From: Blastocladiella emersonii ATCC 22665
Lineage: Eukaryota; Fungi; Blastocladiomycota
DNA: 64,000 nucleotides
Direction of reading: 5' to 3'
NCBI GenBank assembly: GCA_025594325.1
Contig: JANHCV010000006.1
Location: 558,001-622,000 of the forward strand
Shown here: piece after piece, positions 1 through 64,000 of the stretch
How the letters are laid out: the number at the start of each line of letters is the position of its first letter
Numbering within the stretch: position 1 is the first letter of the stretch
Made by a program: the position numbers and the translations under genes
Notes under the pieces: generated by a model
The model's database searches: none
Told to the model about the DNA's origin: nothing
The model's input: only the letters and a program-made list of their open reading frames with translations

Positions 1-111
1 CCCGCTGAACCGGGGCCACGAATCAAGTCGTCGACACAAAACTGCGAGTGTATGAGAAAGAGTATGTACAGAACCTCGCCACCACCGGCGCCCGAACCGC
101 GCCCACCGACC

Positions 112-2238
112 TCACCGCAACGTGATGAGACTCATCATCTCGGCGTCCTCCTGCGCGCACTGCGCCGCGTACTCCTTACGCTTCGCGCGCACCTCGTCGG
201 GGAAGTGGGTCTTGAGGAGCCGCGTCATGGCGAGGTCCTCGCCACGCACCAGCATCTCGTCGGCGTTATTGTGCGTGATCCCCGTGTCGGCGCGGCACAG
301 CGGGCAGTGCAGCGTGGCCTTGGTCGCGGCGCGCGGGTACCGCATCAGGAACACGCGCGCGGGGAGGCTGAGGGCTGTGGGCGGGACGGTCTCGGGGAGC
401 TCGCGCGGGGTCGGGACCGCGGCCATCATGGTCAGGTGGTGCGCGCACGGGTAGCACATGGCGTGCGAGCACGTCGGGAGGCGGACCGGCGGGTACATGA
501 GCCCGAAACAGACCGGGCACGCGTACGTGTCGAGCAGCGGCGTGATGTTCTCGAGCGTCAGGTTCAGCTCGCCGAGGAGCACGCGCGTGAAGGCGTGCCC
601 GCGCGACTGCAGGAACTGCTGCCCGGCGTCGAGCCGCTGCCACGCGTCGCGCGACGGCAGCAGCGTCTTCTTGTCGTGCTTCTTGAGGATCTTGCGCACC
701 GCCGTGTCGTTGAGCTGCACGAACCGCGACAGACCCAGCATGTTCGTGTTCATCCGCATGAAGTGCGTGAACACGGGCAGACTGCGCTTGTCCTTGAACC
801 CCGCCGACGGGCCGCGGTGCAGCCACCGGATCACGTTCCACACGGGCGGCTTCTTCTGCGGCGCGGGCGGCGCGACAGTGCCGGGGACCGCGGCGGCGGC
901 AGCGGGCGACGCGGGCGACTCGGCGCCGAGCTTCGGGATGGCGTGCACCGAGAGGTTATCGTACTGGAACCCGGGCGTCGCGAGCGCCTGGGCGACGGCG
1001 GCCTGGAACCGGACCATGATATCCGTCACCTCCTCGAGCGACCGTGGCTTCTGCGTCACCGTCAGGAACATGTCGGACTCGAGGTACGCCTTGATGATGC
1101 CGCGCCAGATCTTGTGGTCGCGGCACTCGACGCGCGTCAGGTCGCCGACGAGCCGCACCAGCTCGTTGAGGTCGTCGTGGAAGTGCCGCGCAATGTGGTG
1201 CTGCTGGAAGTCCGACACGCTCGTCAGTGCCGTCGACAGGTACGAGAAGAAATCGGCGTCTGACGGCAGCGGCACCGTGCACGTCCCGTCGGGACCCACC
1301 CGGCAGTCCTTGGACGCCAGCAGCGGCTCGCACAGCGCGCGCGTCGAGTCGTCGACTACGATCACCAGCTGCGAGCCGAACGCCTGGCTCGCCGACGGCG
1401 ACGGCGACGGCGACGGGGTGGGGGTATCGGCCGCGGGAGCGGCGGCGGACGACGGAGCCGCCGCCGTTGCGGTGGTGCTCGGCGACGTGGACGTCACGGA
1501 CGGCGCCGACGCGGTCGAGGCGGTCGCGGCGCGGTCCGAGCCCTCCTCGTCGGACGAAATCGCCGAATCGTGCTCGGCGTCAGCGCCCGCCGCTGCCGCC
1601 GCGCCTGGTGACGTGTTGCGCGTCGCCGAGATGACGTAGGACACCTTGCTCAGGCTGACGGTCGAGACGCGGCGGTGCAGGCCGGGCGCGGGCGGGGCGA
1701 GGCGCGACGGGACGGCAGCGGACGCCGTGGGGGTGCCGAGATCGGCCATCGAGGTCGACTCGTAGGTGATGATGGGCGTGAGAACCGGCGCCGCCGGGGC
1801 GGTCTCCTCGTGCGATGGCGCAATCACGGTGTGGGTCGACGACGACGTCGACGCGTGCGAGCCGCGGCGGCGGGCGGCGGCCGAGTCGGCTGCGGCGGCG
1901 TCGGACTCGGAGACGGTGCCCTCGTCGTCGGTGGCCGTCGAGGCGACGAACGAGGAAATGCTCGAAGCGCGCGACGCGCGGCGGCGGTGCGCGGTGCGGT
2001 GCAGGGCGTCGGCAATGTCGCGGGCCGTGACGTGCTCGGCGGCGGCGTGCGCGACGGGGTCGCCCTCGGTGCGCTCGAGCAGCAGCGCGCGCAGGATGTC
2101 GGGCGACAGACCGCGCGACTCCATGTCCTTGACAATCTTCTTGAGCAGCTTCTTCATGGCCTTGTACGAGAGGACGTGCTCGCGGAGGTCCGGCGGCAGC
2201 GCCTCGCACTCGGTCTCGATGGTGTGGCCGAACTTCAT
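112..2238 (-). CDS. SPX domain + RING finger protein (putative phosphate-signalling E3 ligase)
   Basis: Starts MKFGHTIE...LSYKAMKKLLKKI (SPX N-terminus), has FVQLNDTAVRKILKKHDKK (SPX C-terminal helix) and a C3HC4 RING CPVC...CSHAMCYPC...CPLC. Start placed at the MKFG ATG (2238), not the ORF-track start. Confidence 0.85.
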   Translation of the reverse strand: MKFGHTIETECEALPPDLREHVLSYKAMKKLLKKIVKDMESRGLSPDILRALLLERTEGDPVAHAAAEHVTARDIADALHRTAHRRRASRASSISSFVASTATDDEGTVSESDAAAADSAAARRRGSHASTSSSTHTVIAPSHEETAPAAPVLTPIITYESTSMADLGTPTASAAVPSRLAPPAPGLHRRVSTVSLSKVSYVISATRNTSPGAAAAAGADAEHDSAISSDEEGSDRAATASTASAPSVTSTSPSTTATAAAPSSAAAPAADTPTPSPSPSPSASQAFGSQLVIVVDDSTRALCEPLLASKDCRVGPDGTCTVPLPSDADFFSYLSTALTSVSDFQQHHIARHFHDDLNELVRLVGDLTRVECRDHKIWRGIIKAYLESDMFLTVTQKPRSLEEVTDIMVRFQAAVAQALATPGFQYDNLSVHAIPKLGAESPASPAAAAAVPGTVAPPAPQKKPPVWNVIRWLHRGPSAGFKDKRSLPVFTHFMRMNTNMLGLSRFVQLNDTAVRKILKKHDKKTLLPSRDAWQRLDAGQQFLQSRGHAFTRVLLGELNLTLENITPLLDTYACPVCFGLMYPPVRLPTCSHAMCYPCAHHLTMMAAVPTPRELPETVPPTALSLPARVFLMRYPRAATKATLHCPLCRADTGITHNNADEMLVRGEDLAMTRLLKTHFPDEVRAKRKEYAAQCAQEDAEMMSLITLR

Positions 2239-3313
2239 GGTTGGTGAGTGGGTGATTGGTGCAAGAGAGCGAGGGAGGGGCGGGGAGGAGAAGGGCGGCT
2301 CAAGTAGTAGTCGATGCCGGCGAAGCTGGTGGAGGTGGTCGGTCAGACGACCAAGTCGAACGAGTCGGCGGCGGCGGCGAGGTGCAACGGCGGCGCAACA
2401 AGGGCGTGGGAGCGCGGGGAAGAGAGTTTTCTGGTCGGCTGAATGCAATGCATGAGCTTTAGCGCGCCGGGTCGGGTCGACGGCGCTGTTTAGGGGATGA
2501 CGAAGGGCAGGGAGACGAGAGAGGGCAGGCACAAGGCCGACGTCGTGGGTCGCGGTCGACCACTGCGGGGCTTGACCGCCGTCTCAGCTCGCGCACGAGG
2601 GCGCTTTTTTGGACCACGGCGCGGGCCGCGTACACGTTGCCCTGCACGCACGGTGGCCATGGTCACCGCCGGCGACGCGACGCGCTCGTCGACGAGGAGC
2701 CGCAGCCACCGACGCGACGAGGACGACGACGGCGACGTGTGAAGAGGCGGCGCCTCCCCCACACGCACGGCCGCGGCTGCAGCAGCATGGGGCCACGCGC
2801 ACGGCGCCACCGCATGTCTGCATGCAGGAACAGGCAGGTCACTTGACGGTCTTCATCTCCGAATAATTTCGGCTGGAAGCGCGGGGAAGAGAGCGGGCGG
2901 TGACGCGATGGTCGATCTGAGCGGTCACGCCGGCGCGCCCGCGACGCGTCGCGATCAGTGTCTCCCACCGCATGTCTCCCGCGTGCGTGTCCCACGGCCG
3001 TGGTCGGCTCGGATCGGGACGCGTCGGCTTTGGCCTGGCTCGGAAAAAGTGAGTGGGCGGGCTTGACGGCACGTTGTTGTTGGTTGGGTTGGGGCCCGCG
3101 GACGCGTCCGCGGCTGCCACGTCAACGGCTCCGGCATCATCAACAAGCCCGGCCCCGCGACGCGTCCTCGCTCTCTCGGATCCAGCGACCTTGCATGTAT
3201 GAACGGCCCATGAACTTGAATGCACCGCCGCCCGCCCGGCCACCGTCTAACCTACGCGTCCCCGTCGTCAACCCAGACCTCGCATCTCGCATACTACACC
3301 TCGCACCGCCGCC

Positions 3314-3971
3314 ATGTCGTCCATCGAGATCACGCCCCTCTACGGCTCCGTCCTCGCGCTCTACTCGCTGCGCTGGACCGCCGCGTACGTGCGCGCGGTC
3401 CCCGAGACCGAATACGTTTGCTCTGACCCTCCGCCGCGTCGCTCTAGCATCATCAAGCAGCGTATGACCCACCACGTCTCGCTCGGCGACGGCTCGCAGC
3501 AGTTCCTCCTCGTATGTCGTCGTCGTCCTCGTCGTCGCGACGCGTCTCGTCCTCCCGCTCACCCACCTGCTCCCTCCCCCCACACAGAACTACCTCCAGG
3601 TGCAGCGCAACCACCCGAACGACGTGGCCAAGATCAAGGAGGCCGGCGACCCGTTCAAGTCCAAGTACTGGCCCCTGCTCGTCGCCGTGCGCGCCCACGG
3701 GAACCTGATCGAAACCGCCCCGCTCGTCCTGCTCCTCGCCGCGTTCGCTGAGTACAACGGCGCCGTGTCGTCGACCACGCTGCACCGCGTCCTCGCCGCG
3801 TTCACCGTCGGCCGTATCCTCCACGCCGAGCTCGGCCTCAACGTGAAGAACGTCGGCATCGGGCCCGGCGCGGGGCCCGGCCGCCAGATTGGTATGGCGG
3901 CGACCATGGGCGCGATCGTCACGCTCTCGGTCAAGCTGATTGCTCGGTACTACCAGCGCCGCTGCCAGTAA
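3314..3971 (+). CDS. MAPEG family membrane protein (two introns)
   Basis: MSSIEITPLYGSVLALYSL start, RAHGNLIETAP and GRILHA motifs, hydrophobic helices; GT..AG introns at ~3389-3447 and ~3512-3587. Confidence 0.75.
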
Positions 3972-4103
3972 GCTGCGTCCGTGTGTGGGTGTTTGTCAAT
4001 GCGTATTAGCTGTATCTGCCGTGTATTCTTTTGCTGGGAGAGGACAAAATAGTGGGAGAGAGAGAGGTGGGTAACTTGGAGAACGAGGACGACGGCGACG
4101 GCA

Positions 4104-5537
4104 TCACGCAAACCCGCCGCGCCGGTGCACGTACGCGACGGACGCGGTCGCGACGAGGCCGACGACGACGCCGACGGATGGCCACCCGGCCCACCCGCTC
4201 TTGACGACCGAGACCCACACGCGGCGCACGATCCAGTGCGGGGACGCCCACCGCGGCCCGCCGCTGCTTCTCGCCACCTCGCTCTCGTTCTGCGCTTGTT
4301 GTGCGGCCGTTGACGGGCCCCACCGCTGCAGGTACTTGGCAAACGCGCGCCCCTCCGGGTCGGGCCGCACCGTGACGACGAGCGCGCGGTGGTCCGACGC
4401 CTCGTACCGGTGGTTGGCCATGGCGCGGTCCGTGACCTCGAGTCCCATGGCCAGCGTCCAGTCGAGCTTGCCGCTGTAGTACCCGCCGTAGTTCTGCAGC
4501 GTCACGTCGCGCACCGCGTCCCACGGCTCGTGGAACCCCGGGTTTCGCGCTGCCTCGACTACGGCGGGCGGGAGGTTCAGCGACAGGAGTGCGGGGTTGA
4601 AGGGCAGGTCCCGCGCCGGCTGCGCCAGCACGTTGCGCGTCAGCCACTCGGCTTCCGTCGAACCGAGCGTCCGCCAACGCATGCTGTCGTTGCAGAAGCT
4701 CGGCGACAGACGCGCGATGCCGTGCGCCATGGTGTTGAGGTCGCCGCTACACGTTCACCGCAGGGTTAGCACCCGCGCCATCAAGAGAGCGGGGCGAGAG
4801 AACGGACCAGATCATCTGATGCGGAAACTGCTTCTGCGTCGCGGCCGCGCGCGCGAGGATCTCCGAGAACTGCGCGACACGCGCGAGCATGCCGCAGAAC
4901 ACCTCGAGGTGGGCCGAGTACACGACGAGCCCGCGGTCGAACCCGCCGCCGACCCGGAACTGCGCGACCAGCGTGCACCGCCCGCCGCGCCGCGGCTCGC
5001 GCTTCTTGTGCCCGTCGCGCTCCCAGTCGAACGCCTGGTACCGGTGCACCAGCGCGTGCGCGTCAAAGTCGAGCCGCGACAGGATCGCGTTCCCGTGCAG
5101 CCCGCCGCCCCCGTCGCGCGGCGAGCGGACCGCCGAGTCGAGCTCGTGGAACTCGGCCGCGAACGCGCACTTCAGCTGCAGCGCCTCGGCGATCTCCCGC
5201 GCGCAGTTGCGTAGGCCCGAGCGAGCGCAGCCAATGTCCTAGACGGCGGGACGAGATAAAGTCAGCGGTAGTCGGCGCGGCGTGTGCGTAGCCTTCGTAC
5301 CAGCTCCTGGAGACACAGAATGTCGGCATTCAGGCCGCGCAGGATCTCGATGACAGCGTCGAGGCAGTACCCGCGCTCAATGTTCCACTGCACGACGCGC
5401 AGGCTCGAGTACGTCGGCCCGCTGCTGCTGTGGTGCCCGCCGCCGGTGCTGCTCGCCGTCGCGGATGGCGGGCGGAAGTCGTACGTGATGACCTCGAACG
5501 GCTGGGCGCCCAGCGCTGGGTCGGCCGAGGCGCGCAT
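4104..5537 (-). CDS. Endonuclease/exonuclease/phosphatase (EEP) family protein, multi-exon, C-terminal hydrophobic helix
   Basis: Exons give LRVVQWNIERG...ADILCLQE, GNAILSR, VYSAHLE and GDLNT motifs in order across ORFs 5262-5537, 4747-5220 and 4104-4730. Confidence 0.8.
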
Positions 5538-6144
5538 GGTCGTTCCAGAGGTAGCGCGGTGCGTGATGCGAGGAGAGGGGAGAGGGAGGGAAGAGCGACA
5601 CGAGAAGGGGTCGGTCGATCGGCGAGCTGAGGATCAGCCGGAGCCCGGATGAAGAGGCCGGCGGCGAGGGTTCACGCTCGCAGCTGCGAGTCGACAGAAT
5701 GGTGCGGTGGCGCAGTCGAGGAGGAGGGCCAGGGAGACCCAGCGAGCGCCGATGATGAAAGGCGGGGAAGGGAGGACGACGGGTGCCGCAGACGTGCGCG
5801 GACAGGACGAGCGGGCAGGGAAGCGCGGGCACTCGATTTCAGTGTCGATGCGTGCGTGAAAACGTGTTACGTTGCAAATGACTGGGCTGTCGTGAGGGTG
5901 GGAGAGGGGAGGGGAGCGGTGGCGCCGACGACGGGAAGCCCGGCCAACGTTGAAAATCGGCGGGCGGCCTTGCCCGGAGCTTCCCCAGCCCCGCGAGCCG
6001 TCTCCGCCGCCACACCACGTCCGTCACATGATATCGCGACGCGTCCGCCGCGCGACTCCTGAGGGAGAAACGCGAGACACGGCGGAATAGTCACGGCGTG
6101 TATTTGCAACGAGATAGGGAAAACGCTCGATGCGGATGGTGCGA

Positions 6145-8507
6145 TCAGTCCGTGGCGTGGAAGCGCGCACTCAGCTCTCTGAGGTAACCGCTAGACTGAA
6201 ACGCCCTCGGAGCCGTCCGCGCGATTTCTCTCAGCACATCTCTCGGGCTCACGTTGCCCGGGAGGTATTCAATGACGTGGCGCGTCGCCTTGACAACCGT
6301 TTTGGTGCGCCAGATCACATCGACCGCGCCGTCAGGCACGAGCTGCCACACTTTGAGCGGAACAAAGCCCGAACCTTGGATCTCGGAATGCGAAAACATG
6401 TGACTCTCGCCTGCCAGGTAGACGCGAAGCACGACATCAAGGTCGGCGCGGAGCAACCGCTTGACCAGCTCGCGAGCCGGGTACTCGACCCTGTTCGGGC
6501 ACCTGCAAGCCGACTGCTTCGAGAGCCCAACTGTAAGCAGATCGCTGTACAGGTAATCAAAGAGGACGGTAGGTTGAAGCGATGAATCAAGTCCCAGGAG
6601 CCACTCGAGAGTCTCAAAGAAAGCCTTTTGCTCAAAGTAGTTGCACTCGGAGCACGTTATGCTACCGTCGCTGAGCGTGATCGGCCGGCGGTCACAGTCA
6701 CCTTGCAGCTGAGCACGAACCAAGAGGTTGACAAAGTGCGACACGCTGTGCGTATTGATCAGGAATGCGCCCGCTACCTCGCGACCCTCGACTGATTGGG
6801 AGGCGGCAGTCGGAAGCCAGACCATATGCTCCCGCGCGACAAGCTTGTAGTCGTACGGATGCTGCGTAAGAACAAATGCTGCAAGCATAAGTAAGTCGAG
6901 TGGTGGAACATCACAAGGTACAGCAAAGATGCGCGTGGTCATAGCCCCGAGTTGATAAGGAGCGGCGCCGCACTTTGCGTTAACAGCGTCGTTTTGGTCA
7001 TGAAGGGCCTCGGTATGATACAAAAGCTCGACCAGAGATGCTGCAGCCCTGACAAAGTCATTCCCCTAGTAGGCGACGAGCAACACGGATTACGCGTTGC
7101 TGGATCTGCGTGTTGTCCTGGCAGTGCATCGCTCAGAACTTGAGTGTTACAAGGGACGGCTCGTGGTGAGAAGGAGGGTGAAGGTGAAGCACGCAGAACA
7201 CCGTCTCACGTACCCTCAGTCACAATCGTTCGATGGTATCGCCGGGGAACGTGATCAACGACAAAGTCGAGGTACGCGCTCAAGTGCTCGACCATGTCAT
7301 CATGAAGCGCCTTTGCAACGACGACTCCCCACGTCGAGAGGGTTAGCATGCGGTGGTTCATAAGACCGCTGACTACGTGAAGTAAGTCTCTTCCTGGCTC
7401 CCAGTGCCAAACGTGACGAATAATGTCAGCCGTGATGCATGACAGCGTGTTCTCGCCCAGTTCCAGAAAGTTATGGGCGTGTCTGTCCAGTGCTATCGCA
7501 AGAATCGAGGGATTGTCAGAGATACGCGAAACAATCAAATGACGAATTTGCCGATCGATTCCCTCATCCCAGCAGTGCGTCAGGGCCCAGTCAAGTATGT
7601 CATCTTGGTCATCATGTGAGCCTGAGAGCAGCGAGTCGAGAACGTGGGTCGGGACGTCTGGGATCAGCAGCACGCGCTTGACCACGGCGAGATCGAGATC
7701 GGACGTGTCCTCGATTAGAATTGCAAGCAGCTCAGTGTTCGCTTGGATGATGGCGACGACGGCAAGAAAGTCGACCGCACATAGCCACAAATCGGACATC
7801 CCAGCCTGCCCTTTCAGTTCGGGTAGTTTGGCCCAGTTTTGCGCGGAGAGCGCAAGGCAGCCAGACCACGATAGTTGGACTCAAAGCAGCTCGGGTGCAC
7901 ACGCGGAAGGGTCGTCAAGCAGAGACCCCACGAAGTGCGCATCAAAGCGGAGCGAGGCGAGAACCAATAGCTGCAGTTGGCCCCAGCTCGGAAACGACTG
8001 CACACTGGTATGAAACGTTCCGGGATGAACGCTGATAATTCGGTCACCGAAGGACTTCGCATCTCTGCAGCAACCATTGAGTTCGAGCTGGAGAGCAGCC
8101 AAGAGACACTCAGACGCGGACAAGAGAAACGAGGATTCGAGCCGACCAGCAGGGGTCTGGTCTTTGCCATCGCTCCAAAAGCCCAAGTACGGCTGCTCGA
8201 TAGCATAACCGATGGCGCTCTTGAAGAAGCGGCGCCGCGGATCCAGATACCTCTGAAGTGGCGCAGTATCCGCGTCCGCGGGGCGCAACTCGACTGGACG
8301 CGTGACCAGCCATACGCGCTTGACCTCGCGATGTGATGCAATCGAGTAGAGCTCACGACTGGACAAGCAAGTACGCGTGCTCGGCCGAGCGATCGCAAGA
8401 ACGTCGAGCAGGACCTCGGACGGCAGGGCGGCGAACCCCAAGCCCTAGTGATTGACTGTGTTCCCGGAGTCCGATTGCATAATGTTGCTTGTGGTCAGGT
8501 CTTCCAT
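6145..8507 (-). pseudogene. Tandem paralog copy 1 of an uncharacterised F-box-like/Cys-rich family, disabled
   Basis: Homologous along its length to copy 2 (MEDL..SNIMQSD start, AIGYAIEQP, FPSWGQLQLL, CDRRPITLSDGSITC). In-frame TAG near codon 21 and in-frame TGA at 7881-7883. Confidence 0.7.
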
Positions 8508-8760
8508 GTGCTACGTTTTCTGCTGCACGGTCAGGAGCAGAGAACGGGCGCGCGTGGGACTCGACCTCACCGGCACCGCCAACGCCACACCACGTCGACT
8601 GTCACATGATATCGCAACGCGTCCGCGATCGAGTCCTGAGAAGCGAGGCGCGAGACGCGGTGATATATTCGCAATATGTATTGGAGATGACACGTAAAAT
8701 GCGAGAGGCGAGGCGAACGGCGGCGAACAGACCTTGTGCCTTGTGCGCACAAGCAAGCGA

Positions 8761-11154
8761 TCAGCCCGTCGCGAGATAACGAGCGTACCACTCTTCGGAA
8801 TGCTCATGGAAATCGAACGCATCCGGGGCCACACGGGCAAGCTCGCGCACCATGTCGAGCGGGCTGACGCCATCTGGGAGGTGTTTCATGGCGTGACGCG
8901 CGATCGGCAATATGTGTGGACCCCAAGCAAGCCCGCTGTCGGGAATCATCCGCCAGACTTGGAGCGGAACGATGCCCGAACTTTGGCGTGCATTGCAAGA
9001 GGACCAGTGGGGCCCGCCCATCATGAGGATGCGAAGCATGTCGCCAGGTTTGATGCGAACCAGCGTCTTGACCAGCTCGAGGATCGGGTACTCAACACTG
9101 GTGGAGCAGCTGCAGGTGGACCGCTTCGAGTAGCACGTCGCGAGAAGCGAGTCGTTGAAGACTTGGTCGATGAGCATGCGAAGAGAGCCTTCGGAAATGT
9201 CCAAGTCGAGGCCCAGCAACCATTCAAGCGTCTGGAAGAAGACCCGCTGCTCAAAGTAGTCGCACTGAGAGCAAGTCACGCTACCGTCACTGAGCGGGAT
9301 CGGCCGACTATCACATTCGGCTTGGAGGAGCTGCGTGCGAATCAAAAGGTCGACGAACCGTTCCCCGCTTGGGAAAACTTTCAAGAACTTGTTTGCGGCC
9401 TCGCGAAACTCGGGCGACTGGTGGACGGAAATGAGAAGCCACACAATGTGCTTCTGCATAGTGAGATCAAGATCGGTTTCCGACACTGCAATGAAGTAAT
9501 ACGCGAATATGAGGAGGTCGAGCGGCGAGGCTTCATTCAGCTCTGCGAAGATGCGGACCTTGATTGTGCCGCGCTGGTATCGCTGGGGCTCGGGATGAAA
9601 GACGCTCATTTCGGAGTGAAAGCCGTCAAGTCGTTCAAGTCGGGGTGCAAGCTCCGTTGCAGCAGCCAAGGGAAACTCATCGCCGAGCAGGCGACTGGCA
9701 AAACGGATCGCGCGATGATGCATGGGCGTCTCGTCGCGAAACTCCTCAAGGCACCTCGTAAATGCTAAAGTGGTTCTAGGTTAGCGCAAAGGTGGAGTAC
9801 GCCGAGCAGCAAACCATATACCAGTGCTTGCAATCTCTCGACGCTGCCGCATGGGAGCGTGAGCCGCAACGAAGTCAAGGCAGGCGTGCGAGAAGCCCTC
9901 CACGCTGTCTTGGAGCGCACTTGAAGTCACGAAAGACCACAACGACAAGCTTATCAGACCGTGGGATACTAGATTGGCAAGAACTTCAAGTTTGTCCTCG
10001 TCCAGCTCACGCCGGGAGTACTGACGTGCAACCTGGTCGGCGACATTTGAACGCTGGTTCTCGTCGAGCTTCCGAAATATGTGGGCATGCCGCCCAAGGA
10101 CGAACGGGAGAAAACGCTGGCTGCGAATGACTTGCAAAGCAATCAAATAGCACGTATCTTGATCAATGTGCTCGTTCCAAACATTTGTCATGGCCCAAGA
10201 GAATACGGTTGCTGAGTCGTCGTCGTAAACGAGCAGCGAGTCGAGGACGTAGCTCGTAAACGCTGGAGTGAGGAGCACGCATTTGACCAGATCAAAGTCA
10301 AACGTATGCTCCATCTCGCGAAGAAGCTCGAACAGCAAAGCGTTTCCGTGCGCCATGGCAGTGACGGCGAGAAAATCGGTCAAGCGGAGCCAGATTTCGG
10401 ATGTGTCATCTTTGTCGTCGAGCTGGGGCAACTTGGACGACGTTTGGGCGGAAAGCGCGCAACAACAGGACCACGGAAGGAAGACCTGGAGTAGCTCGGG
10501 AGCAGCAGAGCGAGTATCCTCGATAAGATCCTTGACCAGTCTCGCGTCGAAGTGGAGAGAGGCAAGAAGCAATAGCTGCAGCTGACCCCAGCTGGGGAAC
10601 GCCTGCAGATCATGGTTCCACGCTACGAGATCGATGTCGAGCATCTTGACCTGAAGCGACTCCGGATCCCCGCGACAACCATTAAGATCGAGTTGAACAG
10701 TGGCCAGCAAGCACTTGGAAGCAGCAGAGACGAACGAGAAGTCGAGTTGAACGGCTGGAGTCCAATGTTCGACCTCGAACGCGTCTTCGATGTCGTCCTC
10801 GTCGGAATAGCCGGTTTCGTCCCAAAAGTTTAAGAAAGGCTGCTCAAGCGCATAACCAATCGCGCTCTTGAAGAAGAGCTGCTCTGGGTCGAGGTACAAG
10901 CGAAGCGGCGCAGTGCCCGCGTCCGCAGGCCGCACATCGGCGGCAACCGTGGCCACCCAGACGCACTTGACCACGGTTTGTGACGCGATTGAGTAAAGCT
11001 CACGACTGGACAAGCAAGCGCGCGTGCTCGGCCGAGCGACTGCGAGGACTACGAGCAGGACGTCGGACGGCAGGGCGGCGAACCCCAAGTCCGAGTGGTT
11101 GACTGAGTTTCCGGGGTCCGATTGCATAATGTTGCTTGCGGCTAGGTCTTCCAT
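8761..11154 (-). CDS. Tandem paralog copy 2, intact two-exon gene (~780 aa), uncharacterised
   Basis: ORFs 9781-11154 and 8761-9723 join in frame through a GTATAT...GCTAAC...TTTAG intron at 9765-9821. Confidence 0.7.
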
Positions 11155-11805
11155 GAGCTACGTTTTCTGCTGCACGGTCAGGAGCGGGAAGCGACCGCGC
11201 GTGGGATTCGGCCTCGGCTGACCGCAGACGCACCTCGTGGGCGCCACGTCACGTTGCTCGTCACATGACATCGGAACGCGTCTCACGGAGTAGGAAGGGA
11301 CCTGCACTGGCAAGCCCGCTCAAAGCATTTTACAGTCTGAATTCGCGAGTAGTTTATTTATGTCGCGAAAAATGAGAGCGAGCAACGAGCGGAACGAGAG
11401 TGGCAGTCAAACGTTGGTGCGGGCAAGCGGACGCAGTCAGTCCTGAGCACATGCGCGATTACTAGGTGTGTGTGCTGCGCACACACTTGGGTCTCAGCTG
11501 TAGCTTTACTTGGCTTCTTACAGTCAGTTTCGAGCGAGGTCCGTCTCGTCGCGCCTGCGCACGGGAACCGCTGCACAGGACCTCGCTCCCCTCGAAGTGA
11601 ACAGCCTCGAACTGTTGGGGACTAGGCAAAGCACAGTCCAGATTTACGTTGCAGGGGTCGGAATGAAGTGAAAGCGAAAAACAACGGAACTCGTCGCGCG
11701 ACGAAAATCGAAAACGGTCACTGAGCCACTCATGTGACCACAAGAGCAAGGTTGATGTGCCTGATAGGTTTCAATTGCTCCCACAGAAACTCAGCTTCGC
11801 TAAAG

Positions 11806-14168
11806 CTACAGCTGAGAATACAGCACCAACAGATTCTTGCTCGACTGGAAAGCCCTTGGAGCTGTGCGCGCGATTTCGCTCGGCGCATCATGGCATTTCA
11901 CACGATTAGGGAGGTTTTTCACAATATGGAGTGCTACCTCCGTGACGGTCTCGGCGCTCAAGATCGCATCGACCGCGCCGTCGGGGACGAGCCGCCAAAT
12001 TTTGAGCGGAACAAATCTGTAATCTCGGATCTCGCTTTCGGAATACCCACGACTGTCGCCTGCAAGGCAAATGCGAAGCGTAACATCAAGGTCGGATTGA
12101 AGCAGCTGGACGACCAGCTCGCGATTAGGATTTTCGACCCTTGTTGGGCAGCTGCATGTCGACTGCTCTGTAAGGTCCACCCAAGGCAGTTTTTTTGCAG
12201 ATGGGTTCAAGGACTGCATGCGATCGCGTGAGATGGTATCAAGTGCCAGGAAACCCCAGCAGCCACTTGAGGGTCTCAAGGTACGCCTGTTGTCCATAGT
12301 AGTCGCATTGAGAGCACGTCAAGGTTCCGTCGCTGAGCACGAACGCATGACTGTCGCAATCACCGTTGAGCCGTGTGCAAAGCATGAGCGCGACAAATCG
12401 CGATGCAGTGTGCGACTTGATCAAGAATTCAGTTGCGGCCTCCCGAGCCTCAAGCGACTGGTAAGCGGTGATGAGAAGCCTTATCATTTTGGGTCTGGAC
12501 AAGAGACAGGGCTCGCGCGCACGGGTACTCGTCAAGAACTGCCTCGGCAAGGATGAACAAGTCAAACACGCCGACCTCGAAGGGGTCATCAAAAATGACC
12601 TGAAAGATTGTTCCCGTGCGGTATTTGACGACGCCCTGTGCAGGTACGCTCACCGCGGCACAGTAAGAATGATCGTTTTCAGCGACAAAGAGGCTGTTGG
12701 CCAGCGTTTGTGTGGCATCAAGAAAGTCGTCCTTCAGCATGCGATGGACAAATCCAATGGTGCGTTGGTGAAGGGTTGCATTGTTGGGGTGCACGAGCAT
12801 GCGGCGAATGACTACGAAGTATTGATGTTAGCATGAGGGTTTGCGAGTCGAGTAGAGCAGGTCCACGATATACCTTCCTTCAATCGCGATTTTCTGGCGG
12901 ACTTGGTCTGGACAATGTGCAACAACAAAGTCGAGGTAAACGGCTGATGATCTTCTCAAGCCGCCCTTGAGTCCCCTCGCAATGATGGGAATCCACGACG
13001 AGGTATTGATCATGCCGCGGTCCAGAAGATTGGTTAGGAGAGCAAGCCCGTCGTGGCCTAGATCCCAGGTTTCCATGGCGCTCAAGAATATCCTCGAAAT
13101 GGAGAAACGCTCCCAAGTCCCGAAACACATGGTCGTGCTGCTCGAGTGCGAGGGCGAGAAGTGATGGATTGTTAGCGACACGCCAGGCGATGAGGGACTT
13201 GATGTCCTGGCCAACTTCATAGGTCCAACAATGCCGCAGAGCCCAGTCAAGCGCGGCCTTCGGGTTCCGATCGGAGCACACGAGCGTGTCGAGTATACAT
13301 GCCGCAAGCAGGGGAATCCGCAGGATCGCGATGACTGTGTCAAGGTCGAGGTCGCATTGAGGTTCGGACACAAGCCCAAGCAAAGCGCTGTTTCCTAGCG
13401 AAGCGGCCACCACGGCAAGAAAGTCAACCACGCGTGGCCAGAGAGCTGCGGCGGCGCTTTCGTTTTCCAGCCTGGGCAGGTCGATCCACGTTTGAACGGA
13501 GAGCGCCTGGCAGCCGGTCCACGGGAGGCGCACCTGTAGAAGCTTGGGTGCAGCTGAGAAAGTGTCAACAAGAACGCGGCGGGTGATAACCGTGTTGTAA
13601 TGAAGCGCAGTGAGCAGCAAGAGCTGTAGTTGAGCCCAGCTAGGAAACGCCGTAACGCCGAAACATGGGGCCCTGAGATTGATTTCGAGCATCGCGTCCT
13701 CGAGTTTCTCCAGATCACCGCCGCAGCCAGTGATCTCGGCCCGGATGGCAGCCAGGCACTCGGACCCAGCAAGTGCAAACGAGGAATCGAGTCGAATTGC
13801 GGGGGCTTGGTTTTCGTTCCATTTCAAGTTTATGAATGGTTGCTCGATAGCGTATCCGATAGCACTCTTGAAAAAGTGCCGTTGCGGGTCGAGATACGTC
13901 GCAAGGGGCGCCGTTGTTGCGTCCGTGGGACGCAGCTCAGCGGCACGCGAGGCTAGCCACGCCCGCTTCACCGCTCTAAAAGACGCGGTCGTTTATAGTT
14001 CTCGAGTGGAGAAACAGATCGAAAACTTTGGCCGGGCAAGCGCGACCACCTCGAGCAAGAGTTCGAGCGGAAGGACGCGCAAGCCGAACTCTGTGCCGTC
14101 GACCGCGGTTCCGACGCCTTGGGTTTTGGTTTGCATAAGGTTAGGTTACGTGTACAGTTTCTTTCCAT
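11806..14168 (-). pseudogene. Tandem paralog copy 3, frameshifted
   Basis: Family motifs (AIGYAIEQP, FPSWAQLQLL, LSDGTLTCSQC, FVPLKIWRLVPDGAVDAI) are spread over several reading frames. Confidence 0.65.
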
Positions 14169-14482
14169 GAGCTACGTTTTCTGCTACAGTGGCCGGAGCG
14201 GGGAGCGAAAGCTGGACGGCCTCGAGCCGAACTCGGCACAGGCGCCACAAGACGCCACTCACATGATAACGCGACGCGTCGCCTCGTGCTCTTGGGGTCG
14301 CGAAATGTGGCGCTTGGGTCACTTGATACCGCAATGCATCTCTCTTCGGCGTCGCCAATATGCCTCGCGAGCTCAAGCATATCCTGGCACGATTCGCGAT
14401 ACAGGGCATGAATGCGAGTGAGTGCAGGAGAACAGTAGCTATATTTTGCAATACAACAACAACTAGGGGCCAACGACGTTGA

Positions 14483-16786
14483 TCAGACGAGTGCGAGTTG
14501 ACCCTTGAGATACTCGTCCGACTGGAAGGCGAGAGGGGCGGTGCGCGAAAGCTCCCAAAGCGATTCTGCACGGCCCATGTCAATCGGATGATGTTTCATG
14601 ACGTGTCGCGCTGCCTGGACAATAAGCTTGGTGTCCCAGATCGCGTCAATTGCGCCATCCGGGACGAGTTGCCATACCTCGAGCGGAACGAAGCCCGTCC
14701 CACTGAGCTTGTACAATCCATCCTTGGCAATAAGAAGCCGAAGGACAAGGCCAAGGTCCGCGCGAAGAAGCCGCTGGAGCAGCTCGCAGGCCGGGTACTC
14801 CGCGCGGGTCGAGCAAGCGCACGATGACTTTTGACCAAGTGCAGCAAGAAGCGGTTGGAGATACTTGTCAAGACCGGGATCTAATTCAGTCGCAAATTGG
14901 CGCAGCGCGCCGGAGAACGTGAGAAGCCAGTCCATGCACTCGAACCAAACCTGCTGTCCAAAAGAGTTGCAGTTGGTGCACGTTACACCGCCGCCGCCGA
15001 GCGCAATCGGCCGCCGGTCGCAGTGACCATCAGCCTGTGCGGATACTATCAAGCGGAGAAAGTTGGCCGCGCAGTTGTCGCGTTGCAACAGCGGAGTCGC
15101 TGCGGCACGAGCCTCGGCCAACTGGTTGACGGCGATGAGAACCCACGCCATATGTTTGGGAACCTTGGTTAGGCCCATCTCGTAGACATCATCGAGAATT
15201 TCGACAGCAAGCAAGAACAGGTCGAATGCGCTCGCGTCGCGAGGCTCCATGAACGCATGTGTGAGGGTCGCAGTCGCATCGTCGCAGTACTCGGACTCGA
15301 AGAAAGTCTCTGCCAACAATGCCATGGTTTTGGGGAAATCAGCGCCAAGAAGCCGCCGAGCAAACCCGAGGGCACGCTGAATCACGTAAATCTCGTCGCT
15401 GGTGCGGTTCAAGCACTCTCGAAACGCTGGCACCGGATAGACGTGGGCAGGTAACAAAGTCAGTCAGGAGGGTGCTTCAACGGGACACAATGAAGCGCGT
15501 CGCGTACCATCGATCATGAGATCAGCACGGTCATCAGCGGAAACATGAGAAGCGACAAAGTCGAGATACTGGTTTCCAAGATCGCCATCAGAAATTGCAA
15601 CGACAAGCGCTTCGGCCATCATCGAAGCGAGAGCAGGTGCGGTCAACACGCCGGAGCGCAAGAGTCTGGCAAGTGCAGGAAGCTTGTCGAGACTGAGCCC
15701 CCATTTGGAAGCTTGGTGCAAAATGCAGCATTCAAAATCATGCTGAGCGGACCGGGTGAGCTGGAAGAAGTTTGGGTGATTCTCGAGAGCATGGTCGAGC
15801 ATGACAGGGTCTTCTGCTAGCACACATGCGATTTCGCAACGGGTGGCTCGGCTGATTCGCTTAGCCCAGCAAAATTCCAGCACCCAGCTTAGCATATCGA
15901 GCGGGGCGGGAGTTATACCAACAAGGTCGTTGATAACACCGCAAGCAAAGTTGTGGGCACGGAGGACGGTCTTGACCGCTTTCATGTCGATATCAAAACC
16001 GAGGCCTTGCAAGTTGCACAAGATGGTTATTTTGCCGCTCGAGACAGCAGCGATGATGAGGAACTCGACCGCGTGCAGCGAGGTGTCGATATCGCCGTCG
16101 AATGGTTGGTCGGAAAAGGGAAGCCGCGCAGCAGTCTGGGCGGAGAGTGACATCCATTGTTCCAAGGGTAGGCGAAGGTCGAGGAGCTCGGGGATGAGCG
16201 CGTCAGGGTCATCGAGAACGCGTTCAAGGATAGGATAGTCGAAGTGAAGGGCTGCGAGGAGCAGCAACTGGAGCTGGGACCAAGCAGGCGAGGTCGCAAA
16301 GTCGAGGATAGGTGCGGAGAGGTCAAGATTCTTCATGGAGAGCCGAAGTCTCTCCGAAAGATCGGAGACGGTGTTGAGGTCGAGTTGGCGCGCGAGTGCC
16401 GACAGGACGCAGCTGGAAGCCGCGAGCAAGAACGAGGAATGGACTTGCGCGGGGGCCGGATCGGCATCTGCCCAGACCGAGCTCAAGTACGGGAGCTCGA
16501 GGGCAAAGCCGATCGCGGTCTTGAGAAACTTGCGATTCGGGTGGATGTACTTGGCGAAGAGCACTGCCCCTGCGTCCGTGGTCCGCAGCTCGGTAGCGCG
16601 AGACGATAACCAGCCGCGTTTAACTTCAGGCGCGGAGGTTGGCGAGCAAAGTTTGCGAGAAGCGGCGGCGACGAGTGATCGCGGCCGGGCGAGCGAAAGC
16701 ACAACATGCAAGGTTCCGAGAGGAAGTGAGCTCATGCCAAAGTTGCAGTGGCCCGCTCCAAGTTGCGGTATGTTGGGTTCTTCCAT
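14483..16786 (-). CDS. Tandem paralog copy 4, intact two-exon gene, uncharacterised
   Basis: ORFs 15464-16975 and 14483-15457 join in frame (MID|AFRECLNR) through a GTACGC...CTGAC...CAG intron at 15427-15507. Start inferred at MEEP by homology with the MEDL/MERN starts. Confidence 0.7.
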
Positions 16787-17035
16787 TCGATTCATGAGGT
16801 GATTTTTGGGTGCGAAGGCGAGAGAGCGGGCGAAGACAGCGACCCAAACGTCTCGCAACGTGAGACGCCAGGTGTGGCGCCACGGGTCACTTGATTTCGC
16901 AACGCGTCGAGCTTCGCCGACGCCGAGGCGAGGCCCTCTCTCCCCCGGCGCACGCGTGTCACGGTGGGCATACACTCACACGGATGCTTCCGTGCACCTA
17001 CCGTCTTCACGCCCATCGTAGCCCCCATCCAAGAA

Positions 17036-17892
17036 TCATGTTGAAAACTCTTGATAGCGGCGCTGGTTCTCAGGCGACAGCGAGACCTCGCCGTTCCACT
17101 GGTTGGCGGCCTGCTCGATCTTGCGCGCGACCTTCTCCATGGTTTCCTACACACGAGGTCGACGACGCGAGGTGAGTGGACCGTCGGTCAAGAAGCGAGG
17201 CAGCGGTGGAACGTACGTTGAGCATGGACTCGAACTCGGTGGCCATGCACGAGATCTTGGTGCTCTGCTCCTCGATGATAGCGTCCTTGAGCTCGACCAT
17301 CTTGTTGTACTCGGCAATCTGCTTGCTCAGCTGGGTCGCGGTCGTCTCGCACGTCGCCTTGAGGTCGTGGATCTGCGCCTCGAGCGCGTTGACCTTGTTC
17401 TGCATCTCGATCTGAAGCTTGCGGTACTGCGTGTTCGAGTCTGCCGTGCGAGAGCGAGTGAGCGAACCGGGTGGACGCGCGCAGCAACGGGAGGGACGCG
17501 TACCTGCGGTCAAGTCGCGACGGTCCTGGTTCCGATCCTCGACTGCGCGCTCGAGATCTTCCACGGTTGATTTAAGCTTGGCGTTCTGGTCCCGTAACCG
17601 CGTCACGGTCTCGTCACGGTAGCCTAGCCGGAACGCGGTGAGTCGGGCGCGCGACTGAGGCGGGCCGCGCGCTACGCACCCATCTCCCGCTTGAGCGTGT
17701 CGATCTCGGCGTTGGCGACGGTCAACCGCTGGGTCAGGTCATCGACGACCGTCTTCTCCTTGGCCGCTACGCTCATCGAGTGGGTCAGCGATCCGTGTGT
17801 CGCGTTCACCGATGGGGGGTCGGCGCACCCTTGCCGTCATCCTTCTTGCCCGTCTTCTTCTTCCCAGCGGCCGATTTTGCTTTCGATGACAT
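17036..17892 (-). CDS. CCDC153: Coiled-coil protein, CCDC153/DRC12-like (dynein regulatory complex), multi-exon
   Basis: Lys-rich N-terminus (MSSKAKSAAGKKK), DRRDLTADSNTQYRKLQ resembling the recalled family motif, ~200-aa coiled coil, several GT-AG introns. Confidence 0.55.
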
Positions 17893-18362
17893 GGTGGTTC
17901 CGATGCATGTGGATGGTTGCTTGCCTCAAGAGGCGCGAAGCGAAGTGTCAAAGGACGCGACGCGTGGCGGTGGCTGAGGCGCGCGCGCGCGAGGCGGCGG
18001 AGAGGAGACAGCCGCGGGGCGCACGTGGCGGAGCTGGGTCAGGTGATTGCGGGTGACCGGTTGCCACCAAAACACGGCAGCACCCAGCGAGCGATTCGGG
18101 CGCCCGCCGTCCCCCGGGCCCTGGCCGGCGGTGCCCGCGCCCTCCTCCGCCCTCACATCCCATCGCACGGCCCGCCCTGGTCTGCTCCGTTGACCCTTCC
18201 GGCCCAACGCATCTTGTTTCGTTCGCACGCACACGCACACGCTCGAGACTCTTCTCCCTCGGTAGCATCCGCATTTCGCTGCTCCCGACATCTTCATCGC
18301 GCACTTGCTCTCCCCCGGCAAGTTCGTTCCCCCTCCCCCTCAACAACAACAACAACCTCAAC

Positions 18363-19475
18363 ATGCGCGGCGGCGGTCGTGGCGGTTTCGGCGGTGGTGA
18401 CCGTGGTGGTCGCGGTGGTTCCCGCGGCGGCTTTGGCGGCGGTCGCGGCGGCGGTCGTGGCGGTTTCGGCGGCTCGGACCGCGGTGGCCGCGGTGGCTTC
18501 GGAGGCGGTCGCGGTGGCGGCCGTGGCGGCTTTGGCGGCGACCGTGGCGGTCGCGGCGGCGGTTTTGGCGGTCGCGGCGGTGGCCGCGGTGCCCCTCGTG
18601 GCGGTCGCGGTGCTCCCCGTGGTACGTTTACTCGGTTCCGGCTGGCTGGTCCCCGAGACCCTGTCGCTGACTCTCGTTTCCTCGCTCCCCTCTCTCCAGG
18701 CGGTCGCGGCGGTGCCCGCGGCGGTGCTCGCGGCGGCAAGGGTGCGGCCGGTGGTGCCAAGGTCATCATCGAGCCCCACCGCCACGAGGGCGTGTTCGTT
18801 GCCCGCGGCAAGGAGGACCTGCTCGTGACCAAGTCGCTGGTGCCCGGCGACGCCGTGTACGGCGAGAAGCGCATCTCGGTCGACGGCCCCGACGGCACCA
18901 AGACCGAGTACCGCGTGTGGAACCCGTTCCGCTCCAAGCTGGCGGCCGGTATCCTCGGCGGTATCGAGAAGATCCACATCGCGCCCGGCAGCAAGGTGCT
19001 CTACCTCGGTGCCTCGGCCGGTACCACCGTGTCGCACGTCGCCGATATCGTCGGCGAGGCCGGTCTCGTCTACGCCGTCGAGTTCTCGCACCGCATGGGC
19101 CGCGAGCTCATCAACATGGCCAAGAAGCGCACCAACGTCATCCCCATTGTTGAGGATGCCCGCCACCCCAACAAGTACCGCATGCTCGTCGGCATGGTCG
19201 ACGTCGTGTTCGCCGATGTCGCGCAGCCCGACCAGGCGCGTATCATCGCCCTCAACGCGCACCACTTCCTCAAGAACGGCGGCCACATTGTCATCTCGAT
19301 CAAGGCCAACTGCATTGACTCGACGGTCGACGCCGCCACCGTGTTCGCGCGCGAGGTCAAGAAGCTCCAGGAGGAGAAGATCAAGCCCCAGGCGCAGCTG
19401 ACGCTCGAGCCCTACGAGCGCGACCACGCCCTGGTCGTCGGCGTGTACCGCCCGCCCCCGAAGGCCAAGAACTAA
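18363..19475 (+). CDS. NOP1: Fibrillarin (rRNA 2'-O-methyltransferase)
   Basis: RGG/GAR N-terminus; [39 protein letters not shown]; one intron at ~18623-18699. Confidence 0.97.
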
Positions 19476-21364
19476 GCGTGTGCTAGTCCTAGTAAGTAAA
19501 GTAGTAGTAGCTGCGGCGTTTCTGTATTTAATCTCCCCCTGTGTAAGTTCATCTGTTTCTGCTTACCTTTGATTGTCGTGTTGGTTGGTCTCGTCAAGCA
19601 GCTGTTTGTTCAGCTCGGAGCGCTCGTTGGTGAGAAAGCCTTCTCAGTTGGCTCCCGTTGCTGCGGGTCAGGCGAAGTTCAGGTTGGTTGTAGGCGCGCG
19701 GCGGGCGTCGCGAGGCTAGCACGAGCGGGCCGAGCGGGAAGGAAGCCGCGGCCAAGGTCGCCGCGACCATGGCCACGGAGCGCGGCTGCGGCATCCAACT
19801 CCTCTTCTCGTATCTCCCGTTGAATGGTGCATGCCTACCCTCCGTGATGGCGAGAAGGTGAAGAAGCAGATGCCGCGGCGGCTGGGCCTCCTGTCACGCC
19901 AGCGCTACTCAGTAGGCAGGCTGCCCACGCGAGACAAAGCAGTTCGGCCTGAAGTCCCGAGCGTGATCCAAGCCGCGCGCGACCTACTGGGTGTGTCACG
20001 CCGGAGAGGAGTGAGCGCTTGCGTGCAGTACAGAGCTGATCAACGAGAGCTTACGTCGCGCGGGGCGCGCCGCGGCGGTCGAAGAGTCGCGGCGCGTCAG
20101 TTCACCAGCGACGCGCTCGGCCAGCAGGCACGGCCACCAGCAACGGCAGTGCGACTCGTCACGGTGGAGAATGTTTCTCAGCGAGCGTAGGAGACGTGTG
20201 ACAAAGGCGGCGTGGCGACAAGGATGCGCAGCGGTGACCATGGCCATGGCCAAGCTCGTCAGGATACTTCACCTGCAAGCGATCTCCTCTGCTCACTGTG
20301 CTTCCGGCAGCTCGGCCAAGCGCAGTACAAGGCTTTTCCTAACGACGTGAGACGGGCCCGAGCGAGCGACGACGCAAGCGGCGGCCACCGCGACGCGCGG
20401 GAACTTGGCCACGGTGGCCGCGGCGACGGTCAAGGCGGGCTGCTGGCCACACGACGGACACCTCACGACGCGCGCTCTCCATCGAGCGGGAAACGAGGAT
20501 GCATGCGATAGAAACGCCACGGCCGCAGGACGCGCGCGCGGGAGTGAAGGCCGCGGAGCCCCATGATCCATGGGCCGACGCCCCGGGCCAAATCGAAGTT
20601 TCCAATGGAAGCCCACACCTCGAACGTGGCCGTGGACGGACCGATTCATGGCTCAACCATGCCCGTTCAATGCGCCAGAATTCGGAGCGGCTCCGACTGT
20701 GTCCGCGTCTCGGCCTCAGGGCCCACTTTCGATCGGGGGTTGAACGGAGGGGATCTGCCGAGCACGTTTGCGAGCCCGGCCGCCGGCCGCTCGATCGGAC
20801 CGCCTTCCCTCACGGTGCACAGGGCGTGCGGGAAGCCCAAGGGCGCTTGCCAGACCCGCGAGGGCAGGCAGCGTGTCGTCTGGAAGGCTCCATGCGCCGT
20901 TGCTCGCGGTCCAGAGTGTGGGACGGCGGCTCGATGCGTCCAGGACGGCGCGCAACGTGGGTGCCAGCTGATTCGAGCATGAGGGGTCGATGGCCGCGGT
21001 GATGATGCTCCACGTTCTTTGGGCAGACATCGCGTCGCGCGCCACGGAGCGCCACACTTGCTTCCAGCACGTTTCCGCGGCGCGGCAGGGCGAGTGGCGC
21101 AATGCGTGGAGGCTGTACGAAAAACGTGTTCTGGTCACGGTCCGCCGAGCCACACTCCTCCTTTCATCACCGGTCAGTTGCCACTCCCACGTTTCGCTGG
21201 CGTTCGTGGCCATGCAGCCATGCGGCGGCAGCCGTCCATAAAGCGTCTGGACCCCCCGCTCTCCCTCCCGACCTCGAATTCGTCAGCCAAGCAGCTCGAG
21301 CTCCTCGTCTCCGCCACTACACCCTCGCATACCCTACCCTGACCCCCGCAACGACATCACCACC

Positions 21365-22927
21365 ATGGGTCTCTACGACGGCTACTCGGCCGCGGAGAAG
21401 AAGAACCTCTCCATGTACATTGGCGGCATCATGTGCTACAAGTTCGCGCTCGAGACCATGACGGGCTGCATGTCGAGCATCGTGCTCAACCGCTACAAGG
21501 TGTCGCCGGCCGCGACGTGGGGCACGGTCGTGTCGGTCAACTACGCGGCGCAGTCGGTCGGCTCGCTGCTCGTGTCGCCGCTCATCAAGCGGTGGCCGAC
21601 GTCGCGCGTGCTCGCCTCGTCGATCCTGCTCTTCGGCCTGCTCGTCGCCATCATCCCGATCCTCGAGGCCACCACGGGCGGCGGCGCCACGGGCTTCGGT
21701 GACGAGAAGAACTACCAGGCCGGCAGCTGGGACCCCTTCTTCGTCGCCATCATGTTCCCGATCGTCGGCGTGTTCCACGGCATCATCGAGCTGATCCGCC
21801 GCGTCATCCCGCGCGACATTGTCGGGTCCGACCCCACCAAGCTCAAGAAGATGGACTCGACGGTGCACATCTTCTACGAGGTCGCCGGCACCACCGGCGC
21901 CCTGCTGTCCAAGTACTGGATCTCGTACTTCAACTACGCCTACTCGCTCGCCCTCATCCCCATCGCCTTCACGGGCGCCGCGCTCATCTGGTCGCAGATC
22001 AAGGACGCGACGAGCGAGGCGTACGAGGGCCCGTCCAAGACCAAGCGCGTCTCGGGCAACATGTTCACCGAGGTGGCCGCCATCTTCAAGGCCTTCTTCT
22101 ACTCAGTCTGGGTCGGCCTCAAGCTCGTGTGCACCAACCGGTCGCTCGTGTGGCTCATCCCGGCCTACACGCTGCCCCTCGTCCTGCACCGCTACCTCGA
22201 GAACGTCCTGTTCGCCCACTACGCCAATTTCGCGCTGTCCAAGGGCTCGTACCAGCAGCTGCTCGTCTCGGGCTCCAACTTTGGCGAGCTCGTCGGCGCC
22301 TTCGGCGTCCTCGTTTTCACCGACGCCGTCAAGACGCCCATCCCGTGGCTCCGCCTCGACGCCCTCACGCTGCTCGTCGCCTGGGTGTTCCCACTCGCCA
22401 CGCCCTTTGCCGACATCGAGGCCTGGGTCTGGTTCCTCGCCGCCATGATGATCCCCGTGTCCATGGGCTGGGCCGCCGGGGACGTGTCGCTCGTCGCCTA
22501 CGTGCAGTCGCGTCTCGCCAAGGTCGAGGACACCGAGGCGACCGTGTCGCCGCTCGGCTCGGTCATGTCGTTCCTCTACGTCCTGTACATTGTCATGTTC
22601 GCGGTGCTCAACTCGGTCATCGGCAAGGTCCAGGACACGTTCGTCGCCGACCTGCTCAAAAAGTACGGCTCGGCCAAGAAGTTCCCGCCGCTCGCCGGTC
22701 TCGCGCCCACCCAGGACGCCATGTTCTACACGGCCGGTATCGTCATGTCTGGGTGCGCCGTGGTCGTGCTCCTCGCCACCTTCATCCCCAAGGGCGCCTT
22801 CGCCTTCAACCCGTCGTCGCTCGATGACGACGAGGACGACCGCCAGCTCGTGTCGCAGCTCGACCACGACAAGGGCTCCGACACGGCCAAGGACCGCAAG
22901 GAGATGATCGAGGCCATGGTCGCCTAA
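21365..22927 (+). CDS. Multi-pass membrane transporter, MFS-like
   Basis: 520-aa ORF with about 12 hydrophobic segments in two halves, host-like codon bias. Confidence 0.7.
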   Translation: MGLYDGYSAAEKKNLSMYIGGIMCYKFALETMTGCMSSIVLNRYKVSPAATWGTVVSVNYAAQSVGSLLVSPLIKRWPTSRVLASSILLFGLLVAIIPILEATTGGGATGFGDEKNYQAGSWDPFFVAIMFPIVGVFHGIIELIRRVIPRDIVGSDPTKLKKMDSTVHIFYEVAGTTGALLSKYWISYFNYAYSLALIPIAFTGAALIWSQIKDATSEAYEGPSKTKRVSGNMFTEVAAIFKAFFYSVWVGLKLVCTNRSLVWLIPAYTLPLVLHRYLENVLFAHYANFALSKGSYQQLLVSGSNFGELVGAFGVLVFTDAVKTPIPWLRLDALTLLVAWVFPLATPFADIEAWVWFLAAMMIPVSMGWAAGDVSLVAYVQSRLAKVEDTEATVSPLGSVMSFLYVLYIVMFAVLNSVIGKVQDTFVADLLKKYGSAKKFPPLAGLAPTQDAMFYTAGIVMSGCAVVVLLATFIPKGAFAFNPSSLDDDEDDRQLVSQLDHDKGSDTAKDRKEMIEAMVA

Positions 22928-25900
22928 GTCTAGAGTCGCTCCATTTGCTCGATTTGCTCCTCTCGCCTAAGTTTTGTTCAGCCGTTTCTCTCCCTCCCTC
23001 CCGCGCGGGCATCGTGCGCCGAGACGGTCGCCCTGCTGTCTAGTGTAATATAGCTCCCAATCTTCATCGGTAAACCTCCTGTCTCTTCGAATGAGTTGGT
23101 GTGAGTGGGTCCGTCAGTGGACGCGCGCGAAGAGTTGGACATGTTTGATCATGGCCATAGCCATGGTCATGACCACCACGCTTGGCCTGCTCGGCCGGCC
23201 TGACGTTGCGCAATATACGCCAGCGAGGCGCAGCAAGACCCTTTCATTCAACACACGAGCGGTAAACCAGCGTACGACGTCCATGTAGGAATGCGGTATC
23301 TTCCGACTCAGCTTCAACATCGTGATCGCGAGCTCAGCCGTTGAACACCTGGCGGCCGCTGTCGCGAGGACTGAGCTCCTGCTCAGCGTGGCCGCCGCGG
23401 TGGGCACCGGTCATCACCGTACGCCGCATCACGGTATTGGCCGCCGACCTGCTGCGACACGGACGGCTTGGACTTCTCACCCACGCGGCGGGCGACATCC
23501 TTGACGAACTAGGCCGAGTTGCACATCGCGCGCTCGGGCTCCTGCACAAACTGGCGCACCAATATCGCGGGCCGCCACCAACGTTTGAGCACCGATGAGA
23601 ACTACGACGAGTTGGCGCCAAGTTTGAGGACATTCGGGGACGTCAGGTACTCAACAGATGCGCGTCGGCTGCGGCACCGACCCCAGCTCACGCGCGCGTA
23701 CCGCGGCAGCGAGGCCCAGCTTGACAAGGTGCCGACACGACGGGATGTCCAGAGCAATGTAGGCTTTGGGCTTGGGACCGGCGACGTGCCGTATGACCGC
23801 GAGCACGTCGACAGCGAGTTGTTTGGGTCGAGCGCCAAGCAGCGCGCGACAAGCCGACCCCAGCCGCTGCCGCGAACTGGACGGTCGGCGAGACTGTGTG
23901 GGGTCGGCGGCGGGGGATAAAGCACCTGAGGACCTTGAGACGCGCGTCGAGGATAAAGTATGTCACGATCCCGCGCGAGTTGATCGAGACGATGAGCGGG
24001 CTGTGCGAGGACGGTGAAGCTGAGATATTGGTAAAAGTGTGGCGGCGGCGGTGACGCGGCAGTGGCAAGGTTGCGCTTGCGCACCGGAAACTGTGGCGCG
24101 GACCGGATTGCGGCGGTACGGCTCAGCGACACGAGGTACGCTGGCTGGGAAGCAGGCGCCGGCAGGTCGAGCCGTTGCTCGGACGTCGCGGCCAAAAGCT
24201 CAGCAAGCCTCCGAACGGCGTACTGCGCAAACTCGCACGGGCCGGGCTTGTCCTTGAGCAGCGTTGTTGGCACGCAAATCGAAGTTCGCGATGAGGAGCG
24301 GCAACAGGGTGCATCGCTCTGTCTCTGTCTCTGTCTCTGTCTCTAGCAACGGCACGCGGCGAGGCGGTGTGGAGAAGATAACGGTACGAGATCTCGAAGT
24401 GGGCGGCATTCCACTACCAGCGCTGATGCAGCTTGCGGACGACGAGGGAAGCAGGCCGATTCCGAGAGCAGCGGTGTGCGAAGCTCGAGGCGAAGAATGA
24501 GGTGAATTTAACGTAACGGCGGCGATGACAAAGCAGGCGCTTTGCCTTGCGCACCCACAGAGCCGCGACAGTCTCGGCGGGAAAGCGCAACGCTGTTGTT
24601 GTTTGATGCCCTTGGGTGGCGCTCGTGAAAGAGGAAGAAGGCCAGCGTCGAGCCGTCATCAGTTGGTAGGAAGGAAGCTGGTAATCAGGCCGTATGGCAG
24701 ATTGAAAGTCTTGCACTCGCTCAATACACGGTGCGAGCATAGGACCATGCGAGTGAGTACGCCGTTGTCGTGCGCTCATCCGCAAGGGGGCAACGGCGTC
24801 GTCCCCGCGTGTGTGTGACGTACAACTGCTCCTCGTCGCCCTGGTGTTCAGAGCAGCCCACGTGTTGGACCTGAAGCCGCCGTAGAGCTGCGACGAAGCC
24901 GCCGGAGCTCGCCAAACCCAGCCTAGTTGAGCAGCGATGTAGGGCTATAGAGAGATCAATGTCAGAGCGGTCCGTGGTAGTTTACGTTGCAGGTAGTCAG
25001 TTGCAGTGGATACATGGCAAGCTGCGGTGGGGCGAGCGAGAGGAGGCGCGTGCAAAAGTCGCGCGTCGCGTTTCAGATCAGCGCGCACGGGCGCGTCACG
25101 TTATTTCGCGTCGCGTCGCGTCTCGCACCGCGTCTCTCACGCGCCGCAGACGCCGGTCATTTGGCTGCTGGCGTGTCATACCCAGTCCTCTGGAGTTTAT
25201 TTACACCAACACGTTCCCGAGTTCCCAGTGTGCGCGTCAGCGGACTAAACGACTGCGAGCAGCGTGTGTGTGACTCCCACGTTATCGTGATCGCGATCAT
25301 GATCACCTTTCGTCCCCACCATCTATTCCCGGTAAAGGAGTGCCGCCAGCCGGCAACTCCTCTTCATCGTCCGTCAGCATCATGGACGGAAGCGTGCGAT
25401 GCGTTAAGAGCGCTGCGCCTGATCGAGTCGCGGTTTTTCGCGGCGCGTTTTCGTCTCCCGCGCGTTGTGTGGGTCTCCCGAAGCCGAGGTGGAACCGAGA
25501 CGACGGTCCGCCACGGTAGAACCTCAATCAATGTCGTCATATTTGAGGAAAAAGCAATCAGTTTGAAAAAGAAAAGAGAGAGAGATTTTGGGGGTGGGGC
25601 GTGAGCGGAAGTGGACATCCCGAAGAGGAGGTCCTCTAGGGGTGACTCATGGCTGATTGCTATTCAACCTCGAACGAGACGGATTCGAACTGAGCACCCG
25701 AAGCTCCACCGACCAGCCGCGGCCCCGAACCCGCGGAAGTCCTTTGTTGCCCACTCCACTCAGGCCCCGATTGTATAAGCAACTGACCCGAGCAAACTGT
25801 CCCGCCGCACTCACTACAGGCGCCACGATGGCCACGGTCAACGTCGGCCGGCAAGTCATGGTCACCGCGAATCTCACCCCAAGTAACGGATACGCCGGCA

Positions 25901-26224
25901 TCCTGACCATCTAGCTCCTCCGCTCCCGACGACTCGATCTCGGCACTTTGCCTAAACGAGTCTCCGCCATCAATTATGCAAAATACCCAGTCCACGAGGT
26001 GAATTGTTCGAGCAGCGACATGTCGGCTTGTCTCGCGACGCTGAGACGCTTCCATTCGTTTCACGAGGCGCGCACGTACTGTGGCGCGACGTGTTGCCGT
26101 CGAACAAACGAACGCATCACGCGCGATCACGGAAACGACTTGCCCAGCTAGTCGGTGTCAGTCCAGTGCGCGTTATGCACCAAGTTCACAGCGGACAACA
26201 TTTTTTGTTGCTGAGAGCAGTACG

Positions 26225-26250
26225 TGAGGTATCCTTATAAGGATACCTCA
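26225..26250. repeat. Perfect 26-bp terminal palindrome TGAGGTATCCTTA|TAAGGATACCTCA (also 49545-49570)
   Basis: Directly readable; self-complementary at all 26 positions. Confidence 0.98.
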
Positions 26251-26575
26251 GGATAGGATTAAATGGCTATAGAGGTAGATGTGGTTAGGTCTATCCCTGG
26301 GGACGCCCGTCAGAAACATCCCCAGGGATGCGCGCGCGCCCGCAGCCACGAAGTGGCGGAGGGTCCTCACGTGATAAGTCGACGCGTCTCCAAGTGTCTC
26401 GCGGCCCACGTGACGGTCATCTGATCCGCGACGCGTCTCGAAATGACTTTGCGATTATTCGATGAATTGAAATCCACGACGGGCATGGGCGATATTGGCA
26501 AACGTCTATGAATCCGTCGGCGCGGTGAGGAAATGGTGAGTCGGTTGGTGAGAGTATAGGTGAGGTCGGTGAGAG

Positions 26576-26722
26576 TGTGTCCCTGTGTCCCAGTGTCCCA
26601 GCGATTTTCACTTGTAGCTCGTATTTTGAACTGAAAACAGCATACTAACTAAGTATGTTAGTTATATTTTTCAAATTTATAAAAAAGAATATTTAGCTGG
26701 GACACTGGGACACTGGGACACA
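26576..26722. repeat. Origin-like block: 3x TGTCCC repeats, AT-rich core, 3x inverted GGGACA repeats
   Basis: Directly readable. Also in the right TIR (~49073-49219) and as a diverged internal copy at ~48765-48911. Origin function is inferred. Confidence 0.8.
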
Positions 26723-26844
26723 AGTAGGTTGATAGAGTAGACGGCCATTTGGTAGTGGGTTTCAGTCGTCATAGTCCATGCCATCTGAGAAGCGGGCGCG
26801 GCGGATTTCCAGTCACTGGGCGATCCAGCTGTGGGGCAGGGAGT

Positions 26845-27152
26845 TGTGAGTATGACGCAGTTTTTAGGGCCTCCACAAAGGAAGCTAATGGCTTACCCCG
26901 GGTGTGAGTTTGTGAGTACAGGAATCGGAACTTTTCCACCCCGCCCATAATTCGGAGACTTTTTGTCACTGACATATGTATGTTACTTTTTTCTTCCAAA
27001 TATATATCACTGAATACCTCTAAATCTCATACTCACATACTCACAAGACAAAAAACAAAGTAAAAACACTCAGGGTAACGTAAAAGTAGTGCATTTTGTG
27101 AGTACGGCCTCCACACTCACACACACTCACACACACTCACAATCTACTCACA
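26845..27152. repeat. Array of ten TGTGAGT/ACTCACA heptamers in both orientations
   Basis: TGTGAGT at 26845, 26903, 26911, 27097; ACTCACA at 27031, 27039, 27115, 27125, 27135, 27146. Confidence 0.8.
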
Positions 27153-29519
27153 ATCATTGCCGTCGTCCTCTGCAGTATTGAGTCTGTAGCTGTAGACCAC
27201 ACCAGTCACCACTGGCCGCTTGGTCCGGGCCGTCCGATCGTACTGGGTGCAACAGTCCTTGGCATGCTTGCCCATGCAGTGCTTGCAGAGGTTCATTGTG
27301 GCCTTGCCCAGTCCGCGCGCCTCCATCAGGGAGTCATTCCACTTGGTTTTGGGGTGCAGATCAAGTGCGCGGAGGAAATCAGTGTAAAGCATCGCCTGCT
27401 CCGGATCCGCTGTCACAGTCAGCGGGCAGTCATCATCAAGCAGTGCGCTCCCAATTGGATCGTTTGCCAGTTTAGCCATGACAGCGTTATCCTTGAATAC
27501 CTGCTCCATAATGTCATCGCGGAATGTGAGCCCCTGGTTCTCCTCAAGGTGCTGCACAGTGAAGTGATACGCGTCCAGGGCAAACAGCAGAATGTTCAGC
27601 AAGTACTTGTCTCGGATCTGCGCCTGGAGGAACGTGTTCTCGCGTTCGGGCTTCTTTGTAAAGTTGATAAACATGAAACGCTTGGAAACTTCGTTGAAAA
27701 CTTCGGTAATCTTGAGAACAAAGTTGGACGTTGGCAGCATATGCGCCTCAAAGGCATCAGTGACCTCGTCCCCGCCCTTTCGCGCGCTGGAAAGTCCCTT
27801 ACCCTCGACCAGGTTCTTGGCCGTCTGGAAACCAAGTTTCTCGAAAAAGTCAGCATTTACATCTGTGAGCTCCCACGCGACCTTGTTCTTCGTATACGCG
27901 ATCGTAAACTTGGTCACAGTTTCATCACTGGCCGTGGCCTGGAAGCGGTGCATCCCATGGATGTCCTGAACAAGCTTGATGGACAGAGACTTGCCCGTGC
28001 CCGACTCGCCATAGGTAAATGGCGTGATTGCCCAGTTGTCAAAGTATCCCACTGGGAACATGGTGCGGCCAAAGTACATCATCACGTACTGAATCTTGGC
28101 AAGCTCGTTGCTACCAAACTGTAGATCAAGCACGTCCTGGTAAGGGCCCAGGCTGAGCTCAGAGTACTTGTTCAGGTAATCGAAATCGAACTCGTTGTCA
28201 ATGTACGTCCACACCACTGGGTTCCCACTGCAAACGTGGTTTACAAACCACTCGTAGTTGTCCTCGATGTCCTGTAGAGAAATTGGCCCCCATTTACGGT
28301 TCTCATGCGTGCCAGTGAACAGAACCCCATTCTTGAACGCGATCAGGCTGCGGTTTTGTTTGTACTGGGGGATGTTCTTAGAACCCTGCGCCAATCGCTG
28401 TGTTACGTGGCGGCGGTACTTGCTTGCGTCCTGGTTGTAATAGTCGACAAATACGTCATCGAGAATGTAGGACACGTACTCATCCACTGTCATGTGGCGC
28501 TCAAAATAAAACGGGTTCTTTGCTGATGGCTTGTAAATGTACTCGCTGTCCTTGACATAGCCCAGGGTCTTGAACTCGTCCACGATAAACTCTGAGATCA
28601 ACTGCGTTGGTGTCTTCTCCTCCTCCTCTTCCTCGGGCTCTGGAATGGCACAGGGCGCGACAATGGGTTTCTCGGCCCACTTGATATCAAAACCCGTCTT
28701 TTCGAGCGTGTACGCACCGAGGTCGGCCATAAACTGCTCGTTGATCTGATCTGAGGCACGGACCATCATGCCGTCGTACATGAGAACCGCGACCTTGATA
28801 TCACGCGAAGAGCAAAAGTCTTTGGCGTGAAGAAGGAGCTTGCACTCGACACACTGATAGACGAACGAGAGGAATGAGCCCTGGCGATTGGGATGCTTTG
28901 GCGACGACATGGCCCACACATCCAGGTGCATCTCTTGAAACTTGGGAACCACGACGTTGTACAAAAACGCGTGGAACGCCTTGTACTCGGCGGGAAACTC
29001 CAACGGACACTTTTTGCTGAACGAGCCAGCGAAGAAATCGGTTTTGTTCATGCCCAGTCGATCAAGTACGCTGTTTCGGTTCTCAATGTACTCGTTGAGA
29101 AGAGGGTACTCGAGTCCATGGTGACGAGCCAGTTGGTGGATGATGGTTGGCGCACAGTTGTGCATGTCGATATCTTGGAGCACGCCCTCGAACAGGAACG
29201 CACGCGTTTCGCCGCAAATCTTTTGTAGCCCAGGAGTAGTAGGCGTGGTAGTAAGTCGGCCAGAGTTTGTCGTGTCTGAGAACTTGTAGATGGTCTCGAC
29301 TTCACCGCGCTTATTCATCTTGCGACGGATTGAGTTGACGATTTTCGTTTCCTTGGCCTGTTGCTTTGGGTCGGCACACGAACACTGGATCGCCTTGCTG
29401 TGTAGAGCTTCCACGGCCTTGGGGTTCACTGGCGCCATGAGGCGGACGGCATAGAGCGGGTCAAGAATCTTTGAAAGGTCCTTGACAGTCTCGGTAATCT
29501 TTGAGGCGGCGGAAGACAT
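27144..29519 (-). CDS. TVpol-like (family A polymerase-related) primase fused to an SF3/D5-like helicase
   Basis: N-terminal SGRL...GLQ...DIDMHNCAPTI and LMYDG motifs; C-terminal Walker A GESGTGKS, ARKGG and PTSNF. ATG at 29519 (MSSAASK) preferred to the ORF-track start. Confidence 0.8.
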   Translation of the reverse strand: MSSAASKITETVKDLSKILDPLYAVRLMAPVNPKAVEALHSKAIQCSCADPKQQAKETKIVNSIRRKMNKRGEVETIYKFSDTTNSGRLTTTPTTPGLQKICGETRAFLFEGVLQDIDMHNCAPTIIHQLARHHGLEYPLLNEYIENRNSVLDRLGMNKTDFFAGSFSKKCPLEFPAEYKAFHAFLYNVVVPKFQEMHLDVWAMSSPKHPNRQGSFLSFVYQCVECKLLLHAKDFCSSRDIKVAVLMYDGMMVRASDQINEQFMADLGAYTLEKTGFDIKWAEKPIVAPCAIPEPEEEEEEKTPTQLISEFIVDEFKTLGYVKDSEYIYKPSAKNPFYFERHMTVDEYVSYILDDVFVDYYNQDASKYRRHVTQRLAQGSKNIPQYKQNRSLIAFKNGVLFTGTHENRKWGPISLQDIEDNYEWFVNHVCSGNPVVWTYIDNEFDFDYLNKYSELSLGPYQDVLDLQFGSNELAKIQYVMMYFGRTMFPVGYFDNWAITPFTYGESGTGKSLSIKLVQDIHGMHRFQATASDETVTKFTIAYTKNKVAWELTDVNADFFEKLGFQTAKNLVEGKGLSSARKGGDEVTDAFEAHMLPTSNFVLKITEVFNEVSKRFMFINFTKKPERENTFLQAQIRDKYLLNILLFALDAYHFTVQHLEENQGLTFRDDIMEQVFKDNAVMAKLANDPIGSALLDDDCPLTVTADPEQAMLYTDFLRALDLHPKTKWNDSLMEARGLGKATMNLCKHCMGKHAKDCCTQYDRTARTKRPVVTGVVYSYRLNTAEDDGNDCE

Positions 29520-29638
29520 TTTGGGGATGTTCTTACTGTCCCACAAGAGGAAAAACCGGCTGCTTTTATGCGTCTGGCGCGTTTATCGATAACTCTTCAG
29601 AAATAGCTATCGATATGTCATTTGGATCGCGGGAACGT

Positions 29639-30094
29639 CTATTCCGCGTCGTCTTCCGCCGTCTCTGGCTTCTGTTTCTTTTCGAGTTTGCGCACAGATG
29701 CCTTTGCAATTGCCTTGAGCATCACATCGAGCTTTACTTTTTCCCATTCCGCGCGAATAATTTCCGCCTCGCACTCTGGAATGGAAAACTTGGCAAGAGT
29801 TCCTGCAATGTCCACGTCCAGCTTTCGAACCTTTAACTTGCCCACGAGCTCGAGGAGTGTGTTTTCGCCCCAGGAAGTGAGCGGGCACTTGGAAAGCTTG
29901 CGATTCAAAGCGAGTTCGACGATCGCCACGCGGGCAGCGAGTGCGCGGACCTTCTCAAACGCGGCACCCGCCATCCCTGGGGATATCGTTGTGATGGCTT
30001 CGCTGTCAAGCTGCAGAACGAGTTCTGGATCGAATACAGTGTTGGGGATGTCAGTGACATGGCTCAGGAAGAATCCCATCAAGTGCGAGTCCAT
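29639..30094 (-). CDS. Hypothetical viral protein (~151 aa)
   Basis: Open frame packed between the helicase and recombinase genes; no recognised motif. Confidence 0.55.
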   Translation of the reverse strand: MDSHLMGFFLSHVTDIPNTVFDPELVLQLDSEAITTISPGMAGAAFEKVRALAARVAIVELALNRKLSKCPLTSWGENTLLELVGKLKVRKLDVDIAGTLAKFSIPECEAEIIRAEWEKVKLDVMLKAIAKASVRKLEKKQKPETAEDDAE

Positions 30095-30189
30095 TAGCAA
30101 CAGGCGCGAAAACTTTTAGCGATAACGCCAAACGTATAAAACGCGGACATCCCCGCGTACCTTTTTTGCCTGCTCTGTAGTAAAGCACA

Positions 30190-31527
30190 ATGGCGTCGTT
30201 CGAGCTTCTGGTCAAGGACATCCTTGCGCAAGCCACCAAGGAGTTTATGAACGCCCTCGAGCCCCGCCTCCAAGCCATCGAGGACAAGCAAGCGACGATT
30301 CTCAGCCACATGGCCGAGACCCAGTCCAAGATTGAGCCTCGCCTGGCTGAGGTGGAGCGCGAGTTTGCTCACTTGGCCCACACCCTTGAAGGCGACAATC
30401 ACCTGTACCACGAGTGTATCCATGGTGTTAAAACCCGTCTCGACAACCTCGAGAAGGCCGTGCCCGTGCAGGCTACGAAGCGCTCGCATGACGTCATGGA
30501 ACGTGATTCGGATCAGCCCGCTGATCACCCAGCCACGCAGGACGTGGAGATGGCCGACGCGTCCGAGTCCTCGACCACCAACGAGGATCAGCAGCCCGCC
30601 GCTAAGAAGCTCAAGTTCGAGACGATCACAGCCAAGTCGATTGAGGAGTTCAAGAACGCGGACATCATCAAGGCCAACAAGGAAGTCGGGAAGCGCAGTG
30701 ATACTGATAAAGCGACGGCGAACCGCATTCTCACCAAGTTCATGGCTTCGGGCGTCTCGATGCACAACGTGGATGCTGTGAAGGCCGCCATGGTCAAGTG
30801 GGACGACAAAAAGGGAAAGAACAACCCGCCAGATGCGCTCCAGTCGGACACGGCCAAGTGGCTCAGCGTGTACTGCAACTGGAACGGCGACAATGAGCTT
30901 GCTGATCAGTACTCGAAGCCCGCCCAGGAACTTCGTAAGCAGAAGCGCGAGGCCCGCAACAAGGAGGAAGCCGGCACGCTGCCCACTCAGGCTGAGGTTC
31001 TGAAGGCGATCGACGAGAAGTTTGACTGGACGCTGGACAAGGAAGTCAGCCTCGCCAGCAAGGTCCACCAGCTGCAGCTTTACCTCCAGACTCTGACTAC
31101 GGTTCGCAGTGACCTCGCATTCCTCACTGTGGATAAGACGGACCACTTCCCGCACTACGACCCTGAGACGAAGCTCATTTACGGTCCCATTGTGATCAAG
31201 ACGGCCGGCCGCGGATACGACTTCAAGCACCGCGTTGCCGACGACCAGGCTAACATGCTCGCCAAGTTTATCAAGTACCGCCGCGACCAGGGCTTTGATT
31301 TCGTGTTTGCCGACAGCATTGATGACGCCGAGGCGCTGTGCAAGAAGTGGTGCCAAGACGTTGGCCGCAGTGGCAAGCTCGTTGGACTTGACGTTGGAGT
31401 CCAGAAGCTGCGCCGGATCAGCGCGTCTGAGAACACGAAGGCGTACAACGAGATCAAGGCTCGCGCCCATGCCATGGGTCATTCCGTGGGCGTTCACGTC
31501 GACACGTACATGGTCGGCAAGAACTGA
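30190..31527 (+). CDS. Tyrosine recombinase family protein (resembles the PLV/virophage OLV11-type) with N-terminal coiled coil
   Basis: Candidate catalytic residues in order: TVR(S)DL, IKTA, KLRRISAS, MGHS...TY. R-to-H spacing 23 and H-to-Y spacing 9, as in YR enzymes. Confidence 0.7.
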   Translation: MASFELLVKDILAQATKEFMNALEPRLQAIEDKQATILSHMAETQSKIEPRLAEVEREFAHLAHTLEGDNHLYHECIHGVKTRLDNLEKAVPVQATKRSHDVMERDSDQPADHPATQDVEMADASESSTTNEDQQPAAKKLKFETITAKSIEEFKNADIIKANKEVGKRSDTDKATANRILTKFMASGVSMHNVDAVKAAMVKWDDKKGKNNPPDALQSDTAKWLSVYCNWNGDNELADQYSKPAQELRKQKREARNKEEAGTLPTQAEVLKAIDEKFDWTLDKEVSLASKVHQLQLYLQTLTTVRSDLAFLTVDKTDHFPHYDPETKLIYGPIVIKTAGRGYDFKHRVADDQANMLAKFIKYRRDQGFDFVFADSIDDAEALCKKWCQDVGRSGKLVGLDVGVQKLRRISASENTKAYNEIKARAHAMGHSVGVHVDTYMVGKN

Positions 31528-31551
31528 TGGATATTTCTCCTTGTTAATATA

Positions 31552-32661
31552 ATGTATCCGCACGAAGAACCACTTACGGATGCTCAATCAGAGTATTTGA
31601 GCAACCTGTACTATAAAAAGGGCCACGTTGGCGTCGGCATCAGGCGATTATTTGATATCATCACCGCGGAAAATACAGGGCAGCACATCTACCGAGCCCA
31701 ACTCGAAAAATGGCTTGGAGAGCAATCAGTGTGGCAGCAATATAAACAGCCCAAGTACAAGCACCGCGACATTCGTGTGATCTCGTCCGTTAGTCCCGGC
31801 CGCAACTTCCAGATGGACTCGATTATCATGGGCGAAGCAAAGCACTTTAACGGTTACACTGCAATTCTCGTCGCTGTCGACCTTGCCACGCGTAAAGTCT
31901 ATCTCCGACCCGTAAAGAAACGCGAGGCGGCCAACGTGCGGGCAATCTGGGACAAGGTCGTAGAGGAACACAATTTGAATCCCGCTACGATCCAGACGGA
32001 TAACGGGACAGAGTTTGCAACCATTGTGGCCGGGACCACTGTGAAGCACATTAAAGGCAAACCCGGAGTGCCCCAAGGCCAGGGAGTTGCAGAACGAATG
32101 AATCGTACAATCAAGTCAATGCTCATCCCGTGGATGTCGATTCAAGGCAACAACGACTGGCCGAAACACCTCAAGGTAATCGAGGACGTAATCAACAAGT
32201 CCAAGAGTCGTGGGACGGGTAAAGCGCCGAACGCCTACGACAACATCCCCAGGGATGTCGCCAAGACAGAGCTCAAAGCCATCCGTGCCGCTCGGGGCAA
32301 ACCAGAGGGTGATCCACTGAGCGCGTTGCTGAAAGTCGGCCAGCTCGTTCGCGTGCGCATTCCGTACAAGACCCAGTTAGGGTCCAAGGGAAAGCCGCTA
32401 TGGTCGAGTACATTGCATCAAGTCACCAAAGTCCGCAAGGGTTCGGGGGTGAGTAATCCGAGCTATAAAGTCGCCGGTCGCGTCGGGTTTTACTCTCGAA
32501 CTGATCTCCAGCCCGTTTCAGTATCACGTGAGCCGCCGGGACGCGTTGCGCCACAGCGACCAGCACCACAGACGCGCACTAAGCAGCCAATCGAGCCACG
32601 CAAGCCGCCGGAACGTGATCGACGCGAACCCGGTCGATTCAGGGATACGGTGCGCCACTGA
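31552..32661 (+). CDS. Retroviral-type (rve, DDE) integrase
   Basis: FQMDSI (D), IQTDNGTEF (D), GVAERMNRTIK (E); C-terminal KVGQLVRV...YKV SH3/KOW-like segment. Confidence 0.93.
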   Translation: MYPHEEPLTDAQSEYLSNLYYKKGHVGVGIRRLFDIITAENTGQHIYRAQLEKWLGEQSVWQQYKQPKYKHRDIRVISSVSPGRNFQMDSIIMGEAKHFNGYTAILVAVDLATRKVYLRPVKKREAANVRAIWDKVVEEHNLNPATIQTDNGTEFATIVAGTTVKHIKGKPGVPQGQGVAERMNRTIKSMLIPWMSIQGNNDWPKHLKVIEDVINKSKSRGTGKAPNAYDNIPRDVAKTELKAIRAARGKPEGDPLSALLKVGQLVRVRIPYKTQLGSKGKPLWSSTLHQVTKVRKGSGVSNPSYKVAGRVGFYSRTDLQPVSVSREPPGRVAPQRPAPQTRTKQPIEPRKPPERDRREPGRFRDTVRH

Positions 32662-32662
32662 A

Positions 32663-35476
32663 TCAGCGCATAAAGAAGAGGTCAAGAGTGACGTGAACGG
32701 ATTGGGTCATGGAAACGGTGGAAGACCACGTAAACCCGTACTGCTTTCCGGCTTCAAGGTACACTGTAGCACTGCCTCCCATGTACTGATCTGACGCGAA
32801 CTTACAGAGAGCTCGTGCCAGCAGTCCAATGTAGTCCTTACCCGCTACCGTCGAGTCGGTGGCATTATACAGCGAGTAAGTCGCGATGTGCTCCGTGACC
32901 GTACTTCCCTGCGTGTACCAGCCCTGACTGCGTAGTGCGTACCATCCCGTTGCGCTGACAGTGAAACAGCCGTTGGTTGCTCCAAGACCCAGGAACCCGG
33001 GACTTGTCGAGTTAACGATCGCCGCGCCTTGACTGTTTGCGCCCGTGATGACCTGGGATTGTCCGGATAAAAACGACAAACTCGCCGAGTTGATGAAAAC
33101 CTGTCCCCACCGATTTGTAGCCATGAGATTATCGACGTACGCTTTATTCGCGGCATCTGTGCCCGCCACTGGAGCAAGGTCGAGTGTGAGTTGGCCAGTG
33201 AACCGACCAGTGCCGTTGACTCGAAGTTTTTCTGTTCCAAGGGTCGCTGATCCGATGACCACGTTCCCACCGCCAGCTGCCAGGGATACGCCGCCCGTCG
33301 TTGCGGATGCGAGTTCGAGATTCCCTGCGGCAGTACATGCGAGATTGTTCTTGATGACGCCAGCTTGTTTAAAGTCGACGTACGTCAGCGTGTTTACCGC
33401 ACTGTCAAAGACCATATTCGCGCTCGTAAAGTTTCGGACCAGAATGTTGGGCACGGACAGTTGTTTATTCACTCCAAGTCCGCCGTTAATCGTGATCGCA
33501 CCAGATGAAGTCGATGTGCTATCCGTCGTATTCGTAAACGCAAACGTCGCGCCAAGTCCAAGTGCGGATTGAGGCACTGTGCCTGTTAGTGCGGATGCGC
33601 TCACGGATGTCACTTTTGAGGAAATATCGGGAAGACGGGCAATGTCGATGGTTCCTGCGAGTTTCGTAGCGTCAATTCCTGTGGCCAGTTTGAGATTCCC
33701 GATAGAACCGTCCGCGATACGTGCCACGTCCAGAGTTCCAGTGAGCTTTGTAGCGGAAACGTCCGCGACTTTGATGTCCGAGACAGCACCGCTTGCAAGC
33801 TGGCTATTTCCAATGGATCCGGCCGAGACTTTGGCGCCATCAATACCCATTGCAAGTTTGAGATTGCCAATCGAACCGTCCGCAATTCGTGCAACATCGA
33901 GTGTGCCAGTGAGCTTGGAAGCCGAAACGTCCGCGACCTTGATGTCCGAGACAGCACCGCTTGCGAGTTGGGCATTTCCAATAGATCCGGCCGTGACTTT
34001 GGCGCCATCAATTCCCGTTGCGAGTTTGAGATTGCCAATCGAACCGTCAGCAATGCGTGCAACATCGAGTGTACCTGTCAGCTTTGCGGCAGAAACGTCC
34101 GCGACCTTGATGTCCGAGACAGCACCGCTTGCGAGTTGGGCATTGCCAATAGATCCGGCCGTGACTTTGGCGCCATCAATTCCCGTTGCGAGTTTGAGAT
34201 TGCCAATCGAACCGTCAGCAATGCGTGCAACATCGAGTGTACCTGTCAGCTTTGCGGCAGAAACGTCCGCGACCTTGATGTCCGAGACAGCACCGCTTGC
34301 GAGTTGGACATTGCCAATAGATCCGGCCGTGACTTTGGCGCCGTCGATTCCCGTTGCAAGTTTGGCGTTCGAAACAGCCAAGTCAGCGAGTGCTGATGTA
34401 CCTACTGAACCCGCAACGAGCTTTCCACCAGAAACACTCACAAGTTTGGCATCCGAAACAGATGCATCAACAAGTGCAAGGCCGGACAGAGAACCAACTT
34501 TGTTTGAAACATCAGGGAGTCGAGCCAAGTCAATGGTTCCAGTCGTAATCTTTGCAGCATCTACGGCACCGATTTGGGCATTTGTGATCTGCCCGTTCAA
34601 CTTGGTCGTTTCAAGGGAGGCAATCATCCCTGAGAATACCGTGGGGATGTTCGCAGCAGCAAGTACGCCCGAAACCTTGGATGCGGACACTCCGGCGATT
34701 TGGGAGTCGGTGATGAGTCCAGTGATGGTCGATGCAGCTGTCGATGTCGTTGCGGGAAGACACGACACCGGAACCAATCCAGTGAGTTTGCCAGCGTCAA
34801 TAGTCAAAGGGAGATTAGCCGCGGCAAGTGTACCGCCGATTCGGCCCGCGTCGATCGTGTTTGGGAGCTGACTCTGTGCAAATTGGCCCACGACCTTGGT
34901 CGCTGAAACGCTGGCAATGTTTGCGTCGGCAACGGGTTCAGCCAGCATGGCGTTTGTGATCCGCGGAGCCGTAACTTTTGTCCATGGCACACTTGTGAGT
35001 TTCTCAGGCGTGACAGATGCATCGACCAGCTTTGCCGTGGTCACTGAACCATCTTGAATCGCCGCAGACGTCACTGATCCAGCTGCAAGACCGGACTTGA
35101 CATAGATTCCCTGTGCCCCAACTCCAAGCGTCGCGTCGTCCACCTTTACCGATACGACGTTTCCAATGACATTCACACCAGGACCTGCGCCAATCACGTT
35201 TGAAAGTTTTGATTCAAGGTGGGCCTTGGTCACGGCATGCGTTGGAAGTGTGGGTGGCTCAGATAGCGTGACTTGGGAGAATCCAGGTAGGTCACTCACT
35301 GCAACGGTCTTGCCAGTAACAACGATGTTGGTCCCCGCAGCCACTCCAGAGTTGGCGTTACAGTACGCCTTTGTTGCAAGGTTTGAGACGCTGTCAATGG
35401 CCACCGGATCGGCGACCACAGTTGGAGTACCGGTACCAGGTGCGTACCCAAAGATGTTTCGCGTGTTCAAGTCCAT
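32663..35476 (-). CDS. Fibre/adhesin-like virion protein with tandem 56-aa repeats (937 aa)
   Basis: Gly/Ala/Ser/Thr-rich; DGSVTTAKL-type and DAANKAYVD motifs reminiscent of viral fibres; internal repeat array. Confidence 0.6.
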   Translation of the reverse strand: MDLNTRNIFGYAPGTGTPTVVADPVAIDSVSNLATKAYCNANSGVAAGTNIVVTGKTVAVSDLPGFSQVTLSEPPTLPTHAVTKAHLESKLSNVIGAGPGVNVIGNVVSVKVDDATLGVGAQGIYVKSGLAAGSVTSAAIQDGSVTTAKLVDASVTPEKLTSVPWTKVTAPRITNAMLAEPVADANIASVSATKVVGQFAQSQLPNTIDAGRIGGTLAAANLPLTIDAGKLTGLVPVSCLPATTSTAASTITGLITDSQIAGVSASKVSGVLAAANIPTVFSGMIASLETTKLNGQITNAQIGAVDAAKITTGTIDLARLPDVSNKVGSLSGLALVDASVSDAKLVSVSGGKLVAGSVGTSALADLAVSNAKLATGIDGAKVTAGSIGNVQLASGAVSDIKVADVSAAKLTGTLDVARIADGSIGNLKLATGIDGAKVTAGSIGNAQLASGAVSDIKVADVSAAKLTGTLDVARIADGSIGNLKLATGIDGAKVTAGSIGNAQLASGAVSDIKVADVSASKLTGTLDVARIADGSIGNLKLAMGIDGAKVSAGSIGNSQLASGAVSDIKVADVSATKLTGTLDVARIADGSIGNLKLATGIDATKLAGTIDIARLPDISSKVTSVSASALTGTVPQSALGLGATFAFTNTTDSTSTSSGAITINGGLGVNKQLSVPNILVRNFTSANMVFDSAVNTLTYVDFKQAGVIKNNLACTAAGNLELASATTGGVSLAAGGGNVVIGSATLGTEKLRVNGTGRFTGQLTLDLAPVAGTDAANKAYVDNLMATNRWGQVFINSASLSFLSGQSQVITGANSQGAAIVNSTSPGFLGLGATNGCFTVSATGWYALRSQGWYTQGSTVTEHIATYSLYNATDSTVAGKDYIGLLARALCKFASDQYMGGSATVYLEAGKQYGFTWSSTVSMTQSVHVTLDLFFMR
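33690..34360 (-). repeat. About four tandem 168-bp (56-codon) repeats inside the fibre gene
   Basis: Anchor GATCCGGCC recurs at 33816, 33984, 34152 and 34320 (period 168). Confidence 0.92.
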
Positions 35477-35591
35477 TTACACTTTGGAGAGATAAAAATG
35501 CACGACATGACCGTACGCTGACACGGGCATCCCTGGGGATGTCGCCGATCACTGCCCACGCCGCTGAATTTAAAATCGTGCGTTCAAGTAA

Positions 35592-36371
35592 ATGGCATCC
35601 ACAACTGCAAACGGCTCACTCCGCGTCCGAACGTTCTCGTCCCAGGTCATGGACCAGCGCCACCAAGACCTCAATATCCAACTTGCCAATGGAAGTGTCG
35701 ATATTGAAACTGACGCCGTACTGCGACTGCACTCAAATACCAAGGAAGACGGCGCCGTGTTTAGCATTACAGGACCGGGCAGCGAAGGAGAAACTACGCG
35801 ATTTGCAATGTCGCCATGGCGGTATCGACCAGGTGGTCCGCAGTACGCAATGGAGGCCGAAGACATGGGTAACGGCACCGTAGAGGTTTGCCAGTACGTT
35901 GCTCCGCCTGGCCGTAACGACGATCCGCCTGAAGTTGTCACGAATCTGTCATATCACGGCCTCAGTATCCTGCACAATGGCCCACCGCCAGACGAAAACG
36001 CGTTCCACGTCAAGGGCGACGTTCGCATGGACGGAACCGTGGAAGCCGATTACTTTGGTTCCCATAGCCTGCCCATCAAACGCGTTTTGCTCGATTACGA
36101 CATGACGCTGTCCGAGTCGCAGCACACTTTCGACATCACCAATATCCTCCCAACACCGGATCTGAACCACATTGTGGGATGCCAAGTGTACTTTCGCGAT
36201 ATCTACCGCCACCGCCTTCATCTCGATACTGCAGCCCATTCTGTAGAGTTTGACAAGGACGAACAGAACAGGGTCACAATGACCATTGTCAAGGACATGT
36301 CTGGGTACCAGTTCTTTGTCCGAGTGCTCTTGGACGTCTGTAAAGTGCCCGTCGGCCGCACAAGTACTTGA
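35592..36371 (+). CDS. Hypothetical viral protein (259 aa)
   Basis: Open frame beginning at TAAATG; first gene of the structural cluster. Confidence 0.7.
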   Translation: MASTTANGSLRVRTFSSQVMDQRHQDLNIQLANGSVDIETDAVLRLHSNTKEDGAVFSITGPGSEGETTRFAMSPWRYRPGGPQYAMEAEDMGNGTVEVCQYVAPPGRNDDPPEVVTNLSYHGLSILHNGPPPDENAFHVKGDVRMDGTVEADYFGSHSLPIKRVLLDYDMTLSESQHTFDITNILPTPDLNHIVGCQVYFRDIYRHRLHLDTAAHSVEFDKDEQNRVTMTIVKDMSGYQFFVRVLLDVCKVPVGRTST

Positions 36372-36397
36372 AATCTTTTTGACGGGCTTCAGTAAAG

Positions 36398-36649
36398 ATG
36401 GATTTGTCCGAGTTTGTCCTGATCAACGACCCACGGAATACGATTAGCGACGACGTGTCCATTGCCTTTTCGCTTCAGGAACGGCCCGCGGAACCGGTAG
36501 AAAACCAAATCTCTGGAAAACGACAGGCAAAGCGTCTCCGTAAGATGCAAGACCTGGTTCGCCAACACACAAGTGACCCGCACAAAGAAAACATTTCTCG
36601 GATCAGACAGCGAATGCTCTTGAAACTGAAAACGAAGACTGCGTCGTAG
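36398..36649 (+). CDS. Hypothetical viral protein (83 aa, basic C-terminus)
   Basis: Packed ORF with GTAAAGATG start context and AAATCTTTTT after the stop. Confidence 0.6.
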   Translation: MDLSEFVLINDPRNTISDDVSIAFSLQERPAEPVENQISGKRQAKRLRKMQDLVRQHTSDPHKENISRIRQRMLLKLKTKTAS

Positions 36650-36674
36650 AAATCTTTTTCTGAGGATACTGTAA

Positions 36675-37205
36675 ATGCCGCGCACTCAGCCCGTAGAGGA
36701 GCCCATCCTTGAAACATCCGCGACAGATACCTCAGATGCCTCGGTTGAGGAAGTTCTTTCTGAAATCAAGAATGCGAAACTGTGGAAACAGAAACGTGGC
36801 GGCAGTGCACTCCCTAAAGAAACTGATCCGGACGTGATCAAGCAGCGGCGACTGGATGCACTGGCGAAAGCACGCGAAATCCGTGCCGCCAATCTGGCCC
36901 AACGCAAGAAAGACCTCGCTGCCGCACAAAAGACCAAGCTCAAGGAACTCGCTACTCGGATCGCTTCCAAGAAAGCGGCTGTGCAAGTGTCCGAGTCGGA
37001 ATCGGAGGAAGAAATTGTCGTGTACAAGCCCAAGCCCAAGAAACAGCGCCAACGCGTCGTGTATGTCTCGGAATCCGAGTCAGAGAGCTCGTATGATGAC
37101 CCGCCGCCCAAACCTGTGCCCAAACCCGCTGCCAAACCAAAACGACTCCAGAATCCCCGTCAGCCCAAATCTGCAGTGCAAGACTTTTCGCATCTTTTTT
37201 CCTGA
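36675..37205 (+). CDS. Hypothetical Lys/Glu-rich viral protein (176 aa)
   Basis: TAAATG start; alternating basic and SESESE acidic blocks; LDALAKAREIR helix. Confidence 0.7.
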   Translation: MPRTQPVEEPILETSATDTSDASVEEVLSEIKNAKLWKQKRGGSALPKETDPDVIKQRRLDALAKAREIRAANLAQRKKDLAAAQKTKLKELATRIASKKAAVQVSESESEEEIVVYKPKPKKQRQRVVYVSESESESSYDDPPPKPVPKPAAKPKRLQNPRQPKSAVQDFSHLFS

Positions 37206-37220
37206 GCCTATAGTTAAACA

Positions 37221-37526
37221 ATGTGGTTTGCAAACGCTTGGAATAACTTGAAAGGATACGCGGGGATTGCCGCCAAAGCGCTCGTTACTGGTATCGACTA
37301 TGGGAAACGCATTCTCCACGAGAAAGTCTCGCCCGTTATACATAATACCAAGTACTACAGCGGCATGATCTCGAGTCTTCCGATTCCCGTCCTTCGCGAC
37401 ATTGCAGCTGGCGTGAACCTTGCAAGCGGCCTGGCTGAGGAAGCCATTCTCCGCGTTGATCCGATTCTTGACAGTATTGCCCACGTAGGGCACGCTATAG
37501 ACCGAGCGCTTTCAGAAGGCGCCTAA
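37221..37526 (+). CDS. Small viral protein with N-terminal amphipathic helix (101 aa)
   Basis: MWFANAWNNLKGYAGIAAK start; lies just upstream of the ATPase gene. Confidence 0.6.
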   Translation: MWFANAWNNLKGYAGIAAKALVTGIDYGKRILHEKVSPVIHNTKYYSGMISSLPIPVLRDIAAGVNLASGLAEEAILRVDPILDSIAHVGHAIDRALSEGA

Positions 37527-37663
37527 ATATTTTCTCATCACACATTAAATCAGTCATGTTCTCAACTACTTTAATGTATTTTGGCGGATACGTTCTCGCC
37601 GTAGAGTGTGTCCAGTGTGCTCTGTGGCTCAAACGCAAATACTTTTGATGGTATACCGTAAAG

Positions 37664-38425
37664 ATGTTCGAAATCAAACCGTTACGAGAAAAGGGCGACG
37701 CCAAGGGCCCGGACTCGCTCATCCCCAAAGTGTGCTTTTCGTGTGCGATCGTAGCATGTCGTGGAAGTGGCAAGACGCTCACGCTACTGAACATGATCAC
37801 ACGCTTTTACAAGGGCCAGTTTAGCCGGCTTGTCGTGTGCTGTCCATCGTTTGAAAGCGACGAGAAGTGGAAACACATCTTCGCGCCAGGAATCCTCTCA
37901 AAGCCCCGCCGCAAAGACAAGGCCGAAGCGCAACTGTTCCCAGACGATGACCTTGAAGACCCCACCGTTCCATCCGAGGCGGATGTCCATACGGATGCCG
38001 CGACCTTTGAAAACGTGGTCTACGAACTCATCGAGTCGCAAAAAGCCATCCCCAAACGCGATCGACAGCCCGTACTCCTTGTACTCGACGATTGCGCGGC
38101 AACGGGTGTGCTTAAAAGCAAAGTCCTCATTGATTGTGTCATGAACGGGCGACACTACATGATTTCCACGGTCTACGTCACACAATCTTACTTCCAGCTT
38201 GCCAAGCCGCTTCGTCTCAACACAACCAACTTTCTGTTGTTCTCAACGGGTAATCAAAAGGAAGTGAAAAACTTTTACGAGGAGCATCATTGTGGCAAGA
38301 CTTGGGACCGGTGGTTGCAGATCTATAATCACTGTACTGCCGAGGACTATTCGTTCATGCACGTCAATTACAAGAATAGCAAGGCGAGACTGCTCACCGA
38401 ACGGTTCGAAAAGTACGTGAATTAA
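37664..38425 (+). CDS. A32-like (FtsK/HerA superfamily) DNA packaging ATPase
   Basis: Walker A ACRGSGKT, Walker B LLVLDDC, NGRHYMIS, TQSYFQLAKPLRLN. Confidence 0.93.
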   Translation: MFEIKPLREKGDAKGPDSLIPKVCFSCAIVACRGSGKTLTLLNMITRFYKGQFSRLVVCCPSFESDEKWKHIFAPGILSKPRRKDKAEAQLFPDDDLEDPTVPSEADVHTDAATFENVVYELIESQKAIPKRDRQPVLLVLDDCAATGVLKSKVLIDCVMNGRHYMISTVYVTQSYFQLAKPLRLNTTNFLLFSTGNQKEVKNFYEEHHCGKTWDRWLQIYNHCTAEDYSFMHVNYKNSKARLLTERFEKYVN

Positions 38426-38443
38426 ATTCCTTGGGTACTGTAA

Positions 38444-39637
38444 ATGAATCGGCAACGCCCAAGCACGCGTCCAACGTCCCGCGCACCAACTGGGTCGCGG
38501 CCCGAGACTGACACTGACCGGATCCGAAACAAGGAACACGATATCCCCATTGCGCAAAGGCCCATGAAACGCGTCCTTAAGATCAAGAAGATTGTGAGTA
38601 TCTCCAGGGATGGCACGAAAAAAGTCTTTCGACCAGTGAACCCAGTGTCGGCTGAGGCAAAGGCTAAGCGACGCATGCTCAAGGAACTTCCGAACGTACC
38701 CACAGTGACTCGCCGTGATCTGGAAGCGACTGCGCCCATGCCGTTTTCCATTGACGCCGTTCCCGTCGATACAGTATCAAGTGCGGTCTACGTGGCTCCC
38801 ATTGATGCTCGGAGCAGGGCACTCGAAGTACAGCACCAAACATCGCATCCCACTGAGGAGCACGTCTTCACTTTCACCAACGCGGATGTCCAGGCAGACG
38901 GCCGTATTCCGCTCCCACCTGGTTCAAGGTTCTCGCACGTCCGACTCTTGGATTTTACAATAGAGAACAACATCTATAGCGTCGATGCGACAAACGACTT
39001 TCTGGATATGACTGTGTTCCCGCTTGGAACATCGCTGGATCAAGTCAAGAGTGGGCAAGTCACTGGGTTACGGTCAAAGTATACGATTCCCCGCGGATTT
39101 TATACGCAGGCAACACTTGCATCCACTCTGGCCAGCGTGACTGGGTACTTTAATCCCAACAGCGACGGCGATCTGAAACTTGAGGTCAGTTTCAATGCCA
39201 TTCGCTTCGTTGCTGAACTCCGACTTGTCAAGGGCGCAAATGCAGAGTGTTTCATCGTCCATCCATGTAAACTCGCAAGCGACTTTTTAGGTCTCTCACA
39301 CGAACAGTTTAACGTGCCAGCTCGACTGATTGTGGGTGACCGTTGCGTGGACATGACCGGCGGACTGTTCTCACTTGTGATCCACAGCTCGGAACTTGGG
39401 AGTGCGACCACCAATAAACGTCTTCATGGCGCCAATCACAAACCCGTTCTCGCTGCCTTTCCCATCAACAGTTCACCAGGATATGCCACAACCTATCGCA
39501 GTCCATCGACCAGTATGAGCTGGTTCGGGTACCAGCGCGACCTGGACACGTTCTCGATCGAGTTTTCCGAAGGGTCCACAGGCCGTCGGCTCGATACCAC
39601 AAGTTGCCAGTGGTTTATGACGCTGTGTTTCTCGTAA
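38444..39637 (+). CDS. Minor capsid (penton-like) protein with basic N-terminal extension
   Basis: VRLLDFTIENNIYSV...YTIPRGFYT...FSIEF...GRRLD...WFMTL pattern; sits between the ATPase and MCP genes. Confidence 0.75.
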   Translation: MNRQRPSTRPTSRAPTGSRPETDTDRIRNKEHDIPIAQRPMKRVLKIKKIVSISRDGTKKVFRPVNPVSAEAKAKRRMLKELPNVPTVTRRDLEATAPMPFSIDAVPVDTVSSAVYVAPIDARSRALEVQHQTSHPTEEHVFTFTNADVQADGRIPLPPGSRFSHVRLLDFTIENNIYSVDATNDFLDMTVFPLGTSLDQVKSGQVTGLRSKYTIPRGFYTQATLASTLASVTGYFNPNSDGDLKLEVSFNAIRFVAELRLVKGANAECFIVHPCKLASDFLGLSHEQFNVPARLIVGDRCVDMTGGLFSLVIHSSELGSATTNKRLHGANHKPVLAAFPINSSPGYATTYRSPSTSMSWFGYQRDLDTFSIEFSEGSTGRRLDTTSCQWFMTLCFS

Positions 39638-39668
39638 AGTGTACATTTTTTTTATTGCGCGACATTAA

Positions 39669-40883
39669 ATGTCCAGTTCGCTAAAACTCTACGACTCCCA
39701 GCCCGAAATCGCGCCCGAGGAAATCCTTTACCGCGTTCCTGAGCACGTTTCAGGGACTCGTGTGTACAACACGGTTCGTTCAACCACTGGCGGAGTGTTC
39801 TCGGATGCCAATCGCCAGATCCGGTTCCGCATCCCTGGCGTAAAGACTAAGATGATTGATCCGACGACACTGTTCTTTGTATTCAATCACAATGCCACTT
39901 CGAGCAATAACCAGATCGTCATGGACGAGAACGCGTTCAGCTGCATCGAAAGCATCCGTGCAACCGACGAGAAAGGCACAGTCCTATTCAAAGAGAACGA
40001 GTACGCGCGCCTCCATGCTATCCTGCTCGATACGACTTGCAACGAGTCCCAGCGCAAGAATCTTTTCCACCTGGGCTGTGGGCCAAAGACATCGCGCCCG
40101 CTCGGCCGCAAGTACATGGTCCATCTCAAGGGACTGTTCGACGTGAAGACCTTTATTCCCACGTCCATGTTCGGGTTCATCGACATTGACATCAACCTTC
40201 GTCCTGGCGCACAGTGGCACGTCACCACCGAGAACGGCGCTCCCTCAGAGAACCTTGAGTATGCACTGACCAACTGTGAGCTCCAGTTTGAGGAGGTAGA
40301 GCTGTCGCCCCAGATCAACGCTGTACTTGCAAAGCGCTGGATGAACGAGGGAATCAAGTTTCACTTCTCGAGCTTTACTCACTTTGGTAAAACCCTGAAT
40401 GCAGGCGTAAACACCATCGTCATCCCTAACCGCAACCGCTCCCAAAAGACTGTGATCGCGTCTATGCAGCTGTCAAGTCTGGTCAATCTAAACCAAATCA
40501 CAGAAATGTCCAAGACGTACACCCGCGCGTGTCGTCTGCTTTCTTACCAGTTCAAGATTGGCAATACTTATTACCCATCAAAGCCTGTGGCTGATGTTTC
40601 AGAGGCGTGGTGTGAGGTCGTCAAGGCGTTTTCGCATAACGTCCGTGGGGTTGTGGAGTTCTCAAATTACTATGGTCCTCAAAGCACCAAGTTCTTCATT
40701 GCCCAAAACCTGAACGTCGTCCGATCGGCTATCAGTGGCAACAGCGACGGTGTGGTCTCACAGCTGCCCATTGATCTGATTCTGACTCTACCCGCCGACT
40801 CTCCGCCTATCCGCTTTGATGCTTGGGTTGAGCACGACGTCGTGGTGGTCGCAAAGGCTTTGGGCACAACCGTGATCCACTAA
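39669..40883 (+). CDS. Major capsid protein (double jelly-roll, PLV-type)
   Basis: 404 aa, beta-rich; FSDANRQIRFRIPG...MIDPTTLFFVFN and YQFKIGNTYYPSKPV resemble PLV MCP motifs; follows ATPase and minor capsid genes. Confidence 0.85.
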   Translation: MSSSLKLYDSQPEIAPEEILYRVPEHVSGTRVYNTVRSTTGGVFSDANRQIRFRIPGVKTKMIDPTTLFFVFNHNATSSNNQIVMDENAFSCIESIRATDEKGTVLFKENEYARLHAILLDTTCNESQRKNLFHLGCGPKTSRPLGRKYMVHLKGLFDVKTFIPTSMFGFIDIDINLRPGAQWHVTTENGAPSENLEYALTNCELQFEEVELSPQINAVLAKRWMNEGIKFHFSSFTHFGKTLNAGVNTIVIPNRNRSQKTVIASMQLSSLVNLNQITEMSKTYTRACRLLSYQFKIGNTYYPSKPVADVSEAWCEVVKAFSHNVRGVVEFSNYYGPQSTKFFIAQNLNVVRSAISGNSDGVVSQLPIDLILTLPADSPPIRFDAWVEHDVVVVAKALGTTVIH

Positions 40884-41185
40884 AGTTTTTTCGGGGCGAT
40901 GGTAAGCGGCAACTCGTTCAAACGCAATGTGCTACGGGATTCTTTTCGGCCGCAAAGTCAAGGAACACCATGGGAACGAGTTGTATTACTTCCCAGGGTA
41001 CACCATCCCCAAATCCCACCGTGTACATCCCCGAGACTGTCTTGCCCATCGAGATGCTGAGCGCTCCAAAGCCAGGAACGATCAAGTACACGGCGGTCCG
41101 TGGCACACGGAAGCCCGGCGAGAAATACACCGTGTACTTTGAATGAAATACCTTTCAGAATTACCTCCATGTACCTCTGAAAGAC

Positions 41186-41350
41186 TTAGTCGCTAAAATA
41201 TTCGTCGCTATCGTAGTCTGTGCGTTTGTACGTCACTCGGCGTTCGCAGCGCGGACAGAGAATGGTTGCACGGACGATATCGTGCTGATCAAGCCAACCT
41301 GGAATGCGATCGTGGTCGCATGGCGCCTGGAATCGAGTTGGTACTGCCAT
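41186..41350 (-). CDS. 54-aa micro-protein with CxH...CPRC putative metal site (below the ORF-track cutoff)
   Basis: TGTAAATG start; translates MAVPTRFQAPCDHDRIPGWLDQHDIVRATILCPRCERRVTYKRTDYDSDEYFSD*. Confidence 0.55.
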   Translation of the reverse strand: MAVPTRFQAPCDHDRIPGWLDQHDIVRATILCPRCERRVTYKRTDYDSDEYFSD

Positions 41351-41850
41351 TTACAAAGTCTTGAGAGAAAGAATTCAGTGTGCGTTCCACTCGTTTACTT
41401 TGCACATCCGTGGGGATGTCCGGTACTTGTTGTACACGTCTCCGAATCCACCAGAGACTTTCTCCTGAATAGCAAGTTTAGCCGGATCAGTGTCTTTGAG
41501 AATCGACTCTGCACCCATCAGGAACCATTGTTGGCGCTTTTGCGCGAGTGCGTGCTCGTAGTCAGCCTTCATCTGGTCGCGGGTCTTACGAAAAACCTCT
41601 TCATTTGCTACTGATATCCGTGCCAGAGCGTGGTGGTGGTGGATACAACCCAGACATTCTGTGCGAGGCTGCTGGAGCTGCCGCTGTAGATATTCATTGC
41701 GTTTAGTCAGGACTTTGAAAAGGTCAATGAAAAAGGGCTGTGCGCCGGATCTACAAACAGGGCAGAGCTTGGTAACGCGTTTCAAACAAATCTTACAAAC
41801 TTCCACGCCGCACCCTTGGCACTGCTTGAGACGGCCGGTTGGGGGCTCGC

Positions 41851-42024
41851 TGTCACGGTTCAGTGATCCGACGGCTCGGGCTGGTGGCGCGGGCTGGTGG
41901 CGCAGTCCCTCATAAGCCGAGCGTTGCCCTCGCTCTCCCTCTCTCTTGTCATTCGTGATACAATCATTCATTATCCGGCTAGTCATTCCTCGTGGCACAA
42001 GACCCTCCCCCTCGGCACCTTACA
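41851..42024 (+). repeat. 5' LTR
   Basis: TGTCACGG...CCTTACA; one mismatch seen against the 3' LTR (CAATCATTC vs CAATCCTTC). Confidence 0.97.
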
Positions 42025-42078
42025 CTTTGTATCACCGTAAAACCCCCTCCGAGCGGTGATTTCTTCCACGACGGCAAA

Positions 42079-43155
42079 ATGATAACGCCGGCACAGTTCC
42101 TCGAAAAGCTGGCGACGTTTGACGTTGCGGCCATTGTCCCCGAGTACCAGCTCGCGCCGTGGCGCGACCTGGTCATGCCGTACGAGGACAAAGCCAAGCT
42201 CGTCTTCCTCGCGCTCAACGTCGCCAGCGACTACTGGCAACTGGGCGTGTCGACCGAGGCCCGCGCGGTCGCGGCCGAGCGGCGCGCCGAGACGGCGGAG
42301 CGCCGCGCGTATGCGCTCGAGGTCGAGCTGCGGCAGACGCAGCAGAGCCAGCCGCTCAACGGTATCCTGCAGGGCGAGCTCGACAGCATCCAGGTCAGCA
42401 GCGCGCGCGGGCCGGGCGTGGGCGTTGATGGCTTCACGCCGGCCGCGATGCACGCGCTGATGCGCATGAATTCGGTTGACGGCGTCAACTTCAAGGTCAA
42501 GAGCGCCATCACGCAGTACGAGAGCATCCTCCAGCTCACGTTCAACGTCCCGGAGAAGTTCAAGATTGCGCACTTCCACGGCAAGCTGACGGGCAAGGTG
42601 CTCGAGGCCGTGGAGCTGGCGATGGCCGGGTCCAAGTTTGAGGACTACGGCTCGTTCAACGCCTACATCTCCCTCGTCAAGTCAACGCAGCCGGCCGAGA
42701 AGTCGGAGACCGAGTACGCGCACGAGCTCAAGAACCTCAAGTACGTGCGCGGCGCCATGCCGGCGCGCGATTTCGTCTCCAAGTTCCGCCAGACCGCGTC
42801 CGGTGCAGGCTACCGCGCGCTCAGCGAGCTGGCGATGCAGTTCTACCTGGTGGTCACGGCCGGCAACTCGCCGCTGGCCGCGGACGTGGCCTTCGCCTCG
42901 CTGCGCAAGGGCTACCGTTTCGACAAGATGGTCGAGCACTTCCTGGTGCACGAGGGCGGGGCGACGGGCGTCGCGGCCGAGCTCGTCCCGGACCCGGACG
43001 CCATGGACGTTGGCGCGATTCGGCAGCGGGCGGCGGCGCACCAGGGCCGCGCCCTCACCGACATCAAGTGCTACAACTGCAAGGGCTACGGCCACAAGGC
43101 GGCTGATTGCCCGTCGCCCCCGCGCTCGTCGTCGGGAAACGCCAGTCGGGCGTAG
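42079..43155 (+). CDS. gag: Gag with CCHC zinc knuckle
   Basis: CYNCKGYGHKAADC knuckle at the C-terminus; start codon uncertain (first ATG after the LTR used). Confidence 0.85.
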   Translation: MITPAQFLEKLATFDVAAIVPEYQLAPWRDLVMPYEDKAKLVFLALNVASDYWQLGVSTEARAVAAERRAETAERRAYALEVELRQTQQSQPLNGILQGELDSIQVSSARGPGVGVDGFTPAAMHALMRMNSVDGVNFKVKSAITQYESILQLTFNVPEKFKIAHFHGKLTGKVLEAVELAMAGSKFEDYGSFNAYISLVKSTQPAEKSETEYAHELKNLKYVRGAMPARDFVSKFRQTASGAGYRALSELAMQFYLVVTAGNSPLAADVAFASLRKGYRFDKMVEHFLVHEGGATGVAAELVPDPDAMDVGAIRQRAAAHQGRALTDIKCYNCKGYGHKAADCPSPPRSSSGNASRA

Positions 43156-46100
43156 CGGAGCAGGCCGCGACGTCCTCGAAGCCAAAACCTGCGGATTTGG
43201 GTGGTACAACGGCGATGGCCACGGCGGCCGCCGCCGCGGATAAGATGTCGGTGCCCGCCGACAAGAAGAAAAAAATGAACAAAAAGAAGAAACAAAACAT
43301 GAATGATAAGAAGACTAATGGAAAATCTGTTGCTGCGTACTTTGGTGCACTTGTGCGTCTAGAGATGGCGCAGGACCACCTGCACCTCGGCGGGCTCCTC
43401 GCGCATCCAGGGCTCCGCACGGCGCCGATCCCGACGTTCATGATGCTCGACACGGGCGCGCCGGTTAACCTGATCAGCCGCAGGGTGGCCGAGCAGGCCG
43501 GGCTCGTGCCGAAGCGCCTAGCGCGTCGCATCGACCTCCGCGGTGTCGTCGGTTCCGCGCCGGGCCAGCGCTAGTACATCTCGCATTACGTGCACGCGGC
43601 CGTGTCCGTCACGTCGCCCGAGTTCCTGCACGCGGCGGTCGCGGGATCCCAAACCGTGTTCGCGGACGGCGTCGTGCCTCCCGGCGACGCGTCCAAGCAG
43701 AAGCGCGTGGTGGGAGACGCGGGTCGCGCCATCGACATTCCGTGCCTTCATTGCTCGGTCGCGCGCTTCCTCGTCGTCGACTCTCCCGCGTTTCCGGTGA
43801 TCATGGGACTCGAATGGATGGTCGCGAACGGCGCGAAGCCGGATCCGCGCTCGGCCACGGTCGCGATTGACGGCGCGTGCACTGGTCGCTGCGGGTGCCC
43901 GCCCGCCCAGCGCGTCACGGTGGCCACGGTCGCACCGCGCGTCGACCTCGACCCGCTCGCGTGGGACGAGGCACACGGCCCGCCCGAGGCGCCAGATGAC
44001 GCGGCGCCGAAGCGCGTGCTGCCCGCCAAGTACCTCAAGTGGGCGCACGTCTTCGATGCCGCCGCGGCGTCCGCGCTCCCGCCGCACCGACCGTACGACT
44101 GCGAGATCGAGCTCGTCGAGGGCGCCAAGGTGCCGTTCCTGCCCGTCTACGCCCTGTCGCAGCCCGAACTCGAGGAGCTGCGCAAGACCATCGACGAGAA
44201 CCTCGCGCGCGGCTTCATCCGCCCATCGCGGTCGCCAGCCGGCGCGCCGATCATGTTCGTGCCCAAGAAGGACGGGTCGCGCCGCATGTGTGTGGACTAC
44301 CGCCGCCTCAACGCGCTGACGGTCAAGAACCGCTACGCGCTGCCGCTCATCGCGGAGCTCATGAACCAAGTGCAGGGCGCGCGCATCTTCACCAAGTTCG
44401 ACCTGCGCGGCGCGTACAACCTGGTCCGCATCCGCGAGGGCGACGAGTGGAAGACGGCGTTCCGCACGCGCTACGGACATTATGAATGGATGGTGATGCC
44501 GTTCGGGCTGACCAACGCGCCGGCCGCGTTCCAGGCGTTTGTCAACGACGTGTTCCGCGACCTGCTCGACCGCCGCGGCGTTCTCGTGTACCTGGACGAC
44601 ATCCTCATCTTCAGCGAGGACCCCGAAGAGCACACGGCGCTCGTCAAGGAGGTGCTGCAGCGGCTCGCCGACAACAAGCTGTACGTCAAGCTCGAGAAGT
44701 GCGAATTCGACGTGACGCGCGTCGAGTACCTCGGCCACATCCTGACCACCGAGGGCGTCGAGATGGACCCGGCCAAGGTCCGCGCCGTGACCGAGTGGCC
44801 CGCGCCACGGACGGTCAAGGAGGTGCAGGCGTTCCTGGGCCTCGCCAACTACTACCGCCGCTTCATCCCCGAGTTCTCGGAACTGACCATCCCGCTCACC
44901 CGTCTTACGCAGAAGGACACGCCGTGGCGGTGGGGCGACACCGAGGCGGCGGCCTTTGCGGCCATCAAGACGCGGTTCGCGTCCGACCAGTTCCTCGCGC
45001 ACCCCGACCCCTCAAAACAGTTCATTGTCGAGGCCGACGCGTCCAACTTCGCCATTGGGTGCGTCCTGTCGCAGGTCGACAACGAGGGCACGCTGCGGCC
45101 GGTCGCGTTCCACTCGCGCGCGCTCAAGGCGGCGGAGCTGAATTATCCCATCTTGGATAAGGAGCTGCTCGCCATCAAGGTCGCGTTCGAGATCTGGCGC
45201 CACCACCTCGAGGGCGCGCAGCACCCGGTCGAGGTGTACACGGACCACAAGAACCTCGAGCACTTTCGCACCATGACGGTCGAGTCGCAGCGGCACGCGC
45301 GGTGGGCACTGTTCCTCGAGCGGGTTTCGTTCCGGTTCACGTACCGGCCCGGCGCAATCAACGGGCGCGCCGACGCGCTGTCGCGCCGCGCCGACTACGA
45401 GCTGTTTGACAACCCGATGCTCGGCCGCGCTGTCGTTCCCGCGTCGGCGCTCACGGTGGCCGCCACGGCCGCGGCCAGCGCGCCGCTCGTCGCGGGCACG
45501 CAGGGCGACGACGTGCTCGCCGCGATTCGGGACGGCCTGGCGGAGGACGAGCTCGCGCAGTCGATGCAGCGGAACCCGGGCAAGCACCCGTCGCTCACCA
45601 TGGACCTCGACGGCTTCGTTTGGCGAGACGACCGGCTGTACGTACCGTCGGGCGTCGCGCGCACCCGGGTGATCGAGGAGGCGCACGCGACGCGTGTAGC
45701 CGGTCATTTCGGCGTCCAGCGCACCATCGAGAATCGCGCTCGTACTGGTGGCCCGGGATGCGCAAGGTGATCGAGCGGTTCGTCAAGTCGTGCCTCACCT
45801 GCGCGCGGGCCAAGGTGCCGCGCCACCGGCCTGACGGCGAGCTGCAGCCGCTGCCCACGCCGCCGCGGCCATGGTCGTCGATCTCCATGGACTTCATCAC
45901 GGACCTGCCGCGCAGCAAGGGTCACACCTGCATCATGGTCGTCGTCGATCGGTTCTCCAAGATGACGCACTTCATCCCGCTCGCCGCGCTCCCGACGGCC
46001 GCCACGACCGCCGACGCCTTCATCGAGCACGTGGTGCGGCCGCACGGGCTGCCCGACGACATCGTCTCGGACCGCGGGTCGCAGTTCACGTCGCGGTTCT

Positions 46101-46963
46101 GGTCGGCCATGTGCGAGTCGCTTGAGATCAAGGCCAAGCTCTCGACGGCGTACCACCCGCAGACCGACGGGCAGACCGAGCGCATGAACCAGACCCTCGA
46201 GGTGTACCTGCGCATGTTCGCCAACGAGGACCAGTCGAACTGGGCCGAGCTGCTGCGGTACGCCGAGATGGCCATCAACAACACGGTCAACGAGTCAACG
46301 GGCATGTCGCCGTTCAAGGCCAACTACGCGTTTGACCCGCGGCTCTCGGCCGCGCCAGTTCGGTCGGATCGGGTCCCGTCAGCCGCCGCGCTGGCCGAGC
46401 GCATTGCCGACGTCCAGGGCAAGCTGCGCGAGAAGGTCGAGCGCGCCAAGGAGCTGTACAAGAAGCACGCTGACCGCCGCCGCCGCGAGGGCCCCGACTA
46501 CAAGGTCGGCGACATGGTGCTGCTGAGCACCAAGAACCTGCGCGTCAACGTGCCCAAGGCCAAGCTCGGGCCCAAGTACACGGAGCCGCTCAAGATCGTG
46601 CGCCTCATCCAGAAATCGGCCGTCGAGCTCGAGCTGCCGCCGACCATGGCGCGCGTCCATCCCGTGTTCCACGTCTCGCTCATCAAGCCGATCGACGAGC
46701 ACGACGAGGAGGCGTTCCCGGGCCGCGCGCTGCCGCCGCCAACGCCGTACGCCGTCAACGGGCACGAGGAGTGGACGGTCGAGGCGATCCGCGACGCGCG
46801 CAAGGTCGGCCGCAGCGTCGAGTACCTGCTCAAGTGGCACGGCTGCCCCAAGGACGACAACACCTGGGAGCCGTACGCGAACCTCAAGCACCTCGAGCTG
46901 CTCGCCGAGTTCCACGCGCAGAACCCGTCAAAACCCGACCCGCGGAGGGGGAAGGGGAGATAG
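43134..46963 (+). pseudogene. pol: Pol (protease, RT, RNase H, integrase, chromodomain) with two lesions
   Basis: LDTGA, YLDDILI, EADAS, SISMDFI/SDRGSQF/GQTERMN and EYLLKWHG...TWEP motifs; in-frame TAG at 43572-43574 and a frameshift near 45735-45745. Confidence 0.9.
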
Positions 46964-47137
46964 TGTCACGGTTCAGTGATCCGACGGCTCGGGCTGGTGG
47001 CGCGGGCTGGTGGCGCAGTCCCTCATAAGCCGAGCGTTGCCCTCGCTCTCCCTCTCTCTTGTCATTCGTGATACAATCCTTCATTATCCGGCTAGTCATT
47101 CCTCGTGGCACAAGACCCTCCCCCTCGGCACCTTACA
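46964..47137 (+). repeat. 3' LTR
   Basis: Direct repeat of 41851-42024, preceded by PPT GGAGGGGGAAGGGGAGATAG. Confidence 0.97.
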
Positions 47138-47252
47138 CTCGCTCGAACAGGTCGCGCACTTTGTTTTGGAATCTTCCATTTACAGAACGACAAGTAAAGA
47201 AGAACTGCTTGAATGCGTTTGGCGGTTTAAATACACAGCGCGTGATCACAGT

Positions 47253-47528
47253 ATGGAGACCCTGGACTCGCCCTGTAACAGCTGTGCATGCCAAGTCGAC
47301 GTATTTGATCTACACGCATTCTGTGAATCTTGCGGAGAGCCCATTTGCTGGGCGTGCCTTTATGAGTATGAAGAGTCAATGAGTGGACTTGTGGATGGCT
47401 ATCGCGTAGAAGAGCATTTGGATGACGTGCCTTGTTTGACTTGTATATTTTCTGGAAAGGAGACGCGGGTAGGGAAGCCGAGTGACATTACTCTTCCGGG
47501 ATGTAGAATCGGTGACCTTGAGCGTTGA
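47253..47528 (+). CDS. Small Cys-rich zinc-finger protein (91 aa, four CxxC)
   Basis: METLDSPCNSC...CESC-x4-CWAC...CLTC; divergent from the RING-like gene. The upstream part of the ORF-track call is LTR sequence. Confidence 0.6.
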   Translation: METLDSPCNSCACQVDVFDLHAFCESCGEPICWACLYEYEESMSGLVDGYRVEEHLDDVPCLTCIFSGKETRVGKPSDITLPGCRIGDLER

Positions 47529-47973
47529 GGGCGCGAGCAGCGGCGTGGCGTGCGACTAAGGCTTCTTCGCGGGTTTTGTACGAACCAATGTGTCTTTGAC
47601 GGCCATCTGTCCAGATCATTGCTTGCCATTTACCGTTTCGACGCTGTGTGACTCCAGTCGTAGTGCTTCGCCATTGACTGTTTTGTTGGGCCGAGACGAT
47701 TTCCAAGTTCGCAATCCGATTGTCATCCCGTTTGTGATTAATGTGATTCACTTGTTCTCCTGGAAGTAGTTCGCGGCCAAGGTGGACAGTCATGATAATG
47801 CGATGAACGCTTTGCTTCCGACCTTCGATCAAAACCTGGAGGTACCCTTTGGTATTTTTACTCAACCCAGTCTCTTTAAGCAAGTTGTCCTTCATTCGAA
47901 TGTATATCCGCCCATTCTGAACATCAACAAACCGTTTGCGGAATTCCTTCAACACGATATCTGGCGAACTCAT
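47488..47973 (-). CDS. HNH endonuclease with AP2-like DNA-binding domain
   Basis: VHRII...QVNHINHKRDDNRIANLE (HNH) then GVTQRRNGKWQAMI...HIGSYKTREEA (AP2-like). Confidence 0.88.
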   Translation of the reverse strand: MSSPDIVLKEFRKRFVDVQNGRIYIRMKDNLLKETGLSKNTKGYLQVLIEGRKQSVHRIIMTVHLGRELLPGEQVNHINHKRDDNRIANLEIVSAQQNSQWRSTTTGVTQRRNGKWQAMIWTDGRQRHIGSYKTREEALVARHAAARALNAQGHRFYIPEE

Positions 47974-48215
47974 TATTCTTAGAGTTTCGCGGCACTAAAT
48001 TTGCCAAACGTGACTCGTCAAACGCGATCGCAACATGGACGTAAAGTAGCAATGGGGACTCAGCATCCAGAACGGGGTGGCCAGTCCCGCCCTTTGGACT
48101 GTCGCCGCGCTCTACAATCCATTCCTGTGGTGGCCAGTCACAAGAACGAACCAGAGAACGCGGCGACGGCGTCATTGTTGTTTGATTACACAAATACGCA
48201 AGCAAAATCTCTTTC

Positions 48216-48328
48216 CACACAGCACGCCAAATCGTAAACGCACAAGTCCCAAAAAACTCGTCAGCCGCACACAGCACGCCAAATCGTAAACGCACAAGTC
48301 CCAAAAAACTCGTCAAACCACACAGCAC
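48216..48328. repeat. Tandem ~52-bp repeat (two full copies plus the start of a third)
   Basis: CACACAGCACGCCAAATCGTAAACGCACAAGTCCCAAAAAACTCGTCA at 48216 and 48268; CACACAGCAC again at 48319. Confidence 0.9.
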
Positions 48329-48746
48329 CAAACAAAGGGAGGGCCAGATCCAAGGCATAGTTCGCGACTCCATGCAATGAACCTGGCCAAACCAGTGCAG
48401 AAACTTTTACATGATGGTGCACCACCTATGATCAAGCATCTGCAAAGGGCGAGGAGGGAGTGATGACCGAAGCCATGAGAGAGCGTGGACGAGGCGGGCC
48501 GTACTTGGTTCTTATAGGGGTCTTTCGTTGCAGCAACAAGGCAGTTACTCAACCCGCTATAGGGACGCAAGCAGTGAATCTCCACGCCAAGCCTGCTCAA
48601 TCAAGGCCTTGGTAATGAGCTTGGCAAGCGGTGGGGCGAGGTCGATTATGAACCGCTTGGTCATCGATAATTACATGGGGGTGGCTGGTGATCACGCGTG
48701 GCTTGGTGGACCGACTTTCACTTCACTTCACTTCCACTTTCGCCGC

Positions 48747-48953
48747 CTACTCTATCAACCTACTTGTGTCCCTGTGTCCCTGTGTCCCAGCTAAATATTC
48801 TTTTCTATAAATTTAAGAAAAAAAAGTAACATACTTAGTATGTATGTTGTTTTCAGTTCAAAATACGAGCTACAAGTGAAAGGTGCTGGGACACTGGGAC
48901 ACTGGGACACAGATCGAACCGACCCTCATCGATACTCTCACTGCCTGACTCAC
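48747..48953. repeat. Diverged internal duplicate of the TIR subterminal block
   Basis: Direct repeat of ~49055-49260 (offset 308 bp) with substitutions; TGTCCC/GGGACA triplets retained. Confidence 0.9.
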
Positions 48954-48958
48954 TCGGT

Positions 48959-49570
48959 CCCACAGCTGGATCGCCCAGTGACCTGGAAATCCGCCGCGCC
49001 CGCTTCTCAGATGGCATGGACTATGACGACTGAAACCCACTACCAAATGGCCGTCTACTCTATCAACCTACTTGTGTCCCAGTGTCCCAGTGTCCCAGCT
49101 AAATATTCTTTTTTATAAATTTGAAAAATATAACTAACATACTTAGTTAGTATGCTGTTTTCAGTTCAAAATACGAGCTACAAGTGAAAATCGCTGGGAC
49201 ACTGGGACACAGGGACACACTCTCACCGACCTCACCTATACTCTCACCAACCGACTCACCATTTCCTCACCGCGCCGACGGATTCATAGACGTTTGCCAA
49301 TATCGCCCATGCCCGTCGTGGATTTCAATTCATCGAATAATCGCAAAGTCATTTCGAGACGCGTCGCGGATCAGATGACCGTCACGTGGGCCGCGAGACA
49401 CTTGGAGACGCGTCGACTTATCACGTGAGGACCCTCCGCCACTTCGTGGCTGCGGGCGCGCGCGCATCCCTGGGGATGTTTCTGACGGGCGTCCCCAGGG
49501 ATAGACCTAACCACATCTACCTCTATAGCCATTTAATCCTATCCTGAGGTATCCTTATAAGGATACCTCA
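48959..49570 (-). repeat. Right terminal inverted repeat (~612 bp)
   Basis: Reverse complement of 26225-26835; ends ...GGATACCTCA and is followed by the TSD GTACG. Confidence 0.97.
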
Positions 49571-49652
49571 GTACGCTAATCTATTTCTTTTCTATTTTCT
49601 ACCCGAACGCTATCTGTACACGCGCCGAATGGATCGATCAACCGCGGCGAGG

Positions 49653-52076
49653 TCAGTAAAGTGGCGCCTTGATCCGAGCGGAATAGACCTTGTGCCGCGC
49701 CTCATCCTCGCGATGCTGGTCCGCGCGGACCAGCTCGAACAGCTCCGCCAGCCGGCCGGCGCGAGCTTCGCCGGAAGAACGGTGCAGGATGTGCTCGAGT
49801 CCCACAAGCGCAACCCGCGACGACGGGAACAGCTTGCCCAGCCTGTTGAGCTTGATGACCAGCCGCTGAGCACAGGCGAAGAGTTCGGGCCCGTCAGCGC
49901 GCGCGCTCGCGCGAATGCACTCCCAGAGGAGCACGCCGTCGTCGACTCGGTTGAGGCACGCGTGGATGCGCGCGGCGAGGTCTAGCGGCGGCGCGAGCAG
50001 CGGGCAGTCGTCGATGCCGTGCGATCGCGGTTGGAGTTGCTTGCCGCGACCCGGCTCGACGTGGGCGAGCGTGGTGCAGTAGTCGCACGTGCAGGCACCG
50101 GGCAGCTGGTTCGGCACGGTAGCAGGATCATGACGTTGAAGGCTGGGACCGCCCGCCGGTCCTGGTGCCGCCGATGAAGATGAGGAGGACGCCGCCGGCG
50201 AGCCCGCGGCGACAGCGGCGAGATCGTGGCCGTCGTCGTCGCCGCGCGGGGACACGGGCAGGCGCGGCGGATCGCGCGGGACACGCGACTCGGCGGGCCG
50301 CACTTGTGCGGGAGGCGCGACGGGCGGCTGCTGAGCAACAACGAGTGGACCGGTGGTGGGCTCGGCCGCTGTGGAGGTCGCAGTGGGTTCGGCGGCGGTG
50401 GGTTCGGCGGTAGCCGGCGAGACCGCGGTGGGCGAGGCGGCGGCCGGTGGCGACGGCACAGAGTACGGGAACCCGCTGCCGCCGTACCGCGGCCCCATGT
50501 GCCGCAGGGCCTCCACGACGTCGAGTAGCTGCGCAATGGCCCGCTCGCGCACGAGGCCGGCCGGCAGGCCCACGAGCTGCATGAGCACATTGCGCGCCGA
50601 CAGGAGAAGACACGGGTTCCGCTTGGACTTGGCTTCCAGCTGCTCTGCGAGCTCCTCGGCACGCCCGACGAGGGTCATTTCGGTCATCCCGGGCCCGGTA
50701 CCGCGGTCGATGAGCCCGACTTCGTAGGCGACCCGCAGCGCCTTTTCGACGAGTTGGGCGACCGTGTCAATGTTCCCGACCGTCGCCGGGTACGCGAGCA
50801 GCGGGCAGCTCGTCGCCTGGTGCGGGAGCACGCCCTGCCACTCGGGAGCGCCGACGGGGGCCATGGGGCGGCAGACCGGGCACACGGGACCGACGAGGGC
50901 GGCGGCGGCGGCTACGGTGGTTGTTGCGTCGGCCGGGATGGGAGCGAGGGGAGGGTAGGGTGTGGCGGGGACCGAGCCGGCCGCAGCGGACTTGCGGTGG
51001 TTGCTCGACCATTTGGTCGAGGAGGAGGAGGACCGGCGCGACGCGCGTGACGACGCTGACCCCGGCGCCGGCGGCGGATGAGCCGGACGAGGTGGGAGCG
51101 CAAAGCGCTGCGACGGGGACCGCGAGTGCTGTTGCTGCAGCTGCTGCGGATGATCGCGTGGCCACCCACTCGGATGCGCCCACTCCGAGACCAATGACGC
51201 AGCGGCGGCGGCGAGCGTGTGCTCGAGGGAGCCGACCGTCGGCGTCTTCTGCTTCTTGGACGGCGACGCCGACGCCGACTTGGGCGAGGAGGGCCATGAC
51301 GAGGCGGTGCGCGACGCGACGGGCGAGTCGCCGGGGACCTCGGGCGCCGTGGCGGCGGGGCGCTTCTTGGACGACTCCTTGGCGGTCGCGGCCGCCGTGA
51401 GGCCGCTCGTCGGGGTACTTGCCGGCGACGAAGCCGAACTCGACGTCGATGATGAAGAGGAAGAGGATGCCGGCGGCGACGGCGTGGACCCGAACGCGGG
51501 CACGACGACGGTGGACACGTAGTCGCGCGGGGGCGCCCGTCGCCGTCGGGGATCCCGCGACGGCGTGTTGGTGAAGATGGCGAAATGCGTTACGGCCGTT
51601 GCGGGTACCGATGGCCGCGTCAGGGCCGCAATCAGGGCCGTGATCTGGTACCGGAACTCGTCGAGCTCCGCCTCCGCGAACGTGAACTGCTGCTCGAGCA
51701 GGGCGCGCTTCTCGTCCGTGTCCGCGCGGCACACGCTGTCCAGTTGGCGCCACTGCTCGAGCGATAGGGTAAACACTTGCGGCATTTGCGGTGGCACGGG
51801 CGCGAGTGTAGGGGAAGATGACGACGACGGCGACGTGACGGCCGCGATCGGGGCCGCAATCTGCTGCTGCGGCGACGCGATGGCGGGGTGCGACATCAAT
51901 CCCAGCAGCTGGCCCGCCATGTAGTCCCGCGCGCGCCCTATGGCCTGCCTCGCAAGCTGCCGTCGTAGCGCCTGGGGCGTCGGGGCGGCGGGCGGCGCGA
52001 ACGCCGACGTTGCGGCGGGCGGCGGGCCCGCGCTGATCGGCGGCGAGGAGGCGCCGGGTCCTTGCATGGGTTGCAT
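49653..52076 (-). CDS. Hypothetical low-complexity host protein (807 aa) with two CxxC...HxxxxCPLL motifs
   Basis: Long ORF with host-like composition; Pro/Ser/Ala-rich linkers; repeated Cys/His motif. Confidence 0.6.
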   Translation of the reverse strand: MQPMQGPGASSPPISAGPPPAATSAFAPPAAPTPQALRRQLARQAIGRARDYMAGQLLGLMSHPAIASPQQQIAAPIAAVTSPSSSSSPTLAPVPPQMPQVFTLSLEQWRQLDSVCRADTDEKRALLEQQFTFAEAELDEFRYQITALIAALTRPSVPATAVTHFAIFTNTPSRDPRRRRAPPRDYVSTVVVPAFGSTPSPPASSSSSSSTSSSASSPASTPTSGLTAAATAKESSKKRPAATAPEVPGDSPVASRTASSWPSSPKSASASPSKKQKTPTVGSLEHTLAAAAASLVSEWAHPSGWPRDHPQQLQQQHSRSPSQRFALPPRPAHPPPAPGSASSRASRRSSSSSTKWSSNHRKSAAAGSVPATPYPPLAPIPADATTTVAAAAALVGPVCPVCRPMAPVGAPEWQGVLPHQATSCPLLAYPATVGNIDTVAQLVEKALRVAYEVGLIDRGTGPGMTEMTLVGRAEELAEQLEAKSKRNPCLLLSARNVLMQLVGLPAGLVRERAIAQLLDVVEALRHMGPRYGGSGFPYSVPSPPAAASPTAVSPATAEPTAAEPTATSTAAEPTTGPLVVAQQPPVAPPAQVRPAESRVPRDPPRLPVSPRGDDDGHDLAAVAAGSPAASSSSSSAAPGPAGGPSLQRHDPATVPNQLPGACTCDYCTTLAHVEPGRGKQLQPRSHGIDDCPLLAPPLDLAARIHACLNRVDDGVLLWECIRASARADGPELFACAQRLVIKLNRLGKLFPSSRVALVGLEHILHRSSGEARAGRLAELFELVRADQHREDEARHKVYSARIKAPLY

Positions 52077-53847
52077 GGTGTAGTGGATCGAGTATCAGCA
52101 GCTTCGTTGAGAGAGAGCGAGAGCGAGAGCGAGAGCGAGAAGTAGCGGATCGGATCGCGAAATATCAGGGCGCGCGCGAGCATGCAGGTCGGCCGAGTGG
52201 GAGACACTTGAGAACGCGTGTCCCACTCACACTATTCGAGCCACTGTCCCCCAACCGCGGCGCGAGCACGGTTCCACGTGAGGGGTGGCGCAGCAGCACA
52301 CCTCGCGTCACATAAATCATGGCGGGTGGCTCAGCACGCGATCCTGCCCGATCGGGCCGCGGTGGCGGTATCAATCACGCGGGCCGACTCGTGCGTGTAC
52401 CTCACGGCGTAAGATCGGGAACCGCTCGCGCGGCGCTGCTCCGAGAGCTGAGCGAGCGCTGAGGGTTCTCCTGATGTCCGGGAGATGTACGACGGGGAGT
52501 GCACGATGGCGAGGGAAAATGTATGCGTGGATCATCGGGTTGGGGAGGTTGCGAGCGAGCGGGAGCGTCGCGGGAGGGTCGCGGGAGGATCTCGGCGAGG
52601 GCCTCGGGAGAAGATGAAGCGGTTAAGGTGACCTGACGCGACTCGGAAAAGGTAGATCTCGCGGGTTAGCTTGGGCGACGACGACGACGAGTCGGTGGCG
52701 GGCCGAGGAACACGACATCACTGTCGATCCGCTGCATGTTCATCAAGTCGATTCGGTCGGCTACATGGTGACGAGGCTACGGATCATCATTGGCCGAAGA
52801 ACGAAGAAAGAGCGGGTGCGCGTCGATCGTCCCGGCGGCAGCAACGGATGCGTCGACGCGTCGCTCACGGCCCCGTGCGCGTGGGATCGCGTGGCGCCGC
52901 CACGATCACCGCTGCCGCCCCCCGGGTCCCGCGCGCGCACGATTGGCTGACCGGCGGTGGCCCGACTTCCGCTGCAGCTCGTCGATCGAGCCTATAACCG
53001 TACGATCGACGATGAGTCCAGCCGTACCAGCAAGTGCAACGGCAGCGGCGAGCACGTCCTCGAACACGCAGGGGGAGGCGTCCTGCCGTCGATCGCTCCC
53101 GCGCGGCCGCGTGTCGGGCGAGAACCGTCCCGTGCCCGCGACTCGTTGCAACTACGCGGTCTAGGGACCAGGACGGTGGGTTTCATGCAGACGGGATGGG
53201 GGGCGGGAGATGCGCGCCCGGACCGCGACCCACAGCTGACGGTGGTCGTCGAACGCGTCCGCGCGCCCACCGCGTGTGTCCACCTCGGCGTCACCCGGAC
53301 GTTCTCGGAACTAGGTCAGCGTACCATGAGAGAGCTTCCACAAGGGTGATGGGGTAGCGGTCGTGAGCGGCGTCGACCGCGACCGCGCGACGCACGCGTG
53401 CGCGCTGCTGGCTCCTCACTGGACCGCGACGAGCGCAACTTCAAGGGGACTCTCGACGAGCATCTCTACAGCAAAATTTTGGCCCCTCATCAGGTCGGGC
53501 TGCCGCCGGCATCCATCACCGGCGGTCAGAGCAGCCGGCGCGCGTGTTGAGCGCTGAGCGCTGATCGCGTTCGTGATGGATTCAAGCGACCCGACTCGCA
53601 ACAAGGCCCGCGAGGGCTCGTGGTGCATCACCACGATGCCGGCGGTCGGTTGCATGAAGATAAATTGTCATTTGTGTGCATGGCGGCTGGCGTTGGAGAG
53701 AGCGTCCGAGCGGGAGCGGCGGCGTGAGGTGAGCGACGCGCCGACGCGTTCCTAGCCACCGACCCGACCTTCACCGTTTGATATGAACGAGGGATAAGTT
53801 ACGTGTATTCAAGTGCACAGTCGGCCCGTCCGTCCTCCTCGCCGCAC

Positions 53848-56800
53848 TTACCGCCCGCGTGTCCGGTACGGCGACTGCGCCGCGGCGACCGAAGCGGACG
53901 CAGCGAGCGACGCGGCCAGCCCGTCCGCCAACGCGCCGCTGCTGCTGCTGCTGCTGCTCGCGCCGCCGCCGCCGTGGTACGCGAACAGCGGAGTGCCCGA
54001 GGACTGGCCGATCGAAGAGGAAGCGGCGCCCGCTGACGACGGTCCAGCGTATGACCGCGGACGCGTGTCCACCGCGGGCGCGTTGCTGGCTTGTGCCGAT
54101 GCCGATGCAGCTACAGCCGCCGCGCGGTTATCGCTCGCGCGAGCGCGGCGCGCACACAGCTCCTCGATAAACTCGCGCACGATATTGATCCGGTGCATGA
54201 AATCCGTCGCGAGCTCGCGCGAGGGCAGCGGGCCGACGGGGATCCGCTCGAGGTGCTGGAGCCGCACGCGGGCGAGGTCCGCGAGCTGGACCGTGTGTTT
54301 GACGCGGTCCTTGTCGATGAGGACGGCGACGCGGCCGTGGTGCGCGAGGAGCAGCTTGACGTGGTCCTTGAAGTTGACCTGGAACACGTGCGTGGAGAGG
54401 CGGAAGACGAGGGCGTCGCCGTGGCGCCAGTGCTTGGCGACGAACTCGAGGTCCGCCGTCTTGGCCCGGTCAATCGCGTGCTCGGCGAGCCGCAGCATGT
54501 TGGTCTCCATGTAGTCGCGGAAGTGGTGCAGCAGCGTCACCTTCTTGGTCAGGTCGGGCGGGTACGACTGCATCGTGTGCGTGTGGCGGCGGAACCCGGG
54601 CGGGCCCTCGGGCGGACCAGGCCGGCGACCCGCGGCCGCAGCCGCCGCGGCCACCGCGCTCGGCACCTGCTGCGGGTACAGGTACTCGAAGTGGTGCTGG
54701 TCGGGCGCCATGACCATGACCGTGTTGTCGTTGAAGTAGACGCCCGTGATGCCGTTGGTCAGCTGGTACCCGAGCCCGAACTTGGACGAGTAGTCGATGC
54801 ACTTGGCGACGTACACGGCGGGCGGCGCCGCGTCGGCCGCGTCGGCGACGCGCAGCGACTCGAGCTTGATCTCGACCACGGCGCCGCCGCCGTCCTGGTG
54901 CGCAAGGTGCCACGCCCGCGACAGGTTGCGGTGCATGGTCTCGACGACGCTGGGCGCCTGCTGCCGCGGCGGAGCCGGGGCCGCGAACGCGGGGGTCGTC
55001 GGCGCGGGCTCAGGCTCAGGCTCCGCCTCCTCCATCTTGGTGTCGACATGCATACGGCTGTCCGCAGCCGCCTGCGCCGCCGCGGCGCGGGCGCGGCCAA
55101 CCATGGAAAGCGGCGAGTCCGGCGCCGCCGCCGCGGCGGTCGCTGACGCGACCATGGCGGACCGCGCGAGGCGCGACTGCTGGCGCAGTTGCTCGTGGTG
55201 CTGCTGCAGCCGCTCGGCCGTCGACCCGGGCGGCATCGCTATGATGTCTTCGTCGTGCCGCGCGAGCCGGCGCGCTGCCGCGTACGGCGTGGTCGTCGTG
55301 GTCGTCGCGCGGAGATCCTGGGCGCTGTGCCGGTGCTGCAGACTGCCCTGGAGGCGGGGCTGTGGCGGCGGCATCTCGCCCGCGGCGGGCGCCGTGATCG
55401 ACAGGTTCATGAACCGCTCGGACCCGGGACTCGCGAGCGCCGCAGCGGGGTCGACGCCGGGGGTGCCCGGGTAGCTGAGCGGGCGCGCGAGCGGGGACGC
55501 CGTCGACGCCACGAGGCTGCTGGCGGACCCGGACCGAGACGGGCCGCGCGAGTAGACGCCCTGCGGCTCGGCGGCGACGGCGAGCCCGCCCGCAGCAGCC
55601 ACATCGTTGCTGCCACTACCGAGCGGGCTCGGCCGGCGCAGCGGGTGTTGCGGCGGGGATCTGGTGGTGGTCGGCGGCGACGTGGTGCGGAGCGGCGGCG
55701 AGGACGACGGGGACCGCGTCGCCGGCTTGAGGCGCTGCGTCGGCGACGGGGGCTTGCCGTCGCGGTAGGTGCCGTTCTCACCGTCGGACCGGGCGGCCGC
55801 CCCCGCGGCCGCGTTGAGGTAGTTGAGGCTGCGCGTGCGCGTGAGCGACGGCGCGCCCGTGGTCGTGGACCGCAGCTGGTGGTCGAGCAGCGCGTTGAAC
55901 GTGCGCGTGTACCCGGCGGGCGCGGCGGCCGAGGACGACGCGGACGGCGAAAAGTGGCCCGCCCCGGCAGCGGTGGAGCCGTGGAAGAAGCGGTCGCGCA
56001 CGGCCAGGTACGGGTCCGCGGGCTCGGGCTGCTGCTGCTGTTGCTGGTAGCGATCGGGCGGCGGCGGGGACGACGACGCGACCATGGGCCGCTGGGCCTG
56101 CGACGCCGAGCCCGACGACGACGGGTACGCGTACGGCGGGGAGGACGACGATGAAGGCGGCGGCAGCTGCGGCACCTGCGGGAGCGGCGGCGGCAAGGCG
56201 GATCCCGTCGGGGACGGCCGGCGCTGTTCGAGGGCGCTGGTTCCGCGCATGTCCGAGTTCTGGTGGTGGCGGATGGTGGTGCTGCCGTTAGTCGATCCCG
56301 AGTTGCCGCCGGCGGGTTCCTGGGTCGGGGGCGGGCTGCGGACGGGGACCGAGGCGGTCATGACGTCGGGGATGGGTTCGGGGTGCTCGGGCTCGCCGTT
56401 ACCGTGGAGCTCAGGGCCCGAGTCGCGCTCGGCGGCGGTAGCGACGGCCATGGCGGAGGCGGCGAGTCGGCCGGACGACGCCTGGCGTGCGAGTCGGCCG
56501 GCGCGGGACGGCATGGGCGGGGTGGTGAGGAGCGCGCGGGAGAGGGCGGGTGGGATCGAGTGGCGGGTGAAGTAGGGGTGCTGGAGGAGCTCGGGGATGG
56601 TTGGGCGGCGCTCGGGTTTCGGGTCGAGCATGCATGTAATGAGGTCACGCGTGTCGTCGTCAATGGGCACGGCGTCGGGGAACGAGTAGTCGTTGTCCTT
56701 GATGCGGCGGTAGATCTTCTTGACGTCATTGGTCTGGAACGGCGGGCGGCCGATGATCATCGAGTAGAGGATGACGCCGAGCGCCCACACGTCGACCTGG

Positions 56801-57976
56801 AACGAGTGCCCGTCGCCCTCGGTGTCGAGGACCTCGGGCGCAATGTAGTTGGGCGTGCCGCAGATGGTTCTACGAGTGCATGCATGCAGGCATGCGCGCG
56901 TGAGTGGCGGTGTGGCAGCAGCGGGCGCAGAGGACGTACTTTTTCCGCTCGTTCTCGGTCTTGATCTCGGTGGCGAGGCCAAAGTCGCCGACCTTGACGC
57001 GCATGTCGTGGGAGAGGAACAGGTTGCCGAGCTTGAGGTCGCGGTGGATGATGTTGCCGTTGTGCATGTACTCGACGGCGCCGAGCAGGTCGTGCATGAA
57101 GAAGCGGGCCTCGGGCTCGGTCAGCCGCTTGCGCGCGCGGACCATGTCGTTGAGGTTCTACAGGCCGACGGGCGGGTGGATCAGCGTCGCGCGGGCGAGG
57201 TTGCGAAGGGTGAGCCCGTACCTTGCTGTCGCACAGCTCCAGGATGATGTAGACGTTGTCAATGTCCTCGAAGTAGGTGTGGAAGTCGACAATGTTGGGG
57301 TGCTGCATGCGGCTGTGGATCTTGATCTCGTACTTGAGCTAGCCGAGCGGGATGGGGAGGATCACGTCAGCCGCCCTGGTCCGTGCGACGGCACGATGAG
57401 CCCAGTGTACCTTCTGGATGTGCTTGTCGTTGTAGAGCGAGACCTTGGCCACGACCTTGACGGCCATGCGCTCGCCGTCCTGGGTCGTCACCTCGTAGAC
57501 GCGCGCGAATCCGCCCTAGAGGGGAACGCATTCATGCTGGTCAGACCTTGGTCCCCGTCCACGGTGCAGCGCAGCGCAGCGCGTACCGTGCCGAGCAGCT
57601 CGCCGCGCTTGTACCGGTAGCCGAGCTTCGGGTGGGTCAGGTACTCTGGCGGCAGCGGCAGCTCCGAGAGCTTGACGGTGCGGCTGCGCGTCTGCTTGAC
57701 CTGCGCGGCCGCCTGCGGCGGGGCAGATGCCGTTGCGGCCGCGGCGCTCGATGCAGGTGCCGCCGCCGCGGATGCCGATGATGCGGGCAACGAGGCGTGG
57801 GGATGAGCGTGCCGAGCGGCGGCGGGCCGGTCGCGGCGTTCGAGCGCGCGCGCCGACTGGGCCCACTCGCGCTGCTGTTGCGCGGCGATATCGGCGGCCG
57901 AGGGCGGCTGGACGGCGCGCGTCGACGACGACGACGGGGCGCCGTAGTCGGCCATGGAGCGCGGGTAGGAGGTCAT
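53848..57976 (-). CDS. CDC5: Polo-like kinase (multi-exon)
   Basis: [39 protein letters not shown]; polo boxes [12 protein letters not shown]...GVYFND and FKDHVKLLL. Confidence 0.95.
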
Positions 57977-58363
57977 GGGATGGTTTTGGGTTGGGGTGAT
58001 GGGGGTGGGGTGGGAGCGCAACGCGCAACGCGCAATATGCGTTCTCTCGGTCCGCTCGCGCGATGGGATGCCCTGGGATCAGCGCGGGATGGCGGGCTCG
58101 CGCACGGGGCGGGAGCGTGGCGGGCGGGCGGAATGCGCCAAGTCGGCGGCGGCGTCGTGTGCTTCGTGGGCGCGAATCGCGGGTGTGCGAGAGCGGGGAA
58201 GGTTTGTGGGAAGGCGCACCCGCCTTCCGCCTCAGGAGACGCCTGCGCGACCATCACGTGCGTGCGCGGCTCCACGCGTAAGCGCTCGCTCTTTCGCCTT
58301 GCTTGTTCCCTCTCTCCCCGACCGAGAACGCACGCTCCACTGCCTGCAACGTAACGAAATACA

Positions 58364-59295
58364 ATGAGCCTGCTCGAGGAACTCAGCGCCAAGGGCGCGC
58401 CCAGCCGCCAGTTCTACGACGACGACGACGCCGACTTTGACGACGCGCTCACTGGCGTCCCCGACCCGACCACCGTGTTCCCGCTCGTCGCCACCGAGGG
58501 CACACTGCCCGCGTCCGTCGACGTGCTGCTGTTTGGCGAGGGCGTCGGCGCCCACGCGATCACGGCGCTCGCCGCCCAGCTGCCCGCGGCGGCGTGCAAG
58601 GCGACCCTCACGCTGACGTACCCTCGCGTACGCTACTGCCCGCTCTCTCGCACTTGGAAGACCAGCTAACGCGATCCCCCAAAACGTAGCCCTATGCCGC
58701 GCACCTGCGCGACTCACCGCTGGTCGCCTCGCTGCCGGTGTACATCCTCCCGCTCAGCGCATCCCGCACCGCAGCGCTGGTCCCGACCGACGCGCTGCAC
58801 GGGTTCCCGCCCGAGCTGTTCACGGCGTTTGCGACGTCGCTCACCAACCCTCTGCAGCCCAAGCGCGTGGTCGCGCTGACGTCGTCCCCGCTCGCGCTGC
58901 TGCCGCGGTCGGACCGCGCCTACGACGAGTACACGGAGGTCGCCGACGACCGCGCCCAGCTCAAGGTGCTGCGCAACCCGGCCGCCAACGCCGTCACGTC
59001 GCCTCGCGCGGCGAACGTCGCCCCGATGCGCGCGCCGTCCGTCGTGGCCGACCTCGCGGGCGCGGTGCTCATCCAGGCCACGCTCGCCAAGGTGCCCGCC
59101 ACGATCCTCACCCTGTACACGGCGCACGTGCGCGGCGCGCCCGAGGTCACGCGCGACGCGGTCGCCGAGCTGCTCGCGGGCGCGACCGCCGAGGCCGGGA
59201 TCGAGCTCGACGCGGCGCGGCTCGCGGCGGCGGTCAAGGCCGCCGAGATCGCGGGCGTCCGGCAGGCGGACAAGTTCAGTCCCATGTACCAGTAA
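58364..59295 (+). CDS. PSMG1: Proteasome assembly chaperone 1 (PAC1)-like, one or more introns
   Basis: Acidic N-terminal YDDDD stretch, PMRAPSVVADLAGAVL...KVPATIL, C-terminal PMYQ. Confidence 0.6.
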
Positions 59296-59382
59296 CTACC
59301 GGCAGCAGCGTCGCGTGGCAGTTTTGTGCGTGTGTGAGTGTGAAGCAGCTAAATGGATCGTATTTGCAGTAACGGCTCAGGA

Positions 59383-59654
59383 CTATCCCGCCTTGTTCCC
59401 GCGGAACCGGTACCGCATGTCGAGCTGCACAGGTCGTGAGTCCGCGGCCATCGGAGCTCGTGCGGGAGAAGACGCACCATCTCGCGCTTGCACTCAAAAA
59501 AGGACCGCTGCAGTTGCCGGCACTCGAAGCCGACCAGGTCCGAGTTCTCGGGCTGCAGGCACTCGGTGAAGGTCTTGCCGTGCTTCTCGATGCACTCGGA
59601 CGCCAGGATGCAGTCGATCATCTCCTGCCGGAGCTTCTTGCACGACGATGACAT
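59383..59654 (-). CDS. PET191: Cytochrome c oxidase assembly factor PET191/COA5
   Basis: Twin CX9C pattern MSSSCKKLRQEMIDCILASEC...C...FFECKREM|LDMRYRFRGNK; one intron. Confidence 0.9.
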
Positions 59655-60065
59655 GGCGAGGTGTCAAGAATCTTCTCGGTGGGCGTGTTGCGGCAAGTCG
59701 TGGGCGGCCGCAATCGGCGAAGAGGTTGATTCGTAGCGGTTTGAGCGGAGAGGGAGACACCATCGAGGCCGAGCGACTCGAGAGTTTTCTGCTGTGGCGC
59801 ACCGACACACGTGGCGCCCGCGAAGATCGCGTTGCGTTGCGTCGCGCAGCGTCGTCGCTTGTTCCTCCCTCGCTCGCGTCGCCTTTCCTCGCTCTCCCTC
59901 CAAGCTCGCACCGAGAGCTTACTTGATACACCAGTAAACGCAACGTGATCAACACCTGGACCTCGCTGCCGTCCCGACCGCGACACGCCCGCCCGCAAAC
60001 CCGTTCCAGCACCGATACCCCTCTCCTCCCGCTCGATACCACCCGCGCTGCATCGCATTGCATGG

Positions 60066-61569
60066 ATGAAGGTCCACACGCGTGAGCTGCTCTTTGCCTC
60101 GTTCAACCAAGACTACTCGTGCCTCGCCACGGGCACGCGCACCGGGTTCCGCATCTTCAACTGCGACCCGTTCGGCCGGTCGCTCGCCCGCAGTACGTTG
60201 CACTGCTGCGATGTGGTCGAGTAGCCCCGCTTACGCATCGAGCCGTAGACGATGGCGGCATCGGCATCATCGAGATGCTCTTCTGCACCTCGCTCATCGC
60301 CCTGGTCGGCGCGGGCGAGCAGCCGACTCACTCGCCGCGCCGCCTGCAGATCCTGAACACCAAGGTGCGACCGTCCGCTGTTCCTCACCCTCGAGCACAA
60401 CTAACGTTCCCCATCAACCGCGAGCGTAGAAGCAGAGCGTCATCTACGAGCTCCCGCTCCCCTCAGCCGTGGTCGCCGTGCACCTCAACCGGCGCCGGCT
60501 CGCCGTGGTCCTCGAGTCGTCGATCCGCCTCTACGACATAGCCAACATGAACCTGCTCTACACCATCGAGCTCAACTACAACCCGAACATGGTCACCGCC
60601 ATGTCGTCGTCGTCCGACCTGTGCTACCTCGCCTACCCGACCTACGTCCCGCCCGGCGCCGGCACCGGGTCCGCGGCTGACGCGTCAGGCGCCGCTTCCA
60701 CATCCGCATCCGGAACCAGCGGTGGAGGCGGCGGCAGCAGCAGCTCGAAGCTCGGGGACATCACCCTGTTCGACGCGACCGCGCTGCACCCCGTGACCAT
60801 CGTGTCCGCGCACAAGGCGCCCGTCGCCGCCATGGCCTTTTCGTCGTCGGGCCGCTACCTCGCCACGGCTTCGGCGAAAGGCACCCTCGTCCGCGTGTTC
60901 GGCGTGCCCGACGGCGCCCCGCTGTTCCAGTTCCGCCGCGGCACCTACCCGGCGCGCATCTTCTCGCTCGCCTTCCACCCGGACGAGTCGCTCCTCGCCG
61001 TCTCGTCCGCCACCGAGACGGTCCACGTGTTCCACCTCGCGCGGCCCGCCGTCGGCGGCGGTTCGGCGGGAGCGGGCGCAGCGGCGTCCACCTCGTCCGC
61101 GCTCACGCAGTACGACCTCGTGACCGCGAGCGGCGGGATGAGCGACGCCGACAGCTTCGGCTCGTCGTCGGCCTACTCCCCGCCTCCACCCGGCACCTCC
61201 GCCATGGGCGCCGCCGACGCCTCGCCCTTCCTCTCGTCCCTCGTCGGCACCGCCGCCGGCGCCGTGTCCTCGCTGTGGTCGAAACGCGCCGCGATCCAGG
61301 CGTACCTTCCCGAAGCCTTTGTCAAGTCGGTCCTGGACCCGGCGCGCGACCTGGTGCGCGCGCGCCTGCCCGCGGCGACCGCCGCGATCGGCGAGCGCAG
61401 CGTCGTCGGGTTCGCGGGGCACCACCTGTTTGTCGTCACGGCCGACGGCACGATGCACGTGTTCGCCATGGACCTCGAGGGCGCGCTCGCGGGGAAGCAG
61501 GATGCCGACGAGTCGGTGCTCGTCAGGCAGCATCGGTTACTTGATGACGCAGGGGCGGCGGGGAGCTGA
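60066..61569 (+). CDS. ATG18: PROPPIN/WIPI autophagy protein Atg18 (multi-exon)
   Basis: [49 protein letters not shown] lipid-binding motif, SATETVHVF. Confidence 0.93.
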
Positions 61570-61608
61570 GATGTGTACAGAAGTTGTATGTAAACACTTT
61601 TCATTCGT

Positions 61609-62912
61609 TCACTTTCGAGACAGCGGCGCGGGCGCGGGCTTACTGCCCAGCGAGAACGACATGGCGGGCCGCTTGCCCGCGGGTGCGAGACCCGCTTGAG
61701 CGGGCGCTGCTGGGGCGGATGTCGCGGCAGCTGGCGCGGGTGGTGGTGGTGGTGGCGGTCGCGCGGGAGCAGTTGACGGCGGTGCTGGCCATGCCGGTGG
61801 TGGCGCTTGGTACTGCGGCATCATGGCGCCGTACTGCTGCGCCTGGTACGCGTACGCGTACGCGTGCTCCTGCTGATGGTGCATCTGGGCGTACGCGTAC
61901 GGGTTCTGCTGGTACTGCTGCTGCTGGGCGTAGTAGGCCGCGTACTGCGCGTACTGCGCCGCCGCGGCATGCGCGGCCATGGCGGCGGCGGCGGCCGCGC
62001 TTGGCGGTGGCGGCGGCGGCGGAACGAGTCCCAGCACCGGTGCGACCGGCGCTGCGGGTTTCAAGCTCGCCCCAGTTGCCGCCGCCATCATCCGCTGAAT
62101 CTCCTTCTCCTCGCGCCTCCTGGCCCTGCGCTCCTCGTCCGTGGCCGCCGTCGGGTTCGCCGCGCGCTCGGCGTCGCGCAGCTCCTTGGCGCGCTTGACG
62201 TGGTGGTGGTCGTAGCTCGACAAATGGTTCTCGAACTCGCCGGCCTTGGCGTACTGCTTGTCACACACGTCGCAGTAGAACTTGCGGCGGACCTCGCGGA
62301 CCTCGGCGTCGCGCTCGGCGTCGCGCGCGACGCGCGACTCGCGCCGGCGCCGCTCCTCGTCGGACTCTTTCTCGAGCCGCTCGGCGACGGACAGCGGGCG
62401 CACGGCGGCGGTCGCGGCCATGGACAGGTCTTGCTCGAGCTTGCCGAGGCCGAGCGTGCCGATGTGGTCGCTGAACGGGATCGGGTCGACGCGGCCTATG
62501 AAGAAGATCAGCGGGCGGTCTCGCGCTAACTCGCGACGAGCGTACCTTTAACGCGGCCGATGCCACTGCCCTCCTTCCACCCGAGCTTCTTGAGCAGCTG
62601 GAACCCCGCGTTGCGCTCGCTGATCGGGACGTGCACCGATGCCTTGGCGGGCGCCTCGTCCTCGCCGGCGGCTTTGTTGACCTCGTCGCGCTTGCCGCGC
62701 GAGGGAGCGCCGAGGCCGGGGCGCGCGACGTGGTCCTCCTCCTCAAACAGGTTTGTTGTCGTGTCCTCCTCATCATCATCGTGCGCACGGGACTTGAACG
62801 GCGAGCGCGGCGACCCCGACCGGGCCGTGGGCGAGCGCGCCGCCGGTTCCCGCGCAGCCGCCACACGCGAGAACGGTGAAGCCGATCGTTCTCTCGTTGG
62901 ACTTGATGACAT
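61609..62912 (-). CDS. G-patch + C2H2 zinc-finger protein (GPATCH8-like N-terminus)
   Basis: NAGFQLLKKLGWKEGSGIG (G-patch), FYCDVCDKQY...FENHLSSYDHHH; one intron near 62490-62545. Confidence 0.85.
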
Positions 62913-63060
62913 TGCGTCGAGTGGCAGTCGAGTTCAGAGCGTTACATGGGCGACGTCGCGCGTGTCGGGGAGCGGCGGCCTCGTCAACGCGCTTCCCGCT
63001 CTCATACTTCGAGGCTCAAGCACGATCCCAGGTGTATCACCATCCATCTCTCAAGCTCCG

Positions 63061-63497
63061 TCACGATGATGTCCGCGCGCTCGCGTTGATAGCCGACCCG
63101 ATGCGGTTGTACAGCTGCTGGCGCGTCGTGTCCGGGACCATCTCTATCCTCGCGCGCGCAGGCCGCGACGTGAGTGTCTCTCCCACCCATGAGCAACGAC
63201 GTCGCACGACAACAGACGCATACCCTGAGCAACCGGCAGCACCTGCGCCATGATCGAGTCGACGGTGACACGGTCGATGCCCTCACGGTCAATCACCTCC
63301 TTGATCTTGAGCCGCACCTGGTCCCGCCACCCGCTCTCGGCGAGCTGTTCCCGGAGAAAGTCCTTGACCCTAAGAATCCATTATTGTTGGTGTGAGGCTA
63401 CGTGAGAACCGCAAGAAGTCCATCGCCGCGCGGAGCCGCCGTACTGCTCGCGCTGCCCCGACACGACGAGTTTCTGGTACACGGCTTGGTGGTCCAT
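63061..63497 (-). CDS. SUS1: SAGA/TREX-2 subunit Sus1/ENY2 (three exons)
   Basis: QKLVVSGQRE | RVKDFLREQLAESGWRDQV...VTVDSI | MVPDTTRQQLYNRI. Confidence 0.8.
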
Positions 63498-64000
63498 GTC
63501 AGGATGTGTGTTTCAGTGCAGGGAGAGGCGGGACCGCCGCGAGTGCCCTTGACAGAGCGGAGAACCGGCGAGGGAGCGGCGACGCGTGCGTGCGCTCGCT
63601 CGCGCTGCGTCACGCCGGACTTGCAGCGGCTGCCCTGCTGCGCCTAACCGTCGCGCGCCTTGGCCGCGGACCACTCGACGGCCGATATGGATGAAAATTG
63701 CGGCCCTGGCCATCGAGCACAGGCGGGAAGCGCTGGAACGCTCGCAATGTCATTGCCGCCGCCGTCGCCACGGACGCCTTGGCCCGAGGCCCGATCCCAT
63801 CATTAAGTAGCAGCGCGAGTCCAGGTTCTATCAACCACTTGCTGCGCAGTCCCATCAGGCTCGAGCTCCGTGAGTGGGCTAGCGAAGGCGGTTACTTTCA
63901 AGGCGCGGACGCCAGTCGCCTACTGTGTACGCACCTGTACGATCCCACCTTCGAGTCGCTGATGACGACAAAGATCATGATCTGCTGCAGGAGCGTATGT

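Follow-up and report, generated by a model that had tools for sequence, protein, structure and literature searches.

The window, i.e. the whole 64,000-nucleotide stretch of DNA analysed here, contains what is almost certainly an integrated Polinton-like virus (PLV); what is new is that a zoosporic fungus which can be cultured harbours a provirus family that is both complete and young. The element spans 23,346 bp (26225-49570), or 18,054 bp without the LTR element nested in it. It combines a double jelly-roll major capsid protein, an A32-like ATPase, terminal inverted repeats (TIRs) and an rve integrase, all features of PLVs, and its size of 18,054 bp lies within the 15-30 kb of PLV genomes (PMC10120064). 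The initial annotation had read the region as a recently inserted endogenous PLV of about 18.05 kb without its retrotransposon, in a zoosporic fungus, and our results support this reading. The host is likely the laboratory water mould Blastocladiella emersonii, as indicated by near-identical proteins named in this species and by the nearest full-length capsid relatives, found in the genus Allomyces.

The borders were defined by repeat search and local alignment, which bore out all the end structures proposed earlier (TIRs of about 611 bp, TG..CA termini, an exact GTACG target site duplication (TSD) and palindromic ends). The left TIR (26225-26835, plus strand, 611 bp) and the right TIR (48959-49570, minus strand) aligned over 611 columns, without any mismatch and with a single 1-nt indel, and their outer 588 nt (26225-26812 and 48983-49570) were 100% complementary. 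The element begins with TG and ends with CA, and among lengths of 3-11 the 5-mer GTACG was the sole repeated sequence at its borders (26220-26224 and 49571-49575, both plus strand). Each terminus is formed by the same perfect 26-bp palindrome (26225-26250 and 49545-49570), with a symmetric centre of 6 bp at both ends and, if single-stranded, an 11-bp stem with a 4-nt loop. This palindrome was confined to the two termini in the window (2 matches when 3 or fewer mismatches were allowed; none in 100 shuffles). The left TIR also contains a 170-bp module (26576-26745), in which inverted 8-bp repeats, three per side, flank an AT-rich core, and a third copy (91%) lies immediately inside the right TIR (48742-48911); the module is a candidate replication origin. 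Its identity as a MITE was ruled out by shared flanks and the absence of a TSD. The GC content of the two viral parts was 53% and 50%, compared with 64-69% in the host flanks, and 96% of positions 27144-40883 is coding.

The 404-aa product of 39669-40883 (plus strand) models as a double jelly-roll, the structural check that had been set for the capsid assignment. The AlphaFold2 model, based on 105 sequences, reached a pLDDT of 92.2 and a pTM of 0.89, and in a Foldseek search of BFVD it matched with E 4.8e-22, the named rows being almost all capsid proteins. Foldseek also matched an iridovirus chain (E 9.6e-16) and a PBCV-1 capsid chain (E 1e-15). VIA superposition on a PBCV-1 capsid chain gave a Z of 29.3 with an rmsd of 3.2 A over 352 residues, compared with Z of 22.5 for Sputnik and 21.0 for mavirus, and a profile match to PBCV-1 MCPv4 was obtained at E 1.6e-4. 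We found 140 relatives of this capsid, mostly unnamed. The gene is preceded on the plus strand by an A32-like packaging ATPase (37664-38425; Pox_A32 3.4e-9, above cut-off) and by a 397-aa, N-terminally extended protein (38444-39637), which is likely a single jelly-roll minor capsid protein (penton). The one basis for the latter is an Atlas embedding match of residues 130-397 to DUF5901 and Sputnik V18/19 clusters (0.97; 209-212 of 256 features); it had no match in Pfam or, by sequence, in PDB, and its alignment with a 303-aa protein of a second family was not significant (145/1000 shuffles). A likely fibre of 937 aa (32663-35476, minus strand) contains 4.1 copies of a 168-bp (56-aa) repeat and matches Phage_Tail_Tip (1.7e-6) and a PHROG tail fibre (4.9e-6). 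Single-protein sequence searches of PDB with proteins of the element found nothing.

The 791-aa replicase (27144-29519, minus strand) carries a C-terminal SF3 (D5/P4-like) helicase (DUF5906 2.2e-5; PHROG primase 9.6e-13), and its N-terminus is a putative PolA-type polymerase (TVpol), as suggested by motif order. A profile built from 8 phage PolA proteins (8 of 9 fetched polymerase loci, one unannotated locus being omitted) scored -0.2 bits against the replicase, a value equalled or exceeded in 40/1000 shuffles, and hhalign gave a probability of 0.1%; in tblastn against phages the N-terminus had only matches of E about 1 or worse. The profile and hhalign were both placed on one RL..P.LQ stretch, N-terminal to two aspartate motifs. 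No PolB was matched in the main ORFs (Pfam, PHROG, NCBIfam), and no unassigned ORF of PolB size is left.

Two integration enzymes are likely encoded side by side on the plus strand. The 369-aa rve/DDE integrase (31552-32661) stands alone, without RT fusion, and matched Pfam rve at 3.7e-9, above cut-off, and an IS481 model at 1.2e-21, below cut-off. Its origin as retrotransposon debris was ruled out by its position in an ORF of its own, 9 kb away from the LTR element, in a region of 54-56% GC and with RT absent. The adjoining 445-aa protein (30190-31527) is likely a tyrosine recombinase (YR), with R306, K337, R409, H431 and Y440 as predicted catalytic residues; this assignment is based on an Atlas match (0.97) to Preplasmiviricota clusters, in one of which only 16% of members carry Phage_integrase, and on the catalytic spacing R-22-H-9-Y, which is that of lambda Int. 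Three 54-aa sequences that also fell into the YR cluster were left out, being unrelated (1/3 aligned, 31%). No recombinase was matched in Pfam, PHROG or NCBIfam, tblastn against phages gave E about 1 or worse only, and the alignment with lambda Int was not significant (243/1000 shuffles). A single-sequence AlphaFold2 model of the YR (pLDDT 39) was set aside.

The remaining viral ORFs are small. No family was found in Pfam/PHROG scans for the 151-aa ORF 29639-30094 (minus strand), and none is assigned to four plus-strand ORFs: 35592-36371 (259 aa, the most variable across copies among the differences listed), 36398-36649 (83 aa, basic), 36675-37205 (176 aa, K/E/S-rich) and 40927-41142 (71 aa). 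A 101-aa ORF with an amphipathic N-terminus (37221-37526, plus strand) is a candidate membrane-penetration protein. Towards the right end lie a 91-aa Cys-rich ORF (47253-47528, plus strand; FYVE E 0.036) and an HNH endonuclease (47488-47973, minus strand; HNH_3 1.1e-11, PHROG 1.6e-31). Pfam scans found no chitinase in the element and no protease in the viral gene set. The nested element (41851-47137, plus strand) is a Ty3/Gypsy chromovirus-type LTR retrotransposon with gag zinc knuckle, protease, RT, RNase H, integrase and chromodomain, 174-bp LTRs with 1 difference and its own TSD, CTCGC. The earlier statement that all frames are open holds for the genes it named, but not throughout: the retrotransposon splits a small minus-strand Cys-rich (RING-like) gene into a 3' piece (41375-41845; zf-RING_4 E only 0.8) and a 5' piece (47143-47178), and is itself disrupted in the pol region, near 43572 and 45733.

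The element apparently belongs to a multi-copy family of several near-identical copies in B. emersonii. Five annotated proteins of this species, at five loci whose contigs have 5 different lengths, are 92-100% identical to the YR, and the median interior read depth exceeded that of the left flank 5.8x in run X1 and 4.7x in run X3, ratios which are not a copy number; in run X1 the right-flank depth was well below the left (8-19 vs 37). A contig connecting 41845 to 47138 without the retrotransposon was present in 3/3 runs, at 2.8-3.5x flank depth (X1, X3), and the retrotransposon is absent from most copies. The copy in the window has substitutions of its own. Coding differences to other copies were synonymous in 28/51 listed cases vs 28% expected (P 6.5e-5), with an assumed 4:1 transition weight; the cases are 40 of 179 differences, plus 11 in viral ORFs among 40 of 144.

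The closest known system is that of Allomyces macrogynus, a host of the same phylum, in which an integrated PLV with MCP, ATPase and helicase was described in two sentences, without borders or genome (Bellas & Sommaruga 2021, PMC7805220); the element described here is complete, bordered and multi-copy. Its capsid is 54% identical to AMAG_06710, with conservation over the full length, and its ATPase is 64% identical to AMAG_18713. As 'Allomyces' is missing from the supplement of that report, AMAG_06710 is unconfirmed as the capsid meant there. In a quick capsid tree, built from 60 of 143 rows, taken from the first 80 ids and limited to lengths of 380-500 aa, our element, A. macrogynus and A. 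javanicus formed one clade with SH-aLRT 99 and long branches. The Spizellomyces punctatus PLV group (PMC7805220) is also an integrated PLV of a zoosporic fungus. Cryptophyte TVpol-S3H + YR PLVs (cluster C1, PMC12220804) likewise combine a PLV capsid module, a PolA-helicase and a YR, the PolA part in our element being recognised by motifs only.

Halocafeteria seosinensis virophages and PLV subtype 4 (bioRxiv 10.64898/2026.07.28.741278) likewise have TIR-end palindromes adjoining TSDs, non-pPolB replicases and rve; however, their pictured palindromes measure 52 nt compared with 26 bp here, and the host is a stramenopile rather than a fungus. Their authors consider the terminal palindromes possibly accidents of annealing, and report rve and YR together in some virophages 'but not PLVs'. 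Both enzymes and palindromic termini have been described in Cafeteria virophages, too (PMC8547959). Mid-GC EMALE virophages of Cafeteria burkhardae (PMC8547959) encode a virophage capsid and a protease, and their nested elements are Ngaro, whereas our element has a 404-aa capsid, no protease found and a Ty3/Gypsy insertion. Virophage identity was ruled out by capsid type and the lack of a protease, with no match to virophage capsid or protease families in Pfam. Mavericks/Polintons (Polintoviricetes) share rve, TG..CA ends, long TIRs, a TSD, ATPase and capsids, but our element differs in having no pPolB, no protease, a 5-bp TSD and an additional YR; the absence of a pPolB match in the main ORFs ruled out this identity. 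Mriyavirus / NCLDV-like PLV markers (VLTF2/3, HUH nuclease) had no Pfam match; the gene set includes several small ORFs without an assigned family, and Mriya48 lacks a profile. The initial proposal of an undescribed lineage was thus overstated, given the Allomyces PLV genes of 2021 and the rve+YR pairs and TSD-adjoining palindromes of stramenopile virophages.

We propose, as a probable account overall, a multi-copy PLV which inserts by rve, replicates from fold-back ends with a PolA-SF3 enzyme and is packaged by a double jelly-roll capsid. Insertion was very probably mediated by the element's own rve, which would connect the CA-3' ends to host DNA and produce the 5-bp duplication; PLVs encoding rve have TSDs, whereas those encoding YR are mostly without (PMC12220804). 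Since no protein-primed PolB was found, we suggest that the 26-bp ends substitute for protein priming by folding back on themselves, either to prime replication or to cap it, a role of the palindromes in replication or resolution being somewhat favoured. A nick at CA 13 nt beyond the axis, at a folded end or a head-to-head junction, would provide each end of the integrated copy with exactly one complete palindrome. The putative PolA-type polymerase fused to the SF3 helicase would copy the genome, which double jelly-roll particles would package. The likely YR might recombine two symmetric palindrome sites for genome release or resolution, and its action there rather than elsewhere is put forward only tentatively. 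A Ty3/Gypsy element of the host later entered the present copy, splitting one accessory gene. That the family can still form particles is a serious possibility, short of being probable. A fuller scenario, speculative and rather improbable as a whole, is an inducible, Blastocladiomycota-specific PLV: retrotransposon-free copies would be excised by the YR at the palindromes, start replication at hairpin ends with no need of protein priming, form particles alone or as parasites of mycodnaviruses, and re-enter by rve.

A virophage-like lifestyle, which we hold to be somewhat unlikely, would have rve insert into the fungal genome and the YR into a giant-virus genome, with particles formed only alongside a replicating giant virus, e.g. 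a mycodnavirus. It was put forward for Cafeteria and Halocafeteria virophages that carry both rve and YR (PMC8547959; bioRxiv 10.64898/2026.07.28.741278). In Allomyces, the sister genus, giant viruses are common (30/58 isolates PCR-positive) and five carry polinton-like integrases (PMC13533422); however, Blastocladiella has 0 occurrences in the latter report. The fibre suggests independent entry but is uninformative on replication. Alternatively, and with less probability, the family may be a virus-derived self-synthesising transposon spreading only within genomes, or a recently silenced burst, with capsid genes intact only through the burst's youth. The several near-identical copies and the retrotransposon in this one would agree with this, as would scans of viral and metagenome contigs with capsid and ATPase, which detect close relatives only and found none. 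Scans with the YR and the palindrome, of the same reach, found none either. The open frames of capsid, penton, ATPase and fibre in a densely coding region argue against it, as do the full-length capsid conservation with Allomyces and the synonymous lean of inter-copy differences.

A telomere-resolvase role for the YR-family protein, with a linear free genome whose hairpin ends are covalently closed and with integrated palindromes that are opened hairpins, is very unlikely. Protelomerases cleave palindromes 6 bp apart (PMC3558466), and our element has perfect palindromes with symmetric 6-bp centres at both ends, no pPolB and, three residues before R409, a K rather than an H, as in N15 TelN (KDSR). 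However, R and H are spaced by 22, the lambda Int value, rather than by the 33 of TelN, the alignment with TelN, the one reference protelomerase, was not significant (359/1000 shuffles), and no telomere-resolvase Pfam model matched. Borders created by collapsed repeats during assembly have a negligible probability: the family is multi-copy and no contig among those listed crosses the whole element, but the exact TSD lies in unique flanks, the copy has its own substitutions, and single-depth contigs, from read runs of one sample that is possibly the window's own source, enter from the flanks without differences for 30 nt on the left and 29 nt on the right, below the 31-letter bridging bar.

Also new for a PLV is the stand-alone rve adjoining a likely YR, an arrangement that neither of two surveys encountered (PMC12220804; bioRxiv 10.64898/2026.07.28.741278). 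In the former, rve+YR occurred in 12 of about 8300 elements, always with rve inside a nested retrotransposon, whereas here rve is a viral gene of its own. A large survey of endogenous PLVs left out fungi (PMC10120064). As of 2023, according to PMC10640383, no dsDNA virus of fungi was known; giant viruses of zoosporic fungi have been reported since (PMC13533422). A young, bordered, multi-copy provirus in an organism with wall-less zoospores would allow a direct test of the release of a small DNA virus by a fungus, and the same system a test of dependence on, or protection against, mycodnaviruses. One short palindrome and two enzymes may offer a handle on how ends are copied in PLVs without pPolB, and the element also bears on why some elements retain two integrases.

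The element at 26225-49570 is a real, young, complete and multi-copy Polinton-like virus (PLV) provirus of a zoosporic fungus. The borders set in the initial annotation were borne out, as were its inverted repeats, its GTACG target-site duplication (TSD) and the nested element. The terminal inverted repeats (TIRs) were 100% identical over 588 nt and their alignment extended to 611 columns, with no mismatches and one indel; outside the TIRs, the only duplicated k-mer was the 5-mer GTACG. A perfect 26-bp palindrome was present at each end and nowhere else in the window. The nested LTR element occupied 41851-47137 (5,287 bp; 174-nt LTRs with one difference; TSD CTCGC), and without it the element measured 18,054 bp. 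The GC content of the viral parts was 53% and 50%, compared with 64-69% in the flanks. The insertion site looked intergenic, the nearest long ORFs being 25014-25604 and 49653-52076.

Three copies of a 170-bp module, in which 8-bp iterons in inverted orientation flank an AT-rich core, were located near the ends (26576-26745, 48742-48911 and 49050-49219), and a fainter AT-rich echo of it was seen at 26975-27016. The non-coding right arm carried a 52-bp tandem duplication (48215-48328) that was polymorphic between contigs. We also noticed a contig joint omitting 1378 nt (26807-28186), with substantial depth in two sequencing runs (X1 and X2) and only 36 letters on its short side, which is either a derivative with a deletion or a TIR edge that was wrongly placed. 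Outside the element, host genes for an SPX-RING protein (112-2583, domain scan), a fibrillarin-like protein (18057-19475, recognised by eye), an MFS transporter (21365-22927, Pfam scan) and a Polo kinase (53848-57120, Pfam scan) were found. The window also contained an 11-kb block (5900-17000, GC 57%) of about four diverged tandem units of 2.6-3.0 kb, which resemble each other at 63-82% and carry ORFs of 300-500 aa on the minus strand; five ORFs of the block were scanned and gave no Pfam match under E 0.1.

The 404-aa product of 39669-40883, earlier assigned as the capsid protein, had no Pfam match and no single-sequence match in the PDB. Cluster representatives yielded 140 relatives with E no higher than 0.001, and an alignment of 105 sequences matched PBCV-1 MCPv4 (E 1.6e-4). 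The structure model built from 105 sequences (pLDDT 92.2) was indeed a double jelly-roll, with best E values of 4.8e-22 in BFVD and 9.6e-16 in the PDB. VIA-align placed it on a PBCV-1 chain with Z 29.3 and 3.2 Å over 352 residues, and Z was lower for Sputnik (22.5) and mavirus (21.0). The packaging ATPase scored above the Pox_A32 cut-off. The putative penton was named from protein-cluster feature comparison (Atlas, score 0.97 with the clusters of DUF5901 and Sputnik V18/19) and the putative fibre from weak tail-fibre matches and 56-aa repeats. Profile searches revealed neither a protease nor a protein-primed family B polymerase (pPolB) among the ORFs scanned. A Maverick was rejected for the lack of pPolB among these ORFs, and a virophage for the capsid type and the lack of a protease among them; the element behaves like a PLV, and the PLV features tested were present, with the penton a putative one and the PolA-like domain of the replicase a likely one. 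The unnamed ORF beside the fibre gene (35592-36371) contained 21 of the 40 listed contig differences and may vary faster between copies.

The ORF 27144-29519 encoded an SF3 helicase at its C-terminus and, at its N-terminus, PolA-like motifs in the correct order; a profile of eight phage PolA proteins scored not above shuffles. It is likely a TVpol, i.e. a PolA-like polymerase fused to the helicase. The rve integrase (31552-32661) was stand-alone, and an HNH nuclease was located near the right end. The putative tyrosine recombinase (YR, 30190-31527) had no family match, but residues 130-445 compared at 0.97 in Atlas with Preplasmiviricota clusters, in one of which 16% of members carried Phage_integrase. 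The spacing of its R409-H431-Y440 (22 + 9) equalled that of lambda Int R311-H333-Y342, as opposed to 33 + 9 in N15 TelN, and neither pairwise alignment, with lambda Int or with TelN, was significant. Motif names for PolA and YR follow general usage.

A 53-aa annotated protein of Blastocladiella emersonii matched a section of the capsid at 100% identity, and five proteins of the species, on contigs of five different lengths, were 92-100% identical to the putative YR; one of the five had a different N-terminus, and one may be the window's own copy. With such near-identical proteins, B. emersonii itself, or else a very closely related organism, is the likely host. The closest full-length capsids were those of Allomyces macrogynus and A. 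javanicus (54%), which formed one clade with the element's capsid in a quick tree. The nearest relative outside Allomyces was a 418-aa capsid encoded on contigs of public runs (P0005, 41-42% identical). A second, larger PLV-like family was also observed in B. emersonii, a 26-member cluster of which 15 are listed (P0016 and P0144-P0157, records named for the species). The 406-aa capsids of its listed members were 22-24% identical to that of the element and fell in a different clade; the cluster also includes 303-aa penton-like proteins, whose locus tags adjoin the capsids. The amphipathic N-terminus of the 303-aa protein resembled a 101-aa ORF of the element (37221-37526), with 14 of 2000 shuffles equally good; this ORF may be a membrane-penetration peptide, separate in the element and fused in the second family.

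Four DNA runs, all from one sample, contained the stretch. The median interior depth was 5.8x (X1) and 4.7x (X3) that of the left flank, with the caution that depth does not equal copy number and that a GC bias was evident. In three of three runs compared, a contig linked 41845 to 47138, so retrotransposon-free copies exist; in the window copy the retrotransposon divides a small Cys-rich gene. Among the listed differences in viral ORFs, a subset, 28 of 51 were synonymous versus 28% expected (P 6.5e-5), as were 12 of the 19 that fell in named genes, which suggests that the copies diverged under selection and not by decay. The retrotransposon itself is a member of a high-copy host family, with interior depth about 6-30x the left flank (X1, X3) and higher in the LTR; in the window copy, pol was disrupted at two places relative to the contigs, one a stop and the other a 4-nt gap. 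We take 'chromovirus' to be the label for chromodomain-bearing Ty3/Gypsy elements.

A 5-bp TSD flanking TG..CA termini is characteristic of DDE integrases. TSDs accompany rve and not YR in the PLVs of cryptophytes (PMC12220804); the same ends and TSD here, together with this pattern, indicate that rve likely inserted the element. In the absence of pPolB, the ends would need another replication solution. A nick at CA, 13 nt beyond the axis of a fold-back end or head-to-head junction, followed by joining to the target, would produce the complete palindrome observed at both ends. For Halocafeteria elements, whose ends are arranged in this way, hairpin priming has been suggested (10.64898/2026.07.28.741278). 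The 170-bp module is a candidate replication origin. Since each site is fully symmetric, the YR could recombine both ends, releasing the interior or resolving replicated junctions. The main rival for its role is insertion into a giant-virus genome, drawn from the accounts of Halocafeteria (10.64898/2026.07.28.741278) and Cafeteria (PMC8547959) virophages and plausible because giant viruses are described as common in Allomyces (PMC13533422).

Integrated PLV capsid, ATPase and helicase genes were reported in A. macrogynus by Bellas and Sommaruga in 2021 (PMC7805220), and a 2026 preprint described numerous chytrid genomes with PLV ATPases, B. emersonii perhaps among them. The rve and YR pair is known in Cafeteria (PMC8547959) and Halocafeteria (10.64898/2026.07.28.741278) virophages, whereas Halocafeteria PLVs are explicitly without it (10.64898/2026.07.28.741278), and in the ~8300 elements of PMC12220804 the pair arises only through nested retrotransposons, while here rve is stand-alone. 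Another preprint links PolA replicases to YR and DDE enzymes to pPolB, so that the presence of an rve next to a YR, with no pPolB, is atypical.

The literature searched, with most subscription papers outside its scope, contained no report of a Polinton-like element in Blastocladiella. The kind of element is already known, and each of its oddities has a virophage precedent. B. emersonii serves as a laboratory model that can be grown in culture, and its zoospores lack a wall. What is new is the host, the completeness and the set of rve, YR and palindrome in a PLV, which make the element a tractable case.

What the first reader, a model, noticed from the sequence alone, without database searches (positions are those of the whole stretch)
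30190..32661. Tyrosine recombinase and rve integrase side by side in one element
Seen: adjacent co-oriented genes 24 bp apart, one with R-K-R-H-Y motifs and one with a DDE triad. The TG..CA ends and 5-bp TSD fit integration by the rve enzyme, so the YR needs another job. Known: many PLVs carry one or the other. Inference: the YR acts in excision, end resolution or concatemer resolution. The His of the usual HxxR motif is replaced (QKLR), and that position also varies in telomere resolvases and topoisomerase IB, although the R-to-H spacing of 23 is that of ordinary YRs.
Basis: partly seen in the sequence, partly recalled or inferred. Interest (0 to 1): 0.72.

Follow-up and report, generated by a model that had tools for sequence, protein, structure and literature searches.

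The report
Two joining enzymes in fungal virus
A small DNA virus lodged in a water-fungus genome carries both a retrovirus-type integrase and a tyrosine recombinase, a rare but published pairing, and each of its ends is a perfect 26-letter palindrome that the recombinase likely uses to free or separate viral genomes.

Summary
30190-31527 is a tyrosine recombinase (YR): Xer/Cre-type two-domain fold, R306-K337-R408-H431-Y440 kept in a 25%-identical relative. It lies 24 bp before an rve integrase inside a Polinton-like virus (26225-49570; 588-bp perfect TIRs, TG..CA ends, 5-bp TSD, no protein-primed polymerase found) in a Blastocladiella-type genome. The missing HxxR His is also missing in 6 of 6 virophage/PLV YRs that I saw, so it is no hint of a telomere resolvase, and the model matches TelK/TelA weakly (Z 3.9/3.5 against XerA 9.4). 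YR plus rve is already published (EMALE types 5-7, Halocafeteria virophages, Tyrannomonas PLVs), though it is rare. Best reading (0.4): rve integrates, and the YR cuts and rejoins at this palindrome to release the provirus and resolve replicated ends. The published rival (0.25) is integration into giant-virus DNA. No related element with its ends could be fetched, so the YR-palindrome link is untested.

The parts
26220..26224 (+). Left copy of 5-bp target-site duplication GTACG
26225..26250 (.). Perfect 26-bp terminal palindrome (can be read as 10-6-10 around TTATAA); candidate YR site and hairpin-end footprint
   Evidence: 15 of 22 contig pieces start exactly at 26225; function inferred
26225..26812 (+). 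Left TIR, 588 bp, 100% complementary to the right TIR
27144..29519 (-). Primase-helicase-like replication protein, 791 aa
   Evidence: PHROG DNA primase E 1e-12; Pfam DUF5906 E 2e-5, below cut-off
29639..30094 (-). 151-aa ORF of unknown function
   Evidence: no family
30190..31527 (+). Tyrosine recombinase, 445 aa: N-terminal helical extension, basic NLS-like motif at 136-142, core-binding domain, catalytic domain R306 K337 Q405 R408 H431 Y440
   Evidence: NLS label recalled
31552..32661 (+). rve (DDE) integrase, 369 aa, D89 D150 E181, not fused to reverse transcriptase
32663..35476 (-). Fibre-like protein with four 168-nt repeats
37664..38425 (+). A32-like packaging ATPase
   Evidence: Pfam Pox_A32 37 bits against cut-off 22.8
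38444..39637 (+). Probable minor capsid protein
   Evidence: position between ATPase and MCP only; no family hit
39669..40883 (+). [quoted passage not shown]
   Evidence: Atlas virus clusters at 0.97-0.98, one with Capsid_NCLDV on 15% of members, recognition value below the tool's threshold; 54% identical Allomyces protein
41851..47137 (+). Nested Ty3/Gypsy LTR retrotransposon with its own integrase; TSD CTCGC
47488..47973 (-). HNH endonuclease
   Evidence: Pfam HNH_3 44.6 bits
48983..49570 (-). Right TIR
49545..49570 (.). Right copy of the 26-bp terminal palindrome
49571..49575 (+). Right copy of TSD GTACG

Best explanation
This endogenous Polinton-like virus carries an rve integrase that likely put it into the chromosome and a tyrosine recombinase that likely cuts and rejoins DNA at the 26-bp palindrome forming each viral end, which would free the provirus and separate replicated genomes. 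Shown: the two genes, the TIR/TSD/TG..CA ends, the palindromes, the lack of a detectable protein-primed polymerase; predicted: the YR fold. Inferred step 1: without protein priming the free genome needs closed ends; a hairpin end nicked by rve just after the CA that lies 13 nt past the tip, then joined to the target and filled in, gives exactly a 26-bp palindrome bounded by TG..CA. Inferred step 2: a YR dimer binds the two 10-bp arms and cuts around the symmetric 6-bp core. Inferred step 3: the cut ends are either exchanged between two sites, Xer/Cre fashion, giving a circle and leaving one palindrome between the TSDs (about half of the weight), or folded back into hairpins, telomere-resolvase fashion (the other half).
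For: YR fold with core-binding and catalytic domains: XerA Z 9.4 (218 aligned, rmsd 14.4), XerD catalytic domain Z 7.6 (125 aligned, rmsd 3.3), Cre 7.8; viral YR models at E 2e-5 to 5e-4. R, K, R, H, Y intact in the window and 5 of 5 near-identical copies, in P0004 (37%) and P0006 (25%). Perfect palindrome at both ends, flush with the TSD, shared by at least two other junction flanks in contigs of one sample. In mid-GC EMALEs (PMC8547959) and Tyrannomonas PLVs (PMC12747079) YR plus rve goes with primase-helicase and no pPolB; in Halocafeteria terminal palindromes go with non-pPolB replication: both traits track the same replication mode, which suits a job in genome-end handling. YR-only PLVs mostly lack TSDs, so rve fits this insertion. 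Telomere resolvases cut palindromes 6 bp apart (PMC3558466).
Against: No binding or cleavage data; no related element with ends was recovered, so YR-palindrome co-occurrence is untested. Halocafeteria PLV subtype 4 has palindromes but its PLVs are reported without Yrec. Tyrannomonas YR+rve PLVs have direct, not inverted, repeats. The palindrome is fully explained by rve plus fold-back priming without any YR (model D of the preprint). TelK and TelA match weakly (Z 3.9, 3.5). In the second YR family 2 of 3 copies have Cys for the first Arg and the P0005 fragment lacks the second Arg. Model residues 285-305, which hold H431 and Y440, have pLDDT under 50. One oomycete PLV with YR and no listed rve has a 7-bp TSD, so a TSD does not prove rve.
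Confidence: 0.4

Rival explanations
1. Two integrases for two hosts: rve inserts the virus into the fungal chromosome and the YR inserts it into the genome of a co-infecting giant virus; the palindromes serve replication only.
For: This is the published reading for virophages with both enzymes (PMC8547959; bioRxiv 10.64898/2026.07.28.741278) and for PgVV ORF3 (PMC4642659). Giant viruses infect Blastocladiomycota, at least Allomyces (bioRxiv 10.1101/2024.01.04.574182). The best viral fold matches are from giant viruses.
Against: The papers state it as a proposal in the passages read. The passages name Allomyces, not Blastocladiella. The YR has an NLS-like motif (label recalled), which suits nuclear DNA, though P0004 and P0006 lack it. 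It does not explain why YR plus rve goes with the absence of pPolB.
Confidence: 0.25
2. The palindromic ends are handled by fold-back priming and rve nicking alone; the YR resolves circular or concatemeric replication products at an internal site, or acts as a DNA-binding or packaging factor as some YR-fold viral proteins do.
For: Xer/Cre-like fold; fold lists include VLF-1 of nudiviruses/baculoviruses and the phage regulators MrpR, YopR and SroF; palindromes without reported Yrec in Halocafeteria PLV subtype 4. A subterminal cassette with 27-nt inverted arms offers another candidate site.
Against: Catalytic residues are kept at 25% identity, which argues against a purely binding role. No other perfect palindrome of 14 bp or more lies in the element.
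Confidence: 0.2
3. A transient state: the YR is a passenger or is being replaced by rve, and has no job in the present life cycle.
For: Non-homologous replacement of replication and integration genes is common in these viruses. The YR's third-position GC (0.78) is higher than that of the eight other viral genes measured (0.51-0.69). Catalytic losses in 3 of 4 members of the other families in this genome.
Against: The frame and all five residues are intact in every near-identical copy; the pairing recurs in unrelated viruses. The losses fit decay after insertion.
Confidence: 0.1

Closest known systems
Mid-GC EMALEs, types 5-7, of Cafeteria burkhardae (PMC8547959; passages and part 1 of supplement 1 read)
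   Same: rve plus YR in one element, TIRs, short TSDs, long primase/helicase, no pPolB, nested retrotransposons
   Different: Mavirus-type virophages with a protease; the text has no mention of palindromes (0 hits); YR proposed to integrate into giant viruses
Endogenous virophages and PLV subtype 4 of Halocafeteria seosinensis (bioRxiv 10.64898/2026.07.28.741278; passages and parts 2-3 of 5 read; figures and supplements not seen)
   Same: Palindromes inside the TIRs next to the TSD, tied to non-pPolB replication; some virophages have rve plus Yrec
   Different: 52-nt palindrome in the example; its PLVs are reported without Yrec; palindromes read as replication primers, with no link to the YR in the text read
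Tyrannomonas regina PLV-56 and PLV-78 (PMC12747079; passages read)
   Same: PLVs with YREC plus rve and a primase-helicase in place of pPolB
   Different: Flanked by terminal direct repeats, read as YR-type integration; here inverted repeats with a 5-bp TSD
OLV11-like tyrosine recombinases of PLVs and virophages (PMC4642659 passages; sequences seen in the supplement of PMC7805220)
   Same: Motif order R..KT..xxxLR[RH]..M[GA]H..Y, no His at HxxR, similar R-to-H spacing; Atlas neighbours are Preplasmiviricota proteins of 288-332 aa
   Different: Too divergent for any sequence hit; extra 140-aa N-terminal part; second motif reads QKLRR
Telomere resolvases TelK, TelA, ResT and the phaeovirus resolvase (PMC3558466, PMC5388405, PMC13236599; passages read)
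   Same: Phosphotyrosine chemistry family; a palindromic site with a self-complementary 6-bp centre is available
   Different: Weak structural match (Z 3.9, 3.5); TelA spacing R-to-H 28 and H-to-Y 11 against 23 and 9 here; works-like claim untested

Membership tests
Tyrosine recombinase superfamily | Core-binding plus catalytic domain fold | tested here: met
   Model pLDDT 72.9; all 5 chains at Z>=8 among 48,161 are YRs or type IB topoisomerases; isolated core-binding domains match model 1-105 (3nrw Z 6.8, rmsd 2.9)
Tyrosine recombinase superfamily | Catalytic R, K, R, H/W, Y conserved | tested here: met
   All five in 7 of 10 database proteins and in the window; first Arg is Cys in P0015 and P0016; P0005 is a fragment lacking both Arg
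Tyrosine recombinase superfamily | His of HxxR | tested here: not met
   Gln in 8 and Arg in 1 of 9 aligned; also absent in 6 of 6 annotated virophage/PLV YRs shown, so not required in this group
Tyrosine recombinase superfamily | Active-site geometry and DNA cleavage | not testable with these tools
   C-terminal segment with H and Y is modelled below pLDDT 50; no assay
OLV11-like PLV/virophage YRs | Profile-level membership | tested here: inconclusive
   No profile of the family on hand; motif match by eye, Atlas 0.98 to Preplasmiviricota clusters, one with Phage_integrase on 16% of members, best BFVD hit an Aureococcus virus protein that I could not equate with the one named in PMC4642659
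Telomere resolvases (TelK/TelA/ResT) | Fold closer to TelK/TelA than to Xer/Cre | tested here: inconclusive
   TelK Z 3.9 (130 aligned, rmsd 4.4), TelA Z 3.5 (116, 4.2) against XerA 9.4; leans against, but the tool warns that a weak match does not show different folds
Telomere resolvases (TelK/TelA/ResT) | TelA-like spacing of catalytic residues | tested here: not met
   23 and 9 here against 28 and 11 from R366, H394, Y405
Telomere resolvases (TelK/TelA/ResT) | Palindromic target converted to hairpins | not testable with these tools
   Palindrome present; no fold-back joint listed in contigs, which cannot show absence
rve integrase | rve domain with D, D, E | tested here: met
   Pfam above cut-off; D89, D150, E181
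Polinton-like virus | A32 ATPase and double jelly-roll MCP | tested here: met
   Pox_A32 above cut-off; MCP by Atlas neighbours only, a weaker test
Polinton-like virus | Minor capsid protein | not tested
   Assigned by position only
Polinton/Maverick | Protein-primed polymerase B and cysteine protease | tested here: not met
   Neither family among the 15 viral ORFs scanned with Pfam; small ORFs under 80 aa not scanned

The most novel reading that the evidence does not exclude
A Xer-fold viral recombinase has become a hairpin-making enzyme on its own: it cuts the 26-bp palindromes to lift the provirus out as a hairpin-ended linear genome and resolves replicated ends, while rve opens those hairpins to integrate. 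That would be a telomere-resolvase/retroviral-integrase life cycle shared by the non-pPolB PLVs and virophages, and would recast many of their 'integrase' YRs as end-resolving enzymes.
Probability: 0.2. Interest if true: 0.8.

Novelty: new member of a known kind. Interest (0 to 1): 0.45.

Why it matters
How PLVs without a protein-primed polymerase leave the chromosome and copy their ends is open, and so is the job of the second enzyme in elements with both rve and YR. This element puts enzyme and candidate site together in a cultured fungus with several near-identical copies: a 26-bp substrate and a 305-aa core make a direct test cheap. The YR is invisible to Pfam, PHROG and NCBIfam, so surveys that found almost no true YR+rve PLVs (12 of 8,300, all retrotransposon inserts) may undercount the pairing.

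Tried and rejected
No genome is held for the window, so other copies could not be read whole. Scans for related loci found none: viral contigs with YR, rve, ATPase, MCP alignment, YR alignment (one tblastn match, no locus returned), P0006 and the palindrome; metagenome contigs with the YR and MCP alignments; phage records. Single-sequence structure prediction failed (pLDDT 39.9) and was not used. Sequence searches of PDB gave only chance hits. Foldseek against PDB had no match at E<=0.001, best XerA 0.0095. No RNA holder was listed. No fold-back or end-to-end joint was listed in contigs of four DNA runs of one sample; contigs cannot show absence. Contig depth (TIR about 8-9 times, body 3-4 times the flank in two runs) is only a hint of copy number. 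The part read of the EMALE supplement (part 1 of 4) holds no end sequences. One search (YR alignment against the helicase) found nothing. Rejected: QKLR as a resolvase signature; the rve as part of the nested retrotransposon (it lies 9 kb away and that element has its own integrase); a Polinton assignment. Literature blanks: Blastocladiella + Polinton 0 papers; protelomerase + Polinton 0; telomere resolvase + virophage, two versions of one phaeovirus paper; one search gave only the Halocafeteria preprint on terminal palindromes. The 2024 MMBR review of this virus group is not held, and preprint figures and supplements were not seen; Fig. 4A of the Halocafeteria preprint would show whether Yrec and palindromes coincide there.

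Full report
Observation. The two genes are as described: a 445-aa ORF at 30190-31527 and a 369-aa ORF at 31552-32661, both on +, 24 bp apart. They lie in an element from 26225 to 49570 with 588-bp TIRs at 100% identity, TG..CA ends and GTACG on both flanks. The element also encodes a primase-helicase-like protein, a fibre-like protein, an A32 ATPase, a probable minor and major capsid protein and an HNH nuclease; no protein-primed polymerase or protease was found among the 15 viral ORFs scanned. A Ty3/Gypsy retrotransposon is nested at 41851-47137 with its own TSD and integrase. Near-identical proteins are annotated in Blastocladiella emersonii, and the capsid has a 54% relative in Allomyces. 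This is an endogenous Polinton-like virus.

The integrase. Pfam rve passes its cut-off and D89, D150, E181 are present. It is a stand-alone gene, not a retrotransposon fusion. In a survey of 8,300 PLVs and virophages, YR-encoding PLVs mostly lacked true TSDs (PMC12220804, passages), so the 5-bp TSD fits rve; one YR-bearing oomycete PLV with a 7-bp TSD (supplement of PMC7805220) shows that this is not proof.

The recombinase. No family library or PDB sequence recognises the window's protein. Homologues are few: five near-identical Blastocladiella gene models, one of which may be this locus, a second Blastocladiella family at 35-37%, a fragment, and one unnamed protein at about 25%. The alignment keeps R-[SG]-D-L-A, K-T, xxxR, M-G-H and Y. 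All five catalytic residues are present in the window and in 7 of 10 database proteins; 2 of 3 copies of the second family have Cys for the first Arg and the fragment lacks both Arg. Two of nine aligned proteins hit Phage_integrase weakly. A model from the nine-sequence alignment (pLDDT 72.9; the last 20 residues unreliable) matches XerA at Z 9.4, XerH 8.3, Cre 7.8, the XerD catalytic domain 7.6 and type IB topoisomerases 7-8 among 48,161 chains, and isolated integrase core-binding domains with its first 105 residues (one search agrees). Best viral models are from Aureococcus and Heterosigma viruses; Atlas neighbours are Preplasmiviricota proteins.

The QKLR motif. All six virophage and PLV YRs displayed from the supplement of PMC7805220 have Ser or Thr, not His, at that place, with KT and M[GA]H motifs like ours (read by eye; calling them OLV11-like is my inference). 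TelK and TelA are listed only at Z 3.9 and 3.5, and TelA's spacings (28, 11) differ from ours (23, 9). So the motif is a trait of this viral YR group and the protein should not be filed as a telomere resolvase. That lowers membership, not the possibility that it works like one.

The ends. The outermost 26 bp of both ends are the perfect palindrome TGAGGTATCCTTATAAGGATACCTCA, flush with the TSD. The longest palindrome in 100 shuffles of the element was 20 bp and the longest elsewhere in the window is 20 bp. The word AGGAT recurs 10 and 15 bp further in. In contigs of four DNA runs of one sample, which may be the window's own source, 15 of 22 pieces start exactly at 26225, 3 run on into the window's left flank and 4 start inside the TIR; besides the window's two flanks at least two others appear, and three runs hold a second end variant with 3 differences in 58 bases whose letters were not listed. 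The palindrome is thus the family's terminus.

How it likely works. Inferred: a genome without protein priming needs closed ends. If the free genome ends in hairpins, a nick by rve after the CA 13 nt past the tip, strand transfer and gap filling give precisely the integrated structure seen. Something must then turn the palindrome back into closed ends at excision and after replication. The YR is the only encoded enzyme with cut-and-rejoin chemistry, and the site reads as two 10-bp arms around a symmetric 6-bp core; telomere resolvases cut such sites 6 bp apart (PMC3558466; PMC5388405), and dif and lox sites have a similar arm-core-arm build (recalled). Because the site is symmetric, the two ends can also recombine as direct repeats and excise a circle. 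The fold favours the exchange route, economy of steps favours the hairpin route; I give them about 0.2 each. Indirect support: YR plus rve goes with primase-helicase and no pPolB in mid-GC EMALEs and Tyrannomonas PLVs, and terminal palindromes go with non-pPolB replication in Halocafeteria.

Against and rivals. Nothing here shows the YR touching the palindrome, and nine scans for related loci returned none. The Halocafeteria preprint explains palindromes by fold-back priming and reports them in a PLV subtype without Yrec, although a YR as divergent as ours would escape profile searches. The published reading of the pair is a second integrase for giant-virus DNA; giant viruses infect Allomyces in the same phylum. 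I give it 0.25. An internal resolution site or a binding or packaging role gets 0.2, a passenger 0.1.

Known and new. The pairing is in print for virophages (PMC8547959; bioRxiv 10.64898/2026.07.28.741278) and for PLVs (PMC12747079); general surveys describe PLVs as having either enzyme (PMC10120064, passages; bioRxiv 10.64898/2026.06.19.733378, passages). Terminal palindromes are in print too. I found no paper on Blastocladiella PLVs and none linking PLV or virophage YRs to telomere resolution, within a library that lacks most subscription papers and the 2024 MMBR review. Unchecked notes of this scan report the pair and 44-bp terminal palindromes in chytrid elements; they are leads, not support. 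Verdict: real, a new member of a known rare kind, of moderate interest because enzyme and candidate site can be tested directly.

Noticed in passing
window 41851-47137: Ty3/Gypsy chromodomain retrotransposon nested in the virus, LTRs 99% alike, TSD CTCGC; it lands in a Cys-rich, RING-like ORF on the minus strand (41375 to about 41850), whose label is by eye.
   Followed up: partly
window 26576-26745, 48742-48911, 49050-49219: A 170-nt subterminal cassette in three copies (91% for the extra one) with an AT-rich middle between 27-nt inverted arms of 8-nt iterons, plus a 42-nt partial copy at 26975-27016: candidate replication origin or second protein-binding site.
   Followed up: no
window 26225-26282 (contigs of runs X1-X3): A second end variant with 3 differences in 58 bases; letters not listed.
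   Followed up: no
P0004, P0015, P0016, P0005: A second and perhaps third YR family in the same species, 35-37% identical, suggesting further PLV families; 2 of 3 copies lack the first catalytic Arg.
   Followed up: partly
P0003, P0013, P0014: Related capsid proteins in Allomyces macrogynus and A. javanicus: the lineage spans Blastocladiales.
   Followed up: no
window 32663-35476: Fibre-like gene with four 168-nt tandem repeats.
   Followed up: no
window 31552-32661: The rve has 31 residues between the second Asp and the Glu, shorter than the 35 recalled for retroviral integrases, and no chromodomain hit.
   Followed up: no
window about 6000-17000: Host-side tandem array of about four diverged units of 2.6-3 kb with GC of 53-60% against 65-70% around it.
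   Followed up: no
run X4, loose ends at 25973 and 26265: Loose ends that I recognise from memory as loxP-type mate-pair adaptor: a library artefact, not a viral site.
   Followed up: no
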